Of a DNA stretch of 64,000 bases, positions 1 through 64,000 are shown piece by piece. The stretch lies in the NCBI GenBank assembly GCA_965208105.1, contig OZ242318.1, positions 1,984,001 through 2,048,000 on the forward strand. The letters are read 5' to 3'. The notes beneath the pieces are model-generated. The model ran no database searches, was not told the DNA's origin, and worked only from the letters and a program-made list of their open reading frames with translations. The position numbers and the translations under genes are program-made. This DNA is from Candidatus Latescibacterota bacterium (GTDB lineage: Bacteria > Latescibacterota > UBA2968 > UBA8231). How positions within the stretch are numbered: position 1 is the first letter of the stretch; each line of letters begins with the position of its first letter.

Positions 1-788
1 CGGGAGCTGAAGAGGGGTTCGCCGGAGACGACATCGACGTAGATGCCGGCGGCCTTGTGGTTCCAGTACAGGTTCTTGAAGGGCCGCTCGGTGGCGTCCT
101 GTTGCGTGACCCTGAACTGCAGGTCGGTGAGCTTGCTGCGCAGGATGTCGATCGGGGGTTTGGTATACTGGATTCTCGCTCTTGGCGCCGGGAGGTCCTT
201 GCCCCAGGTCTTCTCGATGAAGCGGTCGCGGCCCGATCCCCGGCGATAGCGCTTGTAGTGCCGGGAATTCTTCAGGTAGTAGTCCTGGTGGTACTCCTCG
301 GCCGGATAGAAGGTGGTTGCCGGACGAATGGGGGTGACGATGGGTTTGTCGAAGCGGCCCGAGGCGTCCAAGGCCCGTTTGCTGGCTTCGGCCAGGGTGC
401 GCTGTTCCTCGTCGTGATAGAATATGGCCGAGGTATACTGATGGCCGCGGTCGTAGAAGGACCCCCCTGCGTCGGTGGGGTCGAATTGACGCCAGAAGAC
501 CTCGAGAAGCTGGCTGTAGGAGACGACCTCGGGGTCGAAGGTGACCAGTACGGACTCGATGTGCCTGGTCGCCCCGGAGCTGACTTCATCGTAGGTCGGG
601 TTTTCGCGCTCGCCGCCGGTGTAGCCGGAGACCGCCTCGGCGACCCCCTCGACCTGGTCGAAGGGAGCTTCGATGCACCAGAAACACCCCCCCGCGAACG
701 TCGCCTGGGCGAGGTCCTGTGCGCGGCTGGCTTGAATGCCAGTCAGACATGTGGTCAGGGCGGTCAGAACGACTAGTCCGGCCTTCAT
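1..788 (-). CDS. msrAB: Fused peptide methionine sulfoxide reductase MsrA/MsrB with N-terminal signal peptide; runs off the left edge
   Basis: Manual translation from ATG 788 (RBS GGAGGAG): [14 protein letters not shown]...[12 protein letters not shown]...SGYTGG...[12 protein letters not shown] (MsrA), then [18 protein letters not shown]...[15 protein letters not shown] (MsrB start). Confidence 0.92.
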
Positions 789-931
789 GGCTCCTCCTTT
801 TGGGCTTGTTTGATCAAGAGACGCTCCGGTATGCCAAAAGGTTCTCACTACCTGGAAGCATGGGTCCCCATGGCAGCGTCAGACCAGCAGGCCGCGGCCG
901 GCCTGAAGACTCGGCCCCTTCTCCTGCGACC

Positions 932-2659
932 TCAGGGGTTTTTGCTATCAGCCCCCAACAACTCCCGCGCATGCGCCAGGGTCGTCGCCGTCTCTTTGCC
1001 GCCTTGCATCCGGGCGAGCTCCTCCACCCGTTCTTCCGCTGCCAGCAGCTTCGCCGAAATCGTCGTCCGATCTCCTTCCACGGCCTTGTCAACCCGATAG
1101 TGCTGGTCCGCAAAGCGGGCAATCTGCGGCAGGTGGGTGATGCAGAAGACCTGGCGGAACCGCGACAGTTCCTTCAGCTTCTGCCCGACGATATCCGCGG
1201 TGCGTCCGCCGATGCCCGCGTCGACCTCGTCGAAGATCAGCGTCGGAATCGGATCGATTTGGACCAGCACGGTCTTCAATGCCAGCATCACGCGGGAGAT
1301 CTCCCCGCCCGAGGCTATCTTCGCCAACGGCTTCGGCTCGGACCCGACATTGGGAGAGATGAAGAACTCGATTTCATCCATCCCGTCAGCCCGCAGCTCG
1401 TAGCGCTTCCCTTCCATCTCCAGGGGACCCTCTGCGGACTCGATGGGGGAAACCATGATTCGGAAAACCGCTTTTTCCATGCCCAGCGTCTGGAGCTCGC
1501 CCTCGATCAAGGACTCGAGCCGGGCCGCGGTCTCCCTCCGTTTCCTCGAGAGTTCCGTCGCCAGTTCTCCCACCTGCCGCGTCGCGATCCGGACCTGATC
1601 CTTCAGCTCCTCGATGCGGTCGGACCCCACCTGAAGACTCTCGAGTTTCTGCGAGGCCTGCGCCTGGTAGGATAGAATCTCCGAGATCGAAGCCCCGTAC
1701 TTGCGCTTGAGCCGGTGGATGAGGTCGAGACGTTCCTCGACCTCGGCAAGGCGGTGCGGGTTGAACTCGACCCTGTCGCGGTAGTCGCGAATCTGGTAGG
1801 CGATGTCCTCCAGCTCGTAGAGGGCAGACTCGAAACGCGTCTTCAACTCCGCCAGGCTTTCGTCCAGCTCGCCGAGCCTGGAAATGGCGCGGCCAGCCGA
1901 TTTCAAGCCGTCCAGGGTCGAAGCCTCGGACAGATCGCCGCCGTAGAGCTGCTCATAAAGCTGATTCGCCGATTCAAAGAGGGTCTCCGCGTTGCCGAGG
2001 AGATGGCGCTCGTTGTCGAGCGCCTCCTCTTCCTCCTCCTGGAGCTGGACTTCATTCAGTTCCTCGAGCTGAAATTCCAACAGGTCCTTCTCCTGCGCCG
2101 CCTCGCTCATTTCCCTGGAGAATTCTGCCAACTGCGACCGGGCGGCGTGGAGTTCATCGTACTGTTTGCGCAGCTCCGACCTCAGCGCCTCATGCCTGCC
2201 GAAGGTATCGAGGAGGTCCCTGTGGGTTTCAGGCCGGAAGAGAGATTGGTGCGCATGCTGCCCGTGGATATCGACGAGCAGATCGCCCACTGCGCTCATG
2301 AACTTAAGACTGACCAGTTGCCCATTTGCGTGGCAGCGAGCGCGGCCGTTTGCGTTGATTTGCCGGGACAGGACCAGGGTTTCCTCTTCATCCAGGATTT
2401 CGGCCAACTCCGAGTCGATGAGACTGTCCCCTGCCGCATGATCCGGCAGCGGAGCCACCGCGATCTGGACCTTGGCGTTGACCGCCCCGTCCCTGACGAT
2501 CCCGGAGGTGCCGCGTTCACCGAGCGCGAGTCCCACCGCGTTCAGGATGACGGATTTCCCCGCACCCGTTTCCCCGGTGAAGACATTGAGCCCGGAGGAG
2601 AACTCCATCCGGAGCTCGTCGATGAGGGCAACGTTGCGTATGTAAAGTTCCTCGATCAT
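932..2659 (-). CDS. recN: DNA repair protein RecN
   Basis: MIEELYIRNVALI, Walker A TGETGAGKS, coiled coil, signature SGGEISR, Walker B LIFDEVDAG, ITHLPQIA. Confidence 0.96.
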   Translation of the reverse strand: MIEELYIRNVALIDELRMEFSSGLNVFTGETGAGKSVILNAVGLALGERGTSGIVRDGAVNAKVQIAVAPLPDHAAGDSLIDSELAEILDEEETLVLSRQINANGRARCHANGQLVSLKFMSAVGDLLVDIHGQHAHQSLFRPETHRDLLDTFGRHEALRSELRKQYDELHAARSQLAEFSREMSEAAQEKDLLEFQLEELNEVQLQEEEEEALDNERHLLGNAETLFESANQLYEQLYGGDLSEASTLDGLKSAGRAISRLGELDESLAELKTRFESALYELEDIAYQIRDYRDRVEFNPHRLAEVEERLDLIHRLKRKYGASISEILSYQAQASQKLESLQVGSDRIEELKDQVRIATRQVGELATELSRKRRETAARLESLIEGELQTLGMEKAVFRIMVSPIESAEGPLEMEGKRYELRADGMDEIEFFISPNVGSEPKPLAKIASGGEISRVMLALKTVLVQIDPIPTLIFDEVDAGIGGRTADIVGQKLKELSRFRQVFCITHLPQIARFADQHYRVDKAVEGDRTTISAKLLAAEERVEELARMQGGKETATTLAHARELLGADSKNP

Positions 2660-2722
2660 GGAATTATTGAAATGAGGGGTCACCCCTGATCGATTCCGGT
2701 CTGGTCCAAATGGGTGAACAAG

Positions 2723-3538
2723 CTACTCCTCGCCCATCTCCGCCAGCAGCCGTTTCACCACTCCCTTTTGCATTTGGCACCCCGACATCTGCAGCAGTTC
2801 GCAGACGTCATCCGACAGCTTGTCCTTGTGTTCCTCGATGGGTCCATACCCGGGCGACCATGAAGCATAGGAAGTGCCGTAGCGGATGAAGTAGGTGCGC
2901 CGCGGATCGTCGAGGGTCCAGCGCCGCCCGCCGTGGCAGAGCGTTTCCGTAAACAGGACCACATCCCCCGCCTTCGCATTGACGTTGGCAACCGTGGGCG
3001 GGCCGTCGTAGATGTTCACGTGCTCAGGCCTGCGGAAGTTCGACTTGTGGCTGCCGGGGATGCAAACGAATCCTCCGCCGGCGGGCACGTCCACCAGGGA
3101 AACGGCGGCGTTGAGGAAGTTTGCAAACACCCTCCCTTCGCTGGCCTGGTAATCGTTCGCCGGGTTGCGAAGCCCCCCCTCGAAGCCGCCGTGGAAGGCA
3201 ATTTCGTCCGATTCCTTCGTGTTTCGCGTGAGTCCGGTCGAGAGCAGTTGGGGATGGTTTCCCGTCAGCGCCAGCACCACCCGCATGATTTCGCGATTGA
3301 GAACCGTCCGCTGGAAGACCTCGTCGGCATACGGAGCGTTGTTGATGGAACGCGGGGTAGTCGACTTGGTGCTCCAATGGCTATAGGTCTTCAACGGCGG
3401 CGGCAGCTCACTGTCGTCGAGAGCGTGCCAGGTATCGCACAGCTCGACCATCCGCTTTACGTCCTCCTGCGGAACGGCCTGCTCTAGCACAATATAGCCC
3501 TGGAGATCGAACCACCATTTTTCTTCTTCGGTCAGCAT
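2723..3538 (-). CDS. Phytanoyl-CoA dioxygenase (PhyH)-family Fe(II)/2OG enzyme
   Basis: FDLQGYIVL, CIPGSHKS, AGDVVLFTETLCHG motifs. Confidence 0.85.
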   Translation of the reverse strand: MLTEEEKWWFDLQGYIVLEQAVPQEDVKRMVELCDTWHALDDSELPPPLKTYSHWSTKSTTPRSINNAPYADEVFQRTVLNREIMRVVLALTGNHPQLLSTGLTRNTKESDEIAFHGGFEGGLRNPANDYQASEGRVFANFLNAAVSLVDVPAGGGFVCIPGSHKSNFRRPEHVNIYDGPPTVANVNAKAGDVVLFTETLCHGGRRWTLDDPRRTYFIRYGTSYASWSPGYGPIEEHKDKLSDDVCELLQMSGCQMQKGVVKRLLAEMGEE

Positions 3539-3877
3539 GAAGTGTCTCTCCTTTTTCTCGATTCGATGGTGAAAATTGGGCCTGAGACGACCGGATTCCC
3601 TGTTGCATCAGGGGGAACCCACAGGGGTCCAGGTCTGTGCGCCCCCCGCCTTCAATATGAAAAACGCAAATTTCACGCCAACGGACAATTTTTCCCGGGA
3701 AAACCTCGCGCCCATGGGGCAGCGACCGCGGGATTGCCCTGCCGAGGCCCGCGGCTGCCTGCCTCCGGGCCCGGTCCGCACGATGCTGCTCCGACCGATA
3801 TTGTTCTGCCGGGTTCTCCCGCCGCTGGCGGGATTGCCCGCCTCTGCCCCCGCTCTCTCCCGCTGTCCCGGGGGCTG

Positions 3878-4963
3878 CTAGGGACGCGCCCGGCCGTAGC
3901 GCGGCCTGACCCCGCCCCCGGCGCTGGACTCGTAGGCTGCTTCCACCACGGCCATGGTACGGTACGCATCCTCGATGGAGGTGGGCAGCTCCCCGGCGGA
4001 GCCTTCGAGAAAGCACTGCAGGCTGGCCATGGTGCCCACGAAGGCATCGGGATACCAGTTCCCTTCCGGCTCCACGGTGATCCACTCGCGCTCGCCGCCC
4101 TCGCCCATCACGCAGTACTCCAGCTCGTCCGGCCTGCCCCGCGGATAGTCGAGAACCACCCCGATCTGGGTGCGGACGGCGCCCCTGGTGCCTTCCCATT
4201 TCACGTAGCTCCACTGATGTCTGCCGCCGAAGTCGTGGCCGTGGTTGGTGGTTACGCTGGCGCGGACGTGGTCGCCGTAGTCCAGGATCACCGACGAGCG
4301 CGTGGCTTCCATATGCGCGGCGGAAGGATGCCTGGTGGTTTTGGCGTACACCCCTGCCGGATCGCCCAGGAAGGAGCGGACCAGGTCGAGGTAGTGGATG
4401 CTGTGGTAGACGATCTCCACCCGCGGAATCTGCGCCAGCCAGCCCCACAGGTGCCAGGGGGTGTGCGTGTTGACGTTGATCTCCATGTCGTGGATCTCGC
4501 CGATGGCCCCTTGATCGATCAGGCTGCGGGCGCCGGCGTTGCAGGGGGCGAAGCGAAGCTGGAAGTTGACCGCCGCGGTCAGCTTCTTGCGGCCGCAGAG
4601 GCCGCGAATCTCCCGCGCGTGCTCGAGATCCTCGCCCATGGGCTTCTGGATGAGTGCCGCGGCTCCGTCGGGCAGGGCGTCGACGATCCCGGGTATGGCG
4701 GATGCCGGTGTGGCGATGTCGAAGACGGCGTTCTGCTTCACCGCCGCCTCCACCGCCTCCTCCAGCGAGCCGTGCACGCAGGGAATCCCGAAGTCCGCGG
4801 CCAGCTTCTCGGCGGCCCCCCGGTCCTTGTCGTAAACACCCGCCACCGGAAAGCCGGATTTGCGGTAGGCCGGCAGGTGGGCGTCGCGCATGATGCCTCC
4901 CGCGCCGATACAGACGATGGGACGAGGGTCGATGGGAAGCCGGGGCTGCTGCTCGATTTTCAT
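3878..4963 (-). CDS. Gfo/Idh/MocA-family oxidoreductase
   Basis: IGAGGIM Rossmann motif, QKPMG, NFQLRFAP, HSIHYLD. Confidence 0.88.
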   Translation of the reverse strand: MKIEQQPRLPIDPRPIVCIGAGGIMRDAHLPAYRKSGFPVAGVYDKDRGAAEKLAADFGIPCVHGSLEEAVEAAVKQNAVFDIATPASAIPGIVDALPDGAAALIQKPMGEDLEHAREIRGLCGRKKLTAAVNFQLRFAPCNAGARSLIDQGAIGEIHDMEINVNTHTPWHLWGWLAQIPRVEIVYHSIHYLDLVRSFLGDPAGVYAKTTRHPSAAHMEATRSSVILDYGDHVRASVTTNHGHDFGGRHQWSYVKWEGTRGAVRTQIGVVLDYPRGRPDELEYCVMGEGGEREWITVEPEGNWYPDAFVGTMASLQCFLEGSAGELPTSIEDAYRTMAVVEAAYESSAGGGVRPRYGRARP

Positions 4964-5102
4964 GGTGGCCGTCCTGTAATTCTAATCTATAGGAGTGAGT
5001 CTATAGGAGCGAAAGCCTGCATTGGTGTGGTGGTCCTAATTAAATTAAGCTCGATTTCGCCAGAAAGTTTTTGTATTTATTGGTTGAGGAAAGGAGCAAG
5101 AC

Positions 5103-5966
5103 ATGACCCGGAAAGACAGAGACAGCATGGGAACCGCACCCCCCGCATCCGCGTTCGGCCGCTACGAGGGCCGCTTCGAGAGGATCGAAACCCCGGAGCT
5201 GAACACTGACGTGCCGGCAGAGAACCAACTCGCCGAGTGGGAGGCGCAGCTCTACGACATTGGATACCTCATCATCCCCGATGTGCTGCCGGCCCCGGCG
5301 GTCGAGCATTTCCGCGAGCGCCTCCTCTCCTTCGAACCTTCCGCCGGCTATTTCTCGTCCTCCCTGGTCCGCATGTTCGAGAGGGGCATGGACTTCGTCG
5401 ACTTCCTGCTGAACCAGCCGGTCTTCTCGCTCATGGAGCGGGTCCTGGGAGAGCGCATGCACATCGTCAGCATGCAGGGGCACCGGATCGTCGCCGGCAA
5501 CGAGCTGTCAGGCTTTCACTCCGACGAAATATACATCCAGCGGCCTGACCACGTGGGCGATGATGTCGAATACCCCTCCGTCGTCAATGCGATCAACTGC
5601 CACTACTACCTCGTCGATGTGCCGGAAGAACTGGGACCGACCCAGGTGGTGCCCGGCAGCCACCGCGCCTGCCGGATGCCGCGGCCCGACGACGGCGATC
5701 CGCCGCGGTGGCGGGGGCAGGGACCGGTGTCACTGACCTGCAAGGCCGGAGACTGCGTCATGTACAGCAACCAGGCGTGGCACCAGGGAGCGCCCAACCG
5801 CAGCGGCCGCGTCCGGCTGTCTGTCGTGCCCACCTATGCCCGGCGCTTCGTGGCCCAGCGCTTCTGGCCGTTCCTCAACTACACCCTGTCGCGGGACATC
5901 CTCGATCGGTGCTCGCCGCGCCAGCGGGAGCTGCTGGGCGAGCATCCGCGCGCGACCTACGGTTAA
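5103..5966 (+). CDS. Phytanoyl-CoA dioxygenase (PhyH)-family protein
   Basis: FHSD (HxD), GPTQVVPGSH, AGDCVMYSNQAWH. Confidence 0.87.
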   Translation: MTRKDRDSMGTAPPASAFGRYEGRFERIETPELNTDVPAENQLAEWEAQLYDIGYLIIPDVLPAPAVEHFRERLLSFEPSAGYFSSSLVRMFERGMDFVDFLLNQPVFSLMERVLGERMHIVSMQGHRIVAGNELSGFHSDEIYIQRPDHVGDDVEYPSVVNAINCHYYLVDVPEELGPTQVVPGSHRACRMPRPDDGDPPRWRGQGPVSLTCKAGDCVMYSNQAWHQGAPNRSGRVRLSVVPTYARRFVAQRFWPFLNYTLSRDILDRCSPRQRELLGEHPRATYG

Positions 5967-6038
5967 AGCCCGTCACCGGGCGTTATCAGCCCCAACACCG
6001 CGCCTTGCGGATCGGCGACGACCGCGATACGGCCGATG

Positions 6039-6845
6039 TCAACTCGTGCGCCCGAGCGGCTCCACGAGGCAAAAATCCGCGCCCTGGGGGTCGCGCGCAA
6101 CCACGATCCTCCCGACATCGGGCACATCCAGGGGCTCGGCCATCAGACGTCCACCCTGATTTCGCACATACCCGGCCGAATCTTCCAGGTTGCCCACCTG
6201 AAAATAGACGTACCACTCCGATTCCACCCCTTCCGCCATCATCTCTTCTGGCATCTGCATCACACCCCCCACCCCTATGCCGCCGACCAACAACACGGTG
6301 TACTCCTCCACCTCGATATCGGCCTGGGTCTCGGTCTCCACACCGAAAACCTGCTTGTAGAACTTCACCGATCGCCTGCTGTCCGTGCTCAAATGCTCGG
6401 GCCAGGTGAACGCCCCGATCTCCGCCCGCACGCCGCTGCCCGCGAACTCGCCCGGTTCCCAGAGCGTGGTCATGCAGCCGGTTGGATCCGCGATCACGGC
6501 GACTTTGCCCGCCCGATCGACCTCCGTGGCCCCGGCGTGAACCGCGCCTCCGCTGTCTCGCGCCCTGCCGAGGGTCTTCTGGATGTCGTCGACAGTGACG
6601 TAAACGTTCCATCCAGGACCGGCGGCCTGGCGCAGCTGCCCCGGCCCCAGCCCGTAGACCGCAGCCGTGGGGACACCGTCGATCATCGCCATCGAATAGG
6701 TCCCGATGCCCATCTCTCCCATCTGCTCGTCAACGAAGTCCCACCCGAATAATCCGGAGTAGAACTCCCTGGCCCCGGAGAGGTCCGTGGTCGCCAGATC
6801 GATCCAGCACGGGGTGCCGTGCTGGTATTCATTCACAAAAGGCAT
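6039..6845 (-). CDS. VOC/glyoxalase-family protein (two domains)
   Basis: HGTPCWIDLATTD...AREFYSGLFGW; second repeat FYKQVFG...DPQGADF. Confidence 0.88.
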   Translation of the reverse strand: MPFVNEYQHGTPCWIDLATTDLSGAREFYSGLFGWDFVDEQMGEMGIGTYSMAMIDGVPTAAVYGLGPGQLRQAAGPGWNVYVTVDDIQKTLGRARDSGGAVHAGATEVDRAGKVAVIADPTGCMTTLWEPGEFAGSGVRAEIGAFTWPEHLSTDSRRSVKFYKQVFGVETETQADIEVEEYTVLLVGGIGVGGVMQMPEEMMAEGVESEWYVYFQVGNLEDSAGYVRNQGGRLMAEPLDVPDVGRIVVARDPQGADFCLVEPLGRTS

Positions 6846-7004
6846 TTGATGAGAAATTCCTCAATCAATCTCCATCAAGGCAAGTTCCTGTTTTAACATG
6901 GGATATACGAGTTATTCCCTACCTGGACGCTGCTGGACCGCGATTTAAATTTGGTGAACCTCCCGGGGAAAAATGGATCATTTAATGTGAGGGTGCGAAA
7001 AAAA

Positions 7005-8153
7005 ATGGACAATACGACAGAAACATCGGATTCGGAGCTGGTCCTTCGTGCAAATTCGGGAGACCAGGAGGCGTTTGGCATCCTCGTCAACAGATATTGG
7101 GCAGAAGTGGCGGCCAATACAAGGAAAATCCTTCATGGGCAGGAGGACGCTCACGATGCAACCCAGGAGACTTTTCTGAGAGCCTATCGGCACTTGGGTG
7201 AGCTTCGTGACGCCAGGAAAGTCGGCCCTTGGCTTCGAAAAATCGCACAAAACGTGGCGAGAAAGTCAGTTCGCCAAAGCGAGCTCGCGCAGAGACGGCT
7301 TCCGCCTCACGAACTACGTGAAGATCTTGCCCGGATTGCCGACAGCGGCCTTCCAATTGGATACAGGGAGGCGAAAATTGTCCTGGGCACATTGAGGCCT
7401 CCTGATAGAACGGTCGTCAACCTCTTCTACCTCATTGGCTTCGACATTGCGCGGATCGCAAACACACTCGACATACCGGAGGGCACGGTGAAAAGCCGCC
7501 TTCACAGAGCCAGGAGGCAACTAAGGGAAAGGATCAAAGCCATGAACGAAGAAGCACGAAGCACAGCGGAGCAGGACCACGGAAGAGATGTCATTTGCGG
7601 GATGAGGGGACAAATCAACTGGAGCAAAATTCCGCTGGACGATGAGTTGTCAGCCTGGAGGCCGCCGCTTTCGGCTGACGAAAAAGAAATAAAAAGTACC
7701 TGGAGCCGCAGCGGTGATGCTATTGTGGGAGACAGCAGGGAGCTGGGCGAATCGGCCCCGGTGTTGATCGGAGGAGACCAAAGCTGGTCGGACTTCGAGC
7801 TCTCAGTGTTGATTACGCCGGTTTCCGCCTGCAACGCCCAGGTAATGTTTCGCTATTCAGATGTGGAAAAAAACTGGTACATGTTCGATATGCTGCTCGG
7901 CTGGCAGGCGATTGCGATCAGCAGGATGGAGGGTGGCCGCCTGACCAAGCTGAGCGTGGTGAACTATCCTCTGGAATGTGGTCAGGAGTACGAGGTGGAG
8001 ATCGCCGCACGGGAGAACTCGATTACCACGTATGTGGACGGGAAGTTGGTCAACCAGGTGACGGATGAGAAGTTTCGCTCTGGGTCAATCGCCTTGAGCG
8101 CATGGAACAGTACCGTCGCCTTCAGGGATTTGAGATACAGGCTGCTGAACTGA
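7005..8153 (+). CDS. ECF sigma-70 factor fused to a C-terminal DUF1080-like beta-sandwich
   Basis: GDQEAFGILV, DATQETFLRAY, WLRKIAQN (region 2); IPEGTVKSRLHRAR (region 4); C-term WSDFELSV...YVDGKLV...GSIAL...FRDL. Confidence 0.85.
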   Translation: MDNTTETSDSELVLRANSGDQEAFGILVNRYWAEVAANTRKILHGQEDAHDATQETFLRAYRHLGELRDARKVGPWLRKIAQNVARKSVRQSELAQRRLPPHELREDLARIADSGLPIGYREAKIVLGTLRPPDRTVVNLFYLIGFDIARIANTLDIPEGTVKSRLHRARRQLRERIKAMNEEARSTAEQDHGRDVICGMRGQINWSKIPLDDELSAWRPPLSADEKEIKSTWSRSGDAIVGDSRELGESAPVLIGGDQSWSDFELSVLITPVSACNAQVMFRYSDVEKNWYMFDMLLGWQAIAISRMEGGRLTKLSVVNYPLECGQEYEVEIAARENSITTYVDGKLVNQVTDEKFRSGSIALSAWNSTVAFRDLRYRLLN

Positions 8154-8303
8154 TTGCCTGGTGCCACCTGATCCCCATTCAGGAGACGATGTGCATGGTG
8201 TGCGCACCCGGGGCTTGTCGATGAATTGCCCGGCAGGTCGAAGGCCCGGGATTGCTGCCCAAGCGCAAGCCGTTCATTTACAGGAGATACCGATCCTGAC
8301 CGG

Positions 8304-8906
8304 CTACTGAGGCTCCTCCGTCCAGGGGATGGAATCGGTCTCGACTGCCCGCCGGATATTCCCAAGCCAGACAGGCCAGAACCAGGAAGTATCCCGGTCA
8401 CCGGGAAGCAGCCTTCCTTCAATCGGGGACCTATTCTCTGAATTGACCGGACCTTTCAAGTATGGCACGAGTTCCGAGTACGGGACCCATGCGTACGGAC
8501 CTCTCTCAGTGTAGGATTTATCTTCCTTGGGCAGTGGATTGTTTGTCACAACCTGCGCTGGAACAAATGGAATTTCTGCGAAGTACAATGCGAAGCCATT
8601 GTGATCCATCACTGGCTCCTGCTCACTGATCGCATTGAGCAGATCAGCTCGCAGAAAGTAGCCTCTGGTCTCTTGCTCGGTTTCCCTCGCGGCTGTTTCT
8701 TCCGCGCTCTCGCCCTCCTGGGAGCCACCTCCGAAAGCTGCCCAGCCTCTTTCACTTCCAGGGTGATCGGCAAGAAGCAGATATACCTGGTCGCCAGATT
8801 TGAAATAGAGCACAATACCCCCACCCGCCGCGCGCTCCGCTCGGACTCCCAAACACGAGCCGGCAACAACCACGCATATGACGAAAAGTCTTCTGATCAA
8901 TTGCAT
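8304..8906 (-). CDS. Nudix hydrolase with predicted signal peptide
   Basis: Nudix box GGSQEGESAEETAARETEQETRG; hydrophobic N-terminus from ATG 8906. Confidence 0.78.
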   Translation of the reverse strand: MQLIRRLFVICVVVAGSCLGVRAERAAGGGIVLYFKSGDQVYLLLADHPGSERGWAAFGGGSQEGESAEETAARETEQETRGYFLRADLLNAISEQEPVMDHNGFALYFAEIPFVPAQVVTNNPLPKEDKSYTERGPYAWVPYSELVPYLKGPVNSENRSPIEGRLLPGDRDTSWFWPVWLGNIRRAVETDSIPWTEEPQ

Positions 8907-9089
8907 TCTCCCTAGAATTAAGGAAATAATCTTGCCTGACGATCCAGGTTTGCGACACCAGGGCGAAGGCCCGGGATTGCCGAATTCCAAGCCGCCTTCA
9001 GGCACCTGGGGCAACCCATGCCAGTTTCACATCAGGCACTGAAGAAAGGAGTTGCCTTCAGCGGTTCTCAATTTTGCCTTCAGAGGAAT

Positions 9090-9749
9090 TCAAACAAATT
9101 CTTCAAGATAAAGCCGCTCAATTTTGGAGGCTAATGCTGCCTGTTGCGGATCTATCTCACATACCTGCCGGATCAGTCTCAAAATATGTTCAGGGGCAAA
9201 TTCACCGGGCACTTCACATCCCACTCGCTCGAACCCGCGATCGAGAATCTCTCCGGCCATCTCTCTCCTGCTTCTGAGAAGAGCCTTGATCGCCGCAAGC
9301 GCATTCATCAATGCACTGTGGGTGTTGGACCATTCAACTCCTCTGGCAGAGGCATTGTCCAGATCGAACTCGGGGTCTCTGCCGATGGATTCGGCGAATA
9401 TTTCGATGTCCACTCGCCAGAATAACGGCACTCCCTCGAATTGGACAAAGTAGAGACGGCGTTTCTGCGAATTCTGAAACTCGGGAGAAGACCGAAGCGA
9501 TTCCACAGGTTGAACTTTGATCATTGTGGGAAGGAACCGGGCCGTGGCTTCATTGAAATTTCTATCTGGAATCTCCCAAACTATGTCAATGTCGCTGTAA
9601 ATGTCAGCGGTCCCTTCAGCCAGTGAACCTTTCAATTCCGCGGTCGATCCAGGCACAGAATTCTTGAGTGAAGATAGGATGCCTTGAGCTAGCGAAGTTC
9701 TGACCGCAGGGTTCAATTCCAATCGCTTCATTCGGGGACAATTGAACAT
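9090..9749 (-). CDS. Pol-beta-type nucleotidyltransferase domain protein
   Basis: GSLAEGTADIYSDID motif. Confidence 0.78.
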   Translation of the reverse strand: MFNCPRMKRLELNPAVRTSLAQGILSSLKNSVPGSTAELKGSLAEGTADIYSDIDIVWEIPDRNFNEATARFLPTMIKVQPVESLRSSPEFQNSQKRRLYFVQFEGVPLFWRVDIEIFAESIGRDPEFDLDNASARGVEWSNTHSALMNALAAIKALLRSRREMAGEILDRGFERVGCEVPGEFAPEHILRLIRQVCEIDPQQAALASKIERLYLEEFV

Positions 9750-9915
9750 TTCGGCAAAGTAGTGCCGAAAATCGAAGGCGCCATCCTATTGGACGGACGG
9801 CACCCAGCTCATGGCAGGCCCCTGGTAAACGAGGTCATGGGAACAGTGAAGCATCCTTTGTCTTTCACTTCTTGCTTCCAATGTGCCTGATTGGCCCTTG
9901 TAATCTCGTCATTCA

Positions 9916-10707
9916 CTAACAGTTTCCCTCCTCCAGATTGGAGAATGGCTGCACTCGATACCAATACCGGTACGTTTCGCTGAAACCATACTTCCGCTGC
10001 AGAGCCAGGGCAGGCTCGTTGTTGGCCATCACCTGCAGGTAAGCAAGGCGCGCCCCCTGTTCAAATCCCCATTTGAGGCGTGCCTCAAGGAGCCCGCTAC
10101 CGAAGCCCCGACCCCGATACTCTGTATCCACCAGCAAATCAAAGAGCCCCATGATCGAGCCCGAAACAACTGCTCGCGCGCAGCCTACAGATCTTCCCTC
10201 AGCCCGTGCGATAACATAGGCCGCAGGAGTGGAGACCGCGTTGAGTAAACTGCGGGCTACCTCCGAGTGCTGACTGCGATCGGACAGACGTCTCCAGGTT
10301 TCGAGCCACTCATCTGTCGCACTTTGGTATAACGATATGGCAGAGGAACAATCGGAACTGGTATCAAGCGGCTTGGTTAGAACCAGTGTATCCGCGTCTC
10401 TGGAGTACTGAAGCATGGCCAATTTCTCCTCCAAATCCACGGGTTGACAAGCAGGAAAAATCTTGAAAAGACAAGGTAGCGACGCCCGCGAGAACGCTGA
10501 TTCACAATGATCCAGCTTCTCCTTGAGCGGGGTTGTGGATCCATAGAGAGGGACTACACAGTTGGCACGGCGACTGTATCCCGCGGACATTCGAACGATC
10601 CAGCCGTCGAAGAACTCTGTTTTCAGCGCGGGCAGCCCGTTCAGCGCCGCCTCTTCCAGAGCTACTACAAGCTCTGGACTTTTCAATGAATCAAGTACTA
10701 TTGCCAT
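9916..10707 (-). CDS. GNAT acetyltransferase
   Basis: GYSRRANCV N-domain; YRGRGFGSGL, AYLQV, NEPALALQRKYGF; start chosen at ATG 10707 just inside an attC-like core. Confidence 0.85.
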   Translation of the reverse strand: MAIVLDSLKSPELVVALEEAALNGLPALKTEFFDGWIVRMSAGYSRRANCVVPLYGSTTPLKEKLDHCESAFSRASLPCLFKIFPACQPVDLEEKLAMLQYSRDADTLVLTKPLDTSSDCSSAISLYQSATDEWLETWRRLSDRSQHSEVARSLLNAVSTPAAYVIARAEGRSVGCARAVVSGSIMGLFDLLVDTEYRGRGFGSGLLEARLKWGFEQGARLAYLQVMANNEPALALQRKYGFSETYRYWYRVQPFSNLEEGNC

Positions 10708-10784
10708 AGGTTTCGATATGCCTATTTGGTGCTTCGGATAACGTTTCGCATTAGCCGAGGCCACATAGCGAGCTGCCGAAGGCC

Positions 10785-10949
10785 TAGTGTCCCGTCGCAG
10801 AGATAGGTTGACGCAATTGGGCCGCCGAGGCGCCAGGCTCACAAGGCGCCTGAGCGAGTCGTACCAGTGGTGTACGGCGAGTGAAGGCAACGCCGTGAGC
10901 CGGGATGGATCGGCGGAATAATGGCGACATATTTCTGCGACGGGACACT
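10785..10949. mobile_element. ~165-bp MITE with ~20-bp terminal inverted repeats, inserted at CTAG
   Basis: TAGTGTCCCGTCGCAGAGATA (10785) vs TATTTCTGCGACGGGACACT (10930-10949), 1 mismatch; terminal AG displaced to 12378-12379 by the IS110. Confidence 0.75.
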
Positions 10950-11021
10950 GATATGTATTGACGGTTGTCAACCCCCTCCGGGGTGGTCATTTCGGATGTT
11001 ATCTTTGCATGAGTTTGTTCG

Positions 11022-11188
11022 GGGACAGAAGGGACGCTGTAGCGACGGTTGATCCGACTGATATTCGCGGGTTGGCTACCGCCTGTCCTGGGTGCGTCGC
11101 GGAGCGGCCTCAATCTAGAGTCGAGGGTCAGCCTGAAAGGCGCCTCATAGTGTCTTCGAGGATTCTCCTGACCGGTCCCTTCTGTCCC
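11022..11188 (-). ncRNA. Putative IS110 bridge/seek RNA
   Basis: 14-bp perfect closing stem GGGACAGAAGGGAC/GTCCCTTCTGTCCC; internal GACACTA and CTAG match the target, ATATCAG matches the donor junction. Confidence 0.7.
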
Positions 11189-11242
11189 GTTTCGATTTAC
11201 ATGAGCAAAGGTCCTATGCCGGCTTCTGAGACGATGAGCTTA

Positions 11243-12262
11243 TCAGGCGGCGATCCGAGGTCTCCTGGCCACGAGGCGGCCGGGGCGTTTCTGCTCCCAG
11301 GCGATGGCCTGTATGGGGGGTGCGGTCTGTTCGGCGCGTCGTTGCAAGGCGGCCGTCTTGCGGGCGGGAAAGCGATAGCACCAGGCCGCTTCCACCAGCA
11401 CACGCCGCACGTGGGCGTTGCCCGCCTTGGTGATCGCCCCTCGCTTTTGCCGGGAGCCGCTGGAATGCTCGCTGGGGACCAGACCGACGAAGGCCATCAG
11501 TTGGCGCGGCGAGTCAAAGCGGGTGAGGTCCCCCAGCTCGGCCAGGGTCGTAACCGCGGTAAGCGTGTCTACCCCGCGCAGCGCCCTCATAGCCCGCGTC
11601 TCCCCTTCCAAAGACCACCCCTCCAAAGTCTGCTGCAGGGCCTGGTCCAACCCCTGGATCCGACCTTGGGCTTCCTGTACCGCGTCCACGTATTCCTGAA
11701 AGACGATCTGCTGGGCCGGATGATCGAAGCGCTGGGTCTCCAGCCAGCGAAAGTGGGCTTGGGTCCAGCGACTGCGCCCGGAGTAGATCCGGCCGTGGCG
11801 CTGCAAGAAGCTGTTCAGCCGCTGGCGCACGCGGCGCTCGGCGTGCTTGAAGTCTTCCCGGCAGCGCTCCAGGTCACGCATCGCCTCCTGCGCTTCGTCG
11901 GGCACCCACACGGGGGTCAACTCGCCGTGTTGGAAAAGCCGCACCAGAGACAGCGCATCGCGCCGGTCGGTCTTGATGCGGTCGCCCGGCCGCCGCGGGA
12001 TCAGCGAGGGCGCCACCACCGTGCAGGCGTGCCCCAGGGCTGTGAGCTGACGGTAGACGCCGTAGCCGCAGGGTCCGGCCTCGTAGCAAAACCGCAACGA
12101 GGTCCCACCACGGGCCAGTTGGCCCGCCAGCTTGGACAACGCGGCGTCCGTAGACGGTATCGTTCCATACAGGGCTGGCCCTTTTCGGCCTTCACCGGCC
12201 AGGGCGACGGTGATCGAATCTTTATGTATGTCCAAGGCGACGAATTTCGTAGATTTACGCAT
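11243..12262 (-). CDS. IS110-family transposase/recombinase; C-terminus looks shortened
   Basis: DEDD residues ALDIHK, CYEAG, KTDRRDA; GLVPSEHSSG catalytic-Ser loop; GNAHVRRVLVEAAW. Confidence 0.92.
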   Translation of the reverse strand: MRKSTKFVALDIHKDSITVALAGEGRKGPALYGTIPSTDAALSKLAGQLARGGTSLRFCYEAGPCGYGVYRQLTALGHACTVVAPSLIPRRPGDRIKTDRRDALSLVRLFQHGELTPVWVPDEAQEAMRDLERCREDFKHAERRVRQRLNSFLQRHGRIYSGRSRWTQAHFRWLETQRFDHPAQQIVFQEYVDAVQEAQGRIQGLDQALQQTLEGWSLEGETRAMRALRGVDTLTAVTTLAELGDLTRFDSPRQLMAFVGLVPSEHSSGSRQKRGAITKAGNAHVRRVLVEAAWCYRFPARKTAALQRRAEQTAPPIQAIAWEQKRPGRLVARRPRIAA

Positions 12263-12431
12263 GGCCTCCTCCTTCTCGCTGGGGATAGGTCTTTGGGTGA
12301 ACTCCGTTTTCCCAAAGATAACCCCCGACAACCGAGTCGGAGGAGGTCTTTCATATCTCCGTCAATACATAAGGTCTAGGCGGCGCAGAATTAGCCCGAT
12401 ATTATCGCTTCGAAGCTTCGTGGCTGCTCGA

Positions 12432-12701
12432 CTACAGCCGGGAAACAAGCTGCTCGTAACCAGCATGAGAGCCGATCCAGAACCAGACTATGAGACCTTC
12501 TGTTTGCACGCCCAAGGCACGGTAATCTCGTGTGACCCTGACAGCGTAGATCGGTTTGGTAGGATGAATCTTCTTGAATCGCAGACTCGGATGGTTTGGA
12601 TTATCCCGAAAACGGGCGTACGCTGCGGCCGCCTGAACCTGGACGTGCTGAGGAAGTTCGCGTAACGCTTTCCGAAAACGATCGGTTGTCCGGGATATCA
12701 T
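12432..12701 (-). CDS. RelE/ParE-like type II toxin
   Basis: 89 aa, HPSLRFKKI...VRVTRDYRALG...WFWIGSHAGY; 4-bp overlap with the upstream acidic ORF. Confidence 0.8.
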   Translation of the reverse strand: MISRTTDRFRKALRELPQHVQVQAAAAYARFRDNPNHPSLRFKKIHPTKPIYAVRVTRDYRALGVQTEGLIVWFWIGSHAGYEQLVSRL

Positions 12702-12916
12702 GAATCACGAGATTCGAAGGGCTCGGTCTTTCCTGATTGGTATTCAGCTACAGCCTCATCCGCCAGGGCAGTCAACTGCTCCGCTGTCGAGTCAAATGCG
12801 CGCTCCCACCGGCGCTCTGACTCCAGCTCCGAAATCAAAACAGCCGCAATCGCATCCTGCTCATCATTCGAGAGCTTCTTGATTTCCAAGATCGCCTTTT
12901 CCAGAAGTTGAGTCAT
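12698..12916 (-). CDS. Putative antitoxin
   Basis: Small acidic protein MTQLLEKAI...EQDAIAAVLISELE...LADEAVAEY coupled to the toxin. Confidence 0.75.
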   Translation of the reverse strand: MTQLLEKAILEIKKLSNDEQDAIAAVLISELESERRWERAFDSTAEQLTALADEAVAEYQSGKTEPFESRDS

Positions 12917-13103
12917 CGGAGTCCTCCTAATCAGGTGTTCGGCAAACTGTCGGGTTAAAGTAAATATAAGGAAGTCGCTCATGGAAGGTCTTGGTGAAAT
13001 TCCATACAGATGACGTTTTCCGAACCAGATTCGGAGGCGCTGAAGGACAGCCCGCTCTCAGGAGGCCTCTCCGATATCCACTCCAACTTCTACAGCCGCT
13101 TCC

Positions 13104-13913
13104 TCAGCGGTTGTCGGCACCCCGGTACATTCCCTTCCTCACAAAACAGTAAATCAGCATCTCGTGGAGAATAGTGAATTGGTCCGGGACACGACGCTCC
13201 AGCAGGGATGCCAACTCTGAATCGAACTCGGCGATCTTTCTCGGTGGCAAGCTAGCCCCTATCCCCCGGCACGCCCTGATCCGACCGCGCCACTGCTCTC
13301 GGGTAAACTGGATCGGCTCCCTCAGTTGGCAGAATGACTGAACATCGAAGTGCTCCAGGGACCAGGATGGAACAGGGTTGGGCTGGTCATAGCCGGCGCC
13401 ACTCCAGTCAGGGTTGTATTTGAGCACCAGTTCTTCGGTCATCTGCGCGGTTTCGTCGAGTTTGGGAAGCCATAAGAGGGATGTCAGAACGAGCCTTCCC
13501 CTCTCTCGCATTATGGAAAGAACTTTCGGAATCAAAACCGCACGATCGAAGTACAACCATGATTGGCCCGCGGAAACGACATCGAAGGTGGCTGGAGGAT
13601 AGTCGATCTGCTCTGCGGCGATGGCGTGAAATTCGGCATCGACCCCCTCGGATGCCGCAAGTTTCCTCGCCTGCTCGATCTGCTCAGCGGATATGTCGAC
13701 GCCGACAACACTGGCCCCGCGAGCCGCGAATGCCCTGGCCAATACCCCCGTTCCGGTACCCAAATCCAGGATCTCCTGGGTTGGGCAGCCCACTCCCAAA
13801 GATGACAGCGTATCGAAAAATGAATCGGGATACCCTGGCCGAAACCGGGCATAGTCGGTGGAGGTCCGGCCCCAATTGAACTCTCTCTCCCCATCGATTC
13901 CTGTGACTTTCAA
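13104..13913 (-). CDS. Class I SAM-dependent methyltransferase
   Basis: YARFRPGYP, ILDLGTGTG, FDVVSAGQSW; TTG start after GGGAGG RBS. Confidence 0.87.
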   Translation of the reverse strand: MKVTGIDGEREFNWGRTSTDYARFRPGYPDSFFDTLSSLGVGCPTQEILDLGTGTGVLARAFAARGASVVGVDISAEQIEQARKLAASEGVDAEFHAIAAEQIDYPPATFDVVSAGQSWLYFDRAVLIPKVLSIMRERGRLVLTSLLWLPKLDETAQMTEELVLKYNPDWSGAGYDQPNPVPSWSLEHFDVQSFCQLREPIQFTREQWRGRIRACRGIGASLPPRKIAEFDSELASLLERRVPDQFTILHEMLIYCFVRKGMYRGADNR

Positions 13914-13980
13914 AACAAGACCTCCCAAGGACCTGGGAACGCCCGCCGCGATTGTCAATTACATCGACCCGCCGGCGGGT

Positions 13981-15369
13981 TCATCCCTTCGCTTTCCTGA
14001 ATCGCCAACCGTACAGGATGCTCCCGAAATAGTTGAACCACCGCCTTGCATCGTGGTCGCCGAAGGGATAATCGGCACCGATCTGTGTCGCGGCGGCGAT
14101 CCCGCTGACGAGGCAGGTCTCCTGGCTGTTGACCAGCGTATGGGCGCCGCAGTGCCAGGTTTGCCTCCTGCCCTGGATGAAGCGGAACAAAGGAACGAGG
14201 AATGCAACGTGGCGCACGTCGTGAACGATGTGCTGGAACCACCACCTCGCGATAATCTGCCGCCCATCGATCTGGCTGACCGGGTTGTAAGTCACCAGGC
14301 AGGGCTTGTCGGAGCGGTTGGCCCACGGCTGCTGGTTGTGCATGATGTAGGTGATTTCATAGTTGTCAGGCCTGGCACCGTATTGTTCGATGTGGTTGCT
14401 CCGCGTCTTCAGGGGATTCACCTCGTTGTCCGGAAGGACCGAGGAGTCCGAATGCACCACCGTATGGTTGTGGAGCTCGCTCTCGTAGCGAACCGACGAG
14501 AGGAGGCAGCGCTCCAGCAACGTGGGTTTGTCGAGGCTCATCAGCGTCTGGTTCGCGTTGCACGCGAAAATCACCTGGTCGAAGGTCTCCTTCACTCCGT
14601 CCTCGTCCTCGACCACGACGCCGGACGGCCGGCGAAACACCTTCCTCACGGGACGGTTGAGGCATATCCTGTCCCTGAAACCGGCTGACAGGTTTTCGTA
14701 GATGCGCCGCGTCCCCTGGTCCCAGGTCTGCATGGGGGTAGCCGATTCGATATCGAAGAACTCGAGGTACCTGCTGAAGAGAGCCGCGGGCATGTCGAAC
14801 ACGTTCGTCGCCATGAGGAAGTTGACGAACATGGGCTTCAGGACCTTGTAGCGGAAGTCCCCGGAGAAACCGCACAGATTCAGGACCGTCCCCATGCTGA
14901 TGTAGTTGAAGGGGTTGAGGGCGTTCAACAGCTTCGATCGGGACCGGGTGAGGCCGCCGAACCAGTGCAGGCGCCCGAGAAGGCGTTGAAACTTCGCGAT
15001 CTCCGGTTTCAGCTGCTGCCTGATGTCGGAGTCGAAGTCGTGGGCGTACACCTGGCCGCGGTAGTGCACGCTGTAGCTGAATCTGGTATCGATCAGTTCG
15101 ATGCCGAACCTCTCCATCAACAAGACCATGTGCCGATACACCGACGGGATGCATGCGGTGACCGAGATGTCGAAGGGAATGGTGCTGCCGTCATCCTGCG
15201 GCATATCGGCCGTGATCGCATTTCCGCCGATGCGCTCCCTTGCTTCGAACAGCCGGAAATCGAACCGGTCGGGGTGGTGGTGCAGCGTCCACGCGGCCCC
15301 CAGCCCTGCAATGCCGCCGCCAACGATGGCTATGCGCCTTGGTTTTGTCCCTGTCCCGCCACTTTCCAT
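13981..15369 (-). CDS. FAD-dependent oxidoreductase (amine oxidase-like)
   Basis: IAIVGGGIAGLGAA...FEARERIGG; WHCGAHTLVNSQE. Confidence 0.85.
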   Translation of the reverse strand: MESGGTGTKPRRIAIVGGGIAGLGAAWTLHHHPDRFDFRLFEARERIGGNAITADMPQDDGSTIPFDISVTACIPSVYRHMVLLMERFGIELIDTRFSYSVHYRGQVYAHDFDSDIRQQLKPEIAKFQRLLGRLHWFGGLTRSRSKLLNALNPFNYISMGTVLNLCGFSGDFRYKVLKPMFVNFLMATNVFDMPAALFSRYLEFFDIESATPMQTWDQGTRRIYENLSAGFRDRICLNRPVRKVFRRPSGVVVEDEDGVKETFDQVIFACNANQTLMSLDKPTLLERCLLSSVRYESELHNHTVVHSDSSVLPDNEVNPLKTRSNHIEQYGARPDNYEITYIMHNQQPWANRSDKPCLVTYNPVSQIDGRQIIARWWFQHIVHDVRHVAFLVPLFRFIQGRRQTWHCGAHTLVNSQETCLVSGIAAATQIGADYPFGDHDARRWFNYFGSILYGWRFRKAKG

Positions 15370-15539
15370 GACCTTCTATTCTACGATGGTCGTTGCCTGC
15401 AGGCCAATCGACGATAGATCTCCACGGCGGCTGATGCCTGGAGACGGGGTGTGGCCGGCGACCCGGAAGAGGCCCGGGTAGTTGCCCCCGGCCCTCTTTA
15501 TGGCTAGCCTAGGGTGGTCCCCACAAAGGAGATTCCTGC

Positions 15540-16559
15540 ATGAATGAGCAATGGCTGCGCTTCGACGCGGCGACCAATCCTTATGGGCCGTCGCCCAGGG
15601 TGCGGCAGGCGATGGCCGCCTTTGCCCGCACCGGAGACTTCAGCCGCTACGACGACGAGGAGCGCGCCGAGTCGCTGCGCGGCGACCTGGCGGAGCATTG
15701 GGGGCTTTCGCCCGATAACTTCATCGTGTACAACGGCTCCGGGGAAGCCGTGGTCTGGCTTTTTCTGGCGCGGTTGCTGCTGGAGCGGCAGCGCCTGCTC
15801 ATCCCCTCTCCGTCCTACGAGCGCTTCGTGGCCCTGGGACAGCGCTGCGCCGCCGAGGTGATCCCGGTGCCGCTGCGCGAGGACGACTTTGCCCTGGTGC
15901 CCGAGCGCTTCATCGAGGCGGGTCGGCAGTCCGGAGCGCGGGTTCTGCTGATGAGCAGCCCCAACAACCCCACGGGCAACCTCCTTTGCGGTGAGCGGGA
16001 GATGGCGCACCTGCTCGACGAGTTGCCCGACTGCCTGTGCATCGTCGATGAAGCCTACGCGGACTATGCCGGCGGCAGCTTCGTGCCCTGGGTTCGGGAG
16101 AGGGGAAACCTGGTTGTGCTGCGGACCTTCTCCAAGGCCTACGGCATGGCTGGCCTGCGGGTGGGCTACGCGGTTGGACCCGAACCCGCCATCGCCGCCC
16201 TGGCTCGGATGCAGGTTCCCTGGGCGGTCAACGGGCTGTCGCTGGCGGCGGCGCAGGCCGCCCTCGCCGACCAGGAATATCTGCGGAAAACCGTCGCCCG
16301 GATCCGCGGCGATTGCCGGGCGCTCTACGACGGGCTTAACCGGCGGCGGTGGTTGCGGGCATATCCGAGCGCGGCGAATTTCTTCTGGGTGCGCTCCGAT
16401 GGGGTCGGGCCGGAGCGGCTGCGGGCGGGCCTGGAGGAACGGCGGGTCCGCGCCCGCTGGCGACAGGACGCGCCTGGCTTCGTGCGGCTGACCTCGCTGC
16501 GCCCTGAGGACAACGAGTACCTGTTGTCGGCGCTCGATGAGGTCGTGAAGCCGTGCTGA
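15540..16559 (+). CDS. PLP-dependent aminotransferase, HisC/CobD-like
   Basis: NPYGPSP, SPNNPTG, VDEAYADY, LRTFSKAYGMAGLRVGY. Confidence 0.88.
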   Translation: MNEQWLRFDAATNPYGPSPRVRQAMAAFARTGDFSRYDDEERAESLRGDLAEHWGLSPDNFIVYNGSGEAVVWLFLARLLLERQRLLIPSPSYERFVALGQRCAAEVIPVPLREDDFALVPERFIEAGRQSGARVLLMSSPNNPTGNLLCGEREMAHLLDELPDCLCIVDEAYADYAGGSFVPWVRERGNLVVLRTFSKAYGMAGLRVGYAVGPEPAIAALARMQVPWAVNGLSLAAAQAALADQEYLRKTVARIRGDCRALYDGLNRRRWLRAYPSAANFFWVRSDGVGPERLRAGLEERRVRARWRQDAPGFVRLTSLRPEDNEYLLSALDEVVKPC

Positions 16560-16795
16560 TACGGGGGGTCAGGAATTTGGCAGGCCCGGGGACCATTCTC
16601 TTCGAACGCCCCCCGGGAAAGTTTGACCGCAGCTGACAAATGGGCAAATTTGACAGAATTTTTTCAGGCTTGGGCATATCTTTCCTGCATTATCCACCTC
16701 TTTCTCATCCTTGTGCCAGGCCAGCCGGCGCGCACGTTGGTGGACGAGTTTCGTGCCACTGGCTCCTGTCAAGTTTTTAGTTAAGGAGAACCGTC

Positions 16796-19501
16796 ATGCT
16801 AAAGGATCGAACATTGCTCGCTTCGGCACTCATGATTCCGGTCGTCGGCCTGCTCGCGCTGGCCGGTGTCTTTTACGACGCGCGCCCCGCCCTGGCGCAG
16901 ACGCAGCAGGACTGTCCAATTCCTGCCGGGGAGACGCCCCCTGAAGCTGTTGTGACGGCACAACAGGTGGAAGACGGCAGCGCTACCTTGAGAGAATTCG
17001 GGTTGGCAACGAGAAACCTTTTCATTCAAGGTGCAGGTTCTCGTGCAATGCAGTTATACGTCGGTTGTATCATGAGGCAGGATGGGAGCGATTTTCACTC
17101 TGGTTCTACCTATCTTGTGCAATTGACGCCTGACGGCAGGGTGTTTGTGCACTCAAAAAACATGGCGCTGTCGGGTAGGCTGCTCAACCGTTTGATTTAT
17201 GTAGCAATTCTTCAAGCATTGGGTATCGGTTTGGATGATTTGCAGAATCCTGCTGCGATAACTGCCGCTTTCACGGAGGCTGCAGGCAGGGATGGCGCCG
17301 AATTCAACGTACCTCGTATCCCGGGGGCTTCAGGTTATGCTTCTGTTTATTTTTCGAAAAATTTCAACCTCCCTATGGTGTTGCTTGCCGGATTCGACCT
17401 CAATGAATCTCACCTGGCCGAAGAAGAATTCGACTTTCGCATTCCCGCCGTTACTGCACGCGACGTGGTGGACCGGGAAACTCTAAAAGCCTTTGTTACG
17501 AACGTAGGAGAGCTTTTTCTCGCACAGCAGGATGGCGGCGACCCGGCCGGGACCTCGAAAGGCAGGGTGGCCTTGAGAGACCCGAACGGGCCCTACAGAC
17601 ACGGTTCCGTATACATCTATATCCTGGATCTTACCAGCGACATCATCCTGGTCCACGGCGCGTTTCCGGACCGATACGAACTGCGGCCTCTGATAGCGAC
17701 CGTCCGGGACGTGGTTACGGGAGAGCTTGTTTTGCCGCAGGTCATCGAGGCGGCGAAAAGCAGCCCGGAAGGCGGCTTCGTGGAGTATTACTTCGACGAC
17801 CCGAACGACGACACCGACAGCGCCGATATTCCCAAGGTGGGTTATGCCCGTCAGTTTACTGGTGAACGCGTGAGAGCAGACGGCACTGTACTCCCTGTAA
17901 ATTTCATTGTAGGGTCTGATTTTTACGTGCGTGTGGCTGATGAGGTCACGGCCGCCGACGTGACGGACGCGGAAACGCTCAAAGCCTTCGTAGACGGCGC
18001 GGCAGCATGGTCGGCGACCTTTACCGATCCCAACGATTTCCCCTCTTATATTGCCACCATCAGCACCGAGGGTCATTGGAAGCACGGGAACACCTATCTC
18101 ATCCTCATGTTGCCGAACGGCGCGGTGATCTACCACACCGATGACCCGACTGTGAACGGCAAGAGCCTGTACGAGGCAGAAGACTCCCGTGGAAACAAGG
18201 TCGTGCAGCAACTCCTCGCGGCAGCCGACATGGGCGGCGGTATTGTCGAGTATTACTGGGACGATCCGGAGCAGGAGGGGGACGAAGAGACCGCCAAGAT
18301 CGCCTATGCCACCAGCTACCTTTCAGGAACGACGGGTACCGCGGTGGTCCTCATCGGCGGCTATTACCAGGACCCCTCCCAGGCCGTTTCGGCGACCTTC
18401 GATCCGTCGATCATTGTCCCCCCCGAGGTAACGGCCGCCGACGTGGTGGACCGGGAGACCCTCAAGGCTTTCGTAGAGGGCTCGAAGGAGAGTTATTCCA
18501 ACGCCCTGGAACAATTCGGGGCCGATGAGCTCCTGCAGCATCAGGATATCTTCAGGCAAGAGGGAGGGCCCTGGAGGCAGGGTTCCATCTACTTCTTTCT
18601 CTTCACCACGGATGGCCATGTAATCTTCCACGGTGCCGACCGGGCGAGAGAGCTGAGGGATGCGACCCTCTGGGAGGATATCAACGGAGTCAAGGTCGCC
18701 CAGGAACTCCTCAAAGTGGCCAAGGCGGGCGGCGGCTACGTCGAGTATTACTTCGACGATCCCGCGGTGACAGGTGACGAAGACCTCGGCTCGCCCAAGG
18801 TGGGCTATGCGGAGCTGTTGACCTTCCAGGGCCGGGAATACGTCCTCGGTGCCGGGTTCTATACCGGTGACGCCGATATTGCCCGGAGGACCGTCACCCG
18901 CACGGAAGTAGAGGCAACGGTCCTGGGCGACGCCGTTCAGGGGTTGGCCCTCGAGTTCTCCCGCGCCACCTCGGGCCGCCAGGCAAATTACGCCTGGAAC
19001 GCGTTCACCGATGCCAACGGCCAGGTGTCCCTGACCATCTCCAGCACGAGGCTGGTGAGTGGTTACTACCGCGCCCGCGCCCGCAACGCCGCCGGCCAGG
19101 TCGTCGGCCAGTGGAACAGCATTCCCCTCAACCAGAACAAACGCCAGGTCCTGGAACTGACGCTGGGTGCCGGCATGAGGGTCGTGCGGGTCGAGCAACT
19201 GGCAGCAGCCAAGGCCGTGGCGGCAACCAGCGGTCTGGCACGTAATGTGCCCAATCCCTTCAACAGCTCCACCCAGATTCCCTATCACCTGTCCAGCTCC
19301 GGACCGGTGAGGTTGGTGATCTACAATGTTCTGGGCCAGCCCGTGCGCACGTTGGTTGACCAGTTCCAGGCTGCCGGCTCCTACCGGGTCAGGTGGGACG
19401 CCCGCGACCAGGAAGGCGCCTCGCTGTCATCCGGGGTCTATTTCACCCGCCTGAGCTATCCCGGCGGGGTGCAGACGCAACGGCTGCTCTACCTCAAGTA
19501 G
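16796..19501 (+). CDS. Secreted protein with four Cache-like repeats and a C-terminal FlgD-Ig/sorting-like domain
   Basis: Signal peptide; repeats VTAxDVxDxETLKAFV...GGxVEYYFDDP...KVGYA; C-term NVPNPFNSSTQIPY...IYNVLGQPVRTLV...WDARD...SSGVYF. Confidence 0.8.
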   Translation: MLKDRTLLASALMIPVVGLLALAGVFYDARPALAQTQQDCPIPAGETPPEAVVTAQQVEDGSATLREFGLATRNLFIQGAGSRAMQLYVGCIMRQDGSDFHSGSTYLVQLTPDGRVFVHSKNMALSGRLLNRLIYVAILQALGIGLDDLQNPAAITAAFTEAAGRDGAEFNVPRIPGASGYASVYFSKNFNLPMVLLAGFDLNESHLAEEEFDFRIPAVTARDVVDRETLKAFVTNVGELFLAQQDGGDPAGTSKGRVALRDPNGPYRHGSVYIYILDLTSDIILVHGAFPDRYELRPLIATVRDVVTGELVLPQVIEAAKSSPEGGFVEYYFDDPNDDTDSADIPKVGYARQFTGERVRADGTVLPVNFIVGSDFYVRVADEVTAADVTDAETLKAFVDGAAAWSATFTDPNDFPSYIATISTEGHWKHGNTYLILMLPNGAVIYHTDDPTVNGKSLYEAEDSRGNKVVQQLLAAADMGGGIVEYYWDDPEQEGDEETAKIAYATSYLSGTTGTAVVLIGGYYQDPSQAVSATFDPSIIVPPEVTAADVVDRETLKAFVEGSKESYSNALEQFGADELLQHQDIFRQEGGPWRQGSIYFFLFTTDGHVIFHGADRARELRDATLWEDINGVKVAQELLKVAKAGGGYVEYYFDDPAVTGDEDLGSPKVGYAELLTFQGREYVLGAGFYTGDADIARRTVTRTEVEATVLGDAVQGLALEFSRATSGRQANYAWNAFTDANGQVSLTISSTRLVSGYYRARARNAAGQVVGQWNSIPLNQNKRQVLELTLGAGMRVVRVEQLAAAKAVAATSGLARNVPNPFNSSTQIPYHLSSSGPVRLVIYNVLGQPVRTLVDQFQAAGSYRVRWDARDQEGASLSSGVYFTRLSYPGGVQTQRLLYLK

Positions 19502-19532
19502 CGCTGCACGGTTCCGCAGCAAACGTCAGCCT

Positions 19533-19593
19533 GAGAAGCCGCCTGAGAATTCGTAGTGCCGAGCAACCGTCGGGAATTTTCAGGCGGCTTCTC
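19533..19593 (+). terminator. Long inverted repeat (terminator- or REP-like) after the Cache protein gene
   Basis: GAGAAGCCGCCTGAGAATTC / GAATTTTCAGGCGGCTTCTC, 20-bp stem with one G.T; no U-tract. Confidence 0.45.
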
Positions 19594-19640
19594 CGTTCAG
19601 GGCTGCCTGACCTGGCGCCCGGAAAGGCAGGGAGACGGCT

Positions 19641-22600
19641 ATGCTTCACAAGACCAGAAATCTCGTTGAAGACTGGCGCAAGGGAGACGCGGAGAAGCTC
19701 GCCATTCTCGAGACGGAGGCGGATTCTGCCTGGCCGGGGGGCGGGGGGTGGCAGACGACAGCCGACGAGCAGGAGCGCGATATCCGCGAGAGCAACCTGA
19801 TGGGGGCCTTCGTCACCGAGAACGAACAAAGGATCATCAGCATCTGCACGCTCAGGGCCGATCCGGGGCAGAAAGCCCATGTGTTCATTCCTTACCTCAA
19901 CTGCCACCCGGATTACCACGGCAAGAAGCACGGCAAGTCCGTACTCTGGGCAGCGGTGGACCGCGCCTGCGAGGCGGGGTTCCAGAAGGTCGATCTGGTC
20001 ACCTGGCCGGGGAACCTTAAGGCAGTTCCCCTGTACAAGAAGATGGGGTTCATGTGGCGGCCCGACTCGTCCGTGCACATGGAAAATTTCACCCCCGCGG
20101 CCCGCCGCCATCCCCTCGCCGCCGCCTTCTTCGCCAGACACGATTGGTACGAGACCCACATCCGGGACCTCGCCCTGGAGGAGGACGTGATGACGCGGGG
20201 GAAGGTGAAGGTCTACGAGTATCTCTGGCGGGCGCCGGAGGGTGGCTTCCTCAGACTGGTGTTCGACCGCCAGAGCTGGGGACTCATCGAGATCGAGAAC
20301 GAGGACCTGTCGGCGTCGTGCAGCCTTTCCGGGGAAAAGCTGGTTGCGGGGGTCCCCCACTCGGTGCACTGGCGAATCGTGAACAAGAAACCGGACCCGG
20401 TTCGGGTCTCTCTCTCCGCCTCGGGCGATCCCGGGGTCGAGGTCCGCAAGCGCGAGGAACTGGAGGTAAAGGCCGCCGCCGAACTCGCGGGGACGTTCGT
20501 GATCGATCCGGACATCAAGGAGAAAACACACCAACCCAAAGCGGCGGTGCTGCGGACCGACCTGGTGATCGACGGCGTGGGGATCGACCTGGGGGCGGGG
20601 GTCGACGTTCGCCAGGCGGTGGAGGTTTCCATCGATGCCGTGCGCTCGATCCTGGTCCCCGGGGCGCCACAGGAAGCGCTGCTGACACTACGCTCGAACC
20701 TGGACGAGGCCTGTAGCGCGAAGCTGCGGGTGAGGCCGGCGGGTGGCGCGGATGTGAAGGGGGGCAAGCGCAGGGTGGAACTGGACCCGAAGGGCGGAGC
20801 CGAGTTGCCTGCACGCCTGACCGCCCCGCGGTCCGGACCCGTGGCGCTGGACGTCGAGACGAGCGCGGTGGCGGGAGGGAAGACAATCCCCGTCAAGACC
20901 AGGCGGATCGACCTCCTGGCCGTCGAGCGGGGGGGCGTTTCCGCCGGGATAGGGGAGGAGAACGCCCTGCTCTGCGGCGGCGGCCTGATGCTCAGCGCCG
21001 ATCTGCGCACTGGGCAGGTCTCGATCTTCCACCGGCTGCGCGCCTTGAGGTCCCCCCGGCTGGAGCTGCATTGCCCGAGGCTGGGACCGCCCTTTGCGGG
21101 AGGAGACCTGTTTCAGGAGAAGGCCGAGGCGTCGGTCGAGGAGGACGCCCTCGGGGTCGTGCTCCGCCTGCGGACCCGGTCCGCGCTGCGGCCGGGTGTG
21201 ATCCTGGACAGGCGGGTCGGCCTGGGGCAGGGCCCCCTGGTCAGGGTGGTGGATACGGTGATCAACGGATCGGCCCAGGCGATGGACCTGTCACTGCTAC
21301 ATGGTTGGTCGATGAGGATAGGTCCCCGGGCGTCGCCCGTCGTGCCCCGGAAGCATGGGATTTACCGGCAGGCCGCCGGCTCGGGGGGACGCGAACTGGA
21401 CGATCTCAAACTGCCCGGAGAGGGAGCGGCGTGGCCGGAGGGATGGATCTGCGCCGAAAAGGAGGATGGCTGCGCCGCCGGAATTCTCTGGGAGCGGGCC
21501 GAGAGGGTGGAACCTGGCACCTGGGGCAGTCTGCGGATTGGGGCTGGACGTGTGAAGCCGGGGGAATCGAGACAACTGGACCCGGTCTACGCATTTGCCG
21601 GGGATGGTAACTGGCAGACGATCCGGGGCTGGTGGCGGACCCTGTTCGGCACCGTTCCGGAGATCGAGTCCTCCCCTGACCCGACCCACAGGGCGATTGA
21701 ATTCGAGATCGAGCCCGCTCCCCTGCTGATCGCCGGCGGGAGGACCGAGGCGACCCTGCGCCTCCGCCACCCGGGTGAATACAAACTCGACGGGGAACTG
21801 ATTCTGCAAGAATCCGCCGGTCTTCGTCCGGACCCTGCCTCCGTCAAGGTTTCGGGGCTCTGCGAGACCAATCCCGTCGTGCGCAAGGTGGGGTTTCGCC
21901 CTGCGCAGCGCGCCCGGCCGGAAACGGAGGAAATCGGCGTGCGATTCGAGACCGGGGAGGCGGTCTACCGATTTTCAGGAAGGGCGCTGGTCCTTCCCCG
22001 GAAGGCGCCCCAGGTCCGGGTGTCGCGCCTGGAGAAAGGCCGCGTGCTCGTCGTGGACAACGGAGTTCTGACGGCGAAGGTCGCGCCTGCCTTCATGGGG
22101 TCCGTCATCTCCCTTCAGCGCGAGGGCAGGGAGTATCTCAACAGTTCCTATCCGGACACCGTACCCCGCGGCTGGTGGAATCCCTGGCACGGCGGCATTT
22201 CGCCCGCCTACGACCGCTTGGAAGATACACTCTACAAGGAACGGTTCCGCTACCGCGTTATCGAACGCAAGGGGCGCCAGGGCATGGTATGGCGCGGGGT
22301 GCGCGTCCACTGCCGCATCGCGCAGGAACATGCCCGCGGCCAGTCCATCGCACTGGAGTACCTGCTGGCCCCCGGCGCGGATGTGCTTGCGATTCTGCCA
22401 AGCTGCCGCGACGAGCTCGGAATCAGCGCCGAGGGGGACCTGGGCTTCCACATCTGGCCGGGGTTCGCCGCCTCGCCAGGGACCGCGTCGTTCCACAACG
22501 CAACCCATGAGTCGACTGCCGCGCTTGCCGCGCCCCACTGGGCCTGGGCCGGACGCTGGAGCTGGGGCGGGATGGTGGGGAAGAGCGGAGAGGCATTGTT

Positions 22601-22796
22601 CCTGAGCGCAATAGGTGAGGGGGTGGAAGCGAGCGGCACCTCCCTGGGGGGCGATGGATGCATGCTCGAAGGCAACCTGGAGCGGCGGATGTCTCCCCGC
22701 GAGCGGATCGAAGGGCTGTTTTTCCTTCTGCCGACCACGGGCCTGGAGGAGGGAAAGGCCGGCGCGGTCTGGAGTGAGTTCGAAGCGCTGCCATAG
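19641..22796 (+). CDS. Large protein with N-terminal GNAT domain and beta-rich C-terminal domains
   Basis: LNCHPDYHGKKHGKSVL, TWPGNLKAVPLYKKMGF; 1051 aa. Confidence 0.75.
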   Translation: MLHKTRNLVEDWRKGDAEKLAILETEADSAWPGGGGWQTTADEQERDIRESNLMGAFVTENEQRIISICTLRADPGQKAHVFIPYLNCHPDYHGKKHGKSVLWAAVDRACEAGFQKVDLVTWPGNLKAVPLYKKMGFMWRPDSSVHMENFTPAARRHPLAAAFFARHDWYETHIRDLALEEDVMTRGKVKVYEYLWRAPEGGFLRLVFDRQSWGLIEIENEDLSASCSLSGEKLVAGVPHSVHWRIVNKKPDPVRVSLSASGDPGVEVRKREELEVKAAAELAGTFVIDPDIKEKTHQPKAAVLRTDLVIDGVGIDLGAGVDVRQAVEVSIDAVRSILVPGAPQEALLTLRSNLDEACSAKLRVRPAGGADVKGGKRRVELDPKGGAELPARLTAPRSGPVALDVETSAVAGGKTIPVKTRRIDLLAVERGGVSAGIGEENALLCGGGLMLSADLRTGQVSIFHRLRALRSPRLELHCPRLGPPFAGGDLFQEKAEASVEEDALGVVLRLRTRSALRPGVILDRRVGLGQGPLVRVVDTVINGSAQAMDLSLLHGWSMRIGPRASPVVPRKHGIYRQAAGSGGRELDDLKLPGEGAAWPEGWICAEKEDGCAAGILWERAERVEPGTWGSLRIGAGRVKPGESRQLDPVYAFAGDGNWQTIRGWWRTLFGTVPEIESSPDPTHRAIEFEIEPAPLLIAGGRTEATLRLRHPGEYKLDGELILQESAGLRPDPASVKVSGLCETNPVVRKVGFRPAQRARPETEEIGVRFETGEAVYRFSGRALVLPRKAPQVRVSRLEKGRVLVVDNGVLTAKVAPAFMGSVISLQREGREYLNSSYPDTVPRGWWNPWHGGISPAYDRLEDTLYKERFRYRVIERKGRQGMVWRGVRVHCRIAQEHARGQSIALEYLLAPGADVLAILPSCRDELGISAEGDLGFHIWPGFAASPGTASFHNATHESTAALAAPHWAWAGRWSWGGMVGKSGEALFLSAIGEGVEASGTSLGGDGCMLEGNLERRMSPRERIEGLFFLLPTTGLEEGKAGAVWSEFEALP

Positions 22797-22972
22797 GGAT
22801 TTCCTGGGAATAAAGTGGCCGGAATCAGGAGAGGGGAACCTCCGCCTGCACTTATAGCGCGCTTCACCAGTCCGGGTGCCCGGGACTGCATCGCGCCTGC
22901 CGGCGGCGCGGCCGATAGCGGATCGCCCACCCCGCAGCCGGGTATCCCCCACCATCACCTGGAGTACAGACG

Positions 22973-24196
22973 ATGACGCCACGCGCAGTCCCCTCCATCG
23001 CCGACCTGCGCCATACCAGGCTCTGCTATCGGCAGGACCACTACTGCGGCCATCCGCGGCAGCTGCCGTTCCGCAACCATGGCAACGGCGAGATCGTCGT
23101 CGGGCACTACCACGCCCCCTCTCGCTATGCAACCCGCGACGACGTCAGCCACTCCTCGACCACCGGCTACTTCAGCCGCGCCAAAATGCTGCTGCAACGG
23201 ACGCTGAATCACGGTGAGACCTGGCGCCCGGAGGACGAGGTGGTCATCGGCGACAACAGCCGCTCCCTGGCCGAGCGCCGGGCGATCATGCGCCGGGCCG
23301 ATGACCCGGAGGTGGCGCGCGAGACCATCGACATCACCGGTCCCGACGCCATGGTCTCGTTTGCGCGGCAGGTCACCGGCCCCGAGGACGACCGCGAGCA
23401 GGCCACCTTCGAGTGCCTCGCCTTCCGCTCAGGCGACCGCGGCCGCACCTGGGAAACCGTGCCCACGCGCGTGGCGCCGCCGCCCGGCTACAGCTACATC
23501 GCCATCGACGGCGCCGCGCCAACCCGGTTTGCCGATGACACCCTGGTGGTGCCGGCCTGGCTGGACAACCGCAACACCGGCGGTCCGCACCCCTTCGACG
23601 CGGCCATCGTGGCCCTCTACGGCTCCGACGATCAGGGGCTCAGCTGGCAGTTCCTGTCCGAGGTGGTCCGCGAGCCCACGGGGCGGGGACGGCCCGGCTA
23701 CGCGAACCTGCTCATGCTGCCCGGCGGACGGCTGCAGTGCTACTTCAACAGGATCGGCGGGCTGCGGCACTCCCTCGAGATGACCGCCTCCGACGACGGC
23801 GGCTACAGCTGGTCCACGCCCCAGCCGCTGGTGGTCTGGGGACAATCGCCCTGGGCAGCGCTGGGCCGGCAGCATGTCTGGGAAGGGGCGGCGCACAAGG
23901 GACCGCTCTACCGCTCCCCCTGGCCGCTGCGCCTGCGCGACGGACGAATCGTGGTCCTCTTCGGCCGCCGCAAGCAGCCCTTCGGCATGGGTCTGATCGT
24001 GAGCGAGGACGACGGCGCCACCTGGTCCGCCGAGGCGGTCATTCGCGCCGACGCCAGCGACTGGGACCTGGGATACCCGGTGGCGACGCAGTTGGATGAC
24101 GGCCGCATCTTCACCGCCTACTATTTCATGGAGGATGACGGCAACGGCTTCGGCGGCACCCGCCACATCGCCGCCAGCTTCTTCCGCCTCGTGTGA
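22973..24196 (+). CDS. BNR/Asp-box (sialidase-like) beta-propeller protein
   Basis: Asp boxes SGDRGRTW, SDDQGLSW, SDDGGYSW, SEDDGATW; DLGYP. Confidence 0.82.
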   Translation: MTPRAVPSIADLRHTRLCYRQDHYCGHPRQLPFRNHGNGEIVVGHYHAPSRYATRDDVSHSSTTGYFSRAKMLLQRTLNHGETWRPEDEVVIGDNSRSLAERRAIMRRADDPEVARETIDITGPDAMVSFARQVTGPEDDREQATFECLAFRSGDRGRTWETVPTRVAPPPGYSYIAIDGAAPTRFADDTLVVPAWLDNRNTGGPHPFDAAIVALYGSDDQGLSWQFLSEVVREPTGRGRPGYANLLMLPGGRLQCYFNRIGGLRHSLEMTASDDGGYSWSTPQPLVVWGQSPWAALGRQHVWEGAAHKGPLYRSPWPLRLRDGRIVVLFGRRKQPFGMGLIVSEDDGATWSAEAVIRADASDWDLGYPVATQLDDGRIFTAYYFMEDDGNGFGGTRHIAASFFRLV

Positions 24197-24458
24197 TAGC
24201 GGGACCGATGCCGCCAGTTGCATTGAATATGTGGCCCGACCGACAACCAGGCCCAATTGGGCTGAAGGATCGGCAAACGATCATCAGAGGGCATGTCCTT
24301 ACCCTTACGTGGGCCCAGCGCCTTGACAGAAAGTCCAAATAGGGCCTTAATTTTTCACAAGCTTGATCGCAACTCTTTCACCCATTTCGTCTCTGGACAC
24401 GTGCACCCGCATCTGATCGGCGAGAGCGTCCCGCAGGTCGTCGACGCGGCTGGGCGGC

Positions 24459-24591
24459 TATAGCGGGTTCAGTACGATCACCACCGACGGCCGTGCTCGA
24501 GTGGGCAGTCGACTATCGTGAGGATCTGCTGGAGAACTGGGACCTATGCCATCAACTGAAGCCGCCGCGACCGATCCCACCGCTGGAGTAG
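24459..24591 (+). pseudogene. 3' remnant of a DUF4160-type gene
   Basis: Frame reads AVLEWAVDYREDLLENWDLCHQLKPPRPIPPLE*, overlapping the DUF2442 gene; no intact 5' part. Confidence 0.6.
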
Positions 24592-24881
24592 TCCCCCCGC
24601 CTCGACCCTCCACGCCATGGCGGGTCAAAAGCGTCGAACCCCTGCCTGGACTGCGATTGCAGGTCCACTTCGGCGACGGTACATCGGGTCAGGTGGACAT
24701 GAGGAGTTTCCTCGGGAGCCCCGCGGTCCATAACACCGTTTTCGAGCCGCTTGTTGATGAGAGTTTGTTCCGCCAGGTCCGGGTAGACCTGGGAGCCCTC
24801 GTCTGGCCGACAGGGGCTGATCTTTCTCCTGATTCCATGTACGACGCCATTCGCGATTCAGGGGAGTGGGTCGTCAAATGA
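24546..24881 (+). CDS. DUF2442 domain protein (putative antitoxin)
   Basis: VKSVEPLPGLRLQVHFGDGTSGQVD...FEPL..F.QV...LVWPTGADLSPD. Confidence 0.8.
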   Translation: MPSTEAAATDPTAGVVPPPRPSTPWRVKSVEPLPGLRLQVHFGDGTSGQVDMRSFLGSPAVHNTVFEPLVDESLFRQVRVDLGALVWPTGADLSPDSMYDAIRDSGEWVVK

Positions 24882-24963
24882 TTCGAGAAAGCGCAGGAAG
24901 AATTGAGGAAAGCTGAAAGCAGGCCTCCGCGTCACCTTTGACGACGCGGAGGCGGATTGGCCA

Positions 24964-25425
24964 CTACAGTGGGTCGCCCTCGAATTGCACGTACGCCGGC
25001 TGCTCGTTGGCCACGGCCATATCGACCGCCTGGCCGAAAGCATCCAAGATTTTCTGGCCGTCCGAACCAGGGGGTACGGTGACCACCGACTCGGAATCCA
25101 CACCCTCCGAGGACATGTCATCGGCGGCACAGGTAACCGTTATCTCCATCGAGCTGTACAATCCCAGGGTTATGATCGATCCCACGATGGATCCAAAGCT
25201 CTGGGTTGCCTCTATTTTCGCTATGCCGTTGCTGCATTGGTTTTGGGCCTGAATCACCTCTGACGCAATCTTGTGAGACAAAAACCACACACCCCAGCCC
25301 TTTGACTCGATCGTCATGGTCTTATCGCCGGGTGGGCGTCTCATATCGACGGTTGCGCAGCCGGCATAAAGAATAATTCCCAAACAGGCGGCGAAGACGG
25401 AACTCCCCAGCAATTGCCTGGTCAT
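24964..25425 (-). CDS. Bor/Iss-like lipoprotein
   Basis: Lipobox YAGC; CSNGIAKIEATQSFGSIVGSIITLGLYSSMEITVTC resembles the Bor family. Confidence 0.62.
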   Translation of the reverse strand: MTRQLLGSSVFAACLGIILYAGCATVDMRRPPGDKTMTIESKGWGVWFLSHKIASEVIQAQNQCSNGIAKIEATQSFGSIVGSIITLGLYSSMEITVTCAADDMSSEGVDSESVVTVPPGSDGQKILDAFGQAVDMAVANEQPAYVQFEGDPL

Positions 25426-25574
25426 TTTATCCCTCCTTATGGTTGACAAAAATGGACTGGCTGGCTCCCTCTTTCCAGGTGGGCCAATATAGGAGCATCG
25501 CCGAAGCCGCACAATGGAAGGCGATTCCCGTGTGGTGGTCCCCATTTCCGCACAACGGTACGGCATGGCTGCTG

Positions 25575-25660
25575 ACCTCCGGCCGGTCGGGAGCCCCGAG
25601 ATTCAGGAGGGGCTGCCGGAAGCCAAGGCCCGTATGCGCGGAGGCCAGGTGAATGTGGAA
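25575..25660 (-). repeat. Highly degenerate attC remnant
   Basis: CTGCCGGAAGCCAAGGCCCGTATGCGCGG resembles TTGCCGAGGGCCAAGGCGCGTAGCGCCG at 41885; cores lost. Confidence 0.35.
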
Positions 25661-25679
25661 GAAGACGTGCGGACCAGGT

Positions 25680-26450
25680 CTATACTGCAAGGGAATCGCA
25701 GTTCTCTCTCAGCCACTTGTTCTCTTTTTCCAGTTCCGCAAGGTCACCGCGTTGGTAGAAGATGGACCATGGGTGGAGTCCCTGCCTGCCCAGGGTATCG
25801 ATCCTGCGGCATTCTTCCAATTGCAGATCGCTCAAGGTGTCCAGGATTGCTCTGGTCTCCGTGCCATAGGTGTCAGCAAGAACCATCAGCCTGGCCCTGA
25901 GATCTGGCTTGGCGGGAAATCCAGCTTTTTTCCAGTGGTCTTCGCCGCGGAGAGGCACCGCGTGCCAGGCAAACTGACTGACATCGCAGAGAGGATGGCC
26001 TGGTTCGGCAAAGTCCCAGTCGATTATTCCATTTAAGGATTGCCCTTCCCAGACAGTATTCCAGGGTCCAAGGTCCCCGTGTCGGATGATCATTCCCGGC
26101 CTCCAGGCGATATGAGGAACATGCCATTCCACATTCTCCGGTGGCTCGAAGTCTCTCACCGCATGGTGATACCTGCTCAGGAAACGCGCGACCTCGGAGA
26201 GCCCCTTTTCCTCCAGCATCACCTGCGGCCAAGGTCGCAGAGCCACCTTCCCCGGGATGAACGATAGCACCTCTCTTCCGAGCTCGTCGAATCCAAGGAC
26301 GCGAGGAGCTCCTGAAAAGCCAACTTCCTCCAGGTAGCGCAGCAAGGAATGGACGGCCGGGGTCCACCTATGGACAGGCCTGCGCACGGTGTCTCCAATC
26401 CGCGCAACGGAATTGACACAGCCTTGGGCGGATTCACCTTCCTGTACCAT
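25680..26450 (-). CDS. APH-family phosphotransferase
   Basis: GAPRVLGFD, IRHGDLGPWN, IIDWDFA. Confidence 0.85.
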   Translation of the reverse strand: MVQEGESAQGCVNSVARIGDTVRRPVHRWTPAVHSLLRYLEEVGFSGAPRVLGFDELGREVLSFIPGKVALRPWPQVMLEEKGLSEVARFLSRYHHAVRDFEPPENVEWHVPHIAWRPGMIIRHGDLGPWNTVWEGQSLNGIIDWDFAEPGHPLCDVSQFAWHAVPLRGEDHWKKAGFPAKPDLRARLMVLADTYGTETRAILDTLSDLQLEECRRIDTLGRQGLHPWSIFYQRGDLAELEKENKWLRENCDSLAV

Positions 26451-26548
26451 CTTCAGATCCTCTCAAGCCACATTGCGGTTGACCTGTTTCCTGGCCGCAT
26501 ACCTTCCAACCCCCACCGCGTTGCGAGTCCAAACCCACCGGTCATTTC

Positions 26549-26634
26549 CGGTAATGTTGTCCCCTCTTGCGAACCCGCCTCAGCGGATTGGACCGAAGCC
26601 CCTTGGGCCTGAGCCGCAAGCCGACGTGTTACGT
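26549..26634 (-). repeat. attC-like site (core TAAT)
   Basis: GTAATGTT..TTGCG AACCCGC..GCGGATT..CGCAA..ACGTGTTA. Confidence 0.65.
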
Positions 26635-26645
26635 GCTGGTGCGGA

Positions 26646-27236
26646 TCACGACCTGGCAATCTCAGGTAATTCGAGTCTGAGAATGCCGCAAAACCTGAAC
26701 GATTTGCTCCTGCTCTCGAGGAAATCCTCGCCGAAAACCAGGGACCCGAGGGCCCGCATGACGCCAGCGTGGGTCACCACCAGGACTCCTCCAGTTTCAG
26801 CCAGGCTTCTGACGGCTTTGAGGCCACGTTCCACTCTTGCCATGAAGTCGTCGATACGCTCAGCTCCTGGGATTTCTGCAGGATTCACCAATCCGGTGTC
26901 CTGGTCAAAGGCATCCGGATACCGTTCAGCTTGTTGTTGCTGCGTCAGACCCTGAAAGTCCCCCTCGTGTCTTTCGATCAGGTCGTCCGACAAACGTAAA
27001 TCGGGAATGCCCAGCAGGCGGGATAGGATCTCCGCTGTCTGAATTGCGCGGCCGAAAGAAGAGCTGAGAATCGCGGCAAGATTTTCTCGTTCGAGTTCCT
27101 TGGCAAGTTGATGCACCTGGCCGATGCCAACATCGGTCAGCGGTGAATCCAACTGACCTTGCGAAAGTCCCTGGCGCTTCCACTCCGTCTCACCATGCCT
27201 CACACATATGATGCTATTGCCAAATGCTGCCATCAT
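26646..27236 (-). CDS. Histidine phosphatase (phosphoglycerate mutase family)
   Basis: VRHGETEW, RAIQTA, VVTHAG. Confidence 0.87.
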   Translation of the reverse strand: MMAAFGNSIICVRHGETEWKRQGLSQGQLDSPLTDVGIGQVHQLAKELERENLAAILSSSFGRAIQTAEILSRLLGIPDLRLSDDLIERHEGDFQGLTQQQQAERYPDAFDQDTGLVNPAEIPGAERIDDFMARVERGLKAVRSLAETGGVLVVTHAGVMRALGSLVFGEDFLESRSKSFRFCGILRLELPEIARS

Positions 27237-27281
27237 CGATCCAGGTTACAGAATCGGAGACCAGTTTACCGGCGCTTACAA

Positions 27282-27370
27282 AAAACCATTGCCGGTTTGC
27301 GTACCCGCGAAGCGGGTTGCCGAAGACCGAGGCGCGAACAGCGCCGCAGCGCAAGAACCCGCTGATATGC
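27282..27370 (-). repeat. attC-like site with both cores mutated
   Basis: TTGCG ACCCGCGAAGCGGGT TGCCGAAG..GGCGC..GCGCC GCAGCGCAA..GCTGATA. Confidence 0.6.
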
Positions 27371-27454
27371 GGTGCGGGCTTCACTCCGACAGATGGAAGT
27401 TAACCTGCCTTCAGCTGCGCCGGTTGCGGATCGGCTGCAAGGCTTGTCCTCGCC

Positions 27455-28447
27455 TCAATAGTCTACGCCGCGCACCCCGTCGAACACTCTACCCAGCGTA
27501 TCCAGCCGGGAATGGAGGTCCGGTGGAAGAGGGCCCATAGCTGCGCAACCGACATTTTCCTCAAGTTGTTCCACCGTCGCCGCGCCAGGGATCACGGTGG
27601 CCACATCCATGTCCGCCAGCAGGAATCGAGTCGCAAGCGCGGCCAGACTGATCCCGGTCTCTCGATGGATCGAGTAAAGCTCTGCAAATCGAGTCCGAAG
27701 GTCGTCGTCCATCCAATCGGGAGGATGCTCCAGCCACTCTTCACAAGGAACGGCAAGCAGCCCCTGCTGCAGAGGCGCTCCGAGGACCACACCCTTGCCC
27801 AGTTCGCTGGTCAGTGGCAGAAGGAACTGCCTGGCATTGCGCCAGATCAGGCTGTACTGAAACGCAACCAGCACGACCTCCACCGGGAGAGCTATCTCGC
27901 GCAGTACCTTTGCCAGGAGATGAGCGTTGTTGCCGGAAATGCCCAGATGCTTCGCCATTCCCTGCTCCCTGGCCCACCACAGGAATTGGGTCACCGGCGC
28001 CTCGCCGTAGTCGTAAACCCCGTCTGCGCTGATGTGCCGCGTCTGGCGCGGGGGGGCCTCGTCCTGCCAATACACACTCCAATCAGCCTCGTGGATGTAG
28101 AGAATGTCCACGCAATCTCGCCGCAGGGACCGCAGCGTCTGCTCGAACTGCGCCTTGAAGGCGTCCAACTCGCGGTACGGTCCGGTGCGCCAGTCCCATC
28201 GCCCGCACTTCGTCCCCAGGAGACAGGGTTCCTTCCGTCCCTGGAGAGCTTCTCCCAGGACTTCCTGAGAATTCCCGTAGAGGGGAGCAGTGTCGAAATA
28301 GTTCACTCCCAGTTCCAAAGCGCGATGGACAACGCGAATACCTTCATCGCGCGCCGTCTCTCCCTCATGGATGAAGGCCCCGCCCAGGCCAATCTCGCTA
28401 ACCTCAAGACCGGTCTTTCCCAACGCCCGTTTATTGATCACTGTCAT
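27455..28447 (-). CDS. Aldo/keto reductase
   Basis: LGKTGLEVSEIGLG, FDTAPLYG, TKCG, YIHE, VIPGA. Confidence 0.9.
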   Translation of the reverse strand: MTVINKRALGKTGLEVSEIGLGGAFIHEGETARDEGIRVVHRALELGVNYFDTAPLYGNSQEVLGEALQGRKEPCLLGTKCGRWDWRTGPYRELDAFKAQFEQTLRSLRRDCVDILYIHEADWSVYWQDEAPPRQTRHISADGVYDYGEAPVTQFLWWAREQGMAKHLGISGNNAHLLAKVLREIALPVEVVLVAFQYSLIWRNARQFLLPLTSELGKGVVLGAPLQQGLLAVPCEEWLEHPPDWMDDDLRTRFAELYSIHRETGISLAALATRFLLADMDVATVIPGAATVEQLEENVGCAAMGPLPPDLHSRLDTLGRVFDGVRGVDY

Positions 28448-28569
28448 ACCTCAAGTAGACTTCGAATGAAATTCCGGCTGGCCTTTGCGCACTCCAGAGG
28501 CGTCTTGCCTGCCCATTGGGCCTTCTGCCCGGCCGTGTTGCAGCCGGAGTGATGGTTTTCGCATTCCAT

Positions 28570-30495
28570 CTAGTTAGCTCCGGGAGTTGGCGCTCCATGC
28601 CGCTTCAAGAGCTCGACGACCTCACCATGCCCTGCTCGCGCGGCCACTGCCACTGGCTGCGCCCAGGGCGCCCCGGCCAGATTCGGATCCGCTCCCTTCT
28701 CCAGGAGAAATTCGGCCATCTTGCAGCTCCCGAATCGGGCTGCCCACCCAAGCGGCGTGGCGTCATGGTGAAGCTCGATGGCGTCGATGTCGGCACCGAA
28801 CCCCAATGCCAGCTCCGCTCTCTTCATGTTTTCATCTTCATCCTCGTATCGACCTTCGGGATTGCAGTTGTGCCGGCTGGCGGCCAGACGATGCAATGGG
28901 GCAATTCGCAGGAAGTTAGGAAGATTCGGATCCAATCCACGCTCGAGAAGCGTTCGAAAAATGGCAATGTCGCCTTTCCAGAGATTTCCCTGGCACACCG
29001 TGACTGTCGATGGCATCGGGATACCGAGCTCCAACAGTCGGTCCAAAAGCTCAGCGTCATCGCGAATCCGAACGAACAGCTCACTCATCAATGGATCGTT
29101 CGGGTTGCGCTCGAACATCTGTTGCAGCCGCTCGGTGTACGTCCAGTCCTGATCCTCTCCGCCGTATCTGTACAACAGCTCCAGCATCTTGCGGTTTTTC
29201 CCCTGAGCTCGATTCCTTGTCGCTGTCGCGGCCGAGGTGGCTGTGCCATGGGAATCCTGACCCTCGGCATTGGGATCCGCGCCGTGTTGCAGCAGGAGCT
29301 CGGCGACATCGTAGTGGTCGTACCATACCGCAGCCCACAGGGCGAATCCCCAACGCCCCTCACGACAGGTCGCGTCTGCGCCGTTATCGATCAAAAAACG
29401 CAACATCTCGAGATATCCATGCTGGGCGGCGGCAGCCTTTGGCGTCATGCCCATGGGGGACTCGTAATTTACCAGGTCAGGGTTGGCACTCACCATCGCC
29501 TTGACCCTCTCGATGTCGTTCCTTGCCACCGCAACCTCGATGGTGTATTCGGCCCCCTTTGACAACAGCAGGTCCACCAACTCCATGTCCTCGGAGCCAT
29601 GAATGTATATGTCGTTCCAGATGGCGTGATCGATGGGGCGCATCCGCGCTTTTCCATCCGCTTGATTGAGGTCGGCGCCCCGGTCGATCAGCAGCTCGAT
29701 CAATTCAACATCCCGGTTGACGACCGCCTTGTGCAGCGGTGAGATCCCTTGACGGTCCGATTGATCGACAAGCTCCGGGTGGGCCGCCAGCAACTCGGCA
29801 ACGCGCACGCCGTCCGCCTGTGCCACGGCATCGTGAAACCGTTCGGACCCCTCGTCATAGCGGTGCAGCTGCGCAACCGCCCGCCGAATGGCGCTTGCCG
29901 TCTCCTGGTGGCCGCGATCTTCGGCCAGTTTGAGGATCGTATCCTTCCCGAACCAGGAAGTAGCGGTCGGTCTGGCCCCGCGCTCGAGCAACACTTGAAC
30001 CGTTCGCGTGTGTCCTTCCTGCGTTGCGAAAACGATCGGAGAGCAGCCGAAAAACTCAGCGTTAACGAGACTTGAATCGGCGTCGAGGAGGGATTCAAGT
30101 GATTTCGTGTTCCCTGCCATGGCCGCGACGATTAACGGCCAAACCTCTTTGGAAAACGAATCGTGGCATCCATGAGTCACCAGGAACGGATCCTCGATCA
30201 GGAGCCGCGCCTTCTCCTTGCTGCTCAACCCCACCGCCGGCCGCCGTTTGGCGATTCGATCTACGAGCTTCTGCCAGCTTGCAAGACCGTATTCGCGCGC
30301 GATGACCAGCTGGGCGTCGCTCAGCTTGAACGAGACCCTGGCAATCTCATCGTCGGTGGCTTCAAGAAGCTTCGGATGACTCTCGCGAATGCGCTGGAAG
30401 GCATCCGGAGCCGCATCCCTCCAATGCTTTCGCAGGGTCTTGGCGAGGGTTTTCTGCTGTTGGAGACTGGGGACTACGGGCAGGCGGCGGCGCAT
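28570..30495 (-). CDS. Ankyrin-repeat protein with N-terminal LPxxPSL...AQLVIAREYG..SW domain
   Basis: Multiple ankyrin repeats (SPLHKAV, TPLGWAARFG); ATG 30495 with AGGAGG RBS. Confidence 0.87.
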   Translation of the reverse strand: MRRRLPVVPSLQQQKTLAKTLRKHWRDAAPDAFQRIRESHPKLLEATDDEIARVSFKLSDAQLVIAREYGLASWQKLVDRIAKRRPAVGLSSKEKARLLIEDPFLVTHGCHDSFSKEVWPLIVAAMAGNTKSLESLLDADSSLVNAEFFGCSPIVFATQEGHTRTVQVLLERGARPTATSWFGKDTILKLAEDRGHQETASAIRRAVAQLHRYDEGSERFHDAVAQADGVRVAELLAAHPELVDQSDRQGISPLHKAVVNRDVELIELLIDRGADLNQADGKARMRPIDHAIWNDIYIHGSEDMELVDLLLSKGAEYTIEVAVARNDIERVKAMVSANPDLVNYESPMGMTPKAAAAQHGYLEMLRFLIDNGADATCREGRWGFALWAAVWYDHYDVAELLLQHGADPNAEGQDSHGTATSAATATRNRAQGKNRKMLELLYRYGGEDQDWTYTERLQQMFERNPNDPLMSELFVRIRDDAELLDRLLELGIPMPSTVTVCQGNLWKGDIAIFRTLLERGLDPNLPNFLRIAPLHRLAASRHNCNPEGRYEDEDENMKRAELALGFGADIDAIELHHDATPLGWAARFGSCKMAEFLLEKGADPNLAGAPWAQPVAVAARAGHGEVVELLKRHGAPTPGAN

Positions 30496-30630
30496 GGCGG
30501 ACCTCCTTTCGACGGATTGCCTGGCCCGCATACAGGCAGAAAGAAGGTTCCCCAAGGATAAAACGAAGAGCGAAGTTCAGGTGAACGTGGTTCTTCCCGC
30601 GGGTTGGGTGCACCCTGATGTGCAGAGCAT

Positions 30631-30659
30631 AACCTAAGTCCTGTCAAAGGCTATGTCAA
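30631..30659 (-). promoter_or_regulatory. Putative sigma-70 promoter of the ankyrin gene
   Basis: TTGACA-17 bp-TAGGTT on the minus strand, ~135 nt upstream of the ATG. Confidence 0.4.
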
Positions 30660-30777
30660 TTGTGCTCGGCGACCGCTTTGGAAGTGGCTTAGCCAGATGT
30701 CCACTTGCAAGCATGAACCTCATCTCTCTCGTCCTGTTAAGTGAAGTCTGACCTCGGAAATGCTCACTTGCCCAGCA

Positions 30778-31425
30778 TTACGAAACAATAAAGGGATCAT
30801 CCAAATCATTGTTGTCGAGTACTATTGAAGCCCGTTTTCTGGGTTGGCAGTTCTGGATGTATATTTTCTGGCCTTCTATGTAACGCCTATTCTGCTCTGC
30901 ATCAGGATCCGGATTGCCCTCTCCACGAAGAGCGCATCTGGGAATCGAGTTTTCGAAATCCACGTCCAAGTAGATTGAATAGTCCCAGAGGTCCCTGAGT
31001 TCAGCCCTGTGCAAGAAAATCCCGTCCAACAAGAGAATCGACTTCGGCTCCGCGTACAGTTCAGGCGACTCAACACAGGTATCGATCCTGTGATCGAACG
31101 CCTTAGTATGAAAACGCCCGGACCCTCCAGGACCTAGAGGGTTGAGAAGTAAGCCGAAAAGTTGATCGTAGTTGTACGAGTCTTCGAAAAAACCTGACGG
31201 CGAATATTTCCCCTGACGGTACCTGATTGCCCTAGGATTGTGAAAGAAATCTACTGACGCACGGATGATCGGCCGACTTTCAATGGTGTGGGCAAGCTCA
31301 TCCGCGAATGTTGTCTTGCCGGCACCATCTACACCGTCGATGGCGACTCGTACCACATTGCCAGGGAAGATCGCGCAGATTTCCGCGGCGATTTGCTCGA
31401 GGATCACACCCCGCTTTGATGGCAT
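30778..31425 (-). CDS. Uridine-kinase-like P-loop protein
   Basis: AIDGVDGAGKTT, SVDFFH, LLDGIFL, RRYIEGQ. Confidence 0.82.
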   Translation of the reverse strand: MPSKRGVILEQIAAEICAIFPGNVVRVAIDGVDGAGKTTFADELAHTIESRPIIRASVDFFHNPRAIRYRQGKYSPSGFFEDSYNYDQLFGLLLNPLGPGGSGRFHTKAFDHRIDTCVESPELYAEPKSILLLDGIFLHRAELRDLWDYSIYLDVDFENSIPRCALRGEGNPDPDAEQNRRYIEGQKIYIQNCQPRKRASIVLDNNDLDDPFIVS

Positions 31426-31453
31426 GATATACGTAAAACCTTAGTCGCATTTC

Positions 31454-31470
31454 CCATAACGTGCTACCTG
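31454..31470 (-). repeat. Collapsed attC (interior deleted)
   Basis: CGCATTTCCCATAAC-GT-GCTACCTG: both cores juxtaposed across ACGT. Confidence 0.45.
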
Positions 31471-32159
31471 TCTGCGACGTGGGCCTGTCCTTCACGTTCG
31501 AACGTGATGCTTCCCTCGTCGGCGTCCAAGATGACTTCGACGCCTAGCGGAATTGTCAGGCAGCTTCTTCCGTGTCCAGACGGCAGCCCTGACGCGATGG
31601 GGATTCCAAATTCAGAAAGCAGCTCGGAGACACTTCCCCATAGCATGTGCAGGTTCGAACACTCAAACATGTCGGAGAACACCATGCCGCGAACGCCGTC
31701 TAGCTTTCCGGCATTCCTGAGGTGTGTCACCATCGCGTCAATTTGCCTAGCATCCTTTCCCGCATCCTCAAGAAACAAAATCCGCTGATCCGTCTCAATT
31801 TCATGATCTGTACCTATCGACTCGACCAGCCGCGTGAGGTTGCCCCCCACAATTTCGCCCTGGGCCATGCCCTCGCGGAGACATGTGAGTCCGTTGATCG
31901 GGCGAAACTCCCAATAGAAAAGATGATCGTGCAAGGAGACCTGAGACCCTGTTTTCTCTGGATACTCGAGCATTCTAGCTGTAGCGATGTTTGGGCCGTG
32001 GAAAACAACAAGGTCACAAGCACGTTGTAAAAAAAGGAGAAGACTGGTTACGTCACTGTATCCAACGACTGCCTTACGGACATCCCTTATTTCTGGCTTT
32101 CCCACATGGAACAGATGTGAGCCGACTTTAATTTCATGCAGCGATGAGAGGTCAGGCAT
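31464..32159 (-). pseudogene. LD-carboxypeptidase (S66 family), N-terminally truncated
   Basis: GYSDVTSL, FHGP, GGNL, LFLED, SGHG present; N-terminal RGGYG region absent. Confidence 0.7.
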
Positions 32160-32200
32160 GTCAGCTGTGTTCCGTACGATTTGCTCGACTTGAGCATGTC

Positions 32201-32285
32201 ACATAATGTTTTCACCGGGCCCGAACCGCGAAGCTGTTGCGCGAAGGCGCGTCAGCGCCGAAGCCCGGGCACGGTTGTGTTATAT
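32201..32285 (-). repeat. attC site (core TAAT)
   Basis: TAATGTTTTCACCGGGCCCG..two hairpins..CGGGCACGG TTGTGTTA. Confidence 0.8.
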
Positions 32286-32309
32286 GCCCTGCCTCCGTCG
32301 CACCGAGGA

Positions 32310-32912
32310 TCAATTGCTCTCCTCCAGTCGATGCAAGTGGTAGGCATTGTTGTATTGGACAAGGGTCCAGATTCCCTCAGACAGAGACCATTCGGTAATG
32401 CCTGTATTCAAAGGTTGCAGCCAGACCTTGGTCTCGGTTCCTGAAAAAAGCCTTTTCGTTGAGCCGGCGATGAATCCGCCATGAGTCACTGCTACTACTG
32501 TTTGTCCGGCGAATCGTTGCGAGTAGGACAACAAGGCCGAATGTGCTCTGTCAGACAGCTCCTGGAAGGTTTCGGCGCCCGGAGGCGTGGAATCTCCATA
32601 CTTTGCCTGGATCTGAGAGGTGGTGAGACCCTCGGCTTGTCCCATTCGCAGCTCACATAGATCTGGATCCTCCATTACGCATTGTGCCGGCAATACATCC
32701 AACAGAATCTTGGCGGTCTGACGCGCTCGCGCAATAGTGCTGCTGAGCAGTGTTTGACAATCGGAGAATTCGCCTGACTCTCGCAGATGTGTCGCAAGCG
32801 CATGAACTTGCTCCCTGCCCAGGTCTGTGAGGCCTGAGCACGTGCGCTCACCCGAGTTCGTCTCGGTAAGCTGGTCTTTGCCTTGTCCGTGCCGGACGAG
32901 TACTATCCGCAT
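32310..32912 (-). CDS. Histidine phosphatase family
   Basis: LVRHGQG, RARQTA, AVTHGG, NTGITE. Confidence 0.87.
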   Translation of the reverse strand: MRIVLVRHGQGKDQLTETNSGERTCSGLTDLGREQVHALATHLRESGEFSDCQTLLSSTIARARQTAKILLDVLPAQCVMEDPDLCELRMGQAEGLTTSQIQAKYGDSTPPGAETFQELSDRAHSALLSYSQRFAGQTVVAVTHGGFIAGSTKRLFSGTETKVWLQPLNTGITEWSLSEGIWTLVQYNNAYHLHRLEESN

Positions 32913-32945
32913 TGGATGCTAGCTTCACGAAGATTCTGGCATGAC

Positions 32946-33015
32946 ATATAACGTCTCCACGGTTGCCAACAGGCCAAGCCACCGAAGGCGGCGCGGCGGG
33001 AGCCGGTTGTTTGAG
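32946..33015 (-). repeat. attC site, short degenerate form
   Basis: TAACGTCTCCACGGTTGCC..GCCACCGAAGGCGGC..CCGGTTGTTT. Confidence 0.6.
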
Positions 33016-33026
33016 GAGGTGAAAAC

Positions 33027-33914
33027 CTACCAAACCCCCGTGGCGCGTTCCGGACTTGCGACGCCTTCAGGGAAAAACCTGTAGCCTCGTTCCCAGTTTT
33101 CCCGCTGGCGACTTCGTGCACCCCACTCCAGTTCCCTCATCGCTCGCCCAAACCAGAACCAACGGCCTCTTTGCTTCAAATCATCCGTGTTAAAGCAGTA
33201 GCTGGAGAGAACCCCGTCGATGAACCCCTCTCCAAGCTCCCATAGCCATCCGAAGTCGCATGCGGGGTCCCCAATGACCACATCCCCGAAGTCAATTACC
33301 CCGGCAAAGCGACCACCATCCACCAGAATGTGCGGCGGTTCGATATCGGCATGGATTACACTGCGTAAAATCTCGCTTGAGAGGTCTGCCGCCATGATCT
33401 CCCGGACCACTTTGTCACAGTACGACAATTCGTCAGGGGTCAGAGTGCCTTGTCTCACGATCCGTATGTAGTCGAACAAGAAACCTCTCACCTCGTCATA
33501 CCACGGATCGTCTTGAGGGATGCCTAAGGATTCGGCTTCCCCCAGGGGAAGGCCGTGGAGGGCATTGAGAACCGCTGCGACACCACCCGCGAGGCCGAGG
33601 CGTTGATCCTCTGCCAGGGAGATGAATTCTTCATACGTCAGGGAATGTCCGGGAATCGAAGGATATCCAGCGACGCGGTACTCGCCGTCAACGTGTGTAT
33701 AGTCGGGAACTGGCAATCCCGTCTCTCGAAGACGCCTAAGCAGCTTGACCTCTTGCTCAAGGGGTTCGTGCTCCGGATCTTCACAGGCAAATCGAAATAC
33801 GTACGAGTCGTCAAGGAGCACTACATCGTGATCGTAGTGCAGTAACTCAGCCTCCTCCCAATCGAGATCAGGCCACAGTCGCCGCAATTCACCTAGACGC
33901 TGTTCGAGTTCCAC
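33027..33914 (-). CDS. APH-family phosphotransferase
   Basis: IHADIEPPHIL, GVIDFGDVVIGDPACD. Confidence 0.85.
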   Translation of the reverse strand: MELEQRLGELRRLWPDLDWEEAELLHYDHDVVLLDDSYVFRFACEDPEHEPLEQEVKLLRRLRETGLPVPDYTHVDGEYRVAGYPSIPGHSLTYEEFISLAEDQRLGLAGGVAAVLNALHGLPLGEAESLGIPQDDPWYDEVRGFLFDYIRIVRQGTLTPDELSYCDKVVREIMAADLSSEILRSVIHADIEPPHILVDGGRFAGVIDFGDVVIGDPACDFGWLWELGEGFIDGVLSSYCFNTDDLKQRGRWFWFGRAMRELEWGARSRQRENWERGYRFFPEGVASPERATGVW

Positions 33915-33948
33915 GTGGATTTCTGTCCTTTGTCTACGCTTCCATGTC

Positions 33949-34034
33949 CTCTAACGTTATGCCGATATGCGAACCCGCGTCAGCGGGGTTGAGCGATGAC
34001 CGCCAGGCCAAAGCCGGGCACGGTCGTGTTGACC
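33949..34034 (-). repeat. attC site
   Basis: TAACGTTATGCCG..AACCCGC..GCGGGGTT..CGGGCACGGTCGTGTTG. Confidence 0.75.
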
Positions 34035-34069
34035 GATGGCGGCACCCTCAACATGTCTCCACAACCGTT

Positions 34070-35002
34070 TCATGCTGCTCCTCGGAATAGCGGACCATGC
34101 CTCAATTTCCAAACACACTCATCAACCTCAGACTCATTATCGGTCTGCAAGAAACACATTAACCCCGAAAATTCACGAAGGATCCACAGCTGGCGCACGC
34201 GATGTTCAAGTAAACCGTCCATCCCACCACATTCCTGTGTGTAGGCCGCCAAAACCGCCTCGGCGAACTCTTGACCCAGGTGATGCTGGACCGCCAAATC
34301 CTGGGCGGGATCCCCCAAAGTGGCATCCTCGAAGTCTAGAACAGCCGCAACTTCTGAAACATCCTCGTCGACCAGGACGTTGGCGTAAAACAGATCGCCG
34401 TGAACAAGAACGGGCTCGTAGGTCTGCATTCGCTCGTCGGCTACAAACTTTTCCCACCAGCGACGCACCTCATGGTATTCGCCCAGCGATAGGGCAGTCT
34501 CAAGATGCGGCAATACGTTCTGTTGCATCGGGTTGAGGGCTTCCGGCCTGCTGTGAAAGAGCGGGAGATCGAGATCGACAAATTCCTCTACCGGAGTGCT
34601 GTGGAGCTGCCGGAGAAATCTGCCCAGGTCATCGGCGATCCGGTGCCAATCGAGAATTTCCAGGTGGCCCTTGTGCAAGGGCACGCCAGTGAGTTTTGGA
34701 TAGCCCAAAACTCCATACGGAGCCAGCTTGGAAGGCGAGGCGCACCACTTGGGATTGGGGACTGATAGATCGAGGTAGGGCGCTGCTCTCAGAAGCACCT
34801 GGGCTTCCCTATCGTAGCCTGCGGCAACAGACTCATTCTTGCTCAAGCGAAACACAATGCCGGCGGCGGATTCAACTACCAGGCTGGACACGCCGGCATC
34901 CAGCCGCTTCAGTGGAGCAATGCGTCCTAAATCCGGAAAAAGATCGCCCAGGTCCTGTTGAACTCTGGTGAGGTCGTTGAAATGATCCTGGTCGTCCAAC
35001 AA
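34070..35002 (-). CDS. APH-family phosphotransferase
   Basis: VHGDLFYANVLV, VLDFEDATLGDPAQD. Confidence 0.85.
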   Translation of the reverse strand: MLDDQDHFNDLTRVQQDLGDLFPDLGRIAPLKRLDAGVSSLVVESAAGIVFRLSKNESVAAGYDREAQVLLRAAPYLDLSVPNPKWCASPSKLAPYGVLGYPKLTGVPLHKGHLEILDWHRIADDLGRFLRQLHSTPVEEFVDLDLPLFHSRPEALNPMQQNVLPHLETALSLGEYHEVRRWWEKFVADERMQTYEPVLVHGDLFYANVLVDEDVSEVAAVLDFEDATLGDPAQDLAVQHHLGQEFAEAVLAAYTQECGGMDGLLEHRVRQLWILREFSGLMCFLQTDNESEVDECVWKLRHGPLFRGAA

Positions 35003-35039
35003 CTCTGTCTCTCTGACGCGTATGCCGTTAGCCGCTTTC

Positions 35040-35114
35040 GCTTAACTTCTCAGTGCCCCCGAACCGGCGCGGCGGTTGGGCGAAGGGCCTGGAGGCTGGG
35101 GCACGGGATTAGGC
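35040..35114 (-). repeat. attC site
   Basis: TAAC..GTGCCCC..AACCG..CGGTT..GGGGCAC..ATTA; overlaps the stop codon of the adjacent gene. Confidence 0.72.
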
Positions 35115-36017
35115 GAGGTCGGCCCCCCTGGAATTTCCAGGACTCGCTATCCCACTTTTTCGTAAAAAGACCATCAGATCTTCACGCACCCCAACACTTC
35201 TTTGGACAGGGCTGTGTGATTCATCCGGATACATCCGAAATTCGGCTCCGGGAATCCTCATTGCAAGATCCCGGCCCCAATCCACGGGCACTTCTCTGTC
35301 TTTATCCCCGTGAACGACAAGTGTGGGAGCCCCTATCCGACCACATTCGACAATCACATCTCTACGAAGGTATGCGCCAATCGCTTGCAACTGGGTTCCA
35401 TACCATTGCACACGCTCTATCAAGCTGGACCTCTCCACAAGTTTCTGTATTCGTTCTTCGTATTCTCGCAAGGTTCCTCGCTCCTTCATCTCCTCGCGTT
35501 CCCACAGGATGTCTAGAGAAAGCTCAACACCCTTTGGTCGATTCTTCCAAGCTGCCGCCGCATCCTGTTTCTCAAGGATTTCGACCTGTTCTTTGACAAT
35601 TGCGGTAATCGGGTCTTCCTCGGGCCAAAGATTCGCAGCGGTACCAGCCAAAACGAGTGTATTGACTCTCTCCGGATAGATCGTTGCAAACAACACTGCA
35701 ACTGGACCCCCTGCAGAAGAACCAATCAGGTGCGCCCTTTCCACTTCAAGGTAGCCTAGCAGCTCAGACAAATCCCGCACCTGATTCTCAATATCATAGC
35801 CACCCTCCGGACGAGAAGACAGCCAGCAGCCCCGGCGATCGTAGATCACAAATCGGAAATCTGAAGTGAAATCCGTCTCCCATCCCCACATACCACTCGA
35901 TTGCGCACGGAGATGCATGTCAAGAGAGGGGAATCCTCCGTGTATAAACACGACGACCTCGCCCTCGCCTCGTGCATCGTAGAACATCCGGAAGCCGTTT
36001 ACAGACGCATATGGCAT
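35109..36017 (-). CDS. Alpha/beta hydrolase
   Basis: FIHGG, YDRRG, GSSAGG nucleophile elbow, HGDKD, H near the C-terminus. Confidence 0.87.
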   Translation of the reverse strand: MPYASVNGFRMFYDARGEGEVVVFIHGGFPSLDMHLRAQSSGMWGWETDFTSDFRFVIYDRRGCWLSSRPEGGYDIENQVRDLSELLGYLEVERAHLIGSSAGGPVAVLFATIYPERVNTLVLAGTAANLWPEEDPITAIVKEQVEILEKQDAAAAWKNRPKGVELSLDILWEREEMKERGTLREYEERIQKLVERSSLIERVQWYGTQLQAIGAYLRRDVIVECGRIGAPTLVVHGDKDREVPVDWGRDLAMRIPGAEFRMYPDESHSPVQRSVGVREDLMVFLRKSGIASPGNSRGADLA

Positions 36018-36054
36018 AGTTCCATCTCAGTAAGCTTTGCGGAGCCGACTTATC

Positions 36055-36134
36055 GTATAACCTACCAGGGTTGCAGACGCCTGCCGCGGGAAGGTGTGCC
36101 GTCAGCGCCGAAGCCCGGGGGCTCAGTGTTAACT
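36055..36134 (-). repeat. attC site, degenerate
   Basis: TAACC..CAGCGCCGAAGCCCGGGG..GTGTTA. Confidence 0.6.
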
Positions 36135-36180
36135 GATGTTGTGGCCGGTATTGACTTCAAAACGCAGGGGGCGACGTACA

Positions 36181-36697
36181 CTACTTCTCCACGACAAAGT
36201 GAACATGGTCTGTTGCATCCCTGAACTGAGGCAGCTCCGAAGTCTCCGATGCGAATTCCACGACGTTCTCATATGCCGCTTGTTCATTCTTCCTGAGCGA
36301 CTCAAGAAGTGGTGCCATGCCTCCGACGAAGCTTTCTACACCCGCATAGCTGACGATTCGCAGCCCTACATCTTGGATTTCCTTGCCAGCGACCTCAGGG
36401 TTGGACCAGTGACATTCGGTAAAACCGGAAAGCTCACAAGCTTGGAAAGTCTTTTCGTCGAGCATGCTCCTCAGAAAGGTAGAATTCCTGAAGCGCTCTG
36501 GGAAATCGACTACCCCGGTTCTGATCAGCCCCCATGAATTGAGGAAGGCCACAATCGCCCTACTGTCCGGCTTTAGAATGCGAACCAGCTCGCTCAGAGC
36601 CTGAGATCGATCATCACTTTTGATAAAGCCCTGCATCCAACCGATCCCACTCGCTTTCAGGCGCTGAGTCGTAGTGGGTTTTGACGTACTTGCTCAT
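36181..36697 (-). pseudogene. SAM methyltransferase with apparent internal deletion/frameshift
   Basis: MSKYVKTHYDSAPESEWDRL..* (ATG 36697), then other frame ALSELVRILKP...; SAM-binding motif I missing. Confidence 0.62.
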
Positions 36698-36711
36698 TCA
36701 AGCACAATTTC

Positions 36712-36838
36712 AGTTAAGGTTTTCCGCTTTGCGAACTAGGCGCGTCCCGAAGGGCTGGTGCGAGCTTTGCGAACCGAGAATCGGTTGCCACAGGCCCAAG
36801 GCGCCAAAGGCGCCGCAGCGCAAAACGTGCTGTTAAGT
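36712..36838 (-). repeat. attC site, long form with extra hairpins
   Basis: TAAG..TTTGCG..CCCGAAGGG..AACCGAGAATCGGTT..GGCGCCAAAGGCGCC..CGCAAAA..GTTA. Confidence 0.75.
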
Positions 36839-36882
36839 GAGGTAGCATCAACTAACTTAGTCTAAGCTCCTCATAACACGTC

Positions 36883-36968
36883 ACTTAACGTTTCAGTGCC
36901 CCCCAACCGGCGCGGCGGTTGGGCGAAGGGCCGAATTGCCCGGAGCAGGGAGCACGGACGTGTTACCT
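36883..36968 (-). repeat. attC site
   Basis: TAACGTTTCAGTGC..GCACGGACGTGTTA. Confidence 0.82.
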
Positions 36969-37796
36969 GACCGGGACAGTCTCAATTTGTCGCATTCTCG
37001 CCACAAAAGCCCATGGAATCTCCCTGAACTTTGACTGGCCTAGCTCCCTCTCCTCCCGAGGTTCAAATACGGGCTCGGCAATACCGTCCATGACTAATCC
37101 GGCATCGAAGAGGATTGAGAGCAGTGCAGACAAAGGTCTGTGGTAGTAGTGCTGAATGTCTCTTCCGCAGATGCCTCTTCCCACGCCTGCCACAGGCGTG
37201 ATATAAGAGCTAACCTTTATCGTGTGAATCTGCTGTCTTCCTTGCTCACCGTAACTTTCCTCAACGACCCTGGAAGTACCAGCGACGTTGTTGAAGCATG
37301 GATGCATAACTGAGAAAACAAATCTCCCCTCCGATTTCAGGATTCGAGGTATGGTCTGAGCAAGGGGACGAAGCTGGGCCAAATCCATTAGGGCCATGTT
37401 GCAAACAACGGCGTCGTAAGTTTCTCCATTAAGCGCCGCCAGCTGCTCCTCTGAGGTGACATCCATCACCTTGTATTTGATCTGTTCCTCATTCTCGCGG
37501 GTTCGCCGCCTGGCCATATCGATCATTACCTGGCTCACGTCAATCGCTGTGACCAAAATGCCTAACCGTGCTAGATGGCGAGCATAGATACCATTTCCGC
37601 AGCCGACATCGAGAATAACCTCTCCATTAGTGGGAAATAGCAGTTCATCGACCGAGGGTCTCACAAGCTCCAGATGGAAATCATTCCCTTGGTCTCCCAT
37701 CCGGCTGTCCCAAATGTCGGCCTGCTCATCCCACTCTCTCTTGGCAATATCAGAATTTTCGGGCCACTCGTCCGGGGGCTGATCCATTGATTTCAA
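36963..37796 (-). CDS. Class I SAM methyltransferase
   Basis: ILDVGCGNG, YDAVVCNMALMD, FVFSVMHPCF; stop lies inside the attC core. Confidence 0.87.
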   Translation of the reverse strand: MKSMDQPPDEWPENSDIAKREWDEQADIWDSRMGDQGNDFHLELVRPSVDELLFPTNGEVILDVGCGNGIYARHLARLGILVTAIDVSQVMIDMARRRTRENEEQIKYKVMDVTSEEQLAALNGETYDAVVCNMALMDLAQLRPLAQTIPRILKSEGRFVFSVMHPCFNNVAGTSRVVEESYGEQGRQQIHTIKVSSYITPVAGVGRGICGRDIQHYYHRPLSALLSILFDAGLVMDGIAEPVFEPREERELGQSKFREIPWAFVARMRQIETVPVR

Positions 37797-37842
37797 TCCG
37801 CGATTCCTCTCTCAAGGATGATTTGCCTCATTCTTCAACGGC

Positions 37843-37933
37843 AGGTAAGGTTTCGCCGCTTTGCGAACCAGCGAAGCGGGTTGCCGAAGGCCAAGCCGCG
37901 ATCATCGTCCTTGCGCAAAACGCGCTGTTAGCC
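37843..37933 (-). repeat. attC site (core TAAG)
   Basis: TTTGCG AACCAGCGAAGCGGGTT..CGCAAAA CGCGCTGTTA. Confidence 0.78.
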
Positions 37934-37968
37934 GCCGTAGCTAAGCAATGATCCGGGATCAAGTTGCT

Positions 37969-38355
37969 CTACTCAAATAATCGCCGAACCGCAAGGGCAT
38001 TATGAACGAAAGTCTCTTCGAAAGGCGTGCGCCCATTCAAATTCCTGGACTCCCGTTCAGCTCCCCGATCTAATAGCAACTCCGCCACCTGTCGTTGGTT
38101 GCCGTGTGCAGCAGCATGAAGAGGTGTTGTGCCCCAGTGGGAGTTTTGGTTGTGCGCATTGATGCTTGCTCCTTGATCGAGCAAGTACGCCACTACCTCG
38201 GCATGACCCTTCCACGCGGCGCAGTGGAGTGGCATTGAACCATCCTTGTCTGTTGCGGCTAGAAGGGCTGCATCCCTGTTTATCAACAGCTTGACCGTCT
38301 TGATGTCGCCTCGCTTGGCCGCTTTGATTACCTGTTTCTCTTCCTCGGTTCCCAT
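37969..38355 (-). CDS. Small ankyrin-repeat protein
   Basis: PLHCAAWKGH, TPLHAAAHGN. Confidence 0.88.
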   Translation of the reverse strand: MGTEEEKQVIKAAKRGDIKTVKLLINRDAALLAATDKDGSMPLHCAAWKGHAEVVAYLLDQGASINAHNQNSHWGTTPLHAAAHGNQRQVAELLLDRGAERESRNLNGRTPFEETFVHNALAVRRLFE

Positions 38356-38409
38356 TTTTATCCTCTAAAAGGTGGAATGGTGATGAACCCCAGCCCGATC
38401 GTCAAAATT

Positions 38410-38465
38410 CGCTATAGGAGCTGGGTACCCGGAGGTCGGCGCAGCGCAAAACCGTGATGTTGTGG
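38410..38465 (-). repeat. attC site, partially deleted
   Basis: GGCGCAGCGCAAAACCGTGATGTTG right half retained. Confidence 0.55.
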
Positions 38466-38500
38466 GAAGTGCGCTTTTCCACCGGCGCATCAAAACATTT

Positions 38501-39388
38501 CTATTTGCGCGGAAGGATCCAGGTCTCGTACGCCAGATGCCAATCCTCCAGATGATTGAGAAGGACTCCACTCTTGATCGATCGATCACAACCTGTAAGC
38601 CTGTGGATTTCTGCCTGTCGTGTCTCGGGATGCTCACGATTCAGTAAGTTGCGTTGAAACCAATCGAGTCGCGTGCGGTCTATTTCGCCTATTTGAGTGG
38701 TCACCCAGCTTTCAAACGCCATGTAGGTCGGTTGGTTCTCCGTGACGAAGGAGATCATCGCATCACGGTCGAGGCCAAGAACGTCCAATACGTGCTGATC
38801 CAATCCCCTGCCACATGCCGGGTAATCAGTGCGGAGCAATCCCCTGGACTTCAGGAGAACTTTGTGCCAGGTACGGGCAAGTTGCAGGACATCGAGGGGA
38901 CCTACGTCGATACTGCTGACCAAAGGAGGAATTCCAGCAGGAATCTGACCTTTGACAAAGTCATTGGCGTGAAATAGATGCCAGTCCTGAAGCGTATTCA
39001 GCAACAAAACAGATGTATAAGTATCTGCTTCGGGATCGAATCCAATATCTTCATAGGTCTCCGTAATTTTGTGTGGCCGAATGTGGCGCCGATATTTGAC
39101 GATTTCATTGAATCTCGCGATCTGAGCTGTGGGCAATTGACCGATTTTTCTAGTGATGATCCACCGTTCGAACGAAACATAGTCGGGTAGTTCTGATCGG
39201 AGATAGTCGTATATCTCGTCGACATCCAAATTCATCGCCTGGAGACAAAAGGTGTCCAGGCCACCACTATTGTCCGGGTAACCGGGATCAAGAAGATCAA
39301 CAGCCCGTGTCACCGCCTTCCACCACGTTCGAGGCAGCTGGCAAACGCCAATGCTGCCCCTGCAGATACTACTGATCAGGGGGACCAT
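38501..39388 (-). CDS. Protein with two tandem DUF5069-like domains
   Basis: VPLISS..G.IGVCQLPRTWWK..YP and PPLVSS..GPLDVLQLARTWHK..DYP; both end LLNxLxDWH. Confidence 0.65.
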   Translation of the reverse strand: MVPLISSICRGSIGVCQLPRTWWKAVTRAVDLLDPGYPDNSGGLDTFCLQAMNLDVDEIYDYLRSELPDYVSFERWIITRKIGQLPTAQIARFNEIVKYRRHIRPHKITETYEDIGFDPEADTYTSVLLLNTLQDWHLFHANDFVKGQIPAGIPPLVSSIDVGPLDVLQLARTWHKVLLKSRGLLRTDYPACGRGLDQHVLDVLGLDRDAMISFVTENQPTYMAFESWVTTQIGEIDRTRLDWFQRNLLNREHPETRQAEIHRLTGCDRSIKSGVLLNHLEDWHLAYETWILPRK

Positions 39389-39444
39389 AGTAGATTCGTC
39401 CGGTCTGAAGCCTTTTGATAATCAACGGGCCTATCACGCATTTC

Positions 39445-39526
39445 CCATAACTTTCTCGCCGTGCCCCTTCCGCGAAGCGGTTGCGCGAAGGGCGATGTCC
39501 CGAAGCCTGGCACGAAGGTGTTACGC
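39445..39526 (-). repeat. attC site
   Basis: TAAC..CGTGCC..CCGCGAAGCGG..GGCACG..GTTA. Confidence 0.82.
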
Positions 39527-39611
39527 GATGGCGTGCCTGATACGTGCTTGCCGGGACGGCAAGTACGCTCGCTCACCTGAGTCACTGTAACTTTCCGCTC
39601 ACTGCACAAGA

Positions 39612-40427
39612 TTACGTCTTGTCGCCGTTCAGAGAGACTGAATGCTCCTTGACGATCATCCTATCTGCAAGAAGGGTGACAAAGTTGAAGCAAGGCGGAT
39701 GCTCTTCGTCAAAGTTCACTTCCTGTTCATGGGGCCAATAGTTGAGTTGGCAAAAGGTGCTGCCTACACTGATATAGGCAATGCCATCCTTGTGGATATG
39801 GGTCCCCCGATGAACATGACCGAAGAAAACGCCTCGGAGACGCTCTCTTGCCGGCAACAGTGCTTCATGTAAATCAGTGCCATTAAGCATGCCCACGTCT
39901 CTTGAATACCACTTGGAATCCAAATCGAGGGGCGAGTGATGAATAAAAACAGTCAATGAGCCGTTCTGCCGGCTAACCTCCGCTCGAACAAAATCAAGCT
40001 GGTCTTCTGTTACTTTACCAAAGTGGCCGACCTCTTCATATGGCTGCTGGGCATCCAGCACCAGAAACCGTTCGCCCTGATACGAGAATCGATAGCAGTT
40101 CAGGTCCGAATTGGATAGAACATCCTCTTTAGGACCCATTGTCAGATGCTTGCGCATATAATCACGCGTGTCATGATTGCCTGTTACAAAGTAGGTCGGG
40201 ATGTTGATTTGAGAAAATGCTTCCGCCGCCAGTTCGTAAGCGACCTCAGTATTATGATTCGCTACGTCCCCTGTATGAATCACAAATTGGGGGCGTGTCG
40301 GCAGGCTATTTATGGCTTCAAGGACCCGCAATAGATTACGGAATGGATTGTTGCCTAGCGCGATCCAATCTCTCAAATGTCCTAAGTGTGTGTCACTGAT
40401 ATGGACGAAATGCAGGGAATCTGCCAT
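39612..40427 (-). CDS. Metallophosphoesterase, CpdA/Icc-like
   Basis: SDTH, TGD, GNHD, HH, GHVH; ATG 40427 after GGAGGAGG. Confidence 0.88.
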   Translation of the reverse strand: MADSLHFVHISDTHLGHLRDWIALGNNPFRNLLRVLEAINSLPTRPQFVIHTGDVANHNTEVAYELAAEAFSQINIPTYFVTGNHDTRDYMRKHLTMGPKEDVLSNSDLNCYRFSYQGERFLVLDAQQPYEEVGHFGKVTEDQLDFVRAEVSRQNGSLTVFIHHSPLDLDSKWYSRDVGMLNGTDLHEALLPARERLRGVFFGHVHRGTHIHKDGIAYISVGSTFCQLNYWPHEQEVNFDEEHPPCFNFVTLLADRMIVKEHSVSLNGDKT

Positions 40428-40522
40428 GTTTTCCTCCTCCACCAGGAGATGGGTCCAATGACTTATACAAGGGGTCCGAGGCCCATGGATGGGCCGCGCC
40501 AGCTGTTCAAGGGCACACTTGC

Positions 40523-40616
40523 GGGTAACGTTCTCGCCACTTGCGAATCCGCGTAGCGGGTTGCCCTCAGGCCGAAGGGAGCGAATGCAACCGAAGCGCA
40601 AGTGGACGTGATATAG
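40523..40616 (-). repeat. attC site
   Basis: TAAC..CCACTTGCG..CGCAAGTGG ACGTGATA; stem sequence covaries relative to other sites. Confidence 0.8.
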
Positions 40617-40666
40617 GAAGTGCCAGCCGGAGTGGTAGGGTGACGCCCTGCCACAGACGACTGGAT

Positions 40667-41083
40667 CTAATGATCCTGGCCTGCGTAGATCCACATCGGT
40701 TCCGTTTTGCCTGCCCTGGCGAACCCGCACTTCTTGTAGAAGTCGATTGCCCTGCCATCTGCAACAAGCATATGTTGATGAAAGCCCTCATAATTTGACA
40801 TCAGCCTCTTCATCAATTCCGATCCTACTCCTTGCCCCTGATATTCGGGATGAACCAGCAAGTGTGGATAGTACACAACGAGATGGCCGTCAGAGATGGC
40901 GTTGCCCAATCCTATCAGACGGTCTCCGTCCCAAGCAGTCAGCAAGGAATGTGAGTTCAGTAACGCATTACGAAGTTCGGTCGGCTTTCTTGCTGAAGAC
41001 CAATCATTAGCCGAATAGAGTCCCAGTATGGCATCAAGTGGAATATCCCGTGTTTCTCTGTATCTAATCGAGGAGCCACTCAT
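40667..41083 (-). CDS. GNAT acetyltransferase
   Basis: LLVHPEYQGQGVG, FYKKCGF. Confidence 0.88.
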   Translation of the reverse strand: MSGSSIRYRETRDIPLDAILGLYSANDWSSARKPTELRNALLNSHSLLTAWDGDRLIGLGNAISDGHLVVYYPHLLVHPEYQGQGVGSELMKRLMSNYEGFHQHMLVADGRAIDFYKKCGFARAGKTEPMWIYAGQDH

Positions 41084-41183
41084 ACTTACCACCTGTTCTG
41101 CGATTACTTTCTAGGGAAAGCCGTTCTGCTCGCCCAAAAGGCGTTTCCACCACCTGCCCATGGGGGCTTTAGGTTGGTATTAC

Positions 41184-41265
41184 CTATATCGCTTTCACCG
41201 TGCCCGAACCGCGTAGTGGTTGCGCGAAGGGCGTTAGCTCGAAGCCGGGCACGGACGTGTTAGAC
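41184..41265 (-). repeat. attC site (core TATC)
   Basis: CCGTGCCCG..CGGGCACGG ACGTGTTA. Confidence 0.82.
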
Positions 41266-41286
41266 GTTCGTGCCGCTTCATTCGCA

Positions 41287-41835
41287 TTATTGGCTGGCGA
41301 TGTAGTCACGTAGCTTCTCGATCGCCGGCGGGTCTACATCTCGAAGTGGTGCGCCAGCTCGGTGCTTGTGAAAATTGACTTTCTCGTCCAGTTGCGCTTC
41401 AGCGCTTAGGATCGGGCAAGTAAGAGCGCCCAATTGGCCATCTGGAGCAGAGAAAGCTCCTTGTGGATATGGCCAATCGGTCCATCGGCCAGAGGTCACA
41501 ACTTCGCCCGATCCGGTCCTTTCGAGAAGCCCAAAACTGACAAACTGATCAAGTTTGTAGAATCCAATGTGTTCTTCCGGATGACGTAGCACTTGGGGAA
41601 CATATCCAAGTGCTGTAAGACAGGTGGTTACTGTGGAGACATCTGCCTTCCAAATCGCCCAATCTATGTCGCTGTGGACGCGCAAGACTTCGCCTAACAA
41701 GAAGTCCACAGCCCAACCCCCACCCAACCAGTGCTGAGCAGAGCAAGCAGTCAATGCCTCGTGGATCTCTCTAATCAAGCCAAGCTGGGTGGGGTTCGGC
41801 TCTTCCATACACCCACGGATTCCAGTCTCAGACAT
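41287..41835 (-). CDS. Nucleotidyltransferase, ANT(2'')/Lnu-like
   Basis: WLGGGWAVDFLLGEVLRVHSDID motif. Confidence 0.8.
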   Translation of the reverse strand: MSETGIRGCMEEPNPTQLGLIREIHEALTACSAQHWLGGGWAVDFLLGEVLRVHSDIDWAIWKADVSTVTTCLTALGYVPQVLRHPEEHIGFYKLDQFVSFGLLERTGSGEVVTSGRWTDWPYPQGAFSAPDGQLGALTCPILSAEAQLDEKVNFHKHRAGAPLRDVDPPAIEKLRDYIASQ

Positions 41836-41884
41836 AGGTTCAACTCAGGAAAGAACAATTACCAACACTCTGAAGCGGCATGAC

Positions 41885-41970
41885 GGCTAACTGCCTGTAT
41901 TCGAACCCACGAAGTGGGTTGCCGAGGGCCAAGGCGCGTAGCGCCGCAGCGCAACACCGTGCTGTCAGCC
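41885..41970 (-). repeat. attC site
   Basis: TAAC..AACCCACGAAGTGGGTT..GGCGCGTAGCGCC..GTCA. Confidence 0.78.
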
Positions 41971-41979
41971 GTTGGCGGG

Positions 41980-42750
41980 TCAATCCTGTGCCTTTCGATA
42001 GTAGTCGATCGGACCTCTGAACTCGAACGTTGCCTCTTTTAACGGAAAGTATGCGGGAACTTCACTATCTAACCATGCAGAAACCGATTCGAGGGACTCT
42101 TTTCCTTCCTCCACCGCGGCAATCACGTTCGTTTGGCTCAGGAGGTACTCGATGAGATGTGAGGATGTAAACGTGACATCGTTCTCGTACTTCTCGGAGC
42201 CCAACAAGAGAAATCCCTCCTCTTGGGCTTCTTCTTCCGTGAACTGAGTCATGTTCCGTGGCGGAGATGGATACCTCTTGAGATGAGTACCGTGAATCCA
42301 GTCGTGGAATTTCGGATTTTCCTTCATGTTGCCGGTGAACGTGTTGTTGTAGATGACCATGGGCGACGATTGCCGTAAAACCCGTCGTGCTTCTGCCAAG
42401 AAGGGTGGTCGATCGAACCAATGGAATGCGCAGGCCGCGGTAATGAGATCGACACAGTCTCCGTCGATCGGAATGTCGTCGGCGGACGCCACGTGATAGA
42501 TTATCTTTTCATCCAGTTCTGCGAGAGCTATCATCTCTGGGGATCGATCAATTGCGACGATTTTGGTGGCGACTTCTCGCAGTGCGATGCTCGACTGACC
42601 AGTGCCGCAAGCTACATCCAAGGCTGTGCCGACCGGTCTATCGATGCCCAGGAATGCCTTGATGCGGCTGATTACGACTGGATGGAAATAGGGCCGGGCA
42701 TCCCTGTATCTTTTGGCTGCGCTTTTATGATCGAAGTAACCGGGACTCAA
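41980..42750 (-). CDS. Class I SAM methyltransferase
   Basis: YRDARPYFH, ALDVACGTG, AFHWFD. Confidence 0.87.
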   Translation of the reverse strand: MSPGYFDHKSAAKRYRDARPYFHPVVISRIKAFLGIDRPVGTALDVACGTGQSSIALREVATKIVAIDRSPEMIALAELDEKIIYHVASADDIPIDGDCVDLITAACAFHWFDRPPFLAEARRVLRQSSPMVIYNNTFTGNMKENPKFHDWIHGTHLKRYPSPPRNMTQFTEEEAQEEGFLLLGSEKYENDVTFTSSHLIEYLLSQTNVIAAVEEGKESLESVSAWLDSEVPAYFPLKEATFEFRGPIDYYRKAQD

Positions 42751-42778
42751 CTGAAACCTCCAATACGAACCCGCTTAC

Positions 42779-42864
42779 GGCTAACGGCTGGCCATTCACG
42801 AAGCCGCGTAGCGGCTTTCAGCGAAGGGGCGTATGCCCCGAAGCCGTGAATGGGCTTGTTAGGT
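42779..42864 (-). repeat. attC site
   Basis: TAAC..CCATTCACG AAGCCGCGTAGCGGCTT..GGGGCGTATGCCCC..CGTGAATGG..GTTA. Confidence 0.85.
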
Positions 42865-43560
42865 GTCGTCGCAACGTTCTATCATGGCCCTACAGTGGCC
42901 CTCAAGATGGCGAAGATCGTCCTGATCCAGACTGCAATCGCTGCTGCAGACATACGAATCAAGATCCATTTGAATCAGTTGATGAAAACGGGCATCCAAT
43001 ACTCTCAAGCCCCATTCGCCGGCCTCTATCTTAGTGCAGAGATGACATTCCACCAGGGTAAATGCAACTCGGCAAAACATCAACGCAGGATTCTTGAATT
43101 TGGTTCGTATCTGCGGAACTACGTGCCGAATGCACTGCCGCAGTAAAGGCCACGGAACGCGTTTCAGAATCCTGTTGTGAGGTGTACCGAGAAGATCCCT
43201 CCCTGATTCAAAAATATCTTGCCTGAATAAAAGAAAATCTTTGCTACCATCAGGCTTGAGGATAATTGTATTGTTCATCTTGAGAAGGAAATCAACAGGA
43301 GTGGGGAAAACGTCGGCATTGATATGGTCTATCGTTGCTGCTGTTATGTCGTAAGACAGAGACTGTGATTTTACGAGTTCCAGGAGATGTACCCTTTTCT
43401 CCGACGGAGTGAGACGCTTCGTGGCAAGAAGAAGGTCAACATCACTCGTCTCAGGGTTGCCAAATTCCCGAGCGCGTGAGCCACCCATCCAAACCGATTC
43501 CAGTTCTCCTTCGTAAATCTCACCGAGTCCCTCCACAAAGCCATCTATTGCACTTCTCAT
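42859..43560 (-). CDS. Aminoglycoside adenylyltransferase-like (AadA/DUF4111-type) nucleotidyltransferase
   Basis: GGSRA..SDVDLL; C-term LMFCRV..TKIEAGEWGL; stop lies inside the attC core. Confidence 0.7.
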   Translation of the reverse strand: MRSAIDGFVEGLGEIYEGELESVWMGGSRAREFGNPETSDVDLLLATKRLTPSEKRVHLLELVKSQSLSYDITAATIDHINADVFPTPVDFLLKMNNTIILKPDGSKDFLLFRQDIFESGRDLLGTPHNRILKRVPWPLLRQCIRHVVPQIRTKFKNPALMFCRVAFTLVECHLCTKIEAGEWGLRVLDARFHQLIQMDLDSYVCSSDCSLDQDDLRHLEGHCRAMIERCDDT

Positions 43561-43674
43561 AGCAAGAAATTCCGGGGAGAAATAAATCGGGCTCCTGTCC
43601 GACCTCTATCTAACATCGAGGAAGCATATCCTGGAGTGATGTCAATAAGGCCAGCTTCACTCATATGCGATGAC

Positions 43675-43753
43675 ACCAAACGTTCAGTGGCTCACGAACC
43701 CGCGATATCGGGTTTGTGCGGAGCGAAGCGGAGCCGTGAGCCACATGTTATGC
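43675..43753 (-). repeat. attC site (core AAAC)
   Basis: GTGGCTCACG..CGTGAGCCAC ATGTTA. Confidence 0.82.
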
Positions 43754-43798
43754 GCATGTGAGGTTATCTGGACCCGCCAAACACGAGGGGGACGAAGC

Positions 43799-44578
43799 TT
43801 AGCATCCGTCTTTTTGAAGCACAATCTGCCGGAAGCCCCATTCTATCTGAGTGGTTCCCCCGCCCTCAGAGACAATTGCTTCCAACTCACGTTCCAGCGC
43901 TCCAATTTCTTGCTCCCCATAGTTCGCTTGAATGAAAGGCTCATTCTTCCACGACTGGATGTTCAAGGTAAACATAGTCGCTGCCTGGAAGTTGGACACG
44001 CCTATACGTGCGACGTTACTTGTGGCCTTGTCCAAGCCGTCGGGAATGTCCATCTTTTCCAGCGTAGGTCCGACACAAAGTTGGGTAGATTGGTCGGCCA
44101 AAAGAGCCTCCACAATACCGACATACTTGGAGAAAACGTGGTGACTGGTTTCAATCCATTCAACTTCTTCCAACAGCAAGAGCCCATTGTGTACCATCTG
44201 GCTGGCCCAATTTCGGATTACTTTTCTCGGCTCTCTAAAATGCGTCAGCAAGAGCCGGCAGAATAGGAAATTGGCAGCCCCGACGGGAAATGGAACCACA
44301 GTTATATCGTGCAGTTGAAACGATACCCTATCGGTCTCTCCCTCTTTGGCGAGGGAGATGAAGCGGTCTGAATTGTCAAGGCCAACGATCTTATCCGCGT
44401 GCGTCGCTTCTGCGAGCATATGTGTCGAGTATCCGGGACCGCATCCCAAATCTAAGGCTAGCTGAGGACGGTTTCTGAGAGATCTCAGGATGAATTCTCG
44501 GGACGAGGCTGCGTATACTTCGGCCAGATACTTAAGGCGCCTAGCAGCCAGATCCGTGTCCGTGAATTGGTATTTCAC
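43799..44578 (-). CDS. Class I SAM methyltransferase (Tam-like)
   Basis: ALDLGCGPG, CRLLLTH. Confidence 0.85.
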   Translation of the reverse strand: MKYQFTDTDLAARRLKYLAEVYAASSREFILRSLRNRPQLALDLGCGPGYSTHMLAEATHADKIVGLDNSDRFISLAKEGETDRVSFQLHDITVVPFPVGAANFLFCRLLLTHFREPRKVIRNWASQMVHNGLLLLEEVEWIETSHHVFSKYVGIVEALLADQSTQLCVGPTLEKMDIPDGLDKATSNVARIGVSNFQAATMFTLNIQSWKNEPFIQANYGEQEIGALERELEAIVSEGGGTTQIEWGFRQIVLQKDGC

Positions 44579-44669
44579 TGTGCTTATGGTCTTTCTGAAC
44601 TCAATGTCCCAACTGTAATCCCTTCGTTCCCTCTCTCCTACCGCCCTATTTTCCCGATACCACCATTGC

Positions 44670-44752
44670 GCATAACGTTCTCGCCGTGCCCGAACCGCGA
44701 ATGCGGTTGCGTGAAGGGCGCATTCCCGAAGCCGGGCACGGACGTGTTATGC
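44670..44752 (-). repeat. attC site (consensus type)
   Basis: TAACGTTCTCG CCGTGCCCG AACCGCGAATGCGGTT..CGGGCACGG ACGT GTTA. Confidence 0.9.
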
Positions 44753-44781
44753 GGAGCTGGTGACGTCCAGCCTCGAGCTAC

Positions 44782-45690
44782 CTATGCAGGTGTGTAGTTG
44801 AAATAGCTATAGGTCAAGTCAACGACCTGAAATCCCGTATTGCTGTAAAGCAACTGAGCTCGATAGTTATCAAACCGGGTGTTTAGAATTGCGTTTTCGT
44901 ATCCGCACTTGTGTAGTTCATGCAGTGATCTTCTTAGGAGAAAAGCACCCACTCCTTTTGACCGGTCGGCTTTGGATACGTTTAGACTTGCAATGTAGGC
45001 ACACTTCTGAGCTGCTGGTGCATGAATCTGCATACCCGCCGAGAAGCATTGTATTTCGGCCACCGTCTTGCTATCTCGGCAAAGCTGGATATTCAGACTG
45101 GGCAGGTTGCTTTCTCCATTCGACGTCCTTACAAGTTCTTCCAATCTTGAAACGATTCCAGGGGGCTTCGGAACAGAGTCAGTCTCTACCAGACTGCGAT
45201 TCATGAAATACCACCCAGAGTACTTTTTATATCCGTTTGCACCGAATAGTCCGTGAACATGAGCCAATCGGTCAGACAAACTGGGCACGTCAAAGCGATA
45301 AAAAGAGTAGATCTTCGGAAAAAATGCCTGTATCCGGTCAAAACCCAATTCTCCGAAGTAATTTTCGGCGGCTTCGAGGATCAGCTGACCCAGTTTGCGA
45401 TGGCCGGGCTTGTAAGAAAGAAAACGAATCAATCCCGCGTCCGGGCTACCCTTTCTCTTTTCTTTTAGTCCTGCAAGGTGCGCGAAACCGACGATTCTGC
45501 TGTCTGTAAGCCCAACGATAAGCTTCTCAGAGTAGAGATCGTAGTCCGAAGCTTCTTTTTCCCAACTCCACACGTCACGTCTGAGTTCCTCACCCGTTAC
45601 CGGATAACAAAACGGTATACTAGCAACTTGCTGGTTGTAGGATTCAGCAAGCTGCGCAATGTCGTTGATGTGCCATAGCGATATTTCCAT
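44782..45690 (-). CDS. Tandem GNAT acetyltransferase
   Basis: DRSKGVGAFL, DNYRAQLLYSNTGF. Confidence 0.8.
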   Translation of the reverse strand: MEISLWHINDIAQLAESYNQQVASIPFCYPVTGEELRRDVWSWEKEASDYDLYSEKLIVGLTDSRIVGFAHLAGLKEKRKGSPDAGLIRFLSYKPGHRKLGQLILEAAENYFGELGFDRIQAFFPKIYSFYRFDVPSLSDRLAHVHGLFGANGYKKYSGWYFMNRSLVETDSVPKPPGIVSRLEELVRTSNGESNLPSLNIQLCRDSKTVAEIQCFSAGMQIHAPAAQKCAYIASLNVSKADRSKGVGAFLLRRSLHELHKCGYENAILNTRFDNYRAQLLYSNTGFQVVDLTYSYFNYTPA

Positions 45691-45797
45691 TAGGCCTTCA
45701 AATCCTAGCTTCCATCAAAAACCCAATGCCGAGTTTCGAGACCCGCCGAAAGTAGAAGCGATCTCTTGCCCAAACCGATCCTCAGGACGACAGTTTC

Positions 45798-45880
45798 GCA
45801 TAACGATTTCGCCGTGCCCGAACCGCGAAGCGGTTGCGCGAGGCGGCCTGGCGCCGAAGCCGGGCACGGACGTGTTATGG
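45798..45880 (-). repeat. attC site
   Basis: Consensus type with GCGAAGC hairpin. Confidence 0.9.
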
Positions 45881-46279
45881 GCCTGTGCCTCGCTTGATTG
45901 CCCGCGCACATCGCCGCTCTACAGAAAAGCGAATTCCGTCGTATTCGCTCTTTGGCCGATAGCCTCCAAGGGAATCTGCCTCCTCGAGGCAACGCAAAGC
46001 CTTCTTCGGTTCGCCCGTTTTGGAAAGTGGACTCGCAAGCCAAGTCCATGCCCGTGCTGCCTTTGCAGTTGGCAAACCAAGCTCAAGTGCTTTCCTGTAA
46101 GCCGGTATCGCATCGACCTCCTATCCCCGATTGTCCCTCGTTACAGCGAGCCAATACCAGGCATCCGACGAATCCGGTTCGGCAGCGACTGCGGATTCGA
46201 ATTGATCAATCGCAGCTTTCCACCGACGAGCATCTCGAAGCCTAAGTCCCTCTTTCAGAGGGAGTGCCGCCGACCCCAT
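45875..46279 (-). pseudogene. TPR protein interrupted by one in-frame TAG (46121-46123)
   Basis: MGSAALPLKEGLRLRD..AIDQFESAVAAEPDSSDAWYWLAVTRDNRG*EVDAIPAYRKALELG..AWTWLAS. Confidence 0.72.
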
Positions 46280-46337
46280 TGAAGGCCCCTTTCTTTACCA
46301 AGTCCCCGATAGCTCGCCAACTCAATAGAAGCATGGC

Positions 46338-46407
46338 CTATAACGCTTTCCGGTTGCCGAAGGCCAAGGCGCCCGAGGGCGCCGCAGCGGCAACCGCGCT
46401 GTTATCG
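46338..46407 (-). repeat. attC site, short single-hairpin form
   Basis: TAAC..CGGTTGCCG..GGCGCCCGAGGGCGCC..CGGCAACCG..GTTA. Confidence 0.87.
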
Positions 46408-46436
46408 GCTGTCGCGTCTGGGCTCCTTTTGGATAT

Positions 46437-47438
46437 TCAATGTGCGATACGATCGATCCAATCACCTACATGCTCGAGAGCAATCAATGATATACGCTCT
46501 CCAAGCTCTGCATACTCCGCTGGTGATCCCGTTTTCGCAAGTTGCAAGCGATGGTTTAGACCGGGCAAATCGGCGATCTGACAATTGACCCTCGTCTCTC
46601 GCAATATTCTGAGAAGGGCTTTCTTGTTCTGAGGTGGCAGGACTTGCCAGTCCTTTTCAGCGTACAAGGCGAGCAGCGGGCACCGAATCTTCTTGAGATC
46701 ACTGGATGGTGCATAGTCCGGAAGAAATCTGAACCAGGGAGACCGAAGCTCCGCAACGAACTCCTCATCTAAGGAACGTTCCACCTCGGAACGCAAGCCT
46801 GAAACTGCGTCGAGGATCTCAGCGTTGGTTTTGTTTTGCCGAACGCCGTTGACAACAAGAGCCAGGTAGCGTCGCTCATTTTCGAGCTGCCGGTCACTTG
46901 CCCCTTCATGCTTGAGATGCAACTCCTTTTGCAATTGCAGCGTCTCCTCGATTCCGACTACTGGATACGCCAGTAGGACTGCGAAGGAAACATCTTGCCT
47001 CCGTGCTGCAACCATAACCGCAACCAACGACCCCTCACTGTGACCAATTAACCCGACGCGATTTGGTCTAACGCGCTCGTCTTGACGAAGCAAATCAAAT
47101 CCTGCCGCCACATCGTTTGCAAGATCCCGTGTTGTTGCCTCTTCCAAATTACCTGACGACTTCCCAGTACCTCGCTTGTCGGCTCTCAGGACAGCCCAAC
47201 CACGACCTGCGAGATACTGGGATGTGGCAACGAGCATGGGTTCGTCTCGTGTTTGCGGACCGTCTCCGCCAATTAAGATGACTGCGGGATGGGGTCCATT
47301 TGATTTGGGAAGCTGAAGACTTGCGGACAGTTCAATACCGTCCGCAGGATTCATGAAGGACACTTCAAGGACGTTCGCGACAGCTTGGTCTCCCATGCTG
47401 CCCACTGCGAACGCTACCAAGATTCCCATCACACTCAA
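46437..47438 (-). CDS. Alpha/beta hydrolase (peptidase S9/S15-like), probably exported
   Basis: DKRGTGKS, GHSEG, KDWQV, GLNH. Confidence 0.87.
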   Translation of the reverse strand: MSVMGILVAFAVGSMGDQAVANVLEVSFMNPADGIELSASLQLPKSNGPHPAVILIGGDGPQTRDEPMLVATSQYLAGRGWAVLRADKRGTGKSSGNLEEATTRDLANDVAAGFDLLRQDERVRPNRVGLIGHSEGSLVAVMVAARRQDVSFAVLLAYPVVGIEETLQLQKELHLKHEGASDRQLENERRYLALVVNGVRQNKTNAEILDAVSGLRSEVERSLDEEFVAELRSPWFRFLPDYAPSSDLKKIRCPLLALYAEKDWQVLPPQNKKALLRILRETRVNCQIADLPGLNHRLQLAKTGSPAEYAELGERISLIALEHVGDWIDRIAH

Positions 47439-47466
47439 AATACGGAACTCCGCATTACGCGATTGC

Positions 47467-47548
47467 CGATAACGTTTTCGTGCCCCCGAAACGCAAAGCG
47501 GTTGGGCGAAGGGCCGAACGGCCCGAAGCCGGAGACCCGGTGTTACCT
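47467..47548 (-). repeat. attC site
   Basis: TAACGTTTTCG..GGGCCGAACGGCCC..GTGTTA. Confidence 0.82.
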
Positions 47549-47584
47549 GGAGTTGTGGCCTGGGGGCGAGCGGTTGAAGGAGCC

Positions 47585-47899
47585 CTATACTTTAAGCCCT
47601 ATGTCACGTGGCTCAATCGCCTCTAGTTCTTCGGCCTCAGATCGGGTGGCATGATACAGATCCCAGCGAAGTTGGAGATTCAGCCAAAACGCGGGCGACA
47701 CATCGAAATATCTCGCTAGACGCAGGGCTGTGCTCGGAGTAATACCACGTCTACCGTTTACCAGTTCGTTGACCCTTTGATAGGGAACATGAATGGCGGC
47801 AGCCAATTCGCGCTGCGTTAAATTTAGAGGATTCAGAAATTCCTCCAATAGCATCTCACCCGGATGAGTCGGAACACGATCTGTTGGAATACGCACCAT
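47585..47899 (-). CDS. higA: HigA antitoxin (HTH)
   Basis: PTHPGEMLLEEFL..LTQRELA..ITPSTALRLARYF..FWLNLQ. Confidence 0.92.
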   Translation of the reverse strand: MVRIPTDRVPTHPGEMLLEEFLNPLNLTQRELAAAIHVPYQRVNELVNGRRGITPSTALRLARYFDVSPAFWLNLQLRWDLYHATRSEAEELEAIEPRDIGLKV

Positions 47900-48215
47900 G
47901 ATCGACACCTCTCGTTAGTCGTTCGTGATAGTCGACAATCTCGACATCCTTAGGACCAGCATCCGACCATACAAAGCAAATTCGGTATTGGTCATTGATC
48001 CGGAAACTGTGTTGTCCAGACCGCCTGCCCCGCAAGACCTCGAGATGATTACCAGGTGGACTGTGTAGATCGCGCAGCTCATCAGCCGAGTCCAGTTGTT
48101 CGAGCTTTCGTGCAGCTACAGTCCACAATTGCGATGGACAAGTGCCACGTGCGGCGCGTGTGTCCCGTCCATTGAAGATATCCTCTGCGCCGGCACGCCG
48201 AAACGATTGAATCAT
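47856..48215 (-). CDS. higB: HigB toxin (RelE family) with C-terminal extension
   Basis: MIQSFR..PPGNHLEVLRG..SFRINDQYRICFVW..VEIVDYH. Confidence 0.9.
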   Translation of the reverse strand: MIQSFRRAGAEDIFNGRDTRAARGTCPSQLWTVAARKLEQLDSADELRDLHSPPGNHLEVLRGRRSGQHSFRINDQYRICFVWSDAGPKDVEIVDYHERLTRGVDHGAYSNRSCSDSSG

Positions 48216-48221
48216 GATAGC

Positions 48222-48250
48222 ATAATAACACGGAATCCATGCTAGGTCAA
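48222..48250 (-). promoter_or_regulatory. higBA promoter with operator-like palindrome
   Basis: TTGACC-17 bp-TATTAT, 6 nt before the ATG; imperfect IR TAGCATGGA/TCCGTGTTA in the spacer. Confidence 0.65.
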
Positions 48251-48311
48251 TGTATCAGACTACATTCGCGGTTGGTGTTTTCAGATGACCATGCAGCCCG
48301 GCCACAATTTC

Positions 48312-48399
48312 AGGTAACGTTCCGCCGGTTTGCGAACCGCGAAGCGGTTGCTGATGGCCAAGGCGGCAAGGCCGCCACAGCGGAAACCGGATGTTACCT
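48312..48399 (-). repeat. attC site
   Basis: TAAC..CCGGTTT..AACCGCGAAGCGGTT..GGCGGCAAGGCCGCC..AAACCGG..GTTA. Confidence 0.88.
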
Positions 48400-48444
48400 G
48401 CCGTCACAGCCGGGGATTCCGAAAATCGAAGGTCAATGGCCCGA

Positions 48445-49458
48445 CTAATCCAGTTTCATCGACATCCCGCCAAACCCCAAATACCAGTATCGGTATCCTA
48501 CAGAATGAAGAATCGACCGAACAGGGCTATGGACACTTGACACTTCGTAACCGCACTCGGCGCCTTGCCGAACCATTTCTGCTACAGCATGATGGTAGAG
48601 GACTTTCCCAATACCGCGTCTACGGAAACCCGGCACGACATAGAGACCGCATACCCTTGCCATCACTTCACGTTGCTGCCGGTCAGGCTCAACGTGTCCG
48701 AGCCACCCTACCAGATCTTCATCTACCAACGCAGCAAAGGTCGTCTGTGTAGTTGGCACCAGATCAGCCGGTGGACCTCCCGTATCCATGCGCCTTAGAC
48801 TACCAAGTTCGTCCACCGTGCAAGATCTGACAGTGATACCCTCGGCGCCGAGAAACTCGATCATCTGCCGGATCTCGGACGACAGCCCGAAACCTTCCAG
48901 AGATCCACCCATGAAGACCTCATATCCCGCGTCCGTGTAAATCCATGACCTTCCTTCCTCGACCAGAGTTTGCTCCCAATTCTCTTCCCACGAGAACCCC
49001 GCTTCGAGAACAGCCATGTGGATTGGAGATTCGACCTCCACCGCTCCGCTGGGGCCTACCAGGGCCTTCTTGAGCCCGAATCCACGGAAAGATTTAAGAG
49101 CTTCGCCCAGGAGAGCATCCGCGATTTGCTGCCCTGTGTGATCTTTGTGCATAAACGCAGATAGGATATACCCAACAAGCTCTTCCCTGTTTACCGAACA
49201 GATAAGGATGCCAACAGGCACATCCCCCCTTCGGGCTACAATTACTGTTTCTGGAAATACCTCGCCTCTCCACTGTGAAACGGCCCGACCCTCAAGTGCT
49301 TCTTCCATATAAGACGTAAACGTATGGAGACCAACCGAGGCCACATTTGGATGCTCGTACCCATCGGGACGGATCACGTATGGCCTTTTTCCATAGAGTT
49401 GCCACCAGAATTCAGCACATTCGTCAGATATGCTTTCGCGATATTTAACCAAAGTCAT
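48445..49458 (-). CDS. Tandem GNAT acetyltransferase
   Basis: VVPGFRRRGIGKVL acetyl-CoA motif; N-terminal second GNAT-like half. Confidence 0.8.
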   Translation of the reverse strand: MTLVKYRESISDECAEFWWQLYGKRPYVIRPDGYEHPNVASVGLHTFTSYMEEALEGRAVSQWRGEVFPETVIVARRGDVPVGILICSVNREELVGYILSAFMHKDHTGQQIADALLGEALKSFRGFGLKKALVGPSGAVEVESPIHMAVLEAGFSWEENWEQTLVEEGRSWIYTDAGYEVFMGGSLEGFGLSSEIRQMIEFLGAEGITVRSCTVDELGSLRRMDTGGPPADLVPTTQTTFAALVDEDLVGWLGHVEPDRQQREVMARVCGLYVVPGFRRRGIGKVLYHHAVAEMVRQGAECGYEVSSVHSPVRSILHSVGYRYWYLGFGGMSMKLD

Positions 49459-49529
49459 TGAAAGACCTCCACGATTGAACAGGTCCTGACTTCACAAGAT
49501 GTCCCTCCCCCCGGACGGGGCTTAATGGC

Positions 49530-49612
49530 AGGTAACGTCTTCGCCGTGCCCGAACCGCGAATGCAGTTGCGCGAAGGGCGAATGCCCGAACCCGGGCACG
49601 GACGTGTTAGGC
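49530..49612 (-). repeat. attC site
   Basis: Consensus type. Confidence 0.9.
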
Positions 49613-49624
49613 GTAGTGCACCCT

Positions 49625-50034
49625 CTAGCGATAATGCCTGACTTTTGGATCTCGAAATCTCATCGCCGAGGTATGCCATAGATTGAAACCGATTCCTCCA
49701 CTGTTGTATGAGTCATCAGTAAGCCGGTTTACCAGATGCCCATCAATGTAGCTTGTCAGCGATTGGCCCCGAGCAGCGATCACGATTTCGTATTCGCGGC
49801 CAATTTCAGTGGGAAAATCAATCACATCAAGCCAGATAACCCCGCCTGTATCCGGACCCCGCTTGCTGATAGCGACCGATAGCGGTGTCCAGAAGTCCAG
49901 CATATAGAAAGACTTGCCTCGCGCAGCAGGGACTCCCATTCGAAGGGCTGCTCCGATTCGTGGTGGACGGCAGCTGCTGGTATGGCAAAAGCCAGCAGAC
50001 CCACGGCCAACAGTGTTCCCCATTCGAATGTCAT
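49625..50034 (-). pseudogene. Secreted DUF1080-like protein with internal deletion/frameshift
   Basis: Signal peptide MTFEWGTLLAVGLLAFAIPAAA..WESLL (ATG 50034), then other frame YMLDF..EYEIVIAARGQSLTSYIDG..GGIGF..FRD. Confidence 0.65.
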
Positions 50035-50057
50035 GATGCCCTCCATCTGTGCATTAC

Positions 50058-50137
50058 GCCTTGTTCTCGCCGTGCCCGAACCGCGAATGCGGTTGCGCGA
50101 AGGGCATAGCCCGAAGCCGGGCACGGACGTGTTATAG
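50058..50137 (-). repeat. attC site with destroyed R' core
   Basis: Consensus interior; left core reads GCCTT instead of GCCTAAC. Confidence 0.85.
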
Positions 50138-50181
50138 GAAATGCCAGCTGGTGCGCCGAAGTAATTCTCAGAGGATTAAGC

Positions 50182-50754
50182 CTAACTCCTAATCTGGATT
50201 TCCCAGTTCGATCTGGCCATAACATAGATCGCGCCCTCCCACCACTTATCAGACCGGAGTAGGCACTTCTCCCTGATTTCGGCCAGCCTGAATCCAAGAC
50301 GTTCAGGTATTGCCCGACTTGCCTGGTTGACAGTCGCAGCGCAGACCGTCACTGTGCCCAAACGTAGCTCCGTAAATGCGATATCAAGTAGTGACTTGCA
50401 GCACTTGGTTATGATCCCCTTTCCTCTGTAGGATTTAAAGAGCCAGTAGCCAAGGTCCCCAGTATCTCCGACTTTGATTCCAGAAATCCGACATGTTCCA
50501 GCGACTTTCCCTCCTAGTTCGACCGCCCCTCCGAGCCGGGTGGAGGTCTTCAGGGCTTCGTTCACACGATAAATCTCCGCATGGAGGTCCGCAATGTTTT
50601 CCATCGTGTTGATCGAATGAATCCAAAATAAGTCATCTTTCTCATTTTCGATCAGGTGATATAACTTGGCAACATCAGTCTTGGAATAGGGCCTGATGCA
50701 CAGCCCATCCTCGACTTGAATGGTTTGCGTGCAATCGTATGTAGTCGCGGCCAT
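50182..50754 (-). CDS. RimJ/RimL-family GNAT
   Basis: LGYWLFKSYRGKGIIT, NQASRAIPERLGF. Confidence 0.88.
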   Translation of the reverse strand: MAATTYDCTQTIQVEDGLCIRPYSKTDVAKLYHLIENEKDDLFWIHSINTMENIADLHAEIYRVNEALKTSTRLGGAVELGGKVAGTCRISGIKVGDTGDLGYWLFKSYRGKGIITKCCKSLLDIAFTELRLGTVTVCAATVNQASRAIPERLGFRLAEIREKCLLRSDKWWEGAIYVMARSNWEIQIRS

Positions 50755-50811
50755 GAGATCCCCTCAGTCAGGAGGTTTTAAAAGATCGCATATGTCCAAA
50801 ATTTGGCTTTC

Positions 50812-50893
50812 CTATAACGTTTTTTGGCTACCCGACCTGCTCAGCAGGTCCCGAAGGGCCGGGCGAAGCCCGAGCGGGTAGACGATGTTAGGC
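50812..50893 (-). repeat. attC site, three-hairpin form
   Basis: CTACCCG ACCTGCTCAGCAGGT CCCGAAGGG..GGGCGAAGCCC..CGGGTAG..GTTA. Confidence 0.85.
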
Positions 50894-50944
50894 GACGTGA
50901 GATTTTACTTTCATAAACCACAGTGATCAAAGACCTCTCAAAAT

Positions 50945-51676
50945 CTATTCATAAAACTGAAGAAATACAGATAGCGGCGCTTCCAAGGCCAGAATGGGGC
51001 AGGGGAAGGCACGTTGCAGGTCCGAAAAGGCCTCTACCTCAGGTGCGTTTATCGAATGCAGAAATTGATCGACTAGGTCGCGCTTTACTTCGCCTTCATG
51101 ATTAAGGAATTGCCCCCAGTTACCATAATACTTCAGTTCCTTCAAGGGCGCCGATGTCGCCGTGTCCAAGTAGGACGGTGGGAAAAGCCGGCGGTAGGCC
51201 TCAATGCTGTAGAGCCAGGAACATCCAACCACTGTACGAGCATTCGGCACTTGCTTGCTGATGTGATCAATGAGGGCGTCCAACTCCGACTTGCGGACCG
51301 AGGATCGGACTATCGACAGCGGCCCATGTCCTGACGTGTCGCTGTTGCGAAAGTGCAGGCGTATTCTGCCACCGTCCCGCACCTCATAGCGGAAACAGCC
51401 AAATGTGGGCTCGTCCGAGGAGGTATTGGACGAATCTCTCTCCCGATTTTTGAGATATATCTCATAGATGCACGCAAGCGGGTCGGCCGCCGTCTCGATG
51501 GTTTTGCAATAATCGGTCCAGCGTCCCTCATCTTTCGAGTCTTATTCGGCAATCCCCAGACGCAGCGGAATGTTGGTCCACTCCTTTAGGACCGTGGCTA
51601 TAGGCCCGTGTATAATCCGGGCGACTACTAGACCGAAAGCGTAGTTCACCTCAAAGTATTCGATTGGTAGTGCCAT
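50945..51676 (-). pseudogene. Hypothetical protein interrupted by one in-frame TAA (51542-51544)
   Basis: MALPIEYFEVNYAF..LRLGIAE*DSKDEGRW..FGCFRYEVRDGGRIRLHF is continuous with ORF 50945..51382. Confidence 0.65.
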
Positions 51677-51795
51677 CTGCTATTTCTGTTTTTCAGGAAG
51701 TCAGAAAAAATGGCGATTCGGTGTCTCACTTCAATTCACACCTTACCTTCATTTCACCAGATCCCCTCAAAGAAATCCACCGCTTTTTTCATGTT

Positions 51796-51885
51796 GCCAA
51801 ACGTTATGCCGGTTGCCGAACTCGCGAAGCGAGTTGCCGTAGGCCAGGGAGCACCTGCGCCGAAGCGGCAAACATGCTGTTAGCC
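51796..51885 (-). repeat. attC site (core AAAC)
   Basis: TTGCCG AACTCGCGAAGCGAGTT..CGGCAA..GTTA. Confidence 0.85.
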
Positions 51886-51915
51886 GACGTTGGTCGACTC
51901 TTCCTTGAAATGGCC

Positions 51916-52596
51916 TCAAGAAGACATACCCTCGAGGTGATCAAATAGATCGTCGATGCAGTCGACCGAAGCCAGCTTAGGGGCAGTCTCCCATGCAATG
52001 TCCCGAGATGCATACCATTTGGCTTGCACCGGCCGCATGCCCACAGCCGCAGCACCTTGCAATTCATCAAACCCACCGTCGCCCACAAAAACGCCCTCTT
52101 TTGGTCTGAATTGGAGGCGCTCGCACGCTAGATGATATATCTCGGCTTCGGGCTTCATGGTATTCACTTGGCACGAGAAAACATGATCATCGACAACATC
52201 CCGCAGGGGGCACTCTGGCCAACAGACGATCTCGTCAGGTGTCGCATTACTCAGGATTCCGACCCGCCAACCGCTAGCCCGAAGCCGTGACAGCAAGCGT
52301 ATCGTCTTGGGCTCGACCTCAAGCAAATAGTCTCGCTTACGTGACTCCCTATCCTTGCTGAGTTCATCTAAGGTTGCGGCATCCACTGAAGTGCATAGTG
52401 CCTCGCACAACGCTGATAAGGTTTCCCTATACGATGCAAACTTGCCGGTCATTCGGTCTCTGCTGCTAGTTCGCCACCATGCCCTGACGTCTTCCAACTC
52501 CAAACCGAGCCGATCAGCAAACGACTGCTGCGTCGGACGATCCGGATACTGCTGTGTTACGAGCGTTTCGAAGAGATCGAATAGAGCCGCTTTCAC
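51916..52596 (-). CDS. HAD-superfamily hydrolase
   Basis: LFDLFETL, LSNA, KPEAEIY, FVGDGGFDEL. Confidence 0.88.
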   Translation of the reverse strand: MKAALFDLFETLVTQQYPDRPTQQSFADRLGLELEDVRAWWRTSSRDRMTGKFASYRETLSALCEALCTSVDAATLDELSKDRESRKRDYLLEVEPKTIRLLSRLRASGWRVGILSNATPDEIVCWPECPLRDVVDDHVFSCQVNTMKPEAEIYHLACERLQFRPKEGVFVGDGGFDELQGAAAVGMRPVQAKWYASRDIAWETAPKLASVDCIDDLFDHLEGMSS

Positions 52597-52654
52597 AAGG
52601 TCTCTAATTCACATGGCTGGAGCCATCAAATCGAGGGTCTCCCAACCCAATGTC

Positions 52655-52751
52655 GGCTAACGTTCCGCCGGTTTGCGAAGCCCGAGCTTGTCGAGGGGTT
52701 GCCGAAGGCCGGGCGCCAAAGGCGCCGCAGCGCAACACCGCGCTGTTACCT
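52655..52751 (-). repeat. attC site (near-identical to 61287-61383)
   Basis: TAACGTTCCGCCGGTTTGCGAAGCCCGAGCTTGTCGAGGGGTT..GCTGTTA. Confidence 0.88.
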
Positions 52752-52773
52752 GAAAGTGGAACACGAATCCGAA

Positions 52774-53307
52774 CTATCCATCTGCAGTGTCTTTTGTCAA
52801 GTAAACGTAAAGTTCCTCGTCGCGTTGAGGCTGGCCATCTGCATCATAGTACGTGTAACCTGAAAGAAATTCTCCGTATCCAGCATCTTGGTAACCAAGT
52901 CTCCTATATAGTTCACGTGCCACATCCTGGCTTGGATTGTGTGCTGTGACCTCAAGACCGACGAGTTTCACGCCCCTGTTTCGAACAAGGTTTTCAGCCG
53001 ACTCCATTAGCAATCTGCCAAACCCCTTTCCGCGAGCGTCTTCCGAAACCGTGAGGTCGCCAATCTCCGCACAGCCAAGTTCACCTGCCTGATATGTCCG
53101 GTCGCAGCGCCCACCCGGCCATCGTACAAGGACGTATCCAATTGGAATGCAATCATCCCACGCAACAAGGAAGGATAGCTCACCGGACCTCTGCCATCCG
53201 AAATACTTGATATGACGATTGCCAGGTGTACCAGGTTTCTCAGGAAAAGCCGCGACTAAGTGAGGTATGTCGGCTTCTTCTGCAACTCGAACCATTGACG
53301 TTTTCAT
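52774..53307 (-). CDS. GNAT acetyltransferase
   Basis: VSEDARGKGFGRLL, ARELYRRLGY. Confidence 0.88.
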   Translation of the reverse strand: MKTSMVRVAEEADIPHLVAAFPEKPGTPGNRHIKYFGWQRSGELSFLVAWDDCIPIGYVLVRWPGGRCDRTYQAGELGCAEIGDLTVSEDARGKGFGRLLMESAENLVRNRGVKLVGLEVTAHNPSQDVARELYRRLGYQDAGYGEFLSGYTYYDADGQPQRDEELYVYLTKDTADG

Positions 53308-53314
53308 CCATTTC

Positions 53315-53397
53315 AGGTAACGATATCGCCGTGCCCGAACCGCGAATGCGGTTGCGTAAAGGGCGTAACCCCGAAGCCGGGCACGGACGTGTTAGCC
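53315..53397 (-). repeat. attC site
   Basis: Consensus type. Confidence 0.9.
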
Positions 53398-54084
53398 GTT
53401 GGGCCCCGCTTTAGAGGACAACCATTGAGCCAGAATCTCGGCGACACTGCTCATTGCCATCTGAAGATTTGTCTTGAAATCATCAGGTGCGGATTCGTCG
53501 GCATCGTCCGTGACTCCTCTCATCTCAAGGTACGGGACTTCGCTGAACCTGCACGCGCGCGCCCCGCCGGCGCCCTCCCAGGCGACAACCAGAGCTTGAG
53601 TCCGCTCACGAACCTGCACTCTCCGACTGGGTTCGACGATGTCCTCATCACCGCTTGCGATTACACCGAAGTGGACTTCGTGGCCCTCCACAGCCGCCGG
53701 CATCCCACGCAAACTCTGGAGCGCTGTCGGATCACCCTCGAATGAGGGCACCGGACTGTCGTTGAACCTGTTGATGTAATCGTGCTCAACCGTTCGGGTG
53801 CCGACCACCACATCCCCGACGCGCAGTCCATCCGCCAGCCCCCCAGCGGCACCTGTGCAAATCACGAGGTCCCAACCTGATCCCGCATCCAGAAGATGCT
53901 GCAGCTGAACTCCGAACTGAGCCTTGCCTGTGCCACCCACCGCAAGAGTGAGTCCGAGGTCGGGGAACTGGGTGACAGGCAGCCGCCCTATGGTCTTAGC
54001 TCGTTGATCATGCCCGGCCGCCACGAGATCGTCGCGAATGGCTTCCAGCTCTTCTAGCATTGGTGCTACAGCGGCCACTTGCAT
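53392..54084 (-). CDS. MTA/SAH nucleosidase-like (PNP/UDP family)
   Basis: APMLEE, GGTGK, TGAAGGL..GDVVV, ASGD, WEGAG, RGVTD. Confidence 0.85.
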   Translation of the reverse strand: MQVAAVAPMLEELEAIRDDLVAAGHDQRAKTIGRLPVTQFPDLGLTLAVGGTGKAQFGVQLQHLLDAGSGWDLVICTGAAGGLADGLRVGDVVVGTRTVEHDYINRFNDSPVPSFEGDPTALQSLRGMPAAVEGHEVHFGVIASGDEDIVEPSRRVQVRERTQALVVAWEGAGGARACRFSEVPYLEMRGVTDDADESAPDDFKTNLQMAMSSVAEILAQWLSSKAGPNG

Positions 54085-54133
54085 CTAATTCACATCCCAA
54101 GTGTCCCTTTGTGCTTCCCTTAGGGGGCCTTAC

Positions 54134-54215
54134 GGCTAAAGTTTTCGTGCCCCCGAGCCGCGCTGGGGTTGGGCGAAAGGCCGAATGGCCTGAAGCCGGG
54201 GGCAGGGTGTTATAG
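54134..54215 (-). repeat. attC site (core TAAA); part of the duplicated cassette
   Basis: Matches 62003-62084. Confidence 0.85.
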
Positions 54216-54250
54216 GCCGTGACAGCCTGCAAACAATCAATTAGGAGCGG

Positions 54251-55051
54251 CTATAGCACCTGTATTTTCGATGCAAATCTCTGAAATCGATCAAGTGTTA
54301 TATTCGCCCAACCGACAACAGTCTCAGAGGGTTGCTCAGTTTGCAATTCATTTAGCGCAGAGACTTCGAAATATGAACCATAGATAGCGCCGCAGATATA
54401 ATAATCGCGCACGGGATCTGTAGACTCAACCGAAAGCCTACCCATGTAGGATTCGATCAGCGATTCTATGTTCAAAAGTTTTGGATACGGCGTAACTTGC
54501 GCTCCGGTCCGGAGGACCAGATCGGCAAACGGAGAACTCAACCAGGATAGGCCCAAGTCGAACGCGACGATCTTCTTGCCTAACATGCCTAGATTGGAAT
54601 TGGCCGGATCACCATGCGAGACGCAGGTGCACCGGCTTGCAACCATTTTCTGAAACTCACGGAATATGTACGAGGCAGAGGGTAAGGCACCGAAGTCACT
54701 GCGATAAAGCCGCGAATTAGGGTCCCCCGCTTCGGCAACGAGCTGCGACATGACCGTCCAGTATGATGAAAAGTAGCCAAGATTGCACGGCGGATACTCT
54801 ACCACGCTAACAGAATTGAACTCCACGACCCAATGGAGAACGCGTTCGAAACCAGCTATTTCGGACGTGTCAAACGGCAAGGGCGCGGCCTTTTCCAGGA
54901 CTATCTTCCGCCTACAGCCGTCTTCAATCACGTCAAGCAACTGCACAACGGGCGCACCCGCATCGTTGAGGGCTTTATACTTCTCGACCTCTGAAAACCC
55001 GGGTCTCTCTGGCTTGATCACGTAGGTGCCACAGTCTTGAACCTGAGACAT
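54251..55051 (-). CDS. APH/choline-kinase-like phosphotransferase (copy 1)
   Basis: YVIKP, SHGDPANSN, AFDLG. Confidence 0.72.
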   Translation of the reverse strand: MSQVQDCGTYVIKPERPGFSEVEKYKALNDAGAPVVQLLDVIEDGCRRKIVLEKAAPLPFDTSEIAGFERVLHWVVEFNSVSVVEYPPCNLGYFSSYWTVMSQLVAEAGDPNSRLYRSDFGALPSASYIFREFQKMVASRCTCVSHGDPANSNLGMLGKKIVAFDLGLSWLSSPFADLVLRTGAQVTPYPKLLNIESLIESYMGRLSVESTDPVRDYYICGAIYGSYFEVSALNELQTEQPSETVVGWANITLDRFQRFASKIQVL

Positions 55052-55087
55052 TTGATCGGCTTAGTACACAGCGTCATCTGGTATGGC

Positions 55088-55169
55088 CTATAACGTTTCC
55101 GTGCCCCCGAACCGCGCAGCGGTTGGGCGAAGGGTCGAACGGCCCGGAGCCGGGGGCACGGTGTTATAG
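55088..55169 (-). repeat. attC site
   Basis: CCGTGCCCCCG..CGGGGGCACGG TGTTA. Confidence 0.9.
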
Positions 55170-55215
55170 GATGTGCCAGCCGAGCTTGGAGTACACACGG
55201 CTCTGAGTTCCACCA

Positions 55216-56181
55216 TCACGCTTCAACCGCTTCCGCGATAAAATGGGTGTATGCGTCGCGGTAATCAGGCTGCCATTCTGTCAGATCTGATCCCCATTGA
55301 CGAGCAGCCATCCAACCAAGAGCAATCTTCCCTGCAGTAACCAAGTCGGGCCCTTCAAGGCTTCTAAGTCCTGCCTCGCTGCGCTTGACGGCCATTCTGT
55401 GAATGAGATCTCGATGCCCCGGCCGACCGCTCTCGCCCGAATTGAGAACCTGAAGATAAGCTGGATCCAGAATCCAGGACTGACGCTTTGGGTGAATATC
55501 AATTAGAACCACACGCTCTCCATCCGGAGGCGGATCTCTCACCAAGCCGTTGCAGAGGTGGAAGTCATCGAAGCAAATGTCAGATCCGCACTTCTCTAGG
55601 AGAAAGCGCCAATGGAGGTCGACTTTTTGTAGAAGTTTATCAACGGATCCCGGAGGGTTCCGGTCAATCGATCCCTGAAGCCAACGGGAAACTTCCATCG
55701 GAGTTGTCTCATTCAAACTGGGGTCTTGTATTTTTTCTGCCTGTTGGTAGAAGCGAATTCCCGCGTCAAGCAGCAATTCGAACTCCCTGCCGTTCCAGGC
55801 ACTCCCCAAAGGTCCAAATGGAATGGCTTCCAAAGCGAGCCAATGCACATCAATTCTTCCCAGCCGAGATCCTGAAGCGTAGACCTTGGGCACTAGGTCA
55901 GGTGCAAAGCGATTGAGTTCATTACACCAGAAATTTTCTCGTGTACTGGTACCAACTTTGATAATCACTACGAGGCCTGTCTTTCGATGTAGACCTCGGA
56001 GATGAACAGCGACCATTCCATACTCTTGAAGGAAAGGCTGGATATCGCTAGCGATCGCAGTGATTGCTTCTGTTTGGTTGGCGGCTTTGAGAATCTCACC
56101 CAAGACCGCGCCTGATCGGGATACCCGGCCGTCGCCTTCAAAGATTTTCACGTCTGCACTCCTCTTGGATCTGGCTGGCAT
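55216..56181 (-). CDS. Kinase-like (APH-fold) protein
   Basis: VIIKVG, VPKVY, WLALE, DDFHLCNGL, VLID; true start may be GTG 56151. Confidence 0.62.
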   Translation of the reverse strand: MPARSKRSADVKIFEGDGRVSRSGAVLGEILKAANQTEAITAIASDIQPFLQEYGMVAVHLRGLHRKTGLVVIIKVGTSTRENFWCNELNRFAPDLVPKVYASGSRLGRIDVHWLALEAIPFGPLGSAWNGREFELLLDAGIRFYQQAEKIQDPSLNETTPMEVSRWLQGSIDRNPPGSVDKLLQKVDLHWRFLLEKCGSDICFDDFHLCNGLVRDPPPDGERVVLIDIHPKRQSWILDPAYLQVLNSGESGRPGHRDLIHRMAVKRSEAGLRSLEGPDLVTAGKIALGWMAARQWGSDLTEWQPDYRDAYTHFIAEAVEA

Positions 56182-56184
56182 TTC

Positions 56185-56275
56185 CTATAACGTTACGCCG
56201 ATTGCCGAACCTGCGAAGCAGGTTGCCAGATGCCAAGGCGCGACGAGCGCCGCAGGGGAAAACGAGTTGTTATGC
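56185..56275 (-). repeat. attC site
   Basis: TAAC..AACCTGCGAAGCAGGTT..GGCGCGACGAGCGCC..GTTA. Confidence 0.85.
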
Positions 56276-56287
56276 GATCGGCACTCG

Positions 56288-57373
56288 TCAAGAAGATCGA
56301 AATGGTCCTCCATATCTGACCAAAACGTGCCACAAGTATTTCAGGAGTCCGCGCACTTTCCGAGGATCACCCCAGTTGCTCCACTCAGAAGGATTTCTCC
56401 CCAGGTCCATTGCCGCAGATCCAATCACTCTTGGATCCACGCGGCCATCAATGGCCACGTGTGTGGCAAATGGCGGCATCACGGGACCCCTGAAATCGCT
56501 TGGCACCTCATCAGCTGGCAACGTGAAACCCATGTGCCAGAAACAATCGATGGAATACTCGGAACACACTTCCTCGAGAACTTCGCCGATATGTGTATTC
56601 TTGAAAGAAGGATCAACAACCATTATGTCGGCATCGGTGCGCAGACAAACGTCACCGTGAACCTGTGCCTCGATGTAGTGATTCAAATTGCGGTTGGCCT
56701 CTCGTCCAGATGGATCCTTGAAAGGTTGCTCAAGTTCAGTGAATAGATGCTCGACAAGCCTCCCAGTAGTCAGGTTCCGTTCACCTATCGCAAAATCGCT
56801 GAAGAACGCGTCTTTCATCATGGCGGCAAGTATGCCGTCGAAAGCCTTGTACGTACCATTGGAGCCCGAGTGCGATGAATCCAAGTACGTAAACGTCGTC
56901 CGAGTTGAGACCTCCGGTTTTAAGAGCAGAAAGCAGCATCCAAACCGAGGTGAAGGTCCGTCAGGATGCAACATTAGATCGAGCGCCCCGTACTTGGGCC
57001 GTTCCTCGTCGGAGGTTTCGTTATTGTGATACGCACCACCGAAGAGCCTATCTTCCCACCTGTCGCGCTCACCACCGGAATAAGCAGTTTCGCCACCGCT
57101 CGACATTTTGGTCACGAACTGGTTTCGATAGATTCCCTGTTCTAGCAACGCCTGGGCTACTGGTTTCAGGTCTGGATCTGGTCTGTCCGGATGGAAGTGC
57201 AACCCGACTCGGGCGTGAGACTTGAGCTTGGCGACAGTCTGGTCGAATCGTTCCGGGGCAATATCCGATTGGTAAAGGATGTCGGACAGCCATTTCAGCG
57301 CCCAGTCTCTTTGCTCTCGCCCACAGTGGGTGAAATGATCTAGAGCGGCTAATTGCGATTTTGTCAGATTCAT
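56288..57373 (-). CDS. DUF3626-like protein
   Basis: LHFHPDR, YRNQF, RPKYGALD, GPSPRFG, YIEAQVHG. Confidence 0.78.
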   Translation of the reverse strand: MNLTKSQLAALDHFTHCGREQRDWALKWLSDILYQSDIAPERFDQTVAKLKSHARVGLHFHPDRPDPDLKPVAQALLEQGIYRNQFVTKMSSGGETAYSGGERDRWEDRLFGGAYHNNETSDEERPKYGALDLMLHPDGPSPRFGCCFLLLKPEVSTRTTFTYLDSSHSGSNGTYKAFDGILAAMMKDAFFSDFAIGERNLTTGRLVEHLFTELEQPFKDPSGREANRNLNHYIEAQVHGDVCLRTDADIMVVDPSFKNTHIGEVLEEVCSEYSIDCFWHMGFTLPADEVPSDFRGPVMPPFATHVAIDGRVDPRVIGSAAMDLGRNPSEWSNWGDPRKVRGLLKYLWHVLVRYGGPFRSS

Positions 57374-57413
57374 AGAACAATCGGTGCGGGCACTATTCAG
57401 ACTTGAACTTACC

Positions 57414-58573
57414 TAGTGCTCTGTTAAGGATTCAGGCTTGTACTTTTTCGTACATGTTGGTATCATGGGGACATATGTCCATTTTTCTGGGAGGGTCCTG
57501 CCATGTGCCTCCATGCTCGAACACCGGATGCTGCCGAATCGAAAGAACTGGGCCGATGGCTGAAGCGGCCACGCAATGCCGTACAGATGCGACGAGGGCA
57601 ATTGATCTCCCTCAGTGCCCAGGGTATGCGGGTCCAGGAGCTGTCGGCGACGCTGCATCTGCACGAGGAATACATCCGCTCCCTGGTCCGACGATACAAC
57701 GAGGAAGGGCTGGCGTCGCTTCGCACGCGAGCCCACCCGGGGCGCACCCCAGCGCTGACGCCCGAAGACGAGTCCGTGGTGGTGGAGATCGCCAAGATGC
57801 CCCCTCGGGCTTTCGGCCAACCCTTCAACCAGTGGTCGCTGCGCAAGCTGACCGACTGTCTGGTCGGGCGCAAGATGATCCCCAAGGTCTCGCACGTGAC
57901 CATCGCCAAGGTCTTGGACCGGCATAAGGTCACCTACCAACGTACCCGCACCTGGAAGGAGTCGAAGGATCCGGATTTCTCCTCGAAAAAAAACGCATCG
58001 ACCGCCTCTACCGGCGTGCGCCGAAGGACTCGGTCGTAGTCTGCTTCGACGAAATGGGGCCCGTGCAGATCAAGCCCCATGCCGGCTCCTCCTGGGCGCC
58101 GCAGAAGCACCCGGTGCGGCACCGAGCCACCTACACCCGGCACGCCGGGGTCAGCTATTTCTTCGGCGCCTACAACGTCCACGAGGACGTCCTGTGGATG
58201 CATCACAAGCGAAAGAAGCACGCCTCGGAGGTGCTCACTTTCCTCAAGGCCATCCGGCACCGCTACCGCAAGGCCCAACGCATCTACCTCGTTCTGGACA
58301 ATTTGTCGACGCACGCGACCCCAAAGATTCGGCAATGGTGTCGGCAGCATCGAGTCTCCCTCGTCTTCACCGCTACCAACGCCTCCTGGATGAACCGTCT
58401 CGAATGCCATCTGACCGCCGCCCACTACTTCGTCATCAAGAACAGCGACCCAAGGGACCATCGAGACATCGGCCAGCGCATGCAGGAATACCTCGTATGG
58501 AGAAATCGAAACCAGGACGATGCCAAGCTCGCCAAAATACAAAATTCAATGCCCACTCTTTAACAGCGCACTA
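57414..58573 (+). mobile_element. IS630-family insertion sequence
   Basis: IRs TAGTGCTCTGTTAAGGA / revcomp TAGTGCGCTGTTAAAGA; TA duplication within CTAG; two overlapping ORFs. Confidence 0.92.
57503..58563 (+). CDS. IS630 transposase (ORFA HTH + ORFB DDE, joined by a probable -1 frameshift at A8, 57986-57993)
   Basis: WSLRKL HTH; frameshifted KKRIDRLY..VCFDEMGP..LDNLSTH..SWMNRLE. Confidence 0.88.
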
Positions 58574-58583
58574 GTGCCCGTTC

Positions 58584-58665
58584 GCATAACGTTTCCGCCG
58601 TGCCCGAACCGCGCAAGCGGTTGCGCGAAGGGCGTAGCCCGAAGCCGGGCACGGACGTGTTATCT
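58584..58665 (-). repeat. attC site
   Basis: Consensus type. Confidence 0.9.
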
Positions 58666-58711
58666 GACGTGCGATTCACTGCGTAGTCCACCAGGAACTT
58701 CGAGCGTGCGT

Positions 58712-59542
58712 CTATTTGGTGACCACCCAGTAGGTGTCGGTCTCGTTTTGAGATCCTATGTACGGTCCACAGTCGTGGCTCCCGTAGAGCTCCCAACGCT
58801 CAAATCCAGCTAGGCGCAGCGGCAACTGGAACTCTGCCGGATAGATCCATCGTGCCTGCATCGGTACTTTCGACGTTTCCCCACTGTGCCTGAAGGTCCA
58901 CGTATAGCTTTCTCTTTGAGATGCAAGATCGCAGCTCTTGGCGTAGCTAACCTCGATCTCTTTACCTGTCTCGGGATGAATGAATACACCGAATTCCTCC
59001 TCAGGAGGAGTGGAATCCAGGTGGAGGAGCAAGTCGCCGGTGTAAGAAGGAACGTAGAAATTCAACAACAAGCGTCCTCCAGGATGCAGACAATTGTAGA
59101 CTCTGCTCAGGCACGCGATTTGGATCGCCCGCGTCGATAGCATCATGATGGAACTGGCAGGGATCAGCACTGTTCTAAACCGGTTATCGTAGGTGAAGTC
59201 CCCGAGGTCCTGATGGGAAATTCGCGTGGCGATGTCCGCGATGCCCAGATCGATTCCTTTACCTATGAGCACGTCCAACATGGGCAAAGAAGAATCAAAC
59301 CCGAAAACATCAAATCCGTCCGCGAGCAGAGGCAGCATGATCGAGCCCGTTCCGCAAGCCGCCTCCAAAGTAGCACCTTGCGTGTCATGCAGCTGACCTC
59401 GGTAAAACGCCAATTCGTGTTGACGCTGTGCCGATCTTCCACCGCTCTCACTCCACTGGTCGTAGATCAGCGACCACCACAGGCTGTTATAGCCAATTTC
59501 GTTCTCCTGCAAGGCGGTTCCGATATTCGGTCGATCTAGCAT
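58712..59542 (-). CDS. Class I SAM methyltransferase
   Basis: LEAACGTG, FDSSLPML, LHPGGRLL. Confidence 0.85.
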   Translation of the reverse strand: MLDRPNIGTALQENEIGYNSLWWSLIYDQWSESGGRSAQRQHELAFYRGQLHDTQGATLEAACGTGSIMLPLLADGFDVFGFDSSLPMLDVLIGKGIDLGIADIATRISHQDLGDFTYDNRFRTVLIPASSIMMLSTRAIQIACLSRVYNCLHPGGRLLLNFYVPSYTGDLLLHLDSTPPEEEFGVFIHPETGKEIEVSYAKSCDLASQRESYTWTFRHSGETSKVPMQARWIYPAEFQLPLRLAGFERWELYGSHDCGPYIGSQNETDTYWVVTK

Positions 59543-59550
59543 CGCATGTC

Positions 59551-59636
59551 AGATAACGTTCTCGCCGTTGCCCGAACCGCGAATGCGGTTGCGCGAAGGC
59601 GCCTCAGCGCCGAAGCCGGGCACGGACGTGTTACCT
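59551..59636 (-). repeat. attC site
   Basis: Consensus type. Confidence 0.9.
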
Positions 59637-59681
59637 GCCGTGGCCATCCTGCGCGGATGAAAATTCCTCGTAGCACCCGAT

Positions 59682-60479
59682 TCACACCTCTGGCTTAAAG
59701 CCTACGGCGCGACACCACGCAAAGGCCGCATAGGCATCGGGAGATACCGACCACTCCTCCCAGGCTTCGGTTATTGCTTTCAACTCGTCATCTGTTGCAA
59801 GTGCGTGTTCTTGCGCGTTCTGAACAAAGGCTCCGTCCTGGAAGTAGTGCACTTGTCTGGTCCCAAACGTCTTCACTTTGTCCTCAGTTCCATAGCAGAG
59901 ATACTTGGAAGTGACAGTCACATCTTTAAAACTCGCGCCATTCAATAGACCGCGAAGTTCGCGGCCGCAATATGGACCGCCTGTGCCTTTGAGAGTCCAG
60001 AGCTGCTCTCGAATTGAATAGCTGCGTCGAAGTAAGGACGAACGTGGTCCGCCGACGATGAAACCACCGTATTCCACGTCCGCGATTCCTAATACCCCAC
60101 CGGGTTTGAGGACGCGCTTCACCTCCAGGAGTGCGTCTTGTGGGCGATCCAGGGTCTCGACCACCGAGTGGCAGAGGCAGGCATCGAAGCTATTGTCTGC
60201 GAAATCGAGTCCGTAGACATCACCGACGCAAAAGTCAACGTTTCCAATCGCGTGGACGCGAGCATACGTTTCAGCATCTCCGAAACCATCATCACTATGA
60301 TCAACACCGACTACGCTACGCACCTTCTCGGCCACACCCAAAGCAATGCTTCCGCCACCGCATCCTACGTCCAGGACTTTGAACTCTGGTGCCAAGTGTG
60401 GAAACAGGAACTCGGCATAATCGTCCGCGTTCCGGCCGGCCATGTAGTCTTCAAAGCTCATGCCAGAGGTGTCTTCCAA
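59682..60479 (-). CDS. UbiE-like SAM methyltransferase
   Basis: VLDVGCGGG, FADNSFD, RVLKPGG. Confidence 0.87.
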   Translation of the reverse strand: MEDTSGMSFEDYMAGRNADDYAEFLFPHLAPEFKVLDVGCGGGSIALGVAEKVRSVVGVDHSDDGFGDAETYARVHAIGNVDFCVGDVYGLDFADNSFDACLCHSVVETLDRPQDALLEVKRVLKPGGVLGIADVEYGGFIVGGPRSSLLRRSYSIREQLWTLKGTGGPYCGRELRGLLNGASFKDVTVTSKYLCYGTEDKVKTFGTRQVHYFQDGAFVQNAQEHALATDDELKAITEAWEEWSVSPDAYAAFAWCRAVGFKPEV

Positions 60480-60495
60480 TGCGGAAAGCCATGGC

Positions 60496-60587
60496 AGGTA
60501 ACGCTTTCCGGTTGCCGAACTCGCGAAGCGAGTTGCCGGAGGCCCAGACGCCCAGAGGGCGGCGCAGCGGCAAACGTGTTGTTACAT
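60496..60587 (-). repeat. attC site
   Basis: TAAC..TTGCCG AACTCGCGAAGCGAGTT..CGGCAA..GTTA. Confidence 0.88.
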
Positions 60588-60661
60588 GAAGTGCAATCGT
60601 GGAGTGTGGCCAGGACGGCCACCTCCATTCCCCTGAGTTGCGAGGCCTGTGGCTGCAACAC

Positions 60662-60922
60662 TCAGGCCGCAGCAGTCTGCCTCACTTCCCATCCTGGAAA
60701 CACCAGAACTGCCGGATGGCACTGCAGTGCTTGAGCCAAAACTTTCGCACGTTCTACTCCCAGCTGCACCCGATCGTTCTCAATGGCAGAAATAGTGGAT
60801 TGAGGAATCCCAGTTCGGCGTGACAGCTCGTTCTGGCTCAATTCCTGCAGCTCTCTGACTATCCGTACTGACTCACCCACGGACACTTCAATCCGCTTCC
60901 TGGCTGGACGGTAGTTCTTCAT
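60662..60922 (-). CDS. XRE-HTH antitoxin (HigA-like)
   Basis: RELQELSQNELSRRTGIPQSTISAIE. Confidence 0.85.
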   Translation of the reverse strand: MKNYRPARKRIEVSVGESVRIVRELQELSQNELSRRTGIPQSTISAIENDRVQLGVERAKVLAQALQCHPAVLVFPGWEVRQTAAA

Positions 60923-60923
60923 T

Positions 60924-61205
60924 TCACTTTCTCCGATAATCGTGGACTGTAATATCCACTACCTTCACAAGGATCTCGCTTGCAACAACCTCATAAATGA
61001 CTCGAAAATGAAGACCAAGCCTCGATGATCTGTGGCCCTTCCATTCGCCCCGCAGGGCTTCGTCGTGAAACCCCTTGATGAGCCTCAGGCCAGCGGGGCC
61101 GGACACCGCAACGATGTCCTTCCACTTCTCGTAGCGTTTGAGAACCTCGTCAGGCATGGTTCGGAGTCTTTTCTCGACTCTCCGATGCTCAAGGAGGGTC
61201 CACAT
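60924..61205 (-). CDS. RelE/HigB/YafQ-family toxin
   Basis: GFHDEALRGEWKGHRSSRL..FRVIY..HDY; toxin-first order. Confidence 0.85.
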   Translation of the reverse strand: MWTLLEHRRVEKRLRTMPDEVLKRYEKWKDIVAVSGPAGLRLIKGFHDEALRGEWKGHRSSRLGLHFRVIYEVVASEILVKVVDITVHDYRRK

Positions 61206-61212
61206 ACCAGGT

Positions 61213-61240
61213 AAGATATATACTCATTTAGATATGTCAA
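61213..61240 (-). promoter_or_regulatory. Putative promoter of the TA cassette
   Basis: TTGACA-16 bp-TATCTT, 7 nt before the ATG. Confidence 0.55.
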
Positions 61241-61286
61241 CATGGGATCGGTTCATGGGCGGCCATGGATGGCCGACCTACATTTC

Positions 61287-61383
61287 ATGTAACGTTCCGC
61301 CGGTTTGCGAAGCCCGAGCTTGTCGAGGGGTTGCCGAAGGCCGGGCGCCAAAGGCGGCGCAGCGCAACACCGCGCTGTTATAC
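61287..61383 (-). repeat. attC site (near-identical to 52655-52751)
   Basis: One internal substitution relative to 52655. Confidence 0.88.
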
Positions 61384-61968
61384 GACGGCGTGATCATCCC
61401 CGCCCTCGACGCTCCAGCATGTCTCGACCACACCGAAGTCAGGCCGAGACAGGACGATCCAAGATGGCAGCCCCAACTGTTTCCACAAAGCAAACGGTTC
61501 CAGCGCTGAAATGCGGCTCACGAAAAGGCTCAGCACCGTCCCGTGAGTTATGAGAGCCAAATTCGCCTGTGGAAATCGGTCTGATAGTTCATACACGGCC
61601 TTCGAAAATCTGTTGTACGCTGTATCCGCCGTCTCCTCGCCGAAAATAAATTCAGTTGGTCGAGAGAAAAAACGACCGATCGACTCCTCAAAGCGCTCCT
61701 TTTCCAGGAAGCCAACGTTGCATCGTTCATGTTCTTGCAACCCATCAACGACTTCTACCGGCGTTTTCAGAAAGCGCGCTGAGATTTCAGCTGTTTCTAC
61801 GGCTTTAGGTTCGGTGCTACTGACAATCACATCGAGATCATATTGGACCAATTTCTCAGCGAGTATCTGAGAACGGACGCGGCCTTCCCGCGACAGATGC
61901 CATTCATTGGCTGGGACCGTAGAATCGATCTCCGGTAGCGAATGCTTCACCAAAACGATCATCTGCAT
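61378..61968 (-). CDS. Histidine phosphatase-like protein (KHS instead of RHG)
   Basis: LVKHS, SSTEPKAVETA, ITHGT; stop lies inside the attC core. Confidence 0.8.
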   Translation of the reverse strand: MQMIVLVKHSLPEIDSTVPANEWHLSREGRVRSQILAEKLVQYDLDVIVSSTEPKAVETAEISARFLKTPVEVVDGLQEHERCNVGFLEKERFEESIGRFFSRPTEFIFGEETADTAYNRFSKAVYELSDRFPQANLALITHGTVLSLFVSRISALEPFALWKQLGLPSWIVLSRPDFGVVETCWSVEGGDDHAVV

Positions 61969-62002
61969 CTTCTCGGTTCTTCTTCTCGTCTAATCTGCTG
62001 TC

Positions 62003-62084
62003 GTATAACGTTTTCGTGCCTCCGAGCCGCGCTGCGGTTGGGCGAAAGACCGAATGGCCTGAAGCCGGGGGCACGGTGTTATAG
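62003..62084 (-). repeat. attC site; part of the duplicated cassette
   Basis: Matches 54134-54215. Confidence 0.88.
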
Positions 62085-62119
62085 GCCGTGACAGCCTGCA
62101 AGCAATCAATTAGGAGCGG

Positions 62120-62920
62120 CTATACCACCTGTATTTTCGATGCAAATCTCTGAAATCGATCAAGTGTTATATTCGCCCAACCGACAACAGTCTCAGAGGG
62201 TTGCTCAGTTTGCAATTCATTTAGCGCAGAGACTTCGAAATATGAACCATAGATAGCGCCACAGATATAATAATCGCGCACGGGATCTGTAGACTCAACC
62301 GAAAGCCTACCCATGTAGGATTCGATCAGCGATTCTATGTTCAAAAGTTTTGGATACGGCGTAACTTGCGCTCCGGTCCGGAGGACCAGATCGGCAAACG
62401 GAGAACTCAACCAGGATAGGCCCAAGTCGAACGCGACGATCTTCTTGCCTAACATGCCTAGATTGGAATTGGCCGGATCACCATGCGAGACGCAGGTGCA
62501 CCGGCTTGCAACCATTTTCTGAAACTCGCGGAATATGTACGAGGCAGAGGGTAAGGCACCGAAGTCACTGCGATAAAGCCGCGAATTAGGGTCCCCCGCT
62601 TCGGCAACGAGCTGCGACATGACCGTCCAGTATGATGAAAAGTAGCCAAGATTGCACGGCGGATACTCTACCACGCTAACAGAATTGAACTCCACGACCC
62701 AATGGAGAACGCGTTCGAAACCAGCTATTTCGGACGTGTCAAACGGCAAGGGCGCGGCCTTTTCCAGGACTATCTTCCGCCTACAGCCGTCTTCAATCAC
62801 GTCAAGCAACTGCACAACAGGCGCACCCGCATCGTTGAGGGCTTTATACTTCTCGACCTCTGAAAACCCGGGTCTCTCTGGCTTGATCACGTAGGTGCCG
62901 CAGTCTTCAACTTGAGACAT
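62120..62920 (-). CDS. APH-like phosphotransferase (copy 2)
   Basis: Differs from 54251..55051 at 2 residues (position 5 Q/E, last residue L/V). Confidence 0.72.
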   Translation of the reverse strand: MSQVEDCGTYVIKPERPGFSEVEKYKALNDAGAPVVQLLDVIEDGCRRKIVLEKAAPLPFDTSEIAGFERVLHWVVEFNSVSVVEYPPCNLGYFSSYWTVMSQLVAEAGDPNSRLYRSDFGALPSASYIFREFQKMVASRCTCVSHGDPANSNLGMLGKKIVAFDLGLSWLSSPFADLVLRTGAQVTPYPKLLNIESLIESYMGRLSVESTDPVRDYYICGAIYGSYFEVSALNELQTEQPSETVVGWANITLDRFQRFASKIQVV

Positions 62921-62956
62921 TTGATCGGCTTAGTACACAGCGTCATCTGGCATGGC

Positions 62957-63039
62957 CTATAACGTTTCAGTGCCCCCGAACCGCGAAGCGGTTGGGCGAA
63001 GGGCCGAATGGCCCGTAGCCGGGCACGGACGTGTTATAG
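62957..63039 (-). repeat. attC site
   Basis: TAAC..GTGCCC..AACCGCGAAGCGGTT..GGGCCGAATGGCCC..GGGCAC..GTTA. Confidence 0.9.
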
Positions 63040-63073
63040 GAAGTGCCAAACCTCTTGCCTTGGCACAGCAATC

Positions 63074-63739
63074 TCAATTCCTCGCACATCCTCGCCAGAC
63101 GGCTTTGAAAGGCTCGCCTGTGATTCTATCGGGTACGAATAGGTGCTCGATCTGAAGATGCGTCCACTCTTGAAAGTGACCTTCAAGCTCGGATTGGGAG
63201 AAGAAGTGAACTGTTTGGCCACCCGCTTCAAGCACCCGGTTTGGCCCTAGCTTCTTGGATACGCGCCTTCGGCGTGCTCGAAGCTCAAGGTCATCAACTG
63301 AGTTCACGTGAAAGATGAAAATCCCTGAGGGGCGCAGAATGCGCCTTACCTCCTGAATGACGGTCATCGTCGTCATGTCGTCGAACATGTGAAGCGCCAC
63401 GTTGGAAAAAACGGCATCGAAGCACTGTTTGGGAAAGGGAAGCCCTCTGGCCATATCAGCCCTCACAAAATCGGCCCCGGGGATCCGCTTTGAACGGGCG
63501 ATGTCTAGGGCCTTTTCAGAAAAATCCAGGCCCACGGCTTGGAGGCCTAACGTTGCAAGACGACGTACGTCGTTCCCAGTCCCACATCCCAGATCCAGAA
63601 CCTTTCTGCATCTACACGCGGCCAGAGTGCCCAAAAAAGGATCTATCCAGAGCCCGCCCCAATTCAGATCACCTTCGCGTTCGAAGCGGTCATTCCAAAC
63701 CGCGGAATCCCCGTAGAAAGTATCATCGCTTGGGGTCAA
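63074..63739 (-). CDS. Class I SAM methyltransferase
   Basis: VLDLGCGTG, FDAVFSNVALH, ILRPSG. Confidence 0.87.
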   Translation of the reverse strand: MTPSDDTFYGDSAVWNDRFEREGDLNWGGLWIDPFLGTLAACRCRKVLDLGCGTGNDVRRLATLGLQAVGLDFSEKALDIARSKRIPGADFVRADMARGLPFPKQCFDAVFSNVALHMFDDMTTMTVIQEVRRILRPSGIFIFHVNSVDDLELRARRRRVSKKLGPNRVLEAGGQTVHFFSQSELEGHFQEWTHLQIEHLFVPDRITGEPFKAVWRGCARN

Positions 63740-63749
63740 TTGGCATTTC

Positions 63750-63812
63750 CTATAACGTTATGCCGGTTGCCGAAGGCGCGAATGCGCCGCAGCGGTAACC
63801 GTGCTGTTAGCC
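63750..63812 (-). repeat. attC site, minimal 63-bp form
   Basis: TAAC..CGGTTGCCG AA GGCGCGAATGCGCC GCAG CGGTAACCG..GTTA. Confidence 0.87.
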
Positions 63813-63889
63813 GCTGGCCAGTCCTCACTTTTACCCTCGTGGCATCCTAAGATCAAGTGGCTTCGCTAGTCTGAGAAAGAAGTAACCTA

Positions 63890-64000
63890 TCACGACTTTC
63901 CGCCGACCCAGCTCACTAGGGCGGGCAGGAGCTTCCTCTCCACTTCACCTACGGGCGTCTTGAGCCCGTGGTGGAAGCCTGTCACCGCAACTCGTCCCTT
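63890..64000 (-). CDS. 3' end of the next cassette gene (partial, function unknown)
   Basis: Open frame KGRVAVTGFHHGLKTPVGEVERKLLPALVSWVGGKS* entering from the right edge. Confidence 0.45.
   Translation of the reverse strand, partial: KGRVAVTGFHHGLKTPVGEVERKLLPALVSWVGGKS

Follow-up and report, generated by a model that had tools for sequence, protein, structure and literature searches.

A probable RNA-guided insertion of an IS1111-group element into the tip of a MITE within an attC-like sequence

We identified an insertion sequence (IS) of the IS1111 group in the terminal repeat of a MITE that itself interrupts an attC-like sequence, in a 64,000-nucleotide stretch of a Candidatus Latescibacterota bacterium genome (contig OZ242318.1; hereafter the window). 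Very probably the locus grew by three successive insertions, the last of them an IS aimed at the MITE tip by an RNA encoded in its own non-coding tail. The element boundaries, the copy statistics and the covariation, both within the RNA structure and between guide and target, are direct observations. All three layers are known types of mobile DNA, and the locus points to no new mechanism.

Layout and reconstruction of the nested locus

The R′-side two-thirds of an attC site (10733–10783, plus strand), recognized by its profile match, runs from TTCGGATAAC through a first hairpin to GCCGAAGGC. It is followed by 166 of the 168 bp of a family A MITE (10784–10949, plus strand). The left tip of the MITE is CTAGTGTCCCGTCGCAGA, with CTAGTGTCCC beginning at 10784, and its right terminal inverted repeat (TIR) is cut after GGGACACT, which ends at 10949. 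The IS (10950–12375, minus strand, 1426 bp) is delimited by the same ends as its other copies. The core dinucleotide CT, which reads AG in the orientation of the transposase, is present as a first copy at 10948–10949 and a second copy at 12376–12377. The second copy opens the CTAG that follows the IS (12376–12379), and the remaining AG (12378–12379, plus strand) represents the last two bases of the MITE right tip or target site duplication (TSD), split from the MITE by the IS. The right flank (12380–12431, plus strand) extends to the stop codon of a gene for a ParE-like toxin (89 aa, 12432–12701, minus strand; Pfam accession PF24732, E 1.7e-12). This gene is overlapped by a 94-aa ORF (12698–12982, minus strand; no Pfam match) that is likely the antitoxin. 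A cassette-like gene encoding a GNAT acetyltransferase (263 aa, 9916–10707, minus strand; Pfam accessions PF24553 and PF00583) lies downstream.

Deletion of 10950–12375 together with one CT in silico produces a MITE right end reading GGGACACTAG, the mirror of the left tip, and completes a perfect 18-bp TIR. This restoration is far beyond chance. The sequence-only reading of the window had proposed the nesting order attC-like site, MITE, IS and held that all three layers could be reconstructed to the base. We agree with the order, and the base-exact rebuild succeeds for the two inner layers, the IS and the MITE. It does not carry over to the attC layer, for which no empty-site allele was found. 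Among Logan contigs of 4 of 24 runs, compared with 10500–12700, none joins the sequences on the two sides of the IS, or of the MITE, so no empty-site allele was seen; such contigs cannot show absence. These contigs carry the undeleted form of the IS.

The MITE family provides paired landing sites

We identified 90 near-full copies of the MITE in the genome at 71–100% identity, including one at genome position 2453978 that is identical to the window MITE over 168 bp. As is usual for a MITE, it is a short non-coding unit (168 bp) with perfect 18-bp TIRs and many copies. Its tip sequence GACACTAG occurs uninterrupted 87 times in the genome, and MITE ends account for 74 of these. GGGACACTAG occurs uninterrupted 75 times, and empty MITE ends with this sequence, which the sequence-only reading had proposed to look for, are abundant. 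The MITE both begins and ends with CTAG, a palindrome compatible with duplication of either TA or CTAG. Because the perfect terminal repeats end in CTAG, every MITE copy offers two landing sites for the IS.

We searched the joined flanks of the 90 MITE copies for paralogous empty sites and obtained only one self-overlapping match. A search for an autonomous partner sharing the MITE repeats found no transposase-bearing element; the sole long pair of MITE repeat cores delimits 8.1 kb of metabolic genes. We saw no preference of the MITE for attC.

Ends, copies and classification of the IS

We identified 12 copies of the IS in the genome. All 12 share the ends CACT/GATATGTATTGACGG and CCGTCAATACATAAGGT/CTAG and are flanked by CT, so the expectation that other copies would sit at the same CT with identical ends was borne out without exception. 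Ten copies occupy a MITE tip, seven of them at the right end and three at the left, and their orientation with respect to the MITE repeat never varies. The other two lack a MITE and lie at the imperfect sites AACACTAG and ACCACTAG. A Y precedes CTAG in 11 of the 12 flanks. Copies other than the one in the window measure 1546–1548 bp, versus 1426 bp for the window copy. Related elements occur at comparable positions: one in a genome of another genus (G016, 81% DNA identity) interrupts a MITE-like end at the very same base, and one in a genome of the same genus (G001, 85% identity) is located in GGCACACT/AG.

The IS belongs to the IS110 family (DEDD transposase). The window copy and one full-length copy match Pfam accessions PF01548 (E 1.4e-13) and PF02371 (E 1.6e-22), above the gathering score. 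By its sequence hallmarks the element is assigned to the IS1111 group, and hallmarks and Pfam together agree with the identity that the sequence-only reading had implied. Perfect 13-bp sub-terminal inverted repeats, at the upper end of the 11–13 bp typical of the group, are found at 10952–10964 (TATGTATTGACGG, plus strand, the right end in transposase orientation) and at 12359–12371 (CCGTCAATACATA, plus strand, the left end). With the repeat anchored as ATGTATTGAC.../...GTCAATACAT, the terminal extensions are 7 bp on the left (AGACCTT) and 3 bp on the right (ATC), as in other IS1111 elements; the left extension counts one core copy as part of the IS, the convention in the available text of Siddiquee et al., 2024 (PMC11187229). 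All 32 related elements examined share this 7/3-bp layout, and AG is present on both sides in 30 of them and on the left side in all 32. As is usual for IS1111, the longer non-coding stretch lies downstream of the transposase gene (293 nt, versus 113 nt upstream). A GLVPSEHSSG motif at transposase residue 260 corresponds to the group signature GL-P----S(T)G. The full-length transposase, at 379 aa, falls outside the 330–350 aa range that PMC11187229 gives for the IS1111 family. Matches in a plasmid search for subgroup placement were labelled only ‘IS110 family transposase’.

The window copy carries a shortened transposase

The transposase gene of the window copy (11243–12262, minus strand) encodes 339 aa, versus 379 aa from the same start codon in 9 of the 12 copies; the nearest database relatives mostly have 364–378 aa. 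The difference is due to a 120-bp in-frame deletion, the scar of which is a single GGCCATCGCCTGG at 11297–11309. The deletion removes a 40-residue C-terminal segment (KAQKRLCGRY...ARELLGFIWAIAW) that is present and conserved in all seven other aligned proteins, one of which is truncated near its end. The loss of this segment suggests that the window copy is probably non-autonomous, and any further movement would probably depend on full-length copies.

A predicted guide RNA spells the MITE tip

For the 293-nt tail that follows the transposase gene, we predict a conserved RNA fold with an outer stem and two arms, and the corresponding seekRNA/bridge-RNA-like region spans 11021–11188 (minus strand). 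Rfam yielded no family for the IS locus even with E values of up to 1 allowed, so the predicted RNA was defined from minimum free energy (MFE) folds and alignments. Single-sequence fold z-scores are modest (-1.5 and -2.0). RNAalifold applied to 21 related tails predicts 42 pairs, 20 of them with compensatory changes.

In the MFE folds, AGACACUA (11148–11155, minus strand) and ACUCUAGA (11114–11121, minus strand) face each other across one internal loop, the predicted target loop, which spells the MITE tip plus CTAG. Its 5′ strand, AGACACUA, is complementary to TAGTGTC (core plus MITE tip). Its 3′ strand, ACUCUAGA, is identical to the top strand at Y-CTAG left of the insertion point and is thus matched to the bottom strand; the two strand matches overlap on TAG. 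The complement of the top strand lies 5′ of the bottom-strand match, the in silico arrangement of an IS1111 seekRNA. In the second, donor-side loop, the 3′ strand AAUAUCAG (11058–11065, minus strand) matches ATATC, the right end of the IS, followed by the core AG; in L111, a related element with ACC as its right extension, it reads AUACCAG. Comparing the 5′ strand of the donor loop with the left IS end (AGACCTT) by eye gave no match in the registers tried.

The outer stem (ACGGGACA) and the MITE repeat share 8 identical bases; relatives with other targets keep the stem, and we regard the identity as coincidental. Contigs from RNA libraries cover the transposase gene and 11083–11167, and these may represent DNA carry-over or relatives. 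Production of the RNA, and its role in guiding the recombinase, are inferred.

Guide strands covary with targets

The loop strands change with the flanks across relatives that have other targets. When read in a fixed register, at least seven consecutive bases of the 5′ loop strand pair with the element’s own target in 16 of 21 rows, and the mean pairing run is 6.4 on the own target versus 2.45 on the targets of other elements. The corresponding means for the 3′ strand are 5.1 and 3.2. In the G001 element, GCGCACUA versus its target TAGTGTGC displays a compensatory change and one G:T wobble. The fixed-register test took the place of a register-free search for the longest shared string, in which the own target was strictly best for 7 and tied for 10 of 29 elements; that search is noisy because many elements share related targets.

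Five of the 21 rows failed the fixed-register test. Three of these (L126, L131 and L145) have own-target matches of 7, 10 and 8 bases beside the CCTCG stem when searched without a register. In the remaining two, such a search finds no more than 5 bases (L109) and 6 bases (L137), and the L137 match lies away from the CCTCG stem. Three copies within the genome carry a variant 3′ loop strand (ACCAUAGA or ACCCUAGA) that fits their own flanks no better and thus gives no covariation signal. Outside MITEs the genome has 13 perfect GACACTAG sites, and the IS occupies none of them. Together with the two copies at imperfect sites, this implies that the loop match alone predicts site use incompletely.

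The outer layer is a partial attC match

We compared the outer layer with a 94-position profile (nhmmer) for which the neighbouring integron array supplied 45 attC sites. The left flank (10733–10793) matches profile positions 2–65 at 17.8 bits, corresponding to an E value of 2e-4 in 80 kb and 0.012 genome-wide. The match begins with 14 bases identical to the consensus R′ end and has the orientation of the 48 attC matches of the main array. Removal of the MITE and one CTAG in silico raises the score from 15.1 to 19.1 bits, with the match reaching only position 63–64; profile positions 65–94 (L″/R″ end, GTT core) are not recovered. The proposal that MITE removal restores an attC-like sequence therefore survives in part. 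The R′-side two-thirds is present, at a cassette boundary and in array orientation, and it stays colinear with the array consensus through the junction (GGCCTAGGCG versus GGCCAAGGCG). The site lacks about 30 profile positions, the R″ core among them, as well as the pairing of L″, and its fold after rebuilding is unlike that of real attC sites (z -0.2, versus -1.3 to -5.0 for five of these). In the right flank, GGCGGCGCAG continues the attC consensus and ATTAGCC at 12390–12396 resembles the consensus tail TTATTAGCC. The HMM leaves this flank unaligned, and it contains neither a GTT core nor L″; on this weak match, it may be a decayed R″-side of attC.

The remnant lies between the ParE-like pair and the GNAT gene, directly upstream of the latter. 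In G001, the GNAT ortholog is also preceded by an attC-like R′ end, after which the sequences diverge. G001 has a MITE at a different position, about 100 nt farther along, and does not represent an orthologous empty site.

It is unlikely, though well within reason, that the outer layer is ordinary intergenic DNA that resembles attC by chance or through shared local composition. Such an origin would fit the restricted match (positions 2–65 of 94, with the genome-wide E value given above), the missing R″ core and near-zero fold z-score of the rebuilt site, and a location 16 kb past the last attC of the large chromosomal integron array, with non-cassette genes between. It fits less well with the 14 starting bases and their array-like orientation, and with a site placed exactly between a stop codon and the start of the next cassette-type gene. 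The cassette-type neighbours (the ParE-like toxin-antitoxin pair and GNAT) and the attC-like R′ end of the G001 ortholog also argue against it, as do 49 further attC matches outside the main array, some of them solitary. We conclude that the outer layer, identified by a partial profile match, is restored only in part; the attC layer is incidental.

Proposed history and alternatives

The order and age of the insertion events are inferred from the nesting. The starting point would be a degenerate, solitary attC flanked by two cassettes, one carrying a ParE-type toxin-antitoxin pair and the other a GNAT gene. The 168-bp MITE would then have entered a CTAG inside this attC, with TA or CTAG as the TSD. 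Finally, the IS1111-group IS would have inserted into the tip of the MITE right terminal repeat, between GGGACACT and AG. Aiming would be performed by the two-arm seekRNA/bridge RNA encoded in the 293-nt tail, with AGACACUA pairing to the top strand TAGTGTC and ACUCUAGA to the bottom strand of Y-CTAG. The core dinucleotide (AG; CT on the plus strand of the window) would be common to both strand matches, and it ends up on both sides of the IS. The IS would be aimed at the MITE rather than at attC, and the MITE itself has no link to attC.

IS1111-family elements that target one end of attC exist (ISKpn4 and ISPst6 type; PMC11187229, in its available text), and the locus is attC-like, so the IS could in principle have been drawn by attC with the MITE as a bystander. 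We give this scarcely any credence: both flanks of the IS are MITE sequence, attC flanks none of the 12 copies while 10 are in MITE ends, and the loop strands spell the MITE tip and not attC. Even the copy at genome position 1049553, which lies within an attC cluster, is inserted in a MITE end and in no attC match. The adjacency of MITE and IS in 10 of 12 copies would also be expected if the two formed one composite, with the MITE as an extended IS end, or if the MITE had inserted beside a resident IS. This is barely plausible given 74 IS-free MITE ends, two IS copies without a MITE, the use of either MITE end and the perfect 18-bp TIR that returns upon IS removal. Recognition of the MITE repeat by the transposase protein, with incidental loop complementarity, is improbable but somewhat easier to entertain. 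The 13 unused perfect 8-mers outside MITEs hint at additional context, and the RNA is a prediction from sequence and folds. However, the loops covary with flanks over many targets while the protein stays 57–85% identical, and experimental reprogramming of IS1111-type seekRNAs has been published (PMC11187229, in its available text). RNA-guided insertion into the MITE tip remains our preferred reading.

A broader possibility, which we offer tentatively and regard as more doubtful than not, is that this IS lineage is a standing hyperparasite of one MITE family, forming a co-evolving two-level parasite system and not a chance nesting. The guide would be fixed on the MITE repeat tip plus CTAG, and bursts of the MITE would create landing pads at both of its ends. 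Each IS insertion would sever the repeat tip and probably immobilize that MITE copy. Pairing appears to be kept across genera (G000 and G016), and the guide of G001 seems to have changed in compensation.

Relation to known systems

IS621 encodes its RNA upstream of the recombinase, has the reverse order of strand matches and is not known to have sub-terminal repeats. In the IS described here, by contrast, the RNA region lies downstream of the transposase gene and sub-terminal repeats are present. Partridge and Hall reportedly described in 2003 that IS4321 and IS5075 (IS1111 family) insert into the 38-bp terminal repeats of Tn21-family transposons. There too, insertion reportedly has a specific orientation and a single fixed position within a terminal inverted repeat belonging to another transposon, and the elements are said to possess sub-terminal inverted repeats, as does the IS here. 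The target here differs in being a 168-bp non-coding MITE in an environmental genome, with both MITE ends used.

The target of IS4321 is mentioned in the available text of PMC11187229 (Siddiquee et al., 2024), which is concerned with ISEc11, ISPa11, ISKpn4, ISPst6 and their seekRNAs. As far as that text describes them, those elements resemble ours in having a non-coding region downstream of tnp, extensions of 7 and 3 bp and the GL-P----SG motif. Their seekRNAs likewise place the top-strand complement 5′ of the bottom-strand match, with the two overlapping in the target, and natural retargeting through change of the matching bases is also described. Their targets are different, and transposases of 330–350 aa are reported for the family, against 379 aa for the full-length protein here; the seekRNA of the IS here is a prediction from DNA. 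IS621 (IS110 group) likewise has a two-loop RNA with a target and a donor loop (in the available text of PMC13626964 and PMC13396178). A conserved CT core dinucleotide is found on each side of that element too. In Coxiella burnetii, 20 of 21 annotated IS1111 copies are in QMITE2, and MITE copies both with and without the IS exist (PMC5896051, in its available text). There too, an IS1111-type element has a MITE as its landing site. The Coxiella target is a GTAG palindrome inside QMITE2, whereas the IS here uses the extreme tip of the terminal repeat together with CTAG, and host, MITE and IS sequence all differ (PMC5896051, likewise).

Implications

The locus provides a clean natural example of what would be RNA-guided transposition, in which guide loop, target and core dinucleotide can each be pinpointed from the sequence by itself. 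Relatives from uncultured bacteria extend the example to many targets, as their guide strands shift with the flanks. One IS copy is a likely non-autonomous deletion derivative. The nested locus also illustrates the stacking of mobile elements where an environmental genome is rich in cassettes.

Structure of the nested insertion

The window sequence confirmed a nested insertion, in which an IS110-family, IS1111-type element (the IS; 10950-12375, minus strand) lies in the tip of a 168-bp MITE that itself interrupts an attC-like sequence. On the plus strand, the layers read ...GCCGAAGGC|CTAGTGTCCCGTCGCAGA...TTTCTGCGACGGGACACT|GATATGTATTGACGG...CCGTCAATACATAAGGT|CTAG|GCGGCGCAG..., with breaks at 10784, 10950, 12376 and 12380. 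Once 10950-12375 and one CT are deleted, a 168-bp unit remains, with CTAGTGTCCCGTCGCAGA as a perfect 18-bp inverted repeat at its ends. The coordinates and bases of the sequence-only reading were thus correct, and its nesting order and reconstruction of the two inner layers, IS and MITE, hold to the base. Because CTAG is palindromic, the target duplication of the MITE could be TA or CTAG; the empty site is identical either way.

Distribution of the IS and MITE copies

We identified 12 copies of the IS in the genome, which is a single contig of 4.85 Mb with 61.6% G+C. All 12 have the start GATATGTATTGACGG and the end CCGTCAATACATAAGGT (window orientation) and share the flanks ...CACT and CTAG, one at either side, which bears out the proposal that further copies be sought at the same CT. 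Ten copies lie in the tip of a 168-bp MITE unit (seven at the window-type end, three at the opposite end), and their orientation relative to the MITE repeat is constant. The other two, at genome 2089784 and 3964970, are not within a unit; their sites read AACACT|AG and ACCACT|AG. Another MITE-plus-IS nest (genome 1049387-1051098) is located within an attC cluster, with attC hits at 1045964 and 1053768 on either side, outside any attC.

BLAST searches placed the MITE unit at 133 loci, and in near-full-length form at 90 of these, so that the other copies for which a search had been suggested are abundant. Without the IS, GGGACACTAG occurs 75 times and GACACTAG 87 times. Of these 87 IS-free sites, 74 are in MITE ends, the empty counterparts that the earlier reading had called for, and 13 are elsewhere. 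Counted together with the occupied tips, this gives an occupancy of 10 of 84 exact MITE tips; none of the 13 exact sites outside MITEs is occupied.

A second MITE family of ~168 bp shares a central 97-bp core with the first (~86% identity) and differs in its terminal repeats (CTAGTGCCTGCTTGCG...), ending ...CAGGCACTAG (for example, genome 142580-142746). No IS was found in this family among at least 14 copies examined and 33 tips counted; the 33 tips read GGCACTAG at the end, which differs from the IS target by a single base. A genome search for a transposase-bearing partner with the MITE repeats found none. At genome 1703678-1711827, a left and a right MITE repeat core are separated by 8.1 kb that holds PhyH-type dioxygenase and amidohydrolase genes and no transposase; the two cores belong either to one split MITE or to a MITE-bounded segment. 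In a comparison over 10500-12700, assembled contigs of sequencing runs X1, X3, X4 and X15 (labelled sponge metagenome or bearing coded names) also contained near-identical MITE and IS sequence. Contigs from an RNA library span parts of the transposase gene and target-loop region and could represent DNA carry-over or relatives.

Insertion of IS1111-type elements into MITEs or transposon repeats is an already known phenomenon. For IS4321 and IS5075, the reported targets are terminal repeats of Tn21-family transposons. Of the annotated IS1111 copies, 20 of 21 in Coxiella burnetii lie in a MITE, QMITE2 (PMC5896051), and attC ends are described as targets of ISKpn4 and ISPst6 (PMC11187229). The literature on IS1111/IS110 elements and MITEs also includes work on ISPpu9 and REPs.

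The outer layer and the chromosomal integron

We identified an integron-integrase-like frame 13 kb past the window end (TIGR02249, 130 + 106 bits, under the 265-bit cut-off) that carries an in-frame TAA near its start. Leftward of this frame, small minus-strand genes alternate with ~90-bp repeats that have ATAAC...GTTAT ends and fold as an R box, bulge, L box and variable hairpins. An attC profile built from 45 array repeats yielded 97 genome hits at E up to 0.05; the main array (window 26545 onward) accounts for 48 of them and the rest of the genome for 49. The array is a large chromosomal integron (26545-64000 and on to genome 2061300) whose 48 attC hits share a single orientation and which ends at the integrase-like frame. 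The outside hits, at genome 286-289, 1037-1054, 1076-1080, 2487, 2738-2751, 3335-3338, 4470-4490 and 4606-4613 kb, mostly form CALIN-like clusters that have no integrase nearby, and include solitary sites.

The left flank of the nest (10733-10793) matches profile positions 2-65 (17.8 bits), and its first 14 bases are the consensus. This attC-like flank is bordered on one side by a ParE-like toxin/antitoxin pair, at its stop, and on the other by a GNAT gene, at its start. In-silico removal of the MITE and IS raises the attC score from 15.1 to 19.1 bits and brings GGCCTAGGCG colinear with the array's GGCCAAGGCG. Profile positions 65-94 are not recovered after this excision, only ATTAGCC (12390-12396) recalls the consensus tail, and the rebuilt site folds unlike attC. 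The claim that removing the MITE restores an attC-like sequence thus stands for the left side, for which attC remnant is a fair name; the layer is a decayed partial site, not one restored to a whole attC. No MITE copy other than the one in the window lies within any of the 97 genome-wide hits.

Transposase and family placement

The transposase gene (12262-11243, minus strand) encodes Pfam DEDD_Tnp_IS110 and Transposase_20 domains. The IS is 1546-1548 bp long in 11 copies versus 1426 bp in the window, where, in this copy only, 120 bp are missing in frame between two 13-bp direct repeats, GGCCATCGCCTGG (scar at 11297-11309). The C-terminal segment lost, 40 residues (KAQKRLCGRYRRLSGRGMPKNKVCCAIARELLGFIWAIAW), is conserved in the full-length copy and six aligned database relatives, one of which ends early near its terminus; the window copy is a deletion derivative. 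The copy at genome 2923420 is frameshifted, and the copy in a same-genus genome (G001) is decayed, with a longest open frame of 263 codons and its ends and RNA region kept.

When the repeat is anchored as ATGTATTGAC.../...GTCAATACAT, the IS has extensions of 7 bp (AGACCTT, including one core copy) and 3 bp (ATC), as PMC11187229 gives for the IS1111 family. The sub-terminal inverted repeat measures 13 bp, the transposase gene is followed by the long non-coding region, and the transposase contains a GL-P----SG motif. The full-length protein, at 379 aa, is outside the 330-350 aa stated for the family (PMC11187229); its nearest relatives are mostly 364-378 aa among the 120 matches listed. We file the IS under the IS110 family, IS1111 type, from these features, with protein length as a caveat. 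A perfect TTGACA hexamer ~16 bp inside the right IS end (10950-10975) might supply the -35 box of a junction promoter in a circular form. Such promoters have been reported for this family.

A candidate guide RNA and its targets

The 293-nt tail past the transposase stop is predicted to fold as a long outer stem around two arms, the first with an internal loop formed by AGACACUA (5' side) and ACUCUAGA (3' side). In transposase orientation, the uninterrupted target reads Y-CT-AG-TGTCCC. Its TAGTGTC complements the 5' strand of the loop. The 3' strand has the same sequence as (N)YCTAG and would thus pair with the bottom strand, and both matches include the core dinucleotide. IS1111-type seekRNAs are described as having the top-strand complement first and matches that overlap in the target (PMC11187229), and the predicted fold gives the IS the same order and overlap. 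The base preceding CTAG is C or T in 11 of 12 IS flanks, a position at which the guide U could pair with bottom-strand A or G. The second arm contains AAUAUCAG, which matches the right end of the IS together with the core; in the sole element with right extension ACC, this strand reads AUACCAG.

We sought relatives in one genome per species, found 233 stretches encoding them and kept 80 loci, 42 with an exact inverted repeat of at least 11 bp. Both ends could be anchored with enough flank in 29 of these, giving 32 elements with the copies from this genome, G001 and a genome of another genus (G016); the 51 loci left out had no detected repeat, an ill-fitting end motif or a short flank. Hosts of the clade include uncultured Gemmatimonadota, Nitrospirota and Gammaproteobacteria, with the AG core kept throughout, and several targets resemble palindromic repeats (for example, L126/L128 and L129). 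AG closes the left flank in 32/32 elements and opens the right flank in 30/32; the left flank ends TAG in 22, 15 of these CTAG.

A conserved CCTCG stem and a UGAGG stem enclose a strand that, in most elements, corresponds to the reverse complement of the element's own right flank (for example, AGGCUCCUA for ...AG|GAGCCU, GAAAUCUA for AG|AUUUC and CCGGGCUA for AG|CCCGG). The consensus structure of 21 aligned tails has 42 pairs, 20 with compensatory changes, mostly in the outer stem. We fixed the pairing register from this alignment and scored the longest consecutive run. The 5' strand forms an unbroken run of at least 7 bases with its own target in 16 of the 21 rows, and its mean run is 6.4 against its own target versus 2.45 against those of other elements; means for the 3' strand are 5.1 versus 3.2. 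Pairing in this register fails in five rows (L109, L126, L131, L137 and L145). A register-free search finds own-target matches of 7, 10 and 8 bases for L126, L131 and L145, adjoining the same CCTCG stem, and does not rescue L109 and L137 (5 and 6 bases). The G001 copy pairs GCGCACUA with target TAGTGTGC, a compensatory change, and the G016 copy has inserted at the same position in a MITE-like end, with CACUAG as the 3' strand, which fits the flank of that copy. Covariation, rather than experiment, thus supports a mechanism in which a seekRNA/bridge RNA would guide insertion of the IS.

Follow-up and report, generated by a model that had tools for sequence, protein, structure and literature searches.

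The RNA-guided insertion sequences closest to the one described here are the seekRNA elements of the IS1111 group (ISEc11, ISKpn4, ISPa11, and ISPst6) and IS621, which works with a bridge RNA; the comparisons made below refer to the accessible portions of the respective reports. The seekRNA elements present a DEDD transposase, subterminal repeats, and a long 3' non-coding region, relatives within the group have been retargeted naturally, and the transposases of IS1111 members, 330 to 350 aa long, bear the conserved C-terminal-domain motif GL-P----S(T)G (PMC11187229, in part). Moreover, in IS1111 members the segment complementary to the top strand of the target is located 5' of the segment complementary to the bottom strand (PMC11187229, same excerpt). 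In IS621, the RNA contains two internal loops, each with two guide segments overlapping the core dinucleotide (CT on one strand), and its pairing with the right donor is imperfect; the predicted bridge RNAs of IS1111 elements are assigned to the right end (PMC11208160, in part).

The element that we examined lies in a window of 64 kb, by which we mean the whole stretch of DNA analysed (64,000 nucleotides). As judged from its sequence, it is an ordinary IS110/IS1111 member with its own predicted guide RNA aimed at the tip of a MITE, and it leaves the current picture of the IS110/IS1111 family unchanged. It shares with the seekRNA group the type of transposase, the subterminal repeats, the long 3' non-coding region, the order of the guides, and the natural retargeting among relatives; different from that group, its full-length protein is longer (379 aa), and its target is a MITE tip. 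With IS621 it shares the two internal loops with putative guide segments overlapping the core, which is AG here in the transposase sense, and the imperfect right-donor pairing. However, the RNA gene is found in the right end instead of the left one, the guides follow the opposite order in each loop, long subterminal repeats are present, and no Rfam model is matched.

The insertion sequence occupies positions 10950 to 12375 on the minus strand, with ends that are common to the 12 copies in its own genome, and it measures 1,426 bp, versus 1,546 to 1,548 bp in the sister copies. Its junctions read CTAG/ACCTT...ATATC-AG/TGTCCC, where the slashes mark the boundaries of the element. The transposase gene (positions 11243 to 12262, minus strand; 339 aa from the ATG) encodes the DEDD_Tnp_IS110 (PF01548, E 1.6e-13) and Transposase_20 (PF02371, E 1.8e-22) domains of Pfam, and the full-length sister transposase matches the NCBIfam model NF033542, "IS110 family RNA-guided transposase," with 263.6 bits against a cut-off of 140. 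The motif GLVPSEHSSG, which occurs at residues 260 to 269 of the full-length protein P0001, is present in the window copy as well. The closest protein matches in the plasmid collection show about 60% identity. The 12-bp subterminal inverted repeats are ATGTATTGACGG (12359 to 12370, minus strand), 5 nt inside the left end, and CCGTCAATACAT (10953 to 10964, minus strand), which is followed by ATC and the core AG and thus lies 3 nt plus the core from the right end. Their length falls within the 7 to 17 bp typical of the IS1111 group; they are kept in relatives, among which the left-repeat motif ATGKATTGACC is conserved. As expected for this group, the non-coding DNA is concentrated 3' of the transposase gene (295 nt, versus 113 nt at the 5' side). 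Furthermore, insertion is specific for sequence and orientation, with no target duplication beyond the shared core (CTAG/IS/(AG)TG at 12 of 12 junctions). The domain matches and the IS1111-group layout agree with the assignment to the IS110 family made in the original prediction, which had also noticed that the C terminus of the transposase looked shortened and had considered that the copy may be inactive.

Such shortening is due to an in-frame deletion of 120 bp, placed by the alignment of the 12 copies at positions 11297 to 11309 (minus strand), where one copy of the direct repeat GGCCATCGCCTGG is left. The window transposase is devoid of residues 323 to 362 (40 codons) of the 379-aa protein; the deletion occurs only in the window copy among the 12, and ten sister copies encode the entire protein. 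Contigs from RNA libraries contain the segment that the window copy has lost, with loose ends at 11297 and 11309. Since 120 bp of its transposase gene are missing, the window copy can probably no longer move by itself and depends on the ten sisters with full-length protein. Its ends and RNA gene are intact despite the deletion, and it thus offers an example of a non-autonomous derivative in which the transposase is damaged and the RNA and the ends are preserved.

Downstream of the transposase gene, the 167-nt stretch from 11022 to 11188 (minus strand) is very probably the guide-RNA gene of this IS1111-group, IS110-family element, a predicted long bridge/seekRNA with a target loop and a donor loop, as suggested by its fold and by a consensus structure. 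It is closed by an outer stem whose arms (11175 to 11188 and 11022 to 11035) are perfectly complementary over 14 nt, with no further extension, which is precisely the closing stem that had been described. The stem is perfect in the window copy only: among the 11 sisters, seven have one G-U pair, three have a G-U pair plus a mismatch, and one has an internal mismatch. Inverted repeats of at least 14 nt within 200 nt number only 5 in the 64-kb window, the outer stem being one and the MITE terminal repeat another, and a 181-nt region folds at -67.3 kcal/mol (z = -3.04), as well as which only 1 of 200 shuffles folds; the rarity of such repeats, together with the stability of the fold, makes it unlikely that the stem arose by chance. 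The consensus structure, with 36 pairs across 45 distinct relatives, has 94.4% of its cells paired, versus 37 to 47% with slid partners, and 21 of the 36 pairs undergo compensatory change, versus 8 to 11 when slid; for none of the five measures was the observed value reached in 500 shuffles. The Rfam scan of positions 10500 to 12800, with E up to 1, returned no model for the RNA region. Its sole match, MIR918, falls on the MITE and, with 23.4 bits against a gathering score of 268, is read as chance.

The predicted target-binding loop module spans positions 11108 to 11161 (minus strand) and consists of the outer stem CCUCGA (11161 to 11156)/UUGAGG (11113 to 11108) and an inner hairpin (11147 to 11122). 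The minimum-energy fold sets AGACACUA opposite ACUCUAGA in a single internal loop closed by CCUCGA/UUGAGG, and it therefore reproduces the CCTC..GAGG-bounded loop with both target strings that had been proposed; in minus-strand sense, the strings are found where they had been reported, GACACTA at 11154 to 11148, CTAG at 11118 to 11115, and ATATCAG at 11064 to 11058. The 5' side of the loop, AAGACACUA (11148 to 11156, minus strand), is the putative right-target guide, invariant in 12 of 12 copies and covarying with the right flank among relatives; its GACACUA is complementary to the top-strand TAG/TGTC. The 3' side, ACUCUAGA (11114 to 11121, minus strand), is the putative left-target guide, in which (U)CUAG repeats the left flank. 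In transcript sense, the complement of the top strand (GACACUA, 11154 to 11148) thus precedes that of the bottom strand (CUAG, 11118 to 11115). In the window, no more than 7 nt of the right-target guide match the MITE, and the two bases at the 5' end of the loop side remain unpaired.

Matches of 4 to 7 nt are weak by themselves, and the reality of the guides therefore rests on comparative tests. In 34 distinct guide/target pairs, the right guide matches its own target at a mean of 4.47 of 6 positions, versus 1.73 of 6 in 1,110 cross pairs. With one pair per guide (31 guides), 139 of 186 positions match, and none of 20,000 permutations, which take no account of the relatedness among elements, gives a sum as high (mean, 56.5; standard deviation, 6.8; maximum, 90). 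Single-base differences in guide and target are exemplified by the window copy (GACACUA with TGTC) and the relative L043 (UACACUA with TGTA), as well as by L058 versus L060. The left guide agrees with its own flanks, over 38 pairs, in 38 cases at position -3, in 32 at position -4, and in 21 at position -5; for 22 distinct left guides, 63 of 88 positions match, a value reached by 0 of 20,000 permutations of the same kind (mean, 34.7; standard deviation, 3.9). The original prediction had proposed that covariation between loop and flank in homologues would be a check on its reading of the target loop. The loop does change with the flank where targets differ, and this covariation, together with the 12 of 12 junctions of the same genome, substantiates that reading. 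Poor right-flank matches occur in L071 and L100 (2 of 6) and in L045, L053, and L063 (3 of 6), and L089 and L094 reach 3 of 6 only because their alignment is out of register. In 2 of the 12 copies the left guide is CAUAG instead of CUAG, yet the flank is CCTAG; guide and flank need not agree in cis. L046, the only relative sharing the guide of the window copy, is truncated at its 5' side, and its right flank GTGTTCC fits TGTCCC only after a shift of one base; it was counted neither for nor against the guide reading.

It could be argued that the region acts only as a terminator, as a structured 3' UTR, or as a DNA end bound by protein, and that its matches to the flanks are fortuitous: those of the window are 4 to 7 nt long, CTAG is palindromic, no Rfam family is found at E up to 1, and no T run follows the outer stem. 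We assign a nearly negligible probability to this explanation in view of the guide-flank covariation across 31 distinct guides (with no permutation in 20,000 reaching the sum), of the covariation of the left guide and of the structure, and of the 12 of 12 junctions that fit the guide.

The insertion sites in the host genome are consistent with a guide-directed choice of target. In all 12 copies the left flank ends with CTAG and the right flank begins with TG after the core. The right flank corresponds to the terminal repeat of the MITE in 10 of them, seven at one MITE end and three at the other, and the RNA end of the element always lies against the MITE; the two remaining copies sit at non-MITE sites that share only CTAG/TGT or CTAG/TG. 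In the window, the MITE copy (about 166 bp, positions 10784 to 10949, with terminal repeats CTAGTGTCCCGTCGCAGA; inverted repeat I1) offers its right tip as the target of the insertion sequence, and the left flank CTAG (12376 to 12379) contains, as plus-strand CT, the second copy of the core, the rest deriving from the split target GGGACA-CT-AG. Uninterrupted MITE ends read GGGACACTAG, and CTAGTGTC within them contains a single AG. The genome holds 87 free CTAGTGTC sites, of which 74 are MITE tips and 13 are other sites with the same 8-mer. Were the association with MITE ends the product of co-mobilisation or segmental duplication of one IS-plus-MITE unit instead of RNA-guided site choice, the same right flank in 10 of the 12 copies would be accounted for. 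However, the 12 left flanks all differ beyond CTAG, both MITE ends are used (seven and three), the sequences beyond the MITE differ, the two non-MITE copies still show CTAG/TG, and free MITEs, with 85 full-length copies, far exceed the occupied ones, which makes such an origin highly improbable.

These 85 full-length copies mostly have CTAG at both ends, and in variants the flanks agree with each other (CCAG...CCAG and CTGG...CTGG). The IS630 family is characterized by TA duplication and preference for CTAG (PMC2170065, in part). The MITE shows the terminal inverted repeats, the TA duplication, and the CTAG preference of an IS630-derived element. Furthermore, the equivalent target in L043 is the end of a 1,176-bp element encoding HTH and DDE_3 proteins, and on these grounds the "MITE/IS630-like terminus" named in the original prediction is upheld. 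Several other relatives are also inserted on CTAG-flanked MITE or IS630 ends. When the IS630 proteins of L043 were compared by tblastn with 57 right flanks, no match was obtained beyond L043, L066, which has a DDE_3-like stretch beyond its MITE, and L086, with a weak HTH match. No autonomous parent of the MITE was found in its own genome among terminal-repeat pairs 400 to 4,000 bp apart; one 2,837-bp pair was discarded, as its two ends fall in two separate MITE copies.

The second module of the RNA, the predicted donor-binding loop (11042 to 11100, minus strand), has an outer stem GCGACG (11100 to 11095)/CGUCGC (11047 to 11042) and an inner stem G-CGG/CCGC. The 3' side of the loop contains AUAUCAG (11058 to 11064, minus strand), which is identical to the right end of the insertion sequence plus the core; on the plus strand, CTGATAT at 10948 to 10954 is its reverse complement. 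The correspondence between ATATCAG and the end/core junction had already been noticed, and it gains weight from variants of the right end that are mirrored in the RNA in two lineages, ATAACAG/AUAACAG in L052 and ATACCAG/AUACCAG in L064, L074, and L117, with single-base mismatches between the motif and its own right end in L080, L098, and L100. In L067 and L081, AA replaces the core AG. The 5' side of the loop, CACCCAGGACAG (11083 to 11094, minus strand), is partially complementary (5 of 8) to the core and left end; aligned relatives average 5.0 complementary positions of 8, none of 20 is complementary at the first core position, and the left-end positions LE3-5 hardly covary with it (1.5 versus 1.04 of 3). 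The idea that this side is a straightforward complement of the left end was rejected, as exact complements of at least 6 nt are rare and not at a homologous place.

In consideration of this asymmetry, the RNA might guide the target only, with AUAUCAG conserved for other reasons (e.g., as scaffold or for processing) and the protein reading the ends via the subterminal repeats. The short, 82-nt seekRNA of ISEc11, with its target matches, is sufficient for transposition, and end recognition may differ in IS1111 elements (PMC11187229, in part); the poor agreement of the 5' side with the left end (a mean of 5.0 of 8, and covariation that is not evident) and the one-base breaks in three relatives point in the same direction. 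Nevertheless, we regard a target-only RNA as unlikely, given that motif and right end change together in two lineages (L052; L064/L074/L117), that the internal loop containing AUAUCAG is built like the target loop, and that donor loops are reported across the family (PMC11208160, in part). Moreover, the right-donor pairing of IS621 is discontiguous (PMC11208160, same portion), and imperfect donor pairing is therefore not unusual.

Retaining the reading with two guide loops, and beyond the family, ends, RNA fold and covariation, guide-target covariation, insertion sites, and deletion observed above, we take ISEc11 and IS621 as models of how the RNA is most likely transcribed, bound by the protein, and used in recombination. 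It would be produced together with the transposase message or downstream of it and would be bound by the DEDD transposase, and one internal loop would read the insertion site: on the right of the AG core, the AAGACACUA side would pair with the top strand (TAG/TGTC), and on the left, the (U)CUAG side with the bottom strand. The sequence (T)CTAG/TGTC exists mainly where an IS630-type MITE, flanked by TA, joins the CTAG into which it has inserted, and the element would therefore land on MITE tips. In the second loop, AUAUCAG, corresponding to the element's own right end plus core, and the stretch partly complementary to the left end would together hold the donor junction.

The relatives considered share 57 to 85% transposase identity and come from MAGs labelled as several phyla. 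We tentatively suggest, with slightly less than even confidence, that they belong to an IS1111-group clade specialised in inserting at the tips of IS630-type elements that duplicate TA and seek CTAG, and of the MITEs of such elements. The xTAG that hardly varies at the left junction may correspond, like the matching CUA/UAG of the loop, to the C-TA-G junction made by IS630-type elements, the right-target guide alone may be rewritten to follow the terminal repeat of each host, and the relation between insertion sequence and MITE may be reciprocal. A literature search at the level of titles and abstracts yielded no IS110/IS1111 element aimed at IS630 or MITE ends, a result compatible with prior publication, and relatives of the element may already be listed in ISfinder or in the supplements of PMC11187229 and PMC11208160.

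According to Partridge and Hall (2003), IS4321 and IS5075, of the IS1111 family, reportedly insert in the 38-bp terminal inverted repeat of Tn21-family transposons. In contrast, the element described here targets an IS630-type MITE at its tip, which is flanked by TA. ISEc21, of the IS110 family, is likewise RNA-guided with a natural target inside another mobile element, but its target is a conserved part of the transposase genes of the IS3 family, and its RNA is located upstream (PMC11187229, in part). The REP-targeting ISPpu9, ISPpu10, and IS621 similarly use an abundant, harmless repeat as landing site; REPs are not transposon ends, whereas here the site is created by the MITE insertion itself. 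The locus illustrates a mobile element using the junction made by another mobile element as a safe landing site. Among bridge/seekRNA systems it is a further natural example with good documentation, as one genome contains 12 insertions, 74 free sites at MITE tips, and another 13 free sites with the same 8-mer. The family alignment, in which both guide segments change with the targets, provides data on how many guide bases act in nature, here about five on the left and four to seven on the right, with off-target insertions at CTAG/TG.

As for expression, metatranscriptome contigs from four studies cover the RNA region at 90 to 99% likeness; they are unstranded, do not reveal RNA ends, and derive from RNA libraries that may contain DNA, and stretches of the element left uncovered in some runs count as no evidence. 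No joint between right and left ends, as in a circle, was seen among these contigs; one RNA-library contig has a single joint from 11538 to 12196. A junction promoter in the circular intermediate is common in the IS110/IS1111 family, though not defining for membership. The promoter scan gave 0 sigma-70-like sites in the linear element, and joining the ends in a circle creates none in the window copy or in L043 to L045, which are the three relatives closest to it among those whose left end is mapped; of 45 distinct circle junctions of relatives, 40 contain TTGACA-N17/18-CATNAT. Terminator-like sites were reported by the same scan. The motif CGYGGGTT, located some 27 nt inward of the left repeat, is complementary to AACCCRCG of the donor inner stem, and 14 of 40 elements show matches of 8 to 9 nt; leader and donor stem matched equally well in own and in cross pairs (5.6 versus 5.4), and a regulatory pairing between the 5' leader and the donor loop was therefore dropped. 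Finally, the same genome offers an instance of reciprocity between insertion sequence and MITE: an older remnant of the insertion sequence has been interrupted by a MITE within the CTAG of its left-target guide, and a new insertion sequence has then landed on that MITE.

Two mobile elements lie side by side in the window, namely, a MITE of 166 bp (10784-10949) with terminal repeats CTAGTGTCCCGTCGCAGA and, adjoining it, an insertion sequence (IS) of 1,426 bp (10950-12375, minus strand), flanked by a GNAT acetyltransferase gene (9916-10710, minus strand) on one side and a probable ParE-like toxin-antitoxin pair (12432-12982, minus strand) on the other. In this pair, directly beside the left flank of the IS, an 89-aa toxin open reading frame (PF24732) is preceded by one of 94 aa with no Pfam match. 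The open reading frame of the IS presents the Pfam domains DEDD_Tnp_IS110 and Transposase_20, and the full-length protein of a sister copy, i.e., another copy in the same genome, scores 263.6 bits against NCBIfam NF033542, "IS110 family RNA-guided transposase" (cut-off, 140). Subterminal inverted repeats of 12 bp (ATGTATTGACGG and CCGTCAATACAT) and non-coding stretches of 113 nt 5' of the start codon and 295 nt 3' of the stop codon reproduce the IS1111-group layout as given in the available text of PMC11187229 and PMC11208160. The IS is a new case of a known type, that of IS1111-group elements with a bridge/seekRNA in the right end; we infer that the predicted RNA is transcribed, binds protein, and has a functional donor loop.

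Every string named by the original prediction for the RNA region (11022-11188, minus strand) was found in its place. The 64-kb window has only five inverted repeats of this size with arms at most 200 nt apart, among them the 14-bp stem closing the region (11022-11035 paired with 11175-11188). In the minimum-energy fold (-67.3 kcal/mol, z = -3.04), AGACACUA and ACUCUAGA face each other across one internal loop closed by CCUCGA/UUGAGG, as had been proposed for the target loop, and AUAUCAG is located in the second stem-bounded region. Uninterrupted MITE ends read GGGACACTAG; therefore, the target reconstructed around the CT core was right, and the core AG (CT on the plus strand) occurs once in the target and at both junctions of the inserted IS.

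One genome per species was scanned for relatives, and the best 80 of 233 (57 to 85% identity) were retained. They share an xTAG left flank followed by AC(A/C)T(C/T) and ATGKATTGACC, and a right end reading ...ATACAT-ATC-AG. The right end was recognisable at 64 loci, which yielded 49 distinct non-coding regions of 250 to 350 nt for alignment and 45 distinct RNA-region sequences (alignment A1). The RNAalifold consensus comprises seven helices, i.e., the outer stem, a GGAG/CUCC helix, the outer and inner stems of the first loop with its hairpin, the outer and inner stems of the second loop, and a two-pair contact within the second loop. In A1, 94.4% of the cells are paired, compared to 37 to 47% when partners are slid by one to three columns; 21 of 36 pairs have changed on both sides (8 to 11 when slid), as have 185 cells (17 to 42 when slid), and none of 500 shuffles reached any of the five measures. 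The scaffold is almost invariant, and the columns that vary are those of the hairpin, the outer stem, and the first loop on both of its sides.

The right guide is the 5' side of the target loop (GACACUA in the window), and the left guide is its 3' side, (U)CUAG. For the right guide, the nine-base segment that separates CCUCG from the inner stem was reverse-complemented and compared with the last three left-flank and first six right-flank bases. Over 34 distinct guide/target pairs, a mean of 4.47 of the six right-flank bases match (two matches in 2 pairs, three in 5, four in 9, five in 11, and six in 7), compared to 1.73 of six in cross pairs (n = 1,110). When each of the 31 distinct guides is represented by one pair, matches total 139 of 186, which none of 20,000 permutations reached (mean, 56.5; standard deviation, 6.8; maximum, 90); the permutations, here and for the left guide, ignore the shared ancestry of the elements, against which stand the many guide changes scattered over the family. 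In particular, with a slash between left and right flank, GACACUA faces TAG/TGTC in the window, UACACUA faces TAG/TGTA in L043 (this and the other L numbers from L043 to L118 denote loci of relatives in other genomes), AGGCUCCUA faces TAG/GAGCCT in L058, AGACUCCUA faces TAG/GAGTCT in L060, GUUUGCCCUU faces AAG/GGCAAAC in L094, and AUGAAGCUA faces TAG/CTTCAT in L118. The weak pairs are L071 and L100 (two of six) and L045, L053, and L063 (three of six); L053 and L056 are two copies of one element, and L056 matches at five of six. The low scores of L089 and L094 are due solely to a one-column register shift. For the left guide, the four bases before the core on the 3' side of the loop match their own left flank at positions -3, -4, -5, and -6 in 38, 32, 21, and 9 of 38 pairs, compared to 84, 32, 27, and 21% of cross pairs; taken together, 22 distinct guides match at 63 of 88 positions (permutation mean, 34.7), a value reached by 0 of 20,000 permutations. 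It follows that the reach of the left guide is about five bases with the core included, and that of the right guide about six to nine; in the window, pairing of the right guide spans seven bases only.

Retention of GACACUA at unrelated targets, named at the outset as the outcome that would speak against guiding, was not seen among the relatives: it is retained in L061 (62% protein identity; TAG/TGTCCGG) and L079 (59%; TAG/TGTC), and in L046, where the guide is identical to that of the window, the flank is TGTTCC, shifted by one base. The interpretation of the region as a bridge/seekRNA with a target loop written for a MITE terminus, in fact for the tip of an IS630-type MITE, is thus supported.

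The window's own genome, a single contig of 4.85 Mb, holds 12 copies of the IS, all with a left flank ...CTAG, a left end ACCTT..., a right end ...ATATC-AG, and a right flank TG.... In 10 of the 12, the right flank is the MITE terminal repeat (seven at one MITE end and three at the other), always with the right, RNA-bearing end of the IS against the MITE; the remaining two of the 12 lie in unrelated DNA (CCTAG/TGTTGTG and GCTAG/TGGTCGC) and tolerate mismatches from the third or fourth right-flank base. Since the left flanks have no common sequence past CTAG, these are separate insertions and not one segment copied. The MITE is present in 85 full-length copies at at least 85% identity, with 38 partial hits, and 74 of the 87 free CTAGTGTC sites are MITE tips, the other 13 lying elsewhere. 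Like the seven-base pairing in the window and the two tolerant insertions, the guides of the 12 copies speak somewhat against guiding. The right guide is the same in all 12 copies; the left guide reads UCUAG in nine, CCUAG in one, and CAUAG in two. Both CAUAG copies have a CCTAG flank, so that guide and flank disagree; either the guide changed after insertion or these copies were moved by the RNA of another copy.

The MITE ends read CTAG...CTAG, and rarer variants are the same at both ends (CCAG...CCAG and CTGG...CTGG), as expected from TA duplication within a CTAG site, a habit of the IS630 family according to the available text of PMC2170065 and to the title of a paper cited in it (Tenzen and Ohtsubo 1991). 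A search of the own genome for an autonomous parent sharing these ends found none. L043 (77% protein identity) abuts, at its right flank, the end of a 1,176-bp element (L043:2924-4099) that has the same kind of repeat and CTAG at its borders and encodes helix-turn-helix domains and DDE_3 (IS630 family). Among 57 relatives with at least 1,000 nt downstream, the 14 bases that open the right flank recur farther downstream in inverted orientation (at most two mismatches) in 11 (e.g., L049:2935-3091, L070, L083, and L043), at 126 to 161 bp in nine, 442 bp in one, and 1,176 bp in one, and the inverted copy is followed by CTAG or TTAG in all 11; in controls, such a copy was present in 4 of 50 cases for the mirrored left flank and in 17 of 1,140 for random 14-mers in the same flanks. 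Therefore, tips of TA-flanked repeat elements are also the insertion sites of at least one fifth of the relatives sampled; the others have either too short a flank or a different target. For example, in the Longimicrobiales copies L094-L099, both flanks are common to four of five (all but L096). These data suggest a tendency of the entire clade to insert at IS630-type ends, of which a limited search of partly available literature returned no published account.

A nested case consists of an IS copy (3999611-4001156) with its MITE (4001155-4001321), whose composite flanks join into an older non-coding-region remnant (halves at 3999575-3999611 and 4001325-4001432 of own-genome contig C1, loci L006 and L019) about 85% identical to the window's non-coding region. 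The composite interrupts the remnant at the TCTAG encoding its left guide; the remnant's right guide differs and reads ACTGCACTA. It is likely that the MITE entered the CTAG of the IS remnant and that a new IS then landed on that MITE. About 17 of the 38 partial MITE hits (about 86% identity) cover the internal part alone (query positions about 36 to 133), which suggests that there is a second MITE subfamily whose ends are different. A solitary 160-bp fragment at C1:3931346-3931506, with no transposase gene nearby, is 91% identical to the IS right end (repeat and distal non-coding region).

The first rival explanation is that the RNA guides target choice only; in the best explanation, the second loop is also a donor guide, and the main difference between the two is the role of the donor-loop 5' segment. 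AUAUCAG equals the right end of the IS plus the core, and in most relatives the match continues into the left end as AUAUCAGA(C). Right-end variants are mirrored in the RNA (ATAACAG in L052; ATACCAG in L064, L074, and L117); the motif is one base off the right end in L080, L098, and L100, and the core at the right junction is AA in L067 and L081. The donor-loop 5' side, CAGGACAG in the window and GAAGUCAG in most relatives, was compared with the final base of the right end, the core, and left-end bases 1 to 5. Complementarity averages 5.0 of eight positions: it is found in 0 of 20 at the first core position, in 17 and 20 of 20 at left-end bases 1 and 2, and with weak covariation at bases 3 to 5 (1.5 versus 1.04 of three). 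Since right-donor pairing in IS621 is discontiguous (available text of PMC11208160), imperfect pairing is not foreign to the family. As to this loop, A1 columns 120 (window 11086, on the 5' side) and 150 (11057, immediately following AUAUCAG) covary: 32 sequences have U-A, and five, namely, the window and L043-L046, have A-U. The left end begins with A in both groups, and its sequence gives no explanation for the change. Moreover, in 14 of 40 elements AACCCRCG of the donor-loop inner stem has a complement in a CGYGGGTT-like motif of the 5' leader (window 12322-12343, minus strand; same place in relatives, about 27 to 46 nt inwards of the left repeat); as a functional pairing it was rejected, own and cross comparisons being alike.

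The shortened transposase C-terminus suspected at the outset was confirmed as a loss of 40 codons, so that the window copy may be inactive. Compared to its 11 sister copies (1,546 to 1,548 bp), it lacks 120 bp, a deletion bounded by two copies of GGCCATCGCCTGG. The reading frame is preserved, and the 379-aa protein loses residues 323-362, within the stretch aligned to NF033542 (residues 7-361). The protein has 379 aa in ten copies and is shortened to 254 aa in one other. Both ends of the window copy are intact, as is its RNA region, where the differences from the sisters lie in hairpin loops or yield the perfect stem; in the sisters, the outer stem has one G-U (seven copies), a G-U and a mismatch (three), or an internal mismatch (one). 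As a deletion derivative, the window copy probably depends on transposase supplied by its sisters.

A promoter scan found no promoter-like site within the linear element. In computed joins of right and left ends, 40 of 45 distinct elements have a promoter-like TTGACA-N17/18-CATNAT site across the junction; the window (junction computed from 10950-10994 and 12355-12375) and L043-L045, which have the left end ACCTT and two additional right-end bases, lack it. Metatranscriptome contigs 90 to 99% alike, from four runs of four studies, cover the non-coding region and gene, including the segment missing from the window copy; since they carry neither strand nor ends and the libraries may hold DNA, they are no proof of RNA. 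They depart from the window sequence at guide positions 11119, 11120, and 11153, among others, which fits the variable guides of close relatives.

Follow-up and report, generated by a model that had tools for sequence, protein, structure and literature searches.

An integron-type cassette array in a sponge-associated Latescibacterota chromosome headed by an IntI-like recombinase without the IntI-specific domain

Much of a 64,000-nt stretch of a sponge-associated Latescibacterota chromosome (the window) is occupied by genes that are each followed by a palindromic site, and the locus raises the question of whether this is an integron and which enzyme would have built it. The bare pattern TAAC-N40-70-GTTA occurs 16 times in the window against 4.81 expected, a number attained in 0 of 100 shuffles, and 14 of the 16 matches lie at 36-64 kb on a single strand. 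R1, a covariance model built from 14 TAAC..GTTA sites of the window, found 33 minus-strand sites (E<0.1) from 26546 to 63815 and no credible site over positions 1-26000. A broader model, R2, gave 36 minus-strand attC-like sites over the same span at E<0.1 (Table 1). The figure of at least 36 sites in the first-pass annotation therefore stands, while its array start at 25575 has no supporting model match; the outermost supported site is at 26546-26637, and the five minus-strand ORFs at 26.6-32.2 kb are accompanied by one marginal site only. Beyond the window, 12 further sites at E<0.01 and 2 marginal ones, all on the minus strand, extend as far as position 12603 of locus L008, where a further cassette follows, then the attI region and then the gene of a divergently oriented tyrosine recombinase. 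The whole integron-type array has roughly 50 cassettes and roughly 50 sites over about 50 kb, ~13 kb of it past the right edge.

Table 1. Features of the cassette array within the window.
Feature	Position	Strand	Evidence or remark
Cassette array, in-window part	26546..64000	-	36 attC-like sites with minus-strand cassettes
attC-like site, outermost supported, R' degenerate (ATTA)	26546..26637	-	R2 34.5 bits, E 2e-5
attC-like site, marginal, decayed	27277..27373	-	R1 12.8 bits, E 1.1; absent from R2 at E<=1
attC-like site	32198..32288	-	R2 49.9 bits
attC-like site, weak	32943..33020	-	R2 18 bits, E 0.074
attC-like site	33946..34037	-	R2 31.2 bits
attC-like site; R'' (TAAT) holds stop of ORF 35109-36017	35037..35117	-	R2 25.8 bits
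attC-like site, weak	36052..36137	-	R1 47.7 bits; R2 18.5 bits
attC-like site, long form, R2 only	36709..36841	-	R2 39.1 bits, E 2e-6
attC-like site; TAAC holds stop of ORF 36963-37796	36880..36971	-	R2 52.3 bits
attC-like site, weak	37840..37936	-	R2 21.1 bits, E 0.016
attC-like site	39442..39529	-	R2 46.3 bits
attC-like site	40520..40619	-	R2 46.2 bits
attC-like site	41181..41268	-	R2 51.7 bits
attC-like site, weak, dividing two-ORF interval	41882..41973	-	R2 18.1 bits, E 0.072
attC-like site; TAAC holds stop of ORF 42859-43560	42776..42867	-	R2 55.9 bits
attC-like site	43672..43756	-	R2 39.1 bits
attC-like site	44667..44755	-	R2 66.3 bits; folded
attC-like site; TAAC holds stop of short ORF 45875-46075	45795..45883	-	R2 57 bits
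attC-like site, short form	46335..46410	-	R2 47.9 bits
attC-like site	47464..47551	-	R2 62.1 bits
Toxin-antitoxin cassette	47588..48215	-	HigB-like toxin and HTH_3 antitoxin (Pfam)
HigB-like toxin	47859-48215	-	PF05015 E 1.3e-15
HTH_3 antitoxin	47588-47908	-	PF01381 E 2.7e-13
attC-like site	48309..48402	-	R2 52 bits
attC-like site	49527..49615	-	R2 57.7 bits
attC-like site, 3' end degenerate	50055..50140	-	R2 39.1 bits
attC-like site	50809..50896	-	R2 46.7 bits
attC-like site	51793..51888	-	R2 36.2 bits
attC-like site, long form	52652..52754	-	R2 51.2 bits
attC-like site; TAAC holds stop of ORF 53392-54084	53312..53400	-	R2 57 bits
attC-like site	54131..54218	-	R2 49.6 bits
Duplicated cassette	54137..55178	-	other copy 62006-63048, 97.6% identical (blastn)
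attC-like site	55085..55172	-	R2 65.7 bits
attC-like site	56182..56278	-	R2 49.4 bits
Insertion sequence, about 1.16 kb, within a cassette	57412..58578	+	IS630-like by HTH_32/HTH_29 (Pfam)
attC-like site	58581..58668	-	R2 69.8 bits
attC-like site	59548..59639	-	R2 57.3 bits
attC-like site	60493..60590	-	R2 39.9 bits
attC-like site, long form; TAAC holds stop of ORF 61378-61968	61284..61386	-	R2 52.5 bits
attC-like site	62000..62087	-	R2 56 bits
attC-like site	62954..63042	-	R2 62.3 bits; folded
attC-like site, short form, last in window	63747..63815	-	R2 53.8 bits

The sites share a 10-bp R box (TC-NNN-TAAC / GTTA-NNN-GA), a conserved A after TAAC and AAC before GTTA. Between these the stem, whose R' arm is longer by about three bases, is variable yet compensated: 99 double-change cells were counted compared with 23.8 in shuffles, and stem positions were 94% paired compared with 21-37% when the arms were slid. 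Over the whole array the longest ORF lies on the strand of the site in 48 of 49 inter-site intervals, in agreement with the annotated co-orientation of the sites, each after a gene. The six stop codons assigned to site cores (35109, 36963, 42859, 45875, 53392 and 61378) are indeed the TAA of TAAC, or of TAAT at 35109. If the crossover lies at the 3' GTT, R'' of each site should pair with the beginning of the cassette to which the site belongs. When the 6 nt preceding TAAC were compared with the 6 nt that follow GTTA in the upstream site, complementarity averaged 4.60 of 6 positions (at least 5 in 34 of 48), while the controls gave 2.73 for the site's own flank and 2.72 when one site was skipped. 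Such pairing between a site's outer arm and the opening bases of its cassette is the hallmark of insertion of circular cassettes at G|TT. Integron cassette organisation, and a polarity that places the integrase beyond 64000, both hold.

By blastn, three cassettes are duplicated inside the array and one is common to a second array of the genome. Besides the pair in Table 1, those at 53308-54181 and 59542-60529 have second copies beyond the window (97.8% and 95.7% identity), and the second array has a cassette with 98.6% identity to that at 50063-50822. The IS630-like element has at least 8 further near-identical copies in the genome (99.5-100% identity, blastn). The 54 ORFs scanned against Pfam include 8 SAM methyltransferases, 5 GNAT, 3 His_Phos_1, 2 APH and 2 ANT(2'')-family proteins and HigB/HTH, a gene content typical of chromosomal integrons.

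The recombinase gene starts 13,252 nt beyond base 64000, divergent from the cassettes and ~200 nt from the crossover. Its product is IntI-like, and it lacks the roughly 40-residue IntI-specific (I2) domain. The best relative of solved structure is VchIntIA (E 1e-42), and the top fold match is 2a3v, with XerA structures next-best. Residues 179-238 of IntI4 align to just 18 residues of the protein, and positions 180-234 of TIGR02249 have no match in it; against TIGR02249 it scores 210.8 bits, short of the cut-off (265), and against the XerA-type model NF040815 196 bits. In the 72 of 119 rows where both motifs were located, GKGxKDR and HxLRH are spaced 59 residues apart in the short family (SA, 7/7; array-linked, 8/8) compared with 99-100 in canonical IntI (6/6). 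The genome's own Xer-like genes show only 25-29% identity to it. The first-pass annotation had suspected a divergent recombinase to the right of the window, with or without the insertion, and inspection of that sequence revealed one without it. We found no published description of this domain-less integrase lineage.

Where would cassettes enter? The 10-mer predicted from the R'' flank of the first attC (TTCATC+TAAC) is present at L008 13041-13050. The congeneric genome G001 becomes homologous (91.9% over 1208 bp) at L008 13047, the T of TAAC; to the left of it nothing in G001 resembles this array, and the adjoining cassettes are unrelated. The homology break between the congeners thus coincides exactly with the predicted attI crossover, and cassette content is entirely unlike that of the congener, whereas a fixed gene order among strains was what the annotation named as speaking against its reading. 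From TAAC onward an attI block of ~150 bp is kept in 5 genomes, which represent 4 genera. Four related genera have intact orthologues at the head of comparable arrays, and arrays adjoin the gene in G001, G016, G014 and G010 and in the window's own genome, G000 (5/5 contexts examined), with neighbouring genes that are not the same outside the genus. Canonical IntI was found neither in G000 nor in the other four genomes.

The association extends to other phyla: in Bacillota, Gemmatimonadota, Spirochaetota and Thermodesulfobacteriota, attC-like arrays lie immediately downstream of recombinases of the same short family. R1, trained on the window only, matched in 10 of 80 other-phylum loci, with 27/27 matches on the recombinase strand and downstream; R2, trained partly on these sites, matched in 14 of 80 (49/49). 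Flank complementarity in six of these arrays reached 5.47 of 6 (at least 5 in 29 of 32), the predicted attI 10-mer is present in 8 of 9 arrays, 87-219 nt past the recombinase stop, and canonical IntI is absent from 4 of 5 of the genomes. The short family is not uniformly array-linked: three loci with 10 kb of flank (L036, L053, L066) had no array site match, nor did the 14 members of a Bacteroidota clade that have adequate flank. One subclade adjoins genes for putative IS91-type transposases, so assigned by a Cys-rich motif at the N-terminus of their products.

In our reading this is a real sedentary integron-type array, as the annotation proposed for this poorly studied lineage, and we consider it likely that its cognate enzyme is the domain-less integrase at its head rather than a canonical IntI. 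Promoter-less cassettes, each a single gene or toxin-antitoxin pair followed by an imperfect-palindrome attC-like site, would have entered singly, as circles, at the attI beside the divergently transcribed recombinase gene, with crossover within the GTT at the 3' end of the site. This proposal presumes, first, that the short recombinase is the catalyst and, second, that folded single strands are what is recognised.

The second of these presumptions could fail. A cognate short recombinase might use double-stranded palindromes in the manner of Xer or Cre, which we regard as possible although doubtful. The helix to which the switch to single-strand substrates is attributed (as described in Escudero 2020) is missing from it, and the two or three extrahelical R''-L'' bases described for canonical sites (Bouvier 2009) are not seen, the commonest arm pattern being 1 extra base on R'' and 4 on R' (13/49). 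Furthermore, a perfect inverted repeat of 10 bp lies in attI, at 8 nt from the crossover. However, stem sequence varies freely among the cassettes of a single array without loss of pairing, which fits recognition by shape. In folds, the A that always follows TAAC faces the C that always precedes GTTA, so that the top strand has an A-C mismatch where the bottom strand has a G-T pair. This asymmetry is relevant to folded single strands only, and the bottom-strand G after AAC is also described as conserved in canonical attC (Bouvier 2009).

It is rather improbable that the arrays were built by a canonical IntI, since lost or acting remotely, and that the short recombinase next to them serves some other purpose, for instance as an Xer-like resolvase or as part of another mobile element that settled at attI. 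Canonical IntI above the cut-off does occur in 8 of 41 genomes of the same bacterial family, both types are present in G008, G023 and G042, relatives of the short recombinase accompany IS91-type transposases, and the extra domain is reported as required (Cury 2016; Ghaly 2022 preprint). Against this, none of 4 canonical IntI genes in related genomes has R-type sites nearby, 9 of 10 examined array genomes have no canonical IntI, and a class 1 array with 4 cassettes gave no R2 match at E<=10. Adjacency recurs in two architectures and at least five phyla, with the predicted crossover beside the short gene every time, and attI and gene form one conserved block.

That the recombinase is a canonical IntI with the extra domain deleted, and the platform a fossil, is very unlikely. 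The G000 gene does have a premature stop at codon 58 (a contig from run X15, which may derive from the same sample, matched it with 0 differences), and the C-terminus of G010 C2 is frameshifted. However, the 59-residue spacing is uniform across the family in several phyla, and canonical IntI forms a separate clade (support 100 and 99 in two trees) with the short clade outside. Where the short clade branches with respect to IntI cannot be told from the tree (AU p=0.368). Omega values of 0.07-0.10 point to purifying selection on the intact orthologues. We give next to no credence to REP- or MITE-like palindromes spread by another mechanism without a link to cassettes: related sites do occur at several other genome locations, but 34 of 54 genome-wide matches cluster in this array and 8 in the second, co-oriented, every site after a gene of its own strand, with cassette-wise flank complementarity and arrays that end at an attI-like block, and testing gave no result in its support.

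The locus resembles sedentary chromosomal integrons in its recombinase gene and attI platform, its co-oriented, promoter-less and mostly single-gene cassettes, its imperfect palindromes with an AAC...GTT core, variable compensated stems and crossover at the 3' GTT, its toxin-antitoxin and duplicated cassettes, and its turnover between close relatives. It differs in the missing domain and the score under the TIGR02249 cut-off, in the 10-bp R box, in extra bases mainly on the R' arm rather than extrahelical on the R''-L'' arm, and in that a model of its sites misses class 1 attC sites. If its sites were detected it would count as a CALIN (attC sites clustered without an integron integrase; Cury 2016), because no IntI lies within reach (IntegronFinder definition); unlike a CALIN, it has a specific, conserved IntI-like recombinase at its head. 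According to Cury 2016, CALINs are unexpectedly common where a genome has no IntI, and they occur in Firmicutes. That study saw only four recombinases of a type between IntI and Xer and dismissed them; each had <3 attC sites, compared with ~50 in this array. The other-phylum arrays, with recombinase co-oriented with cassettes and predicted attI past its stop, resemble the integrons described in reverse orientation from Spirochaetota and those of archaea in which attI closely follows intI, but the IntI of these published elements has the extra domain (Ghaly 2022 preprint); in the window's Latescibacterota clade the gene is instead divergent. Xer/XerA and IS91-adjacent recombinases share the two-domain fold without the insertion, whereas no dif-type single sites or IS91 genes lie beside the recombinase here. 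Large chromosomal arrays in Xanthomonas likewise have intI broken in some genomes; their intI is canonical, while the intact form here itself lacks the domain.

The array in G000 is probably frozen at present because of the premature stop. Three further arrays of the genome have an attI-like head and no recombinase, so arrays persist without one. The extra IntI domain is held to be necessary for attC recombination (in Ghaly 2022 preprint and Escudero 2020); here, a lineage of close kin of the integron integrases that lacks this domain would be the cognate integrase of these arrays.

The window was drawn from a single 4.85-Mb contig of the Latescibacterota genome G000. The bare pattern TAAC-N40-70-GTTA matched the window 16 times against 4.81 expected, a count reached in 0 of 100 shuffles. 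A covariance model built from 14 window sites (R1) placed 33 sites on the minus strand at E<0.1 and gave no credible site in the first 26 kb. A broader model trained partly on sites from other phyla (R2) returned 36 sites in the window, which bears out the minimum of 36 in the first-pass annotation. The whole array has about 50; 12 sites at E<0.01 and two marginal ones lie beyond the window. The left limit of that annotation, 25575, drew no model match and is replaced by the outermost supported site (see table). All six stop codons said to coincide with a site core fall on the TAA of the 5' TAAC (TAAT at 35109). Five ORFs on the minus strand separate the outermost site from the regular array. 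They encode a histidine phosphatase and proteins of 330, 661, 215 and 231 aa, and a single marginal site occurs in this stretch. A paralogue of the 661-aa ORF (77.7% identical) is located at 4.34 Mb. The five ORFs may be old cassettes with decayed sites.

REP-like repeats would be scattered over the genome, with gene order fixed among strains, and neither pattern was found. Among 150 candidates scored genome-wide, R1 gave 54 matches at E<=0.01, and these form clusters: this array accounts for 34, the region at 2.74-2.75 Mb for 8 and that at 1.04-1.08 Mb for 5, with a few more elsewhere; a second array of G000 has 13 sites on a single strand. Cassette content likewise is not fixed among relatives, the congener G001 carrying unrelated cassettes.

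The sites have the make-up of an attC array: imperfect palindromes with R''/R' boxes of the form AAC...GTT, an unpaired spacer, and a compensated stem. TAAC and GTTA are nearly invariant, and the inner stem varies in sequence between cassettes with pairing kept (94% of cells paired against 21-37% when slid). Double changes in the stem numbered 99 against 23.8 in shuffles, in an alignment that had been fitted to the covariance model. On folding, both strands of the long site forms beat shuffles (z -3.7 to -4.5). When the arms of all TAAC...GTTA pairs in the genome were compared for complementarity without gaps, only 16 of 340 were positive because the arms have bulges, and covariance models were used instead; RNAalifold on a MAFFT alignment found only 5 pairs, so the structure of the site model was set by hand. 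A simple, crude alignment of the two arms, run on these sites alone, showed for most of them no more than one extra base on R'' and 3-4 on R'. In canonical attC sites, according to Bouvier 2009, the R''-L'' arm carries two or three extrahelical bases. As a reverse control, R2 gave no match in a class 1 array of 4 cassettes.

The longest ORF lay on the strand of the site in 48 of 49 intervals and filled most of the interval. The 6 nt that precede TAAC were complementary to those that follow GTTA in the upstream neighbour (mean 4.60 of 6; at least 5 in 34 of 48), against 2.73 for a site's own flank and 2.72 when one site was skipped. We attribute this complementarity to insertion of each cassette as a circle with one complete palindrome, the crossover lying inside the 3' GTT. 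The 54 ORFs scanned include 8 SAM methyltransferases, 5 GNAT acetyltransferases, 3 histidine phosphatases, and two each of GrpB, ankyrin, APH, ANT(2'')-family, and alpha/beta hydrolase proteins. A HigB-like toxin and an HTH antitoxin share one cassette, and the last cassette before attI encodes a 121-aa pyrophosphatase-family ORF. The insertion sequence within the array has at least 8 other copies in the genome at 99.5-100% identity, one of them in the second array.

Signs of cassette excision and insertion are indirect: duplicates (three cassettes within the array at 95.7-97.8% identity), the unrelated cassettes of the congener, and one contig in the metagenome run X1 that joins two distant points across two sites. 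One cassette is also common to this and the second array of G000 (98.6% identity). Contigs of other sponge and marine metagenomes (X1, X2, X5) match positions 1-14400 of L008, the stretch right of the window, by single cassettes at 95-100% identity, and they stop or switch partner within attC-like sites. Several L008 cassettes had no depth in these three runs, where missing cover is not evidence. Most of the 15 joints listed have a short side of <60 letters inside repeated sites and may reflect those repeats. Runs holding the recombinase region amounted to 20 rows from 10 studies, all labelled sponge or marine metagenomes.

The array polarity had been taken to place an integrase beyond position 64000, and a tyrosine recombinase gene does start there. 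The last cassette is followed by a gap of about 260 bp and then by this gene on the opposite strand. The attI crossover 10-mer predicted from the R'' flank of the first attC is present in the gap, giving an attI with a G|TT crossover beside the recombinase gene. Homology with G001 (91.9% over 1208 bp) begins at the T of its TAAC and spans attI and the gene; the 17 kb of G001 to the left of the break hold nothing that matches this array. About 150 bp from TAAC onward are conserved in G000, G001, and three genomes of related genera (G016, G014, and contig C2 of G010), and the sequence left of TAAC is unrelated. Within the conserved block, at a distance of 8 nt from the crossover, lies TATGCGAACC-ATT-GGTTCGCATA, an inverted repeat with perfect arms. 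Three more attI-like blocks head other G000 arrays and have no recombinase gene. A scan of L008 12900-13400 for a cassette promoter (Pc) gave no match to a sigma-70 consensus, although such a scan may not suit this phylum, and a terminator scan of the attI region found nothing. One left-flank gene of G000 is on the opposite side in G001. The G001 counterparts of genes that lie left of the array in G000 are found beyond the recombinase, and the array and its platform have therefore changed neighbours within one genus.

Locations of the features; positions with no prefix are window coordinates, those in Mb are G000 genome coordinates, and L008 positions count nucleotides beyond base 64000
Feature	Location	Remark
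G000 genes left of the array	19641-24888	G001 counterparts at 1,219,365-1,234,182
Stretch at the earlier left limit	25575-25650	By eye, looks like the inner part of the long site form
Outermost supported site	26546-26637	
Span of R1 sites in the window	26546-63815	Minus strand
Five ORFs before the regular array	26646-32159	Minus strand
Insertion sequence, ~1.16 kb	57412-58578	Inside a cassette; HTH_32/HTH_29 domains, IS630-like
Joint in an X1 contig	L008 6839 joined to 12546	
End of sites beyond the window	L008 12603	
attI crossover 10-mer	L008 13041-13050	TTCATC+TAAC
Start of G001 homology	L008 13047	
Start of recombinase gene	L008 13252	13,252 nt past base 64000
attI-like blocks of other G000 arrays	1.0468, 1.0802, 2.7513 Mb	Loci L122, L123; the 1.0468 Mb copy reads as an attC start fused to attI
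attI-like copy with the same first cassette	1.0795-1.0802 Mb	~100% identity
Distant short recombinase locus, G010 C1	L027 17122-19033	Followed by a GNAT gene
Distant short recombinase locus, G008	L026 17617-19817	Followed by an APH-like gene
Proteins after putatively IS91-linked recombinases	L068 10829-12010; L072 10819-12021; L066 12004-13119	~390-400 aa
Palindrome after recombinase stop, Halonatronum saccharophilum	L036 10867-10931	Perfect, 32 bp, with TTAACGACAT/ATGTCGTTAA

The first-pass annotation had allowed for a divergent recombinase with or without the IntI-specific insertion, and the insertion is absent from an otherwise IntI-like protein. The protein has a PF00589 domain with the catalytic residues (homologues carry PF13495 and PF00589), and R147, K172, H237, R240, H263, and Y272 are invariant in 26 sequences. 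The ~35-40 residues near patch III that form the IntI-specific domain with its I2 helix are missing: the IntI profile TIGR02249 covers positions 2-179 and 235-315 only, leaving 180-234 unmatched. The 250-aa ORF scores 210.8 bits against a TIGR02249 cut-off of 265, and 196 bits with the XerA-type profile NF040815. Among solved structures VchIntIA (2a3v; E 1e-42) is the nearest relative; it aligns in two stretches, and IntI4 residues 179-238 stand opposite only 18 residues. Members of the short family have 59 residues from GKGxKDR to HxLRH, against 99-100 in canonical IntI, as measured in the 72 of 119 rows where the motifs were located. An AlphaFold (AF2) model of the intact G001 protein (pLDDT 82.8) has a short hairpin and no helix at the I2 position; in the fold comparison 2a3v again ranked first and archaeal XerA next.

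The G000 gene carries an in-frame TAA at codon 58, and a contig of X15, possibly from the same sample, is identical over this stretch. Orthologues are intact or near-intact in G001 (92%), G016 (90%), and G014 (82%), whereas a frameshift affects the C-terminus of the copy in G010 C2. Omega is 0.07-0.10 among intact orthologues and 0.16 for G000 (downstream of the stop) against G001, so the break looks recent.

Co-oriented R1 sites flank the attI side of the orthologous gene in G001 (4), G016 (5), G014 (4), and G010 C2 (12), and with G000 the gene thus heads an array in five genomes. Canonical IntI was found in none of these five, and no TIGR02249 match over the cut-off occurs across the 4.85-Mb G000 genome. 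Elsewhere in the same family, 8 of 41 genomes have a canonical IntI, one of them 53.5% identical to IntI1. R2 found no site of this kind within ~18 kb of four of these genes (loci L118-L121 in G008, G021, G026, and G019), and R1 with filters off gave a single match in the four flanks (E 0.38). Distant short recombinases (54-58% identical) in G010 C1 and G008 each precede one gene and one attC-like site on their own strand, a co-oriented architecture like that of the arrays in other phyla. Completeness of G000 and its closed or near-closed relatives is ~91-94%, with contamination of 4-12%, although G000 is a single contig; these scores suggest that marker sets fit this lineage poorly.

The recombinase family is very large, with 43-60% identity across phyla; the G000 protein is 34-39% identical to canonical IntI and 25-35% to Xer. 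Against plasmids, tblastn found relatives at 40-47% identity only. We examined 80 loci from named genomes. R1, trained on the window alone, gave 27 matches in other-phylum loci, every one downstream of the recombinase gene and on its strand, with carriers including Desulfitobacterium, Saccharibacillus, Paenibacillus, a Gemmatimonadaceae MAG, and Thermodesulfobacterium. Named carriers are Desulfitobacterium sp. Sab5, Saccharibacillus kuerlensis DSM 22868, and Paenibacillus sp. NFR01, among others. All 49 R2 matches, from 14 loci, were likewise on the same strand and downstream; many of the remaining loci end <2 kb from the gene. In six other-phylum arrays flank complementarity reached 5.47 of 6 (at least 5 in 29 of 32), and the longest ORF was co-oriented in 36 of 38. 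The 10-mer predicted from the first site lay 87-219 nt past the recombinase stop in 8 of 9 arrays, and canonical IntI was absent from 4 of 5 other-phylum array genomes. In a putatively IS91-linked subclade the recombinase is directly followed by a protein with a Cys-rich N-terminus, a trait typical of IS91-family transposases. In Halonatronum saccharophilum a palindrome sits right after the recombinase stop, and its arm occurs in a second copy; R2 found no site in 10 kb of flank there.

In a tree of 119 rows, a 48-row clade (support 95) holds 9 of the 10 array-linked rows and the entire Latescibacterota clade; no arrays were seen in the Bacteroidota and IS91-linked clades. A quick IQ-TREE run placed IntI inside the short family on a weakly supported backbone, FastTree placed IntI as sister to it (support 91), and an AU test did not reject the short clade and IntI as one clade (p=0.368). 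The methods disagree on whether the short clade is sister to IntI.

A resolvase of the Xer type would act on a single dif-type site in a housekeeping, syntenic context, and the short recombinase differs on these counts. Its neighbours differ between genera, and the adjoining PhyH-family dioxygenase is near the gene only in the congener and megabases away in other genera. Identity to other Xer-like genes of G000 is 25-29%. By definition the G000 array would count as a CALIN, an attC cluster with no IntI by both profiles within reach. Cury 2016 reports 50 non-IntI recombinases near attC sites, only four of them intermediate between IntI and Xer, with <3 sites each, and judged not IntI; the same paper describes Firmicutes as having no complete integrons, but CALINs. 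The 21 to 50 non-IntI recombinases of that study (Supplementary Figures S1, S5) may include short-clade members. The extra domain is presented as necessary for attC recombination, or as the innovation toward single-strand recombination, in the Ghaly 2022 and IntegronFinder 2.0 preprints, and the same view appears in Escudero 2016 and Escudero 2020. A 2021 review lists integron-bearing phyla with no Latescibacterota. In the main texts of the open-access literature we found no account of integrons in Latescibacterota, or of any array with a recombinase at its head that lacks the IntI domain.

Collectively, we regard it as practically certain that this is a real array of the integron type. Its cognate integrase is probably the short recombinase lineage, a strong comparative argument drawn from sequence; the enzyme may recognise the sites either as folded single strands or as duplexes. 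More tentatively, these recombinases might form a second integrase lineage lacking I2, sister or ancestral to IntI, that builds attC-type arrays in five or more phyla. Among these would be the Gram-positive Bacillota, from which complete integrons are reported absent. If true, this lineage would explain part of the unexplained CALINs, and recombination at attC-like hairpins would not require the domain regarded as the central innovation of integrons. The IntI-specific domain serves both to define integron integrases and to find integrons. Given a conserved, selected lineage that heads large arrays in several phyla and lacks this domain, surveys would count too few integrons and class such arrays as orphan CALINs, and the absence of complete integrons from Firmicutes may stem in part from the definition. 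Natural enzymes, some from cultured bacteria, make the origin of integrons open to testing. For G000 itself, about 50 cassettes, with small-molecule-modifying enzymes and toxin-antitoxin pairs, are added to the gene pool of a sponge-associated candidate phylum.
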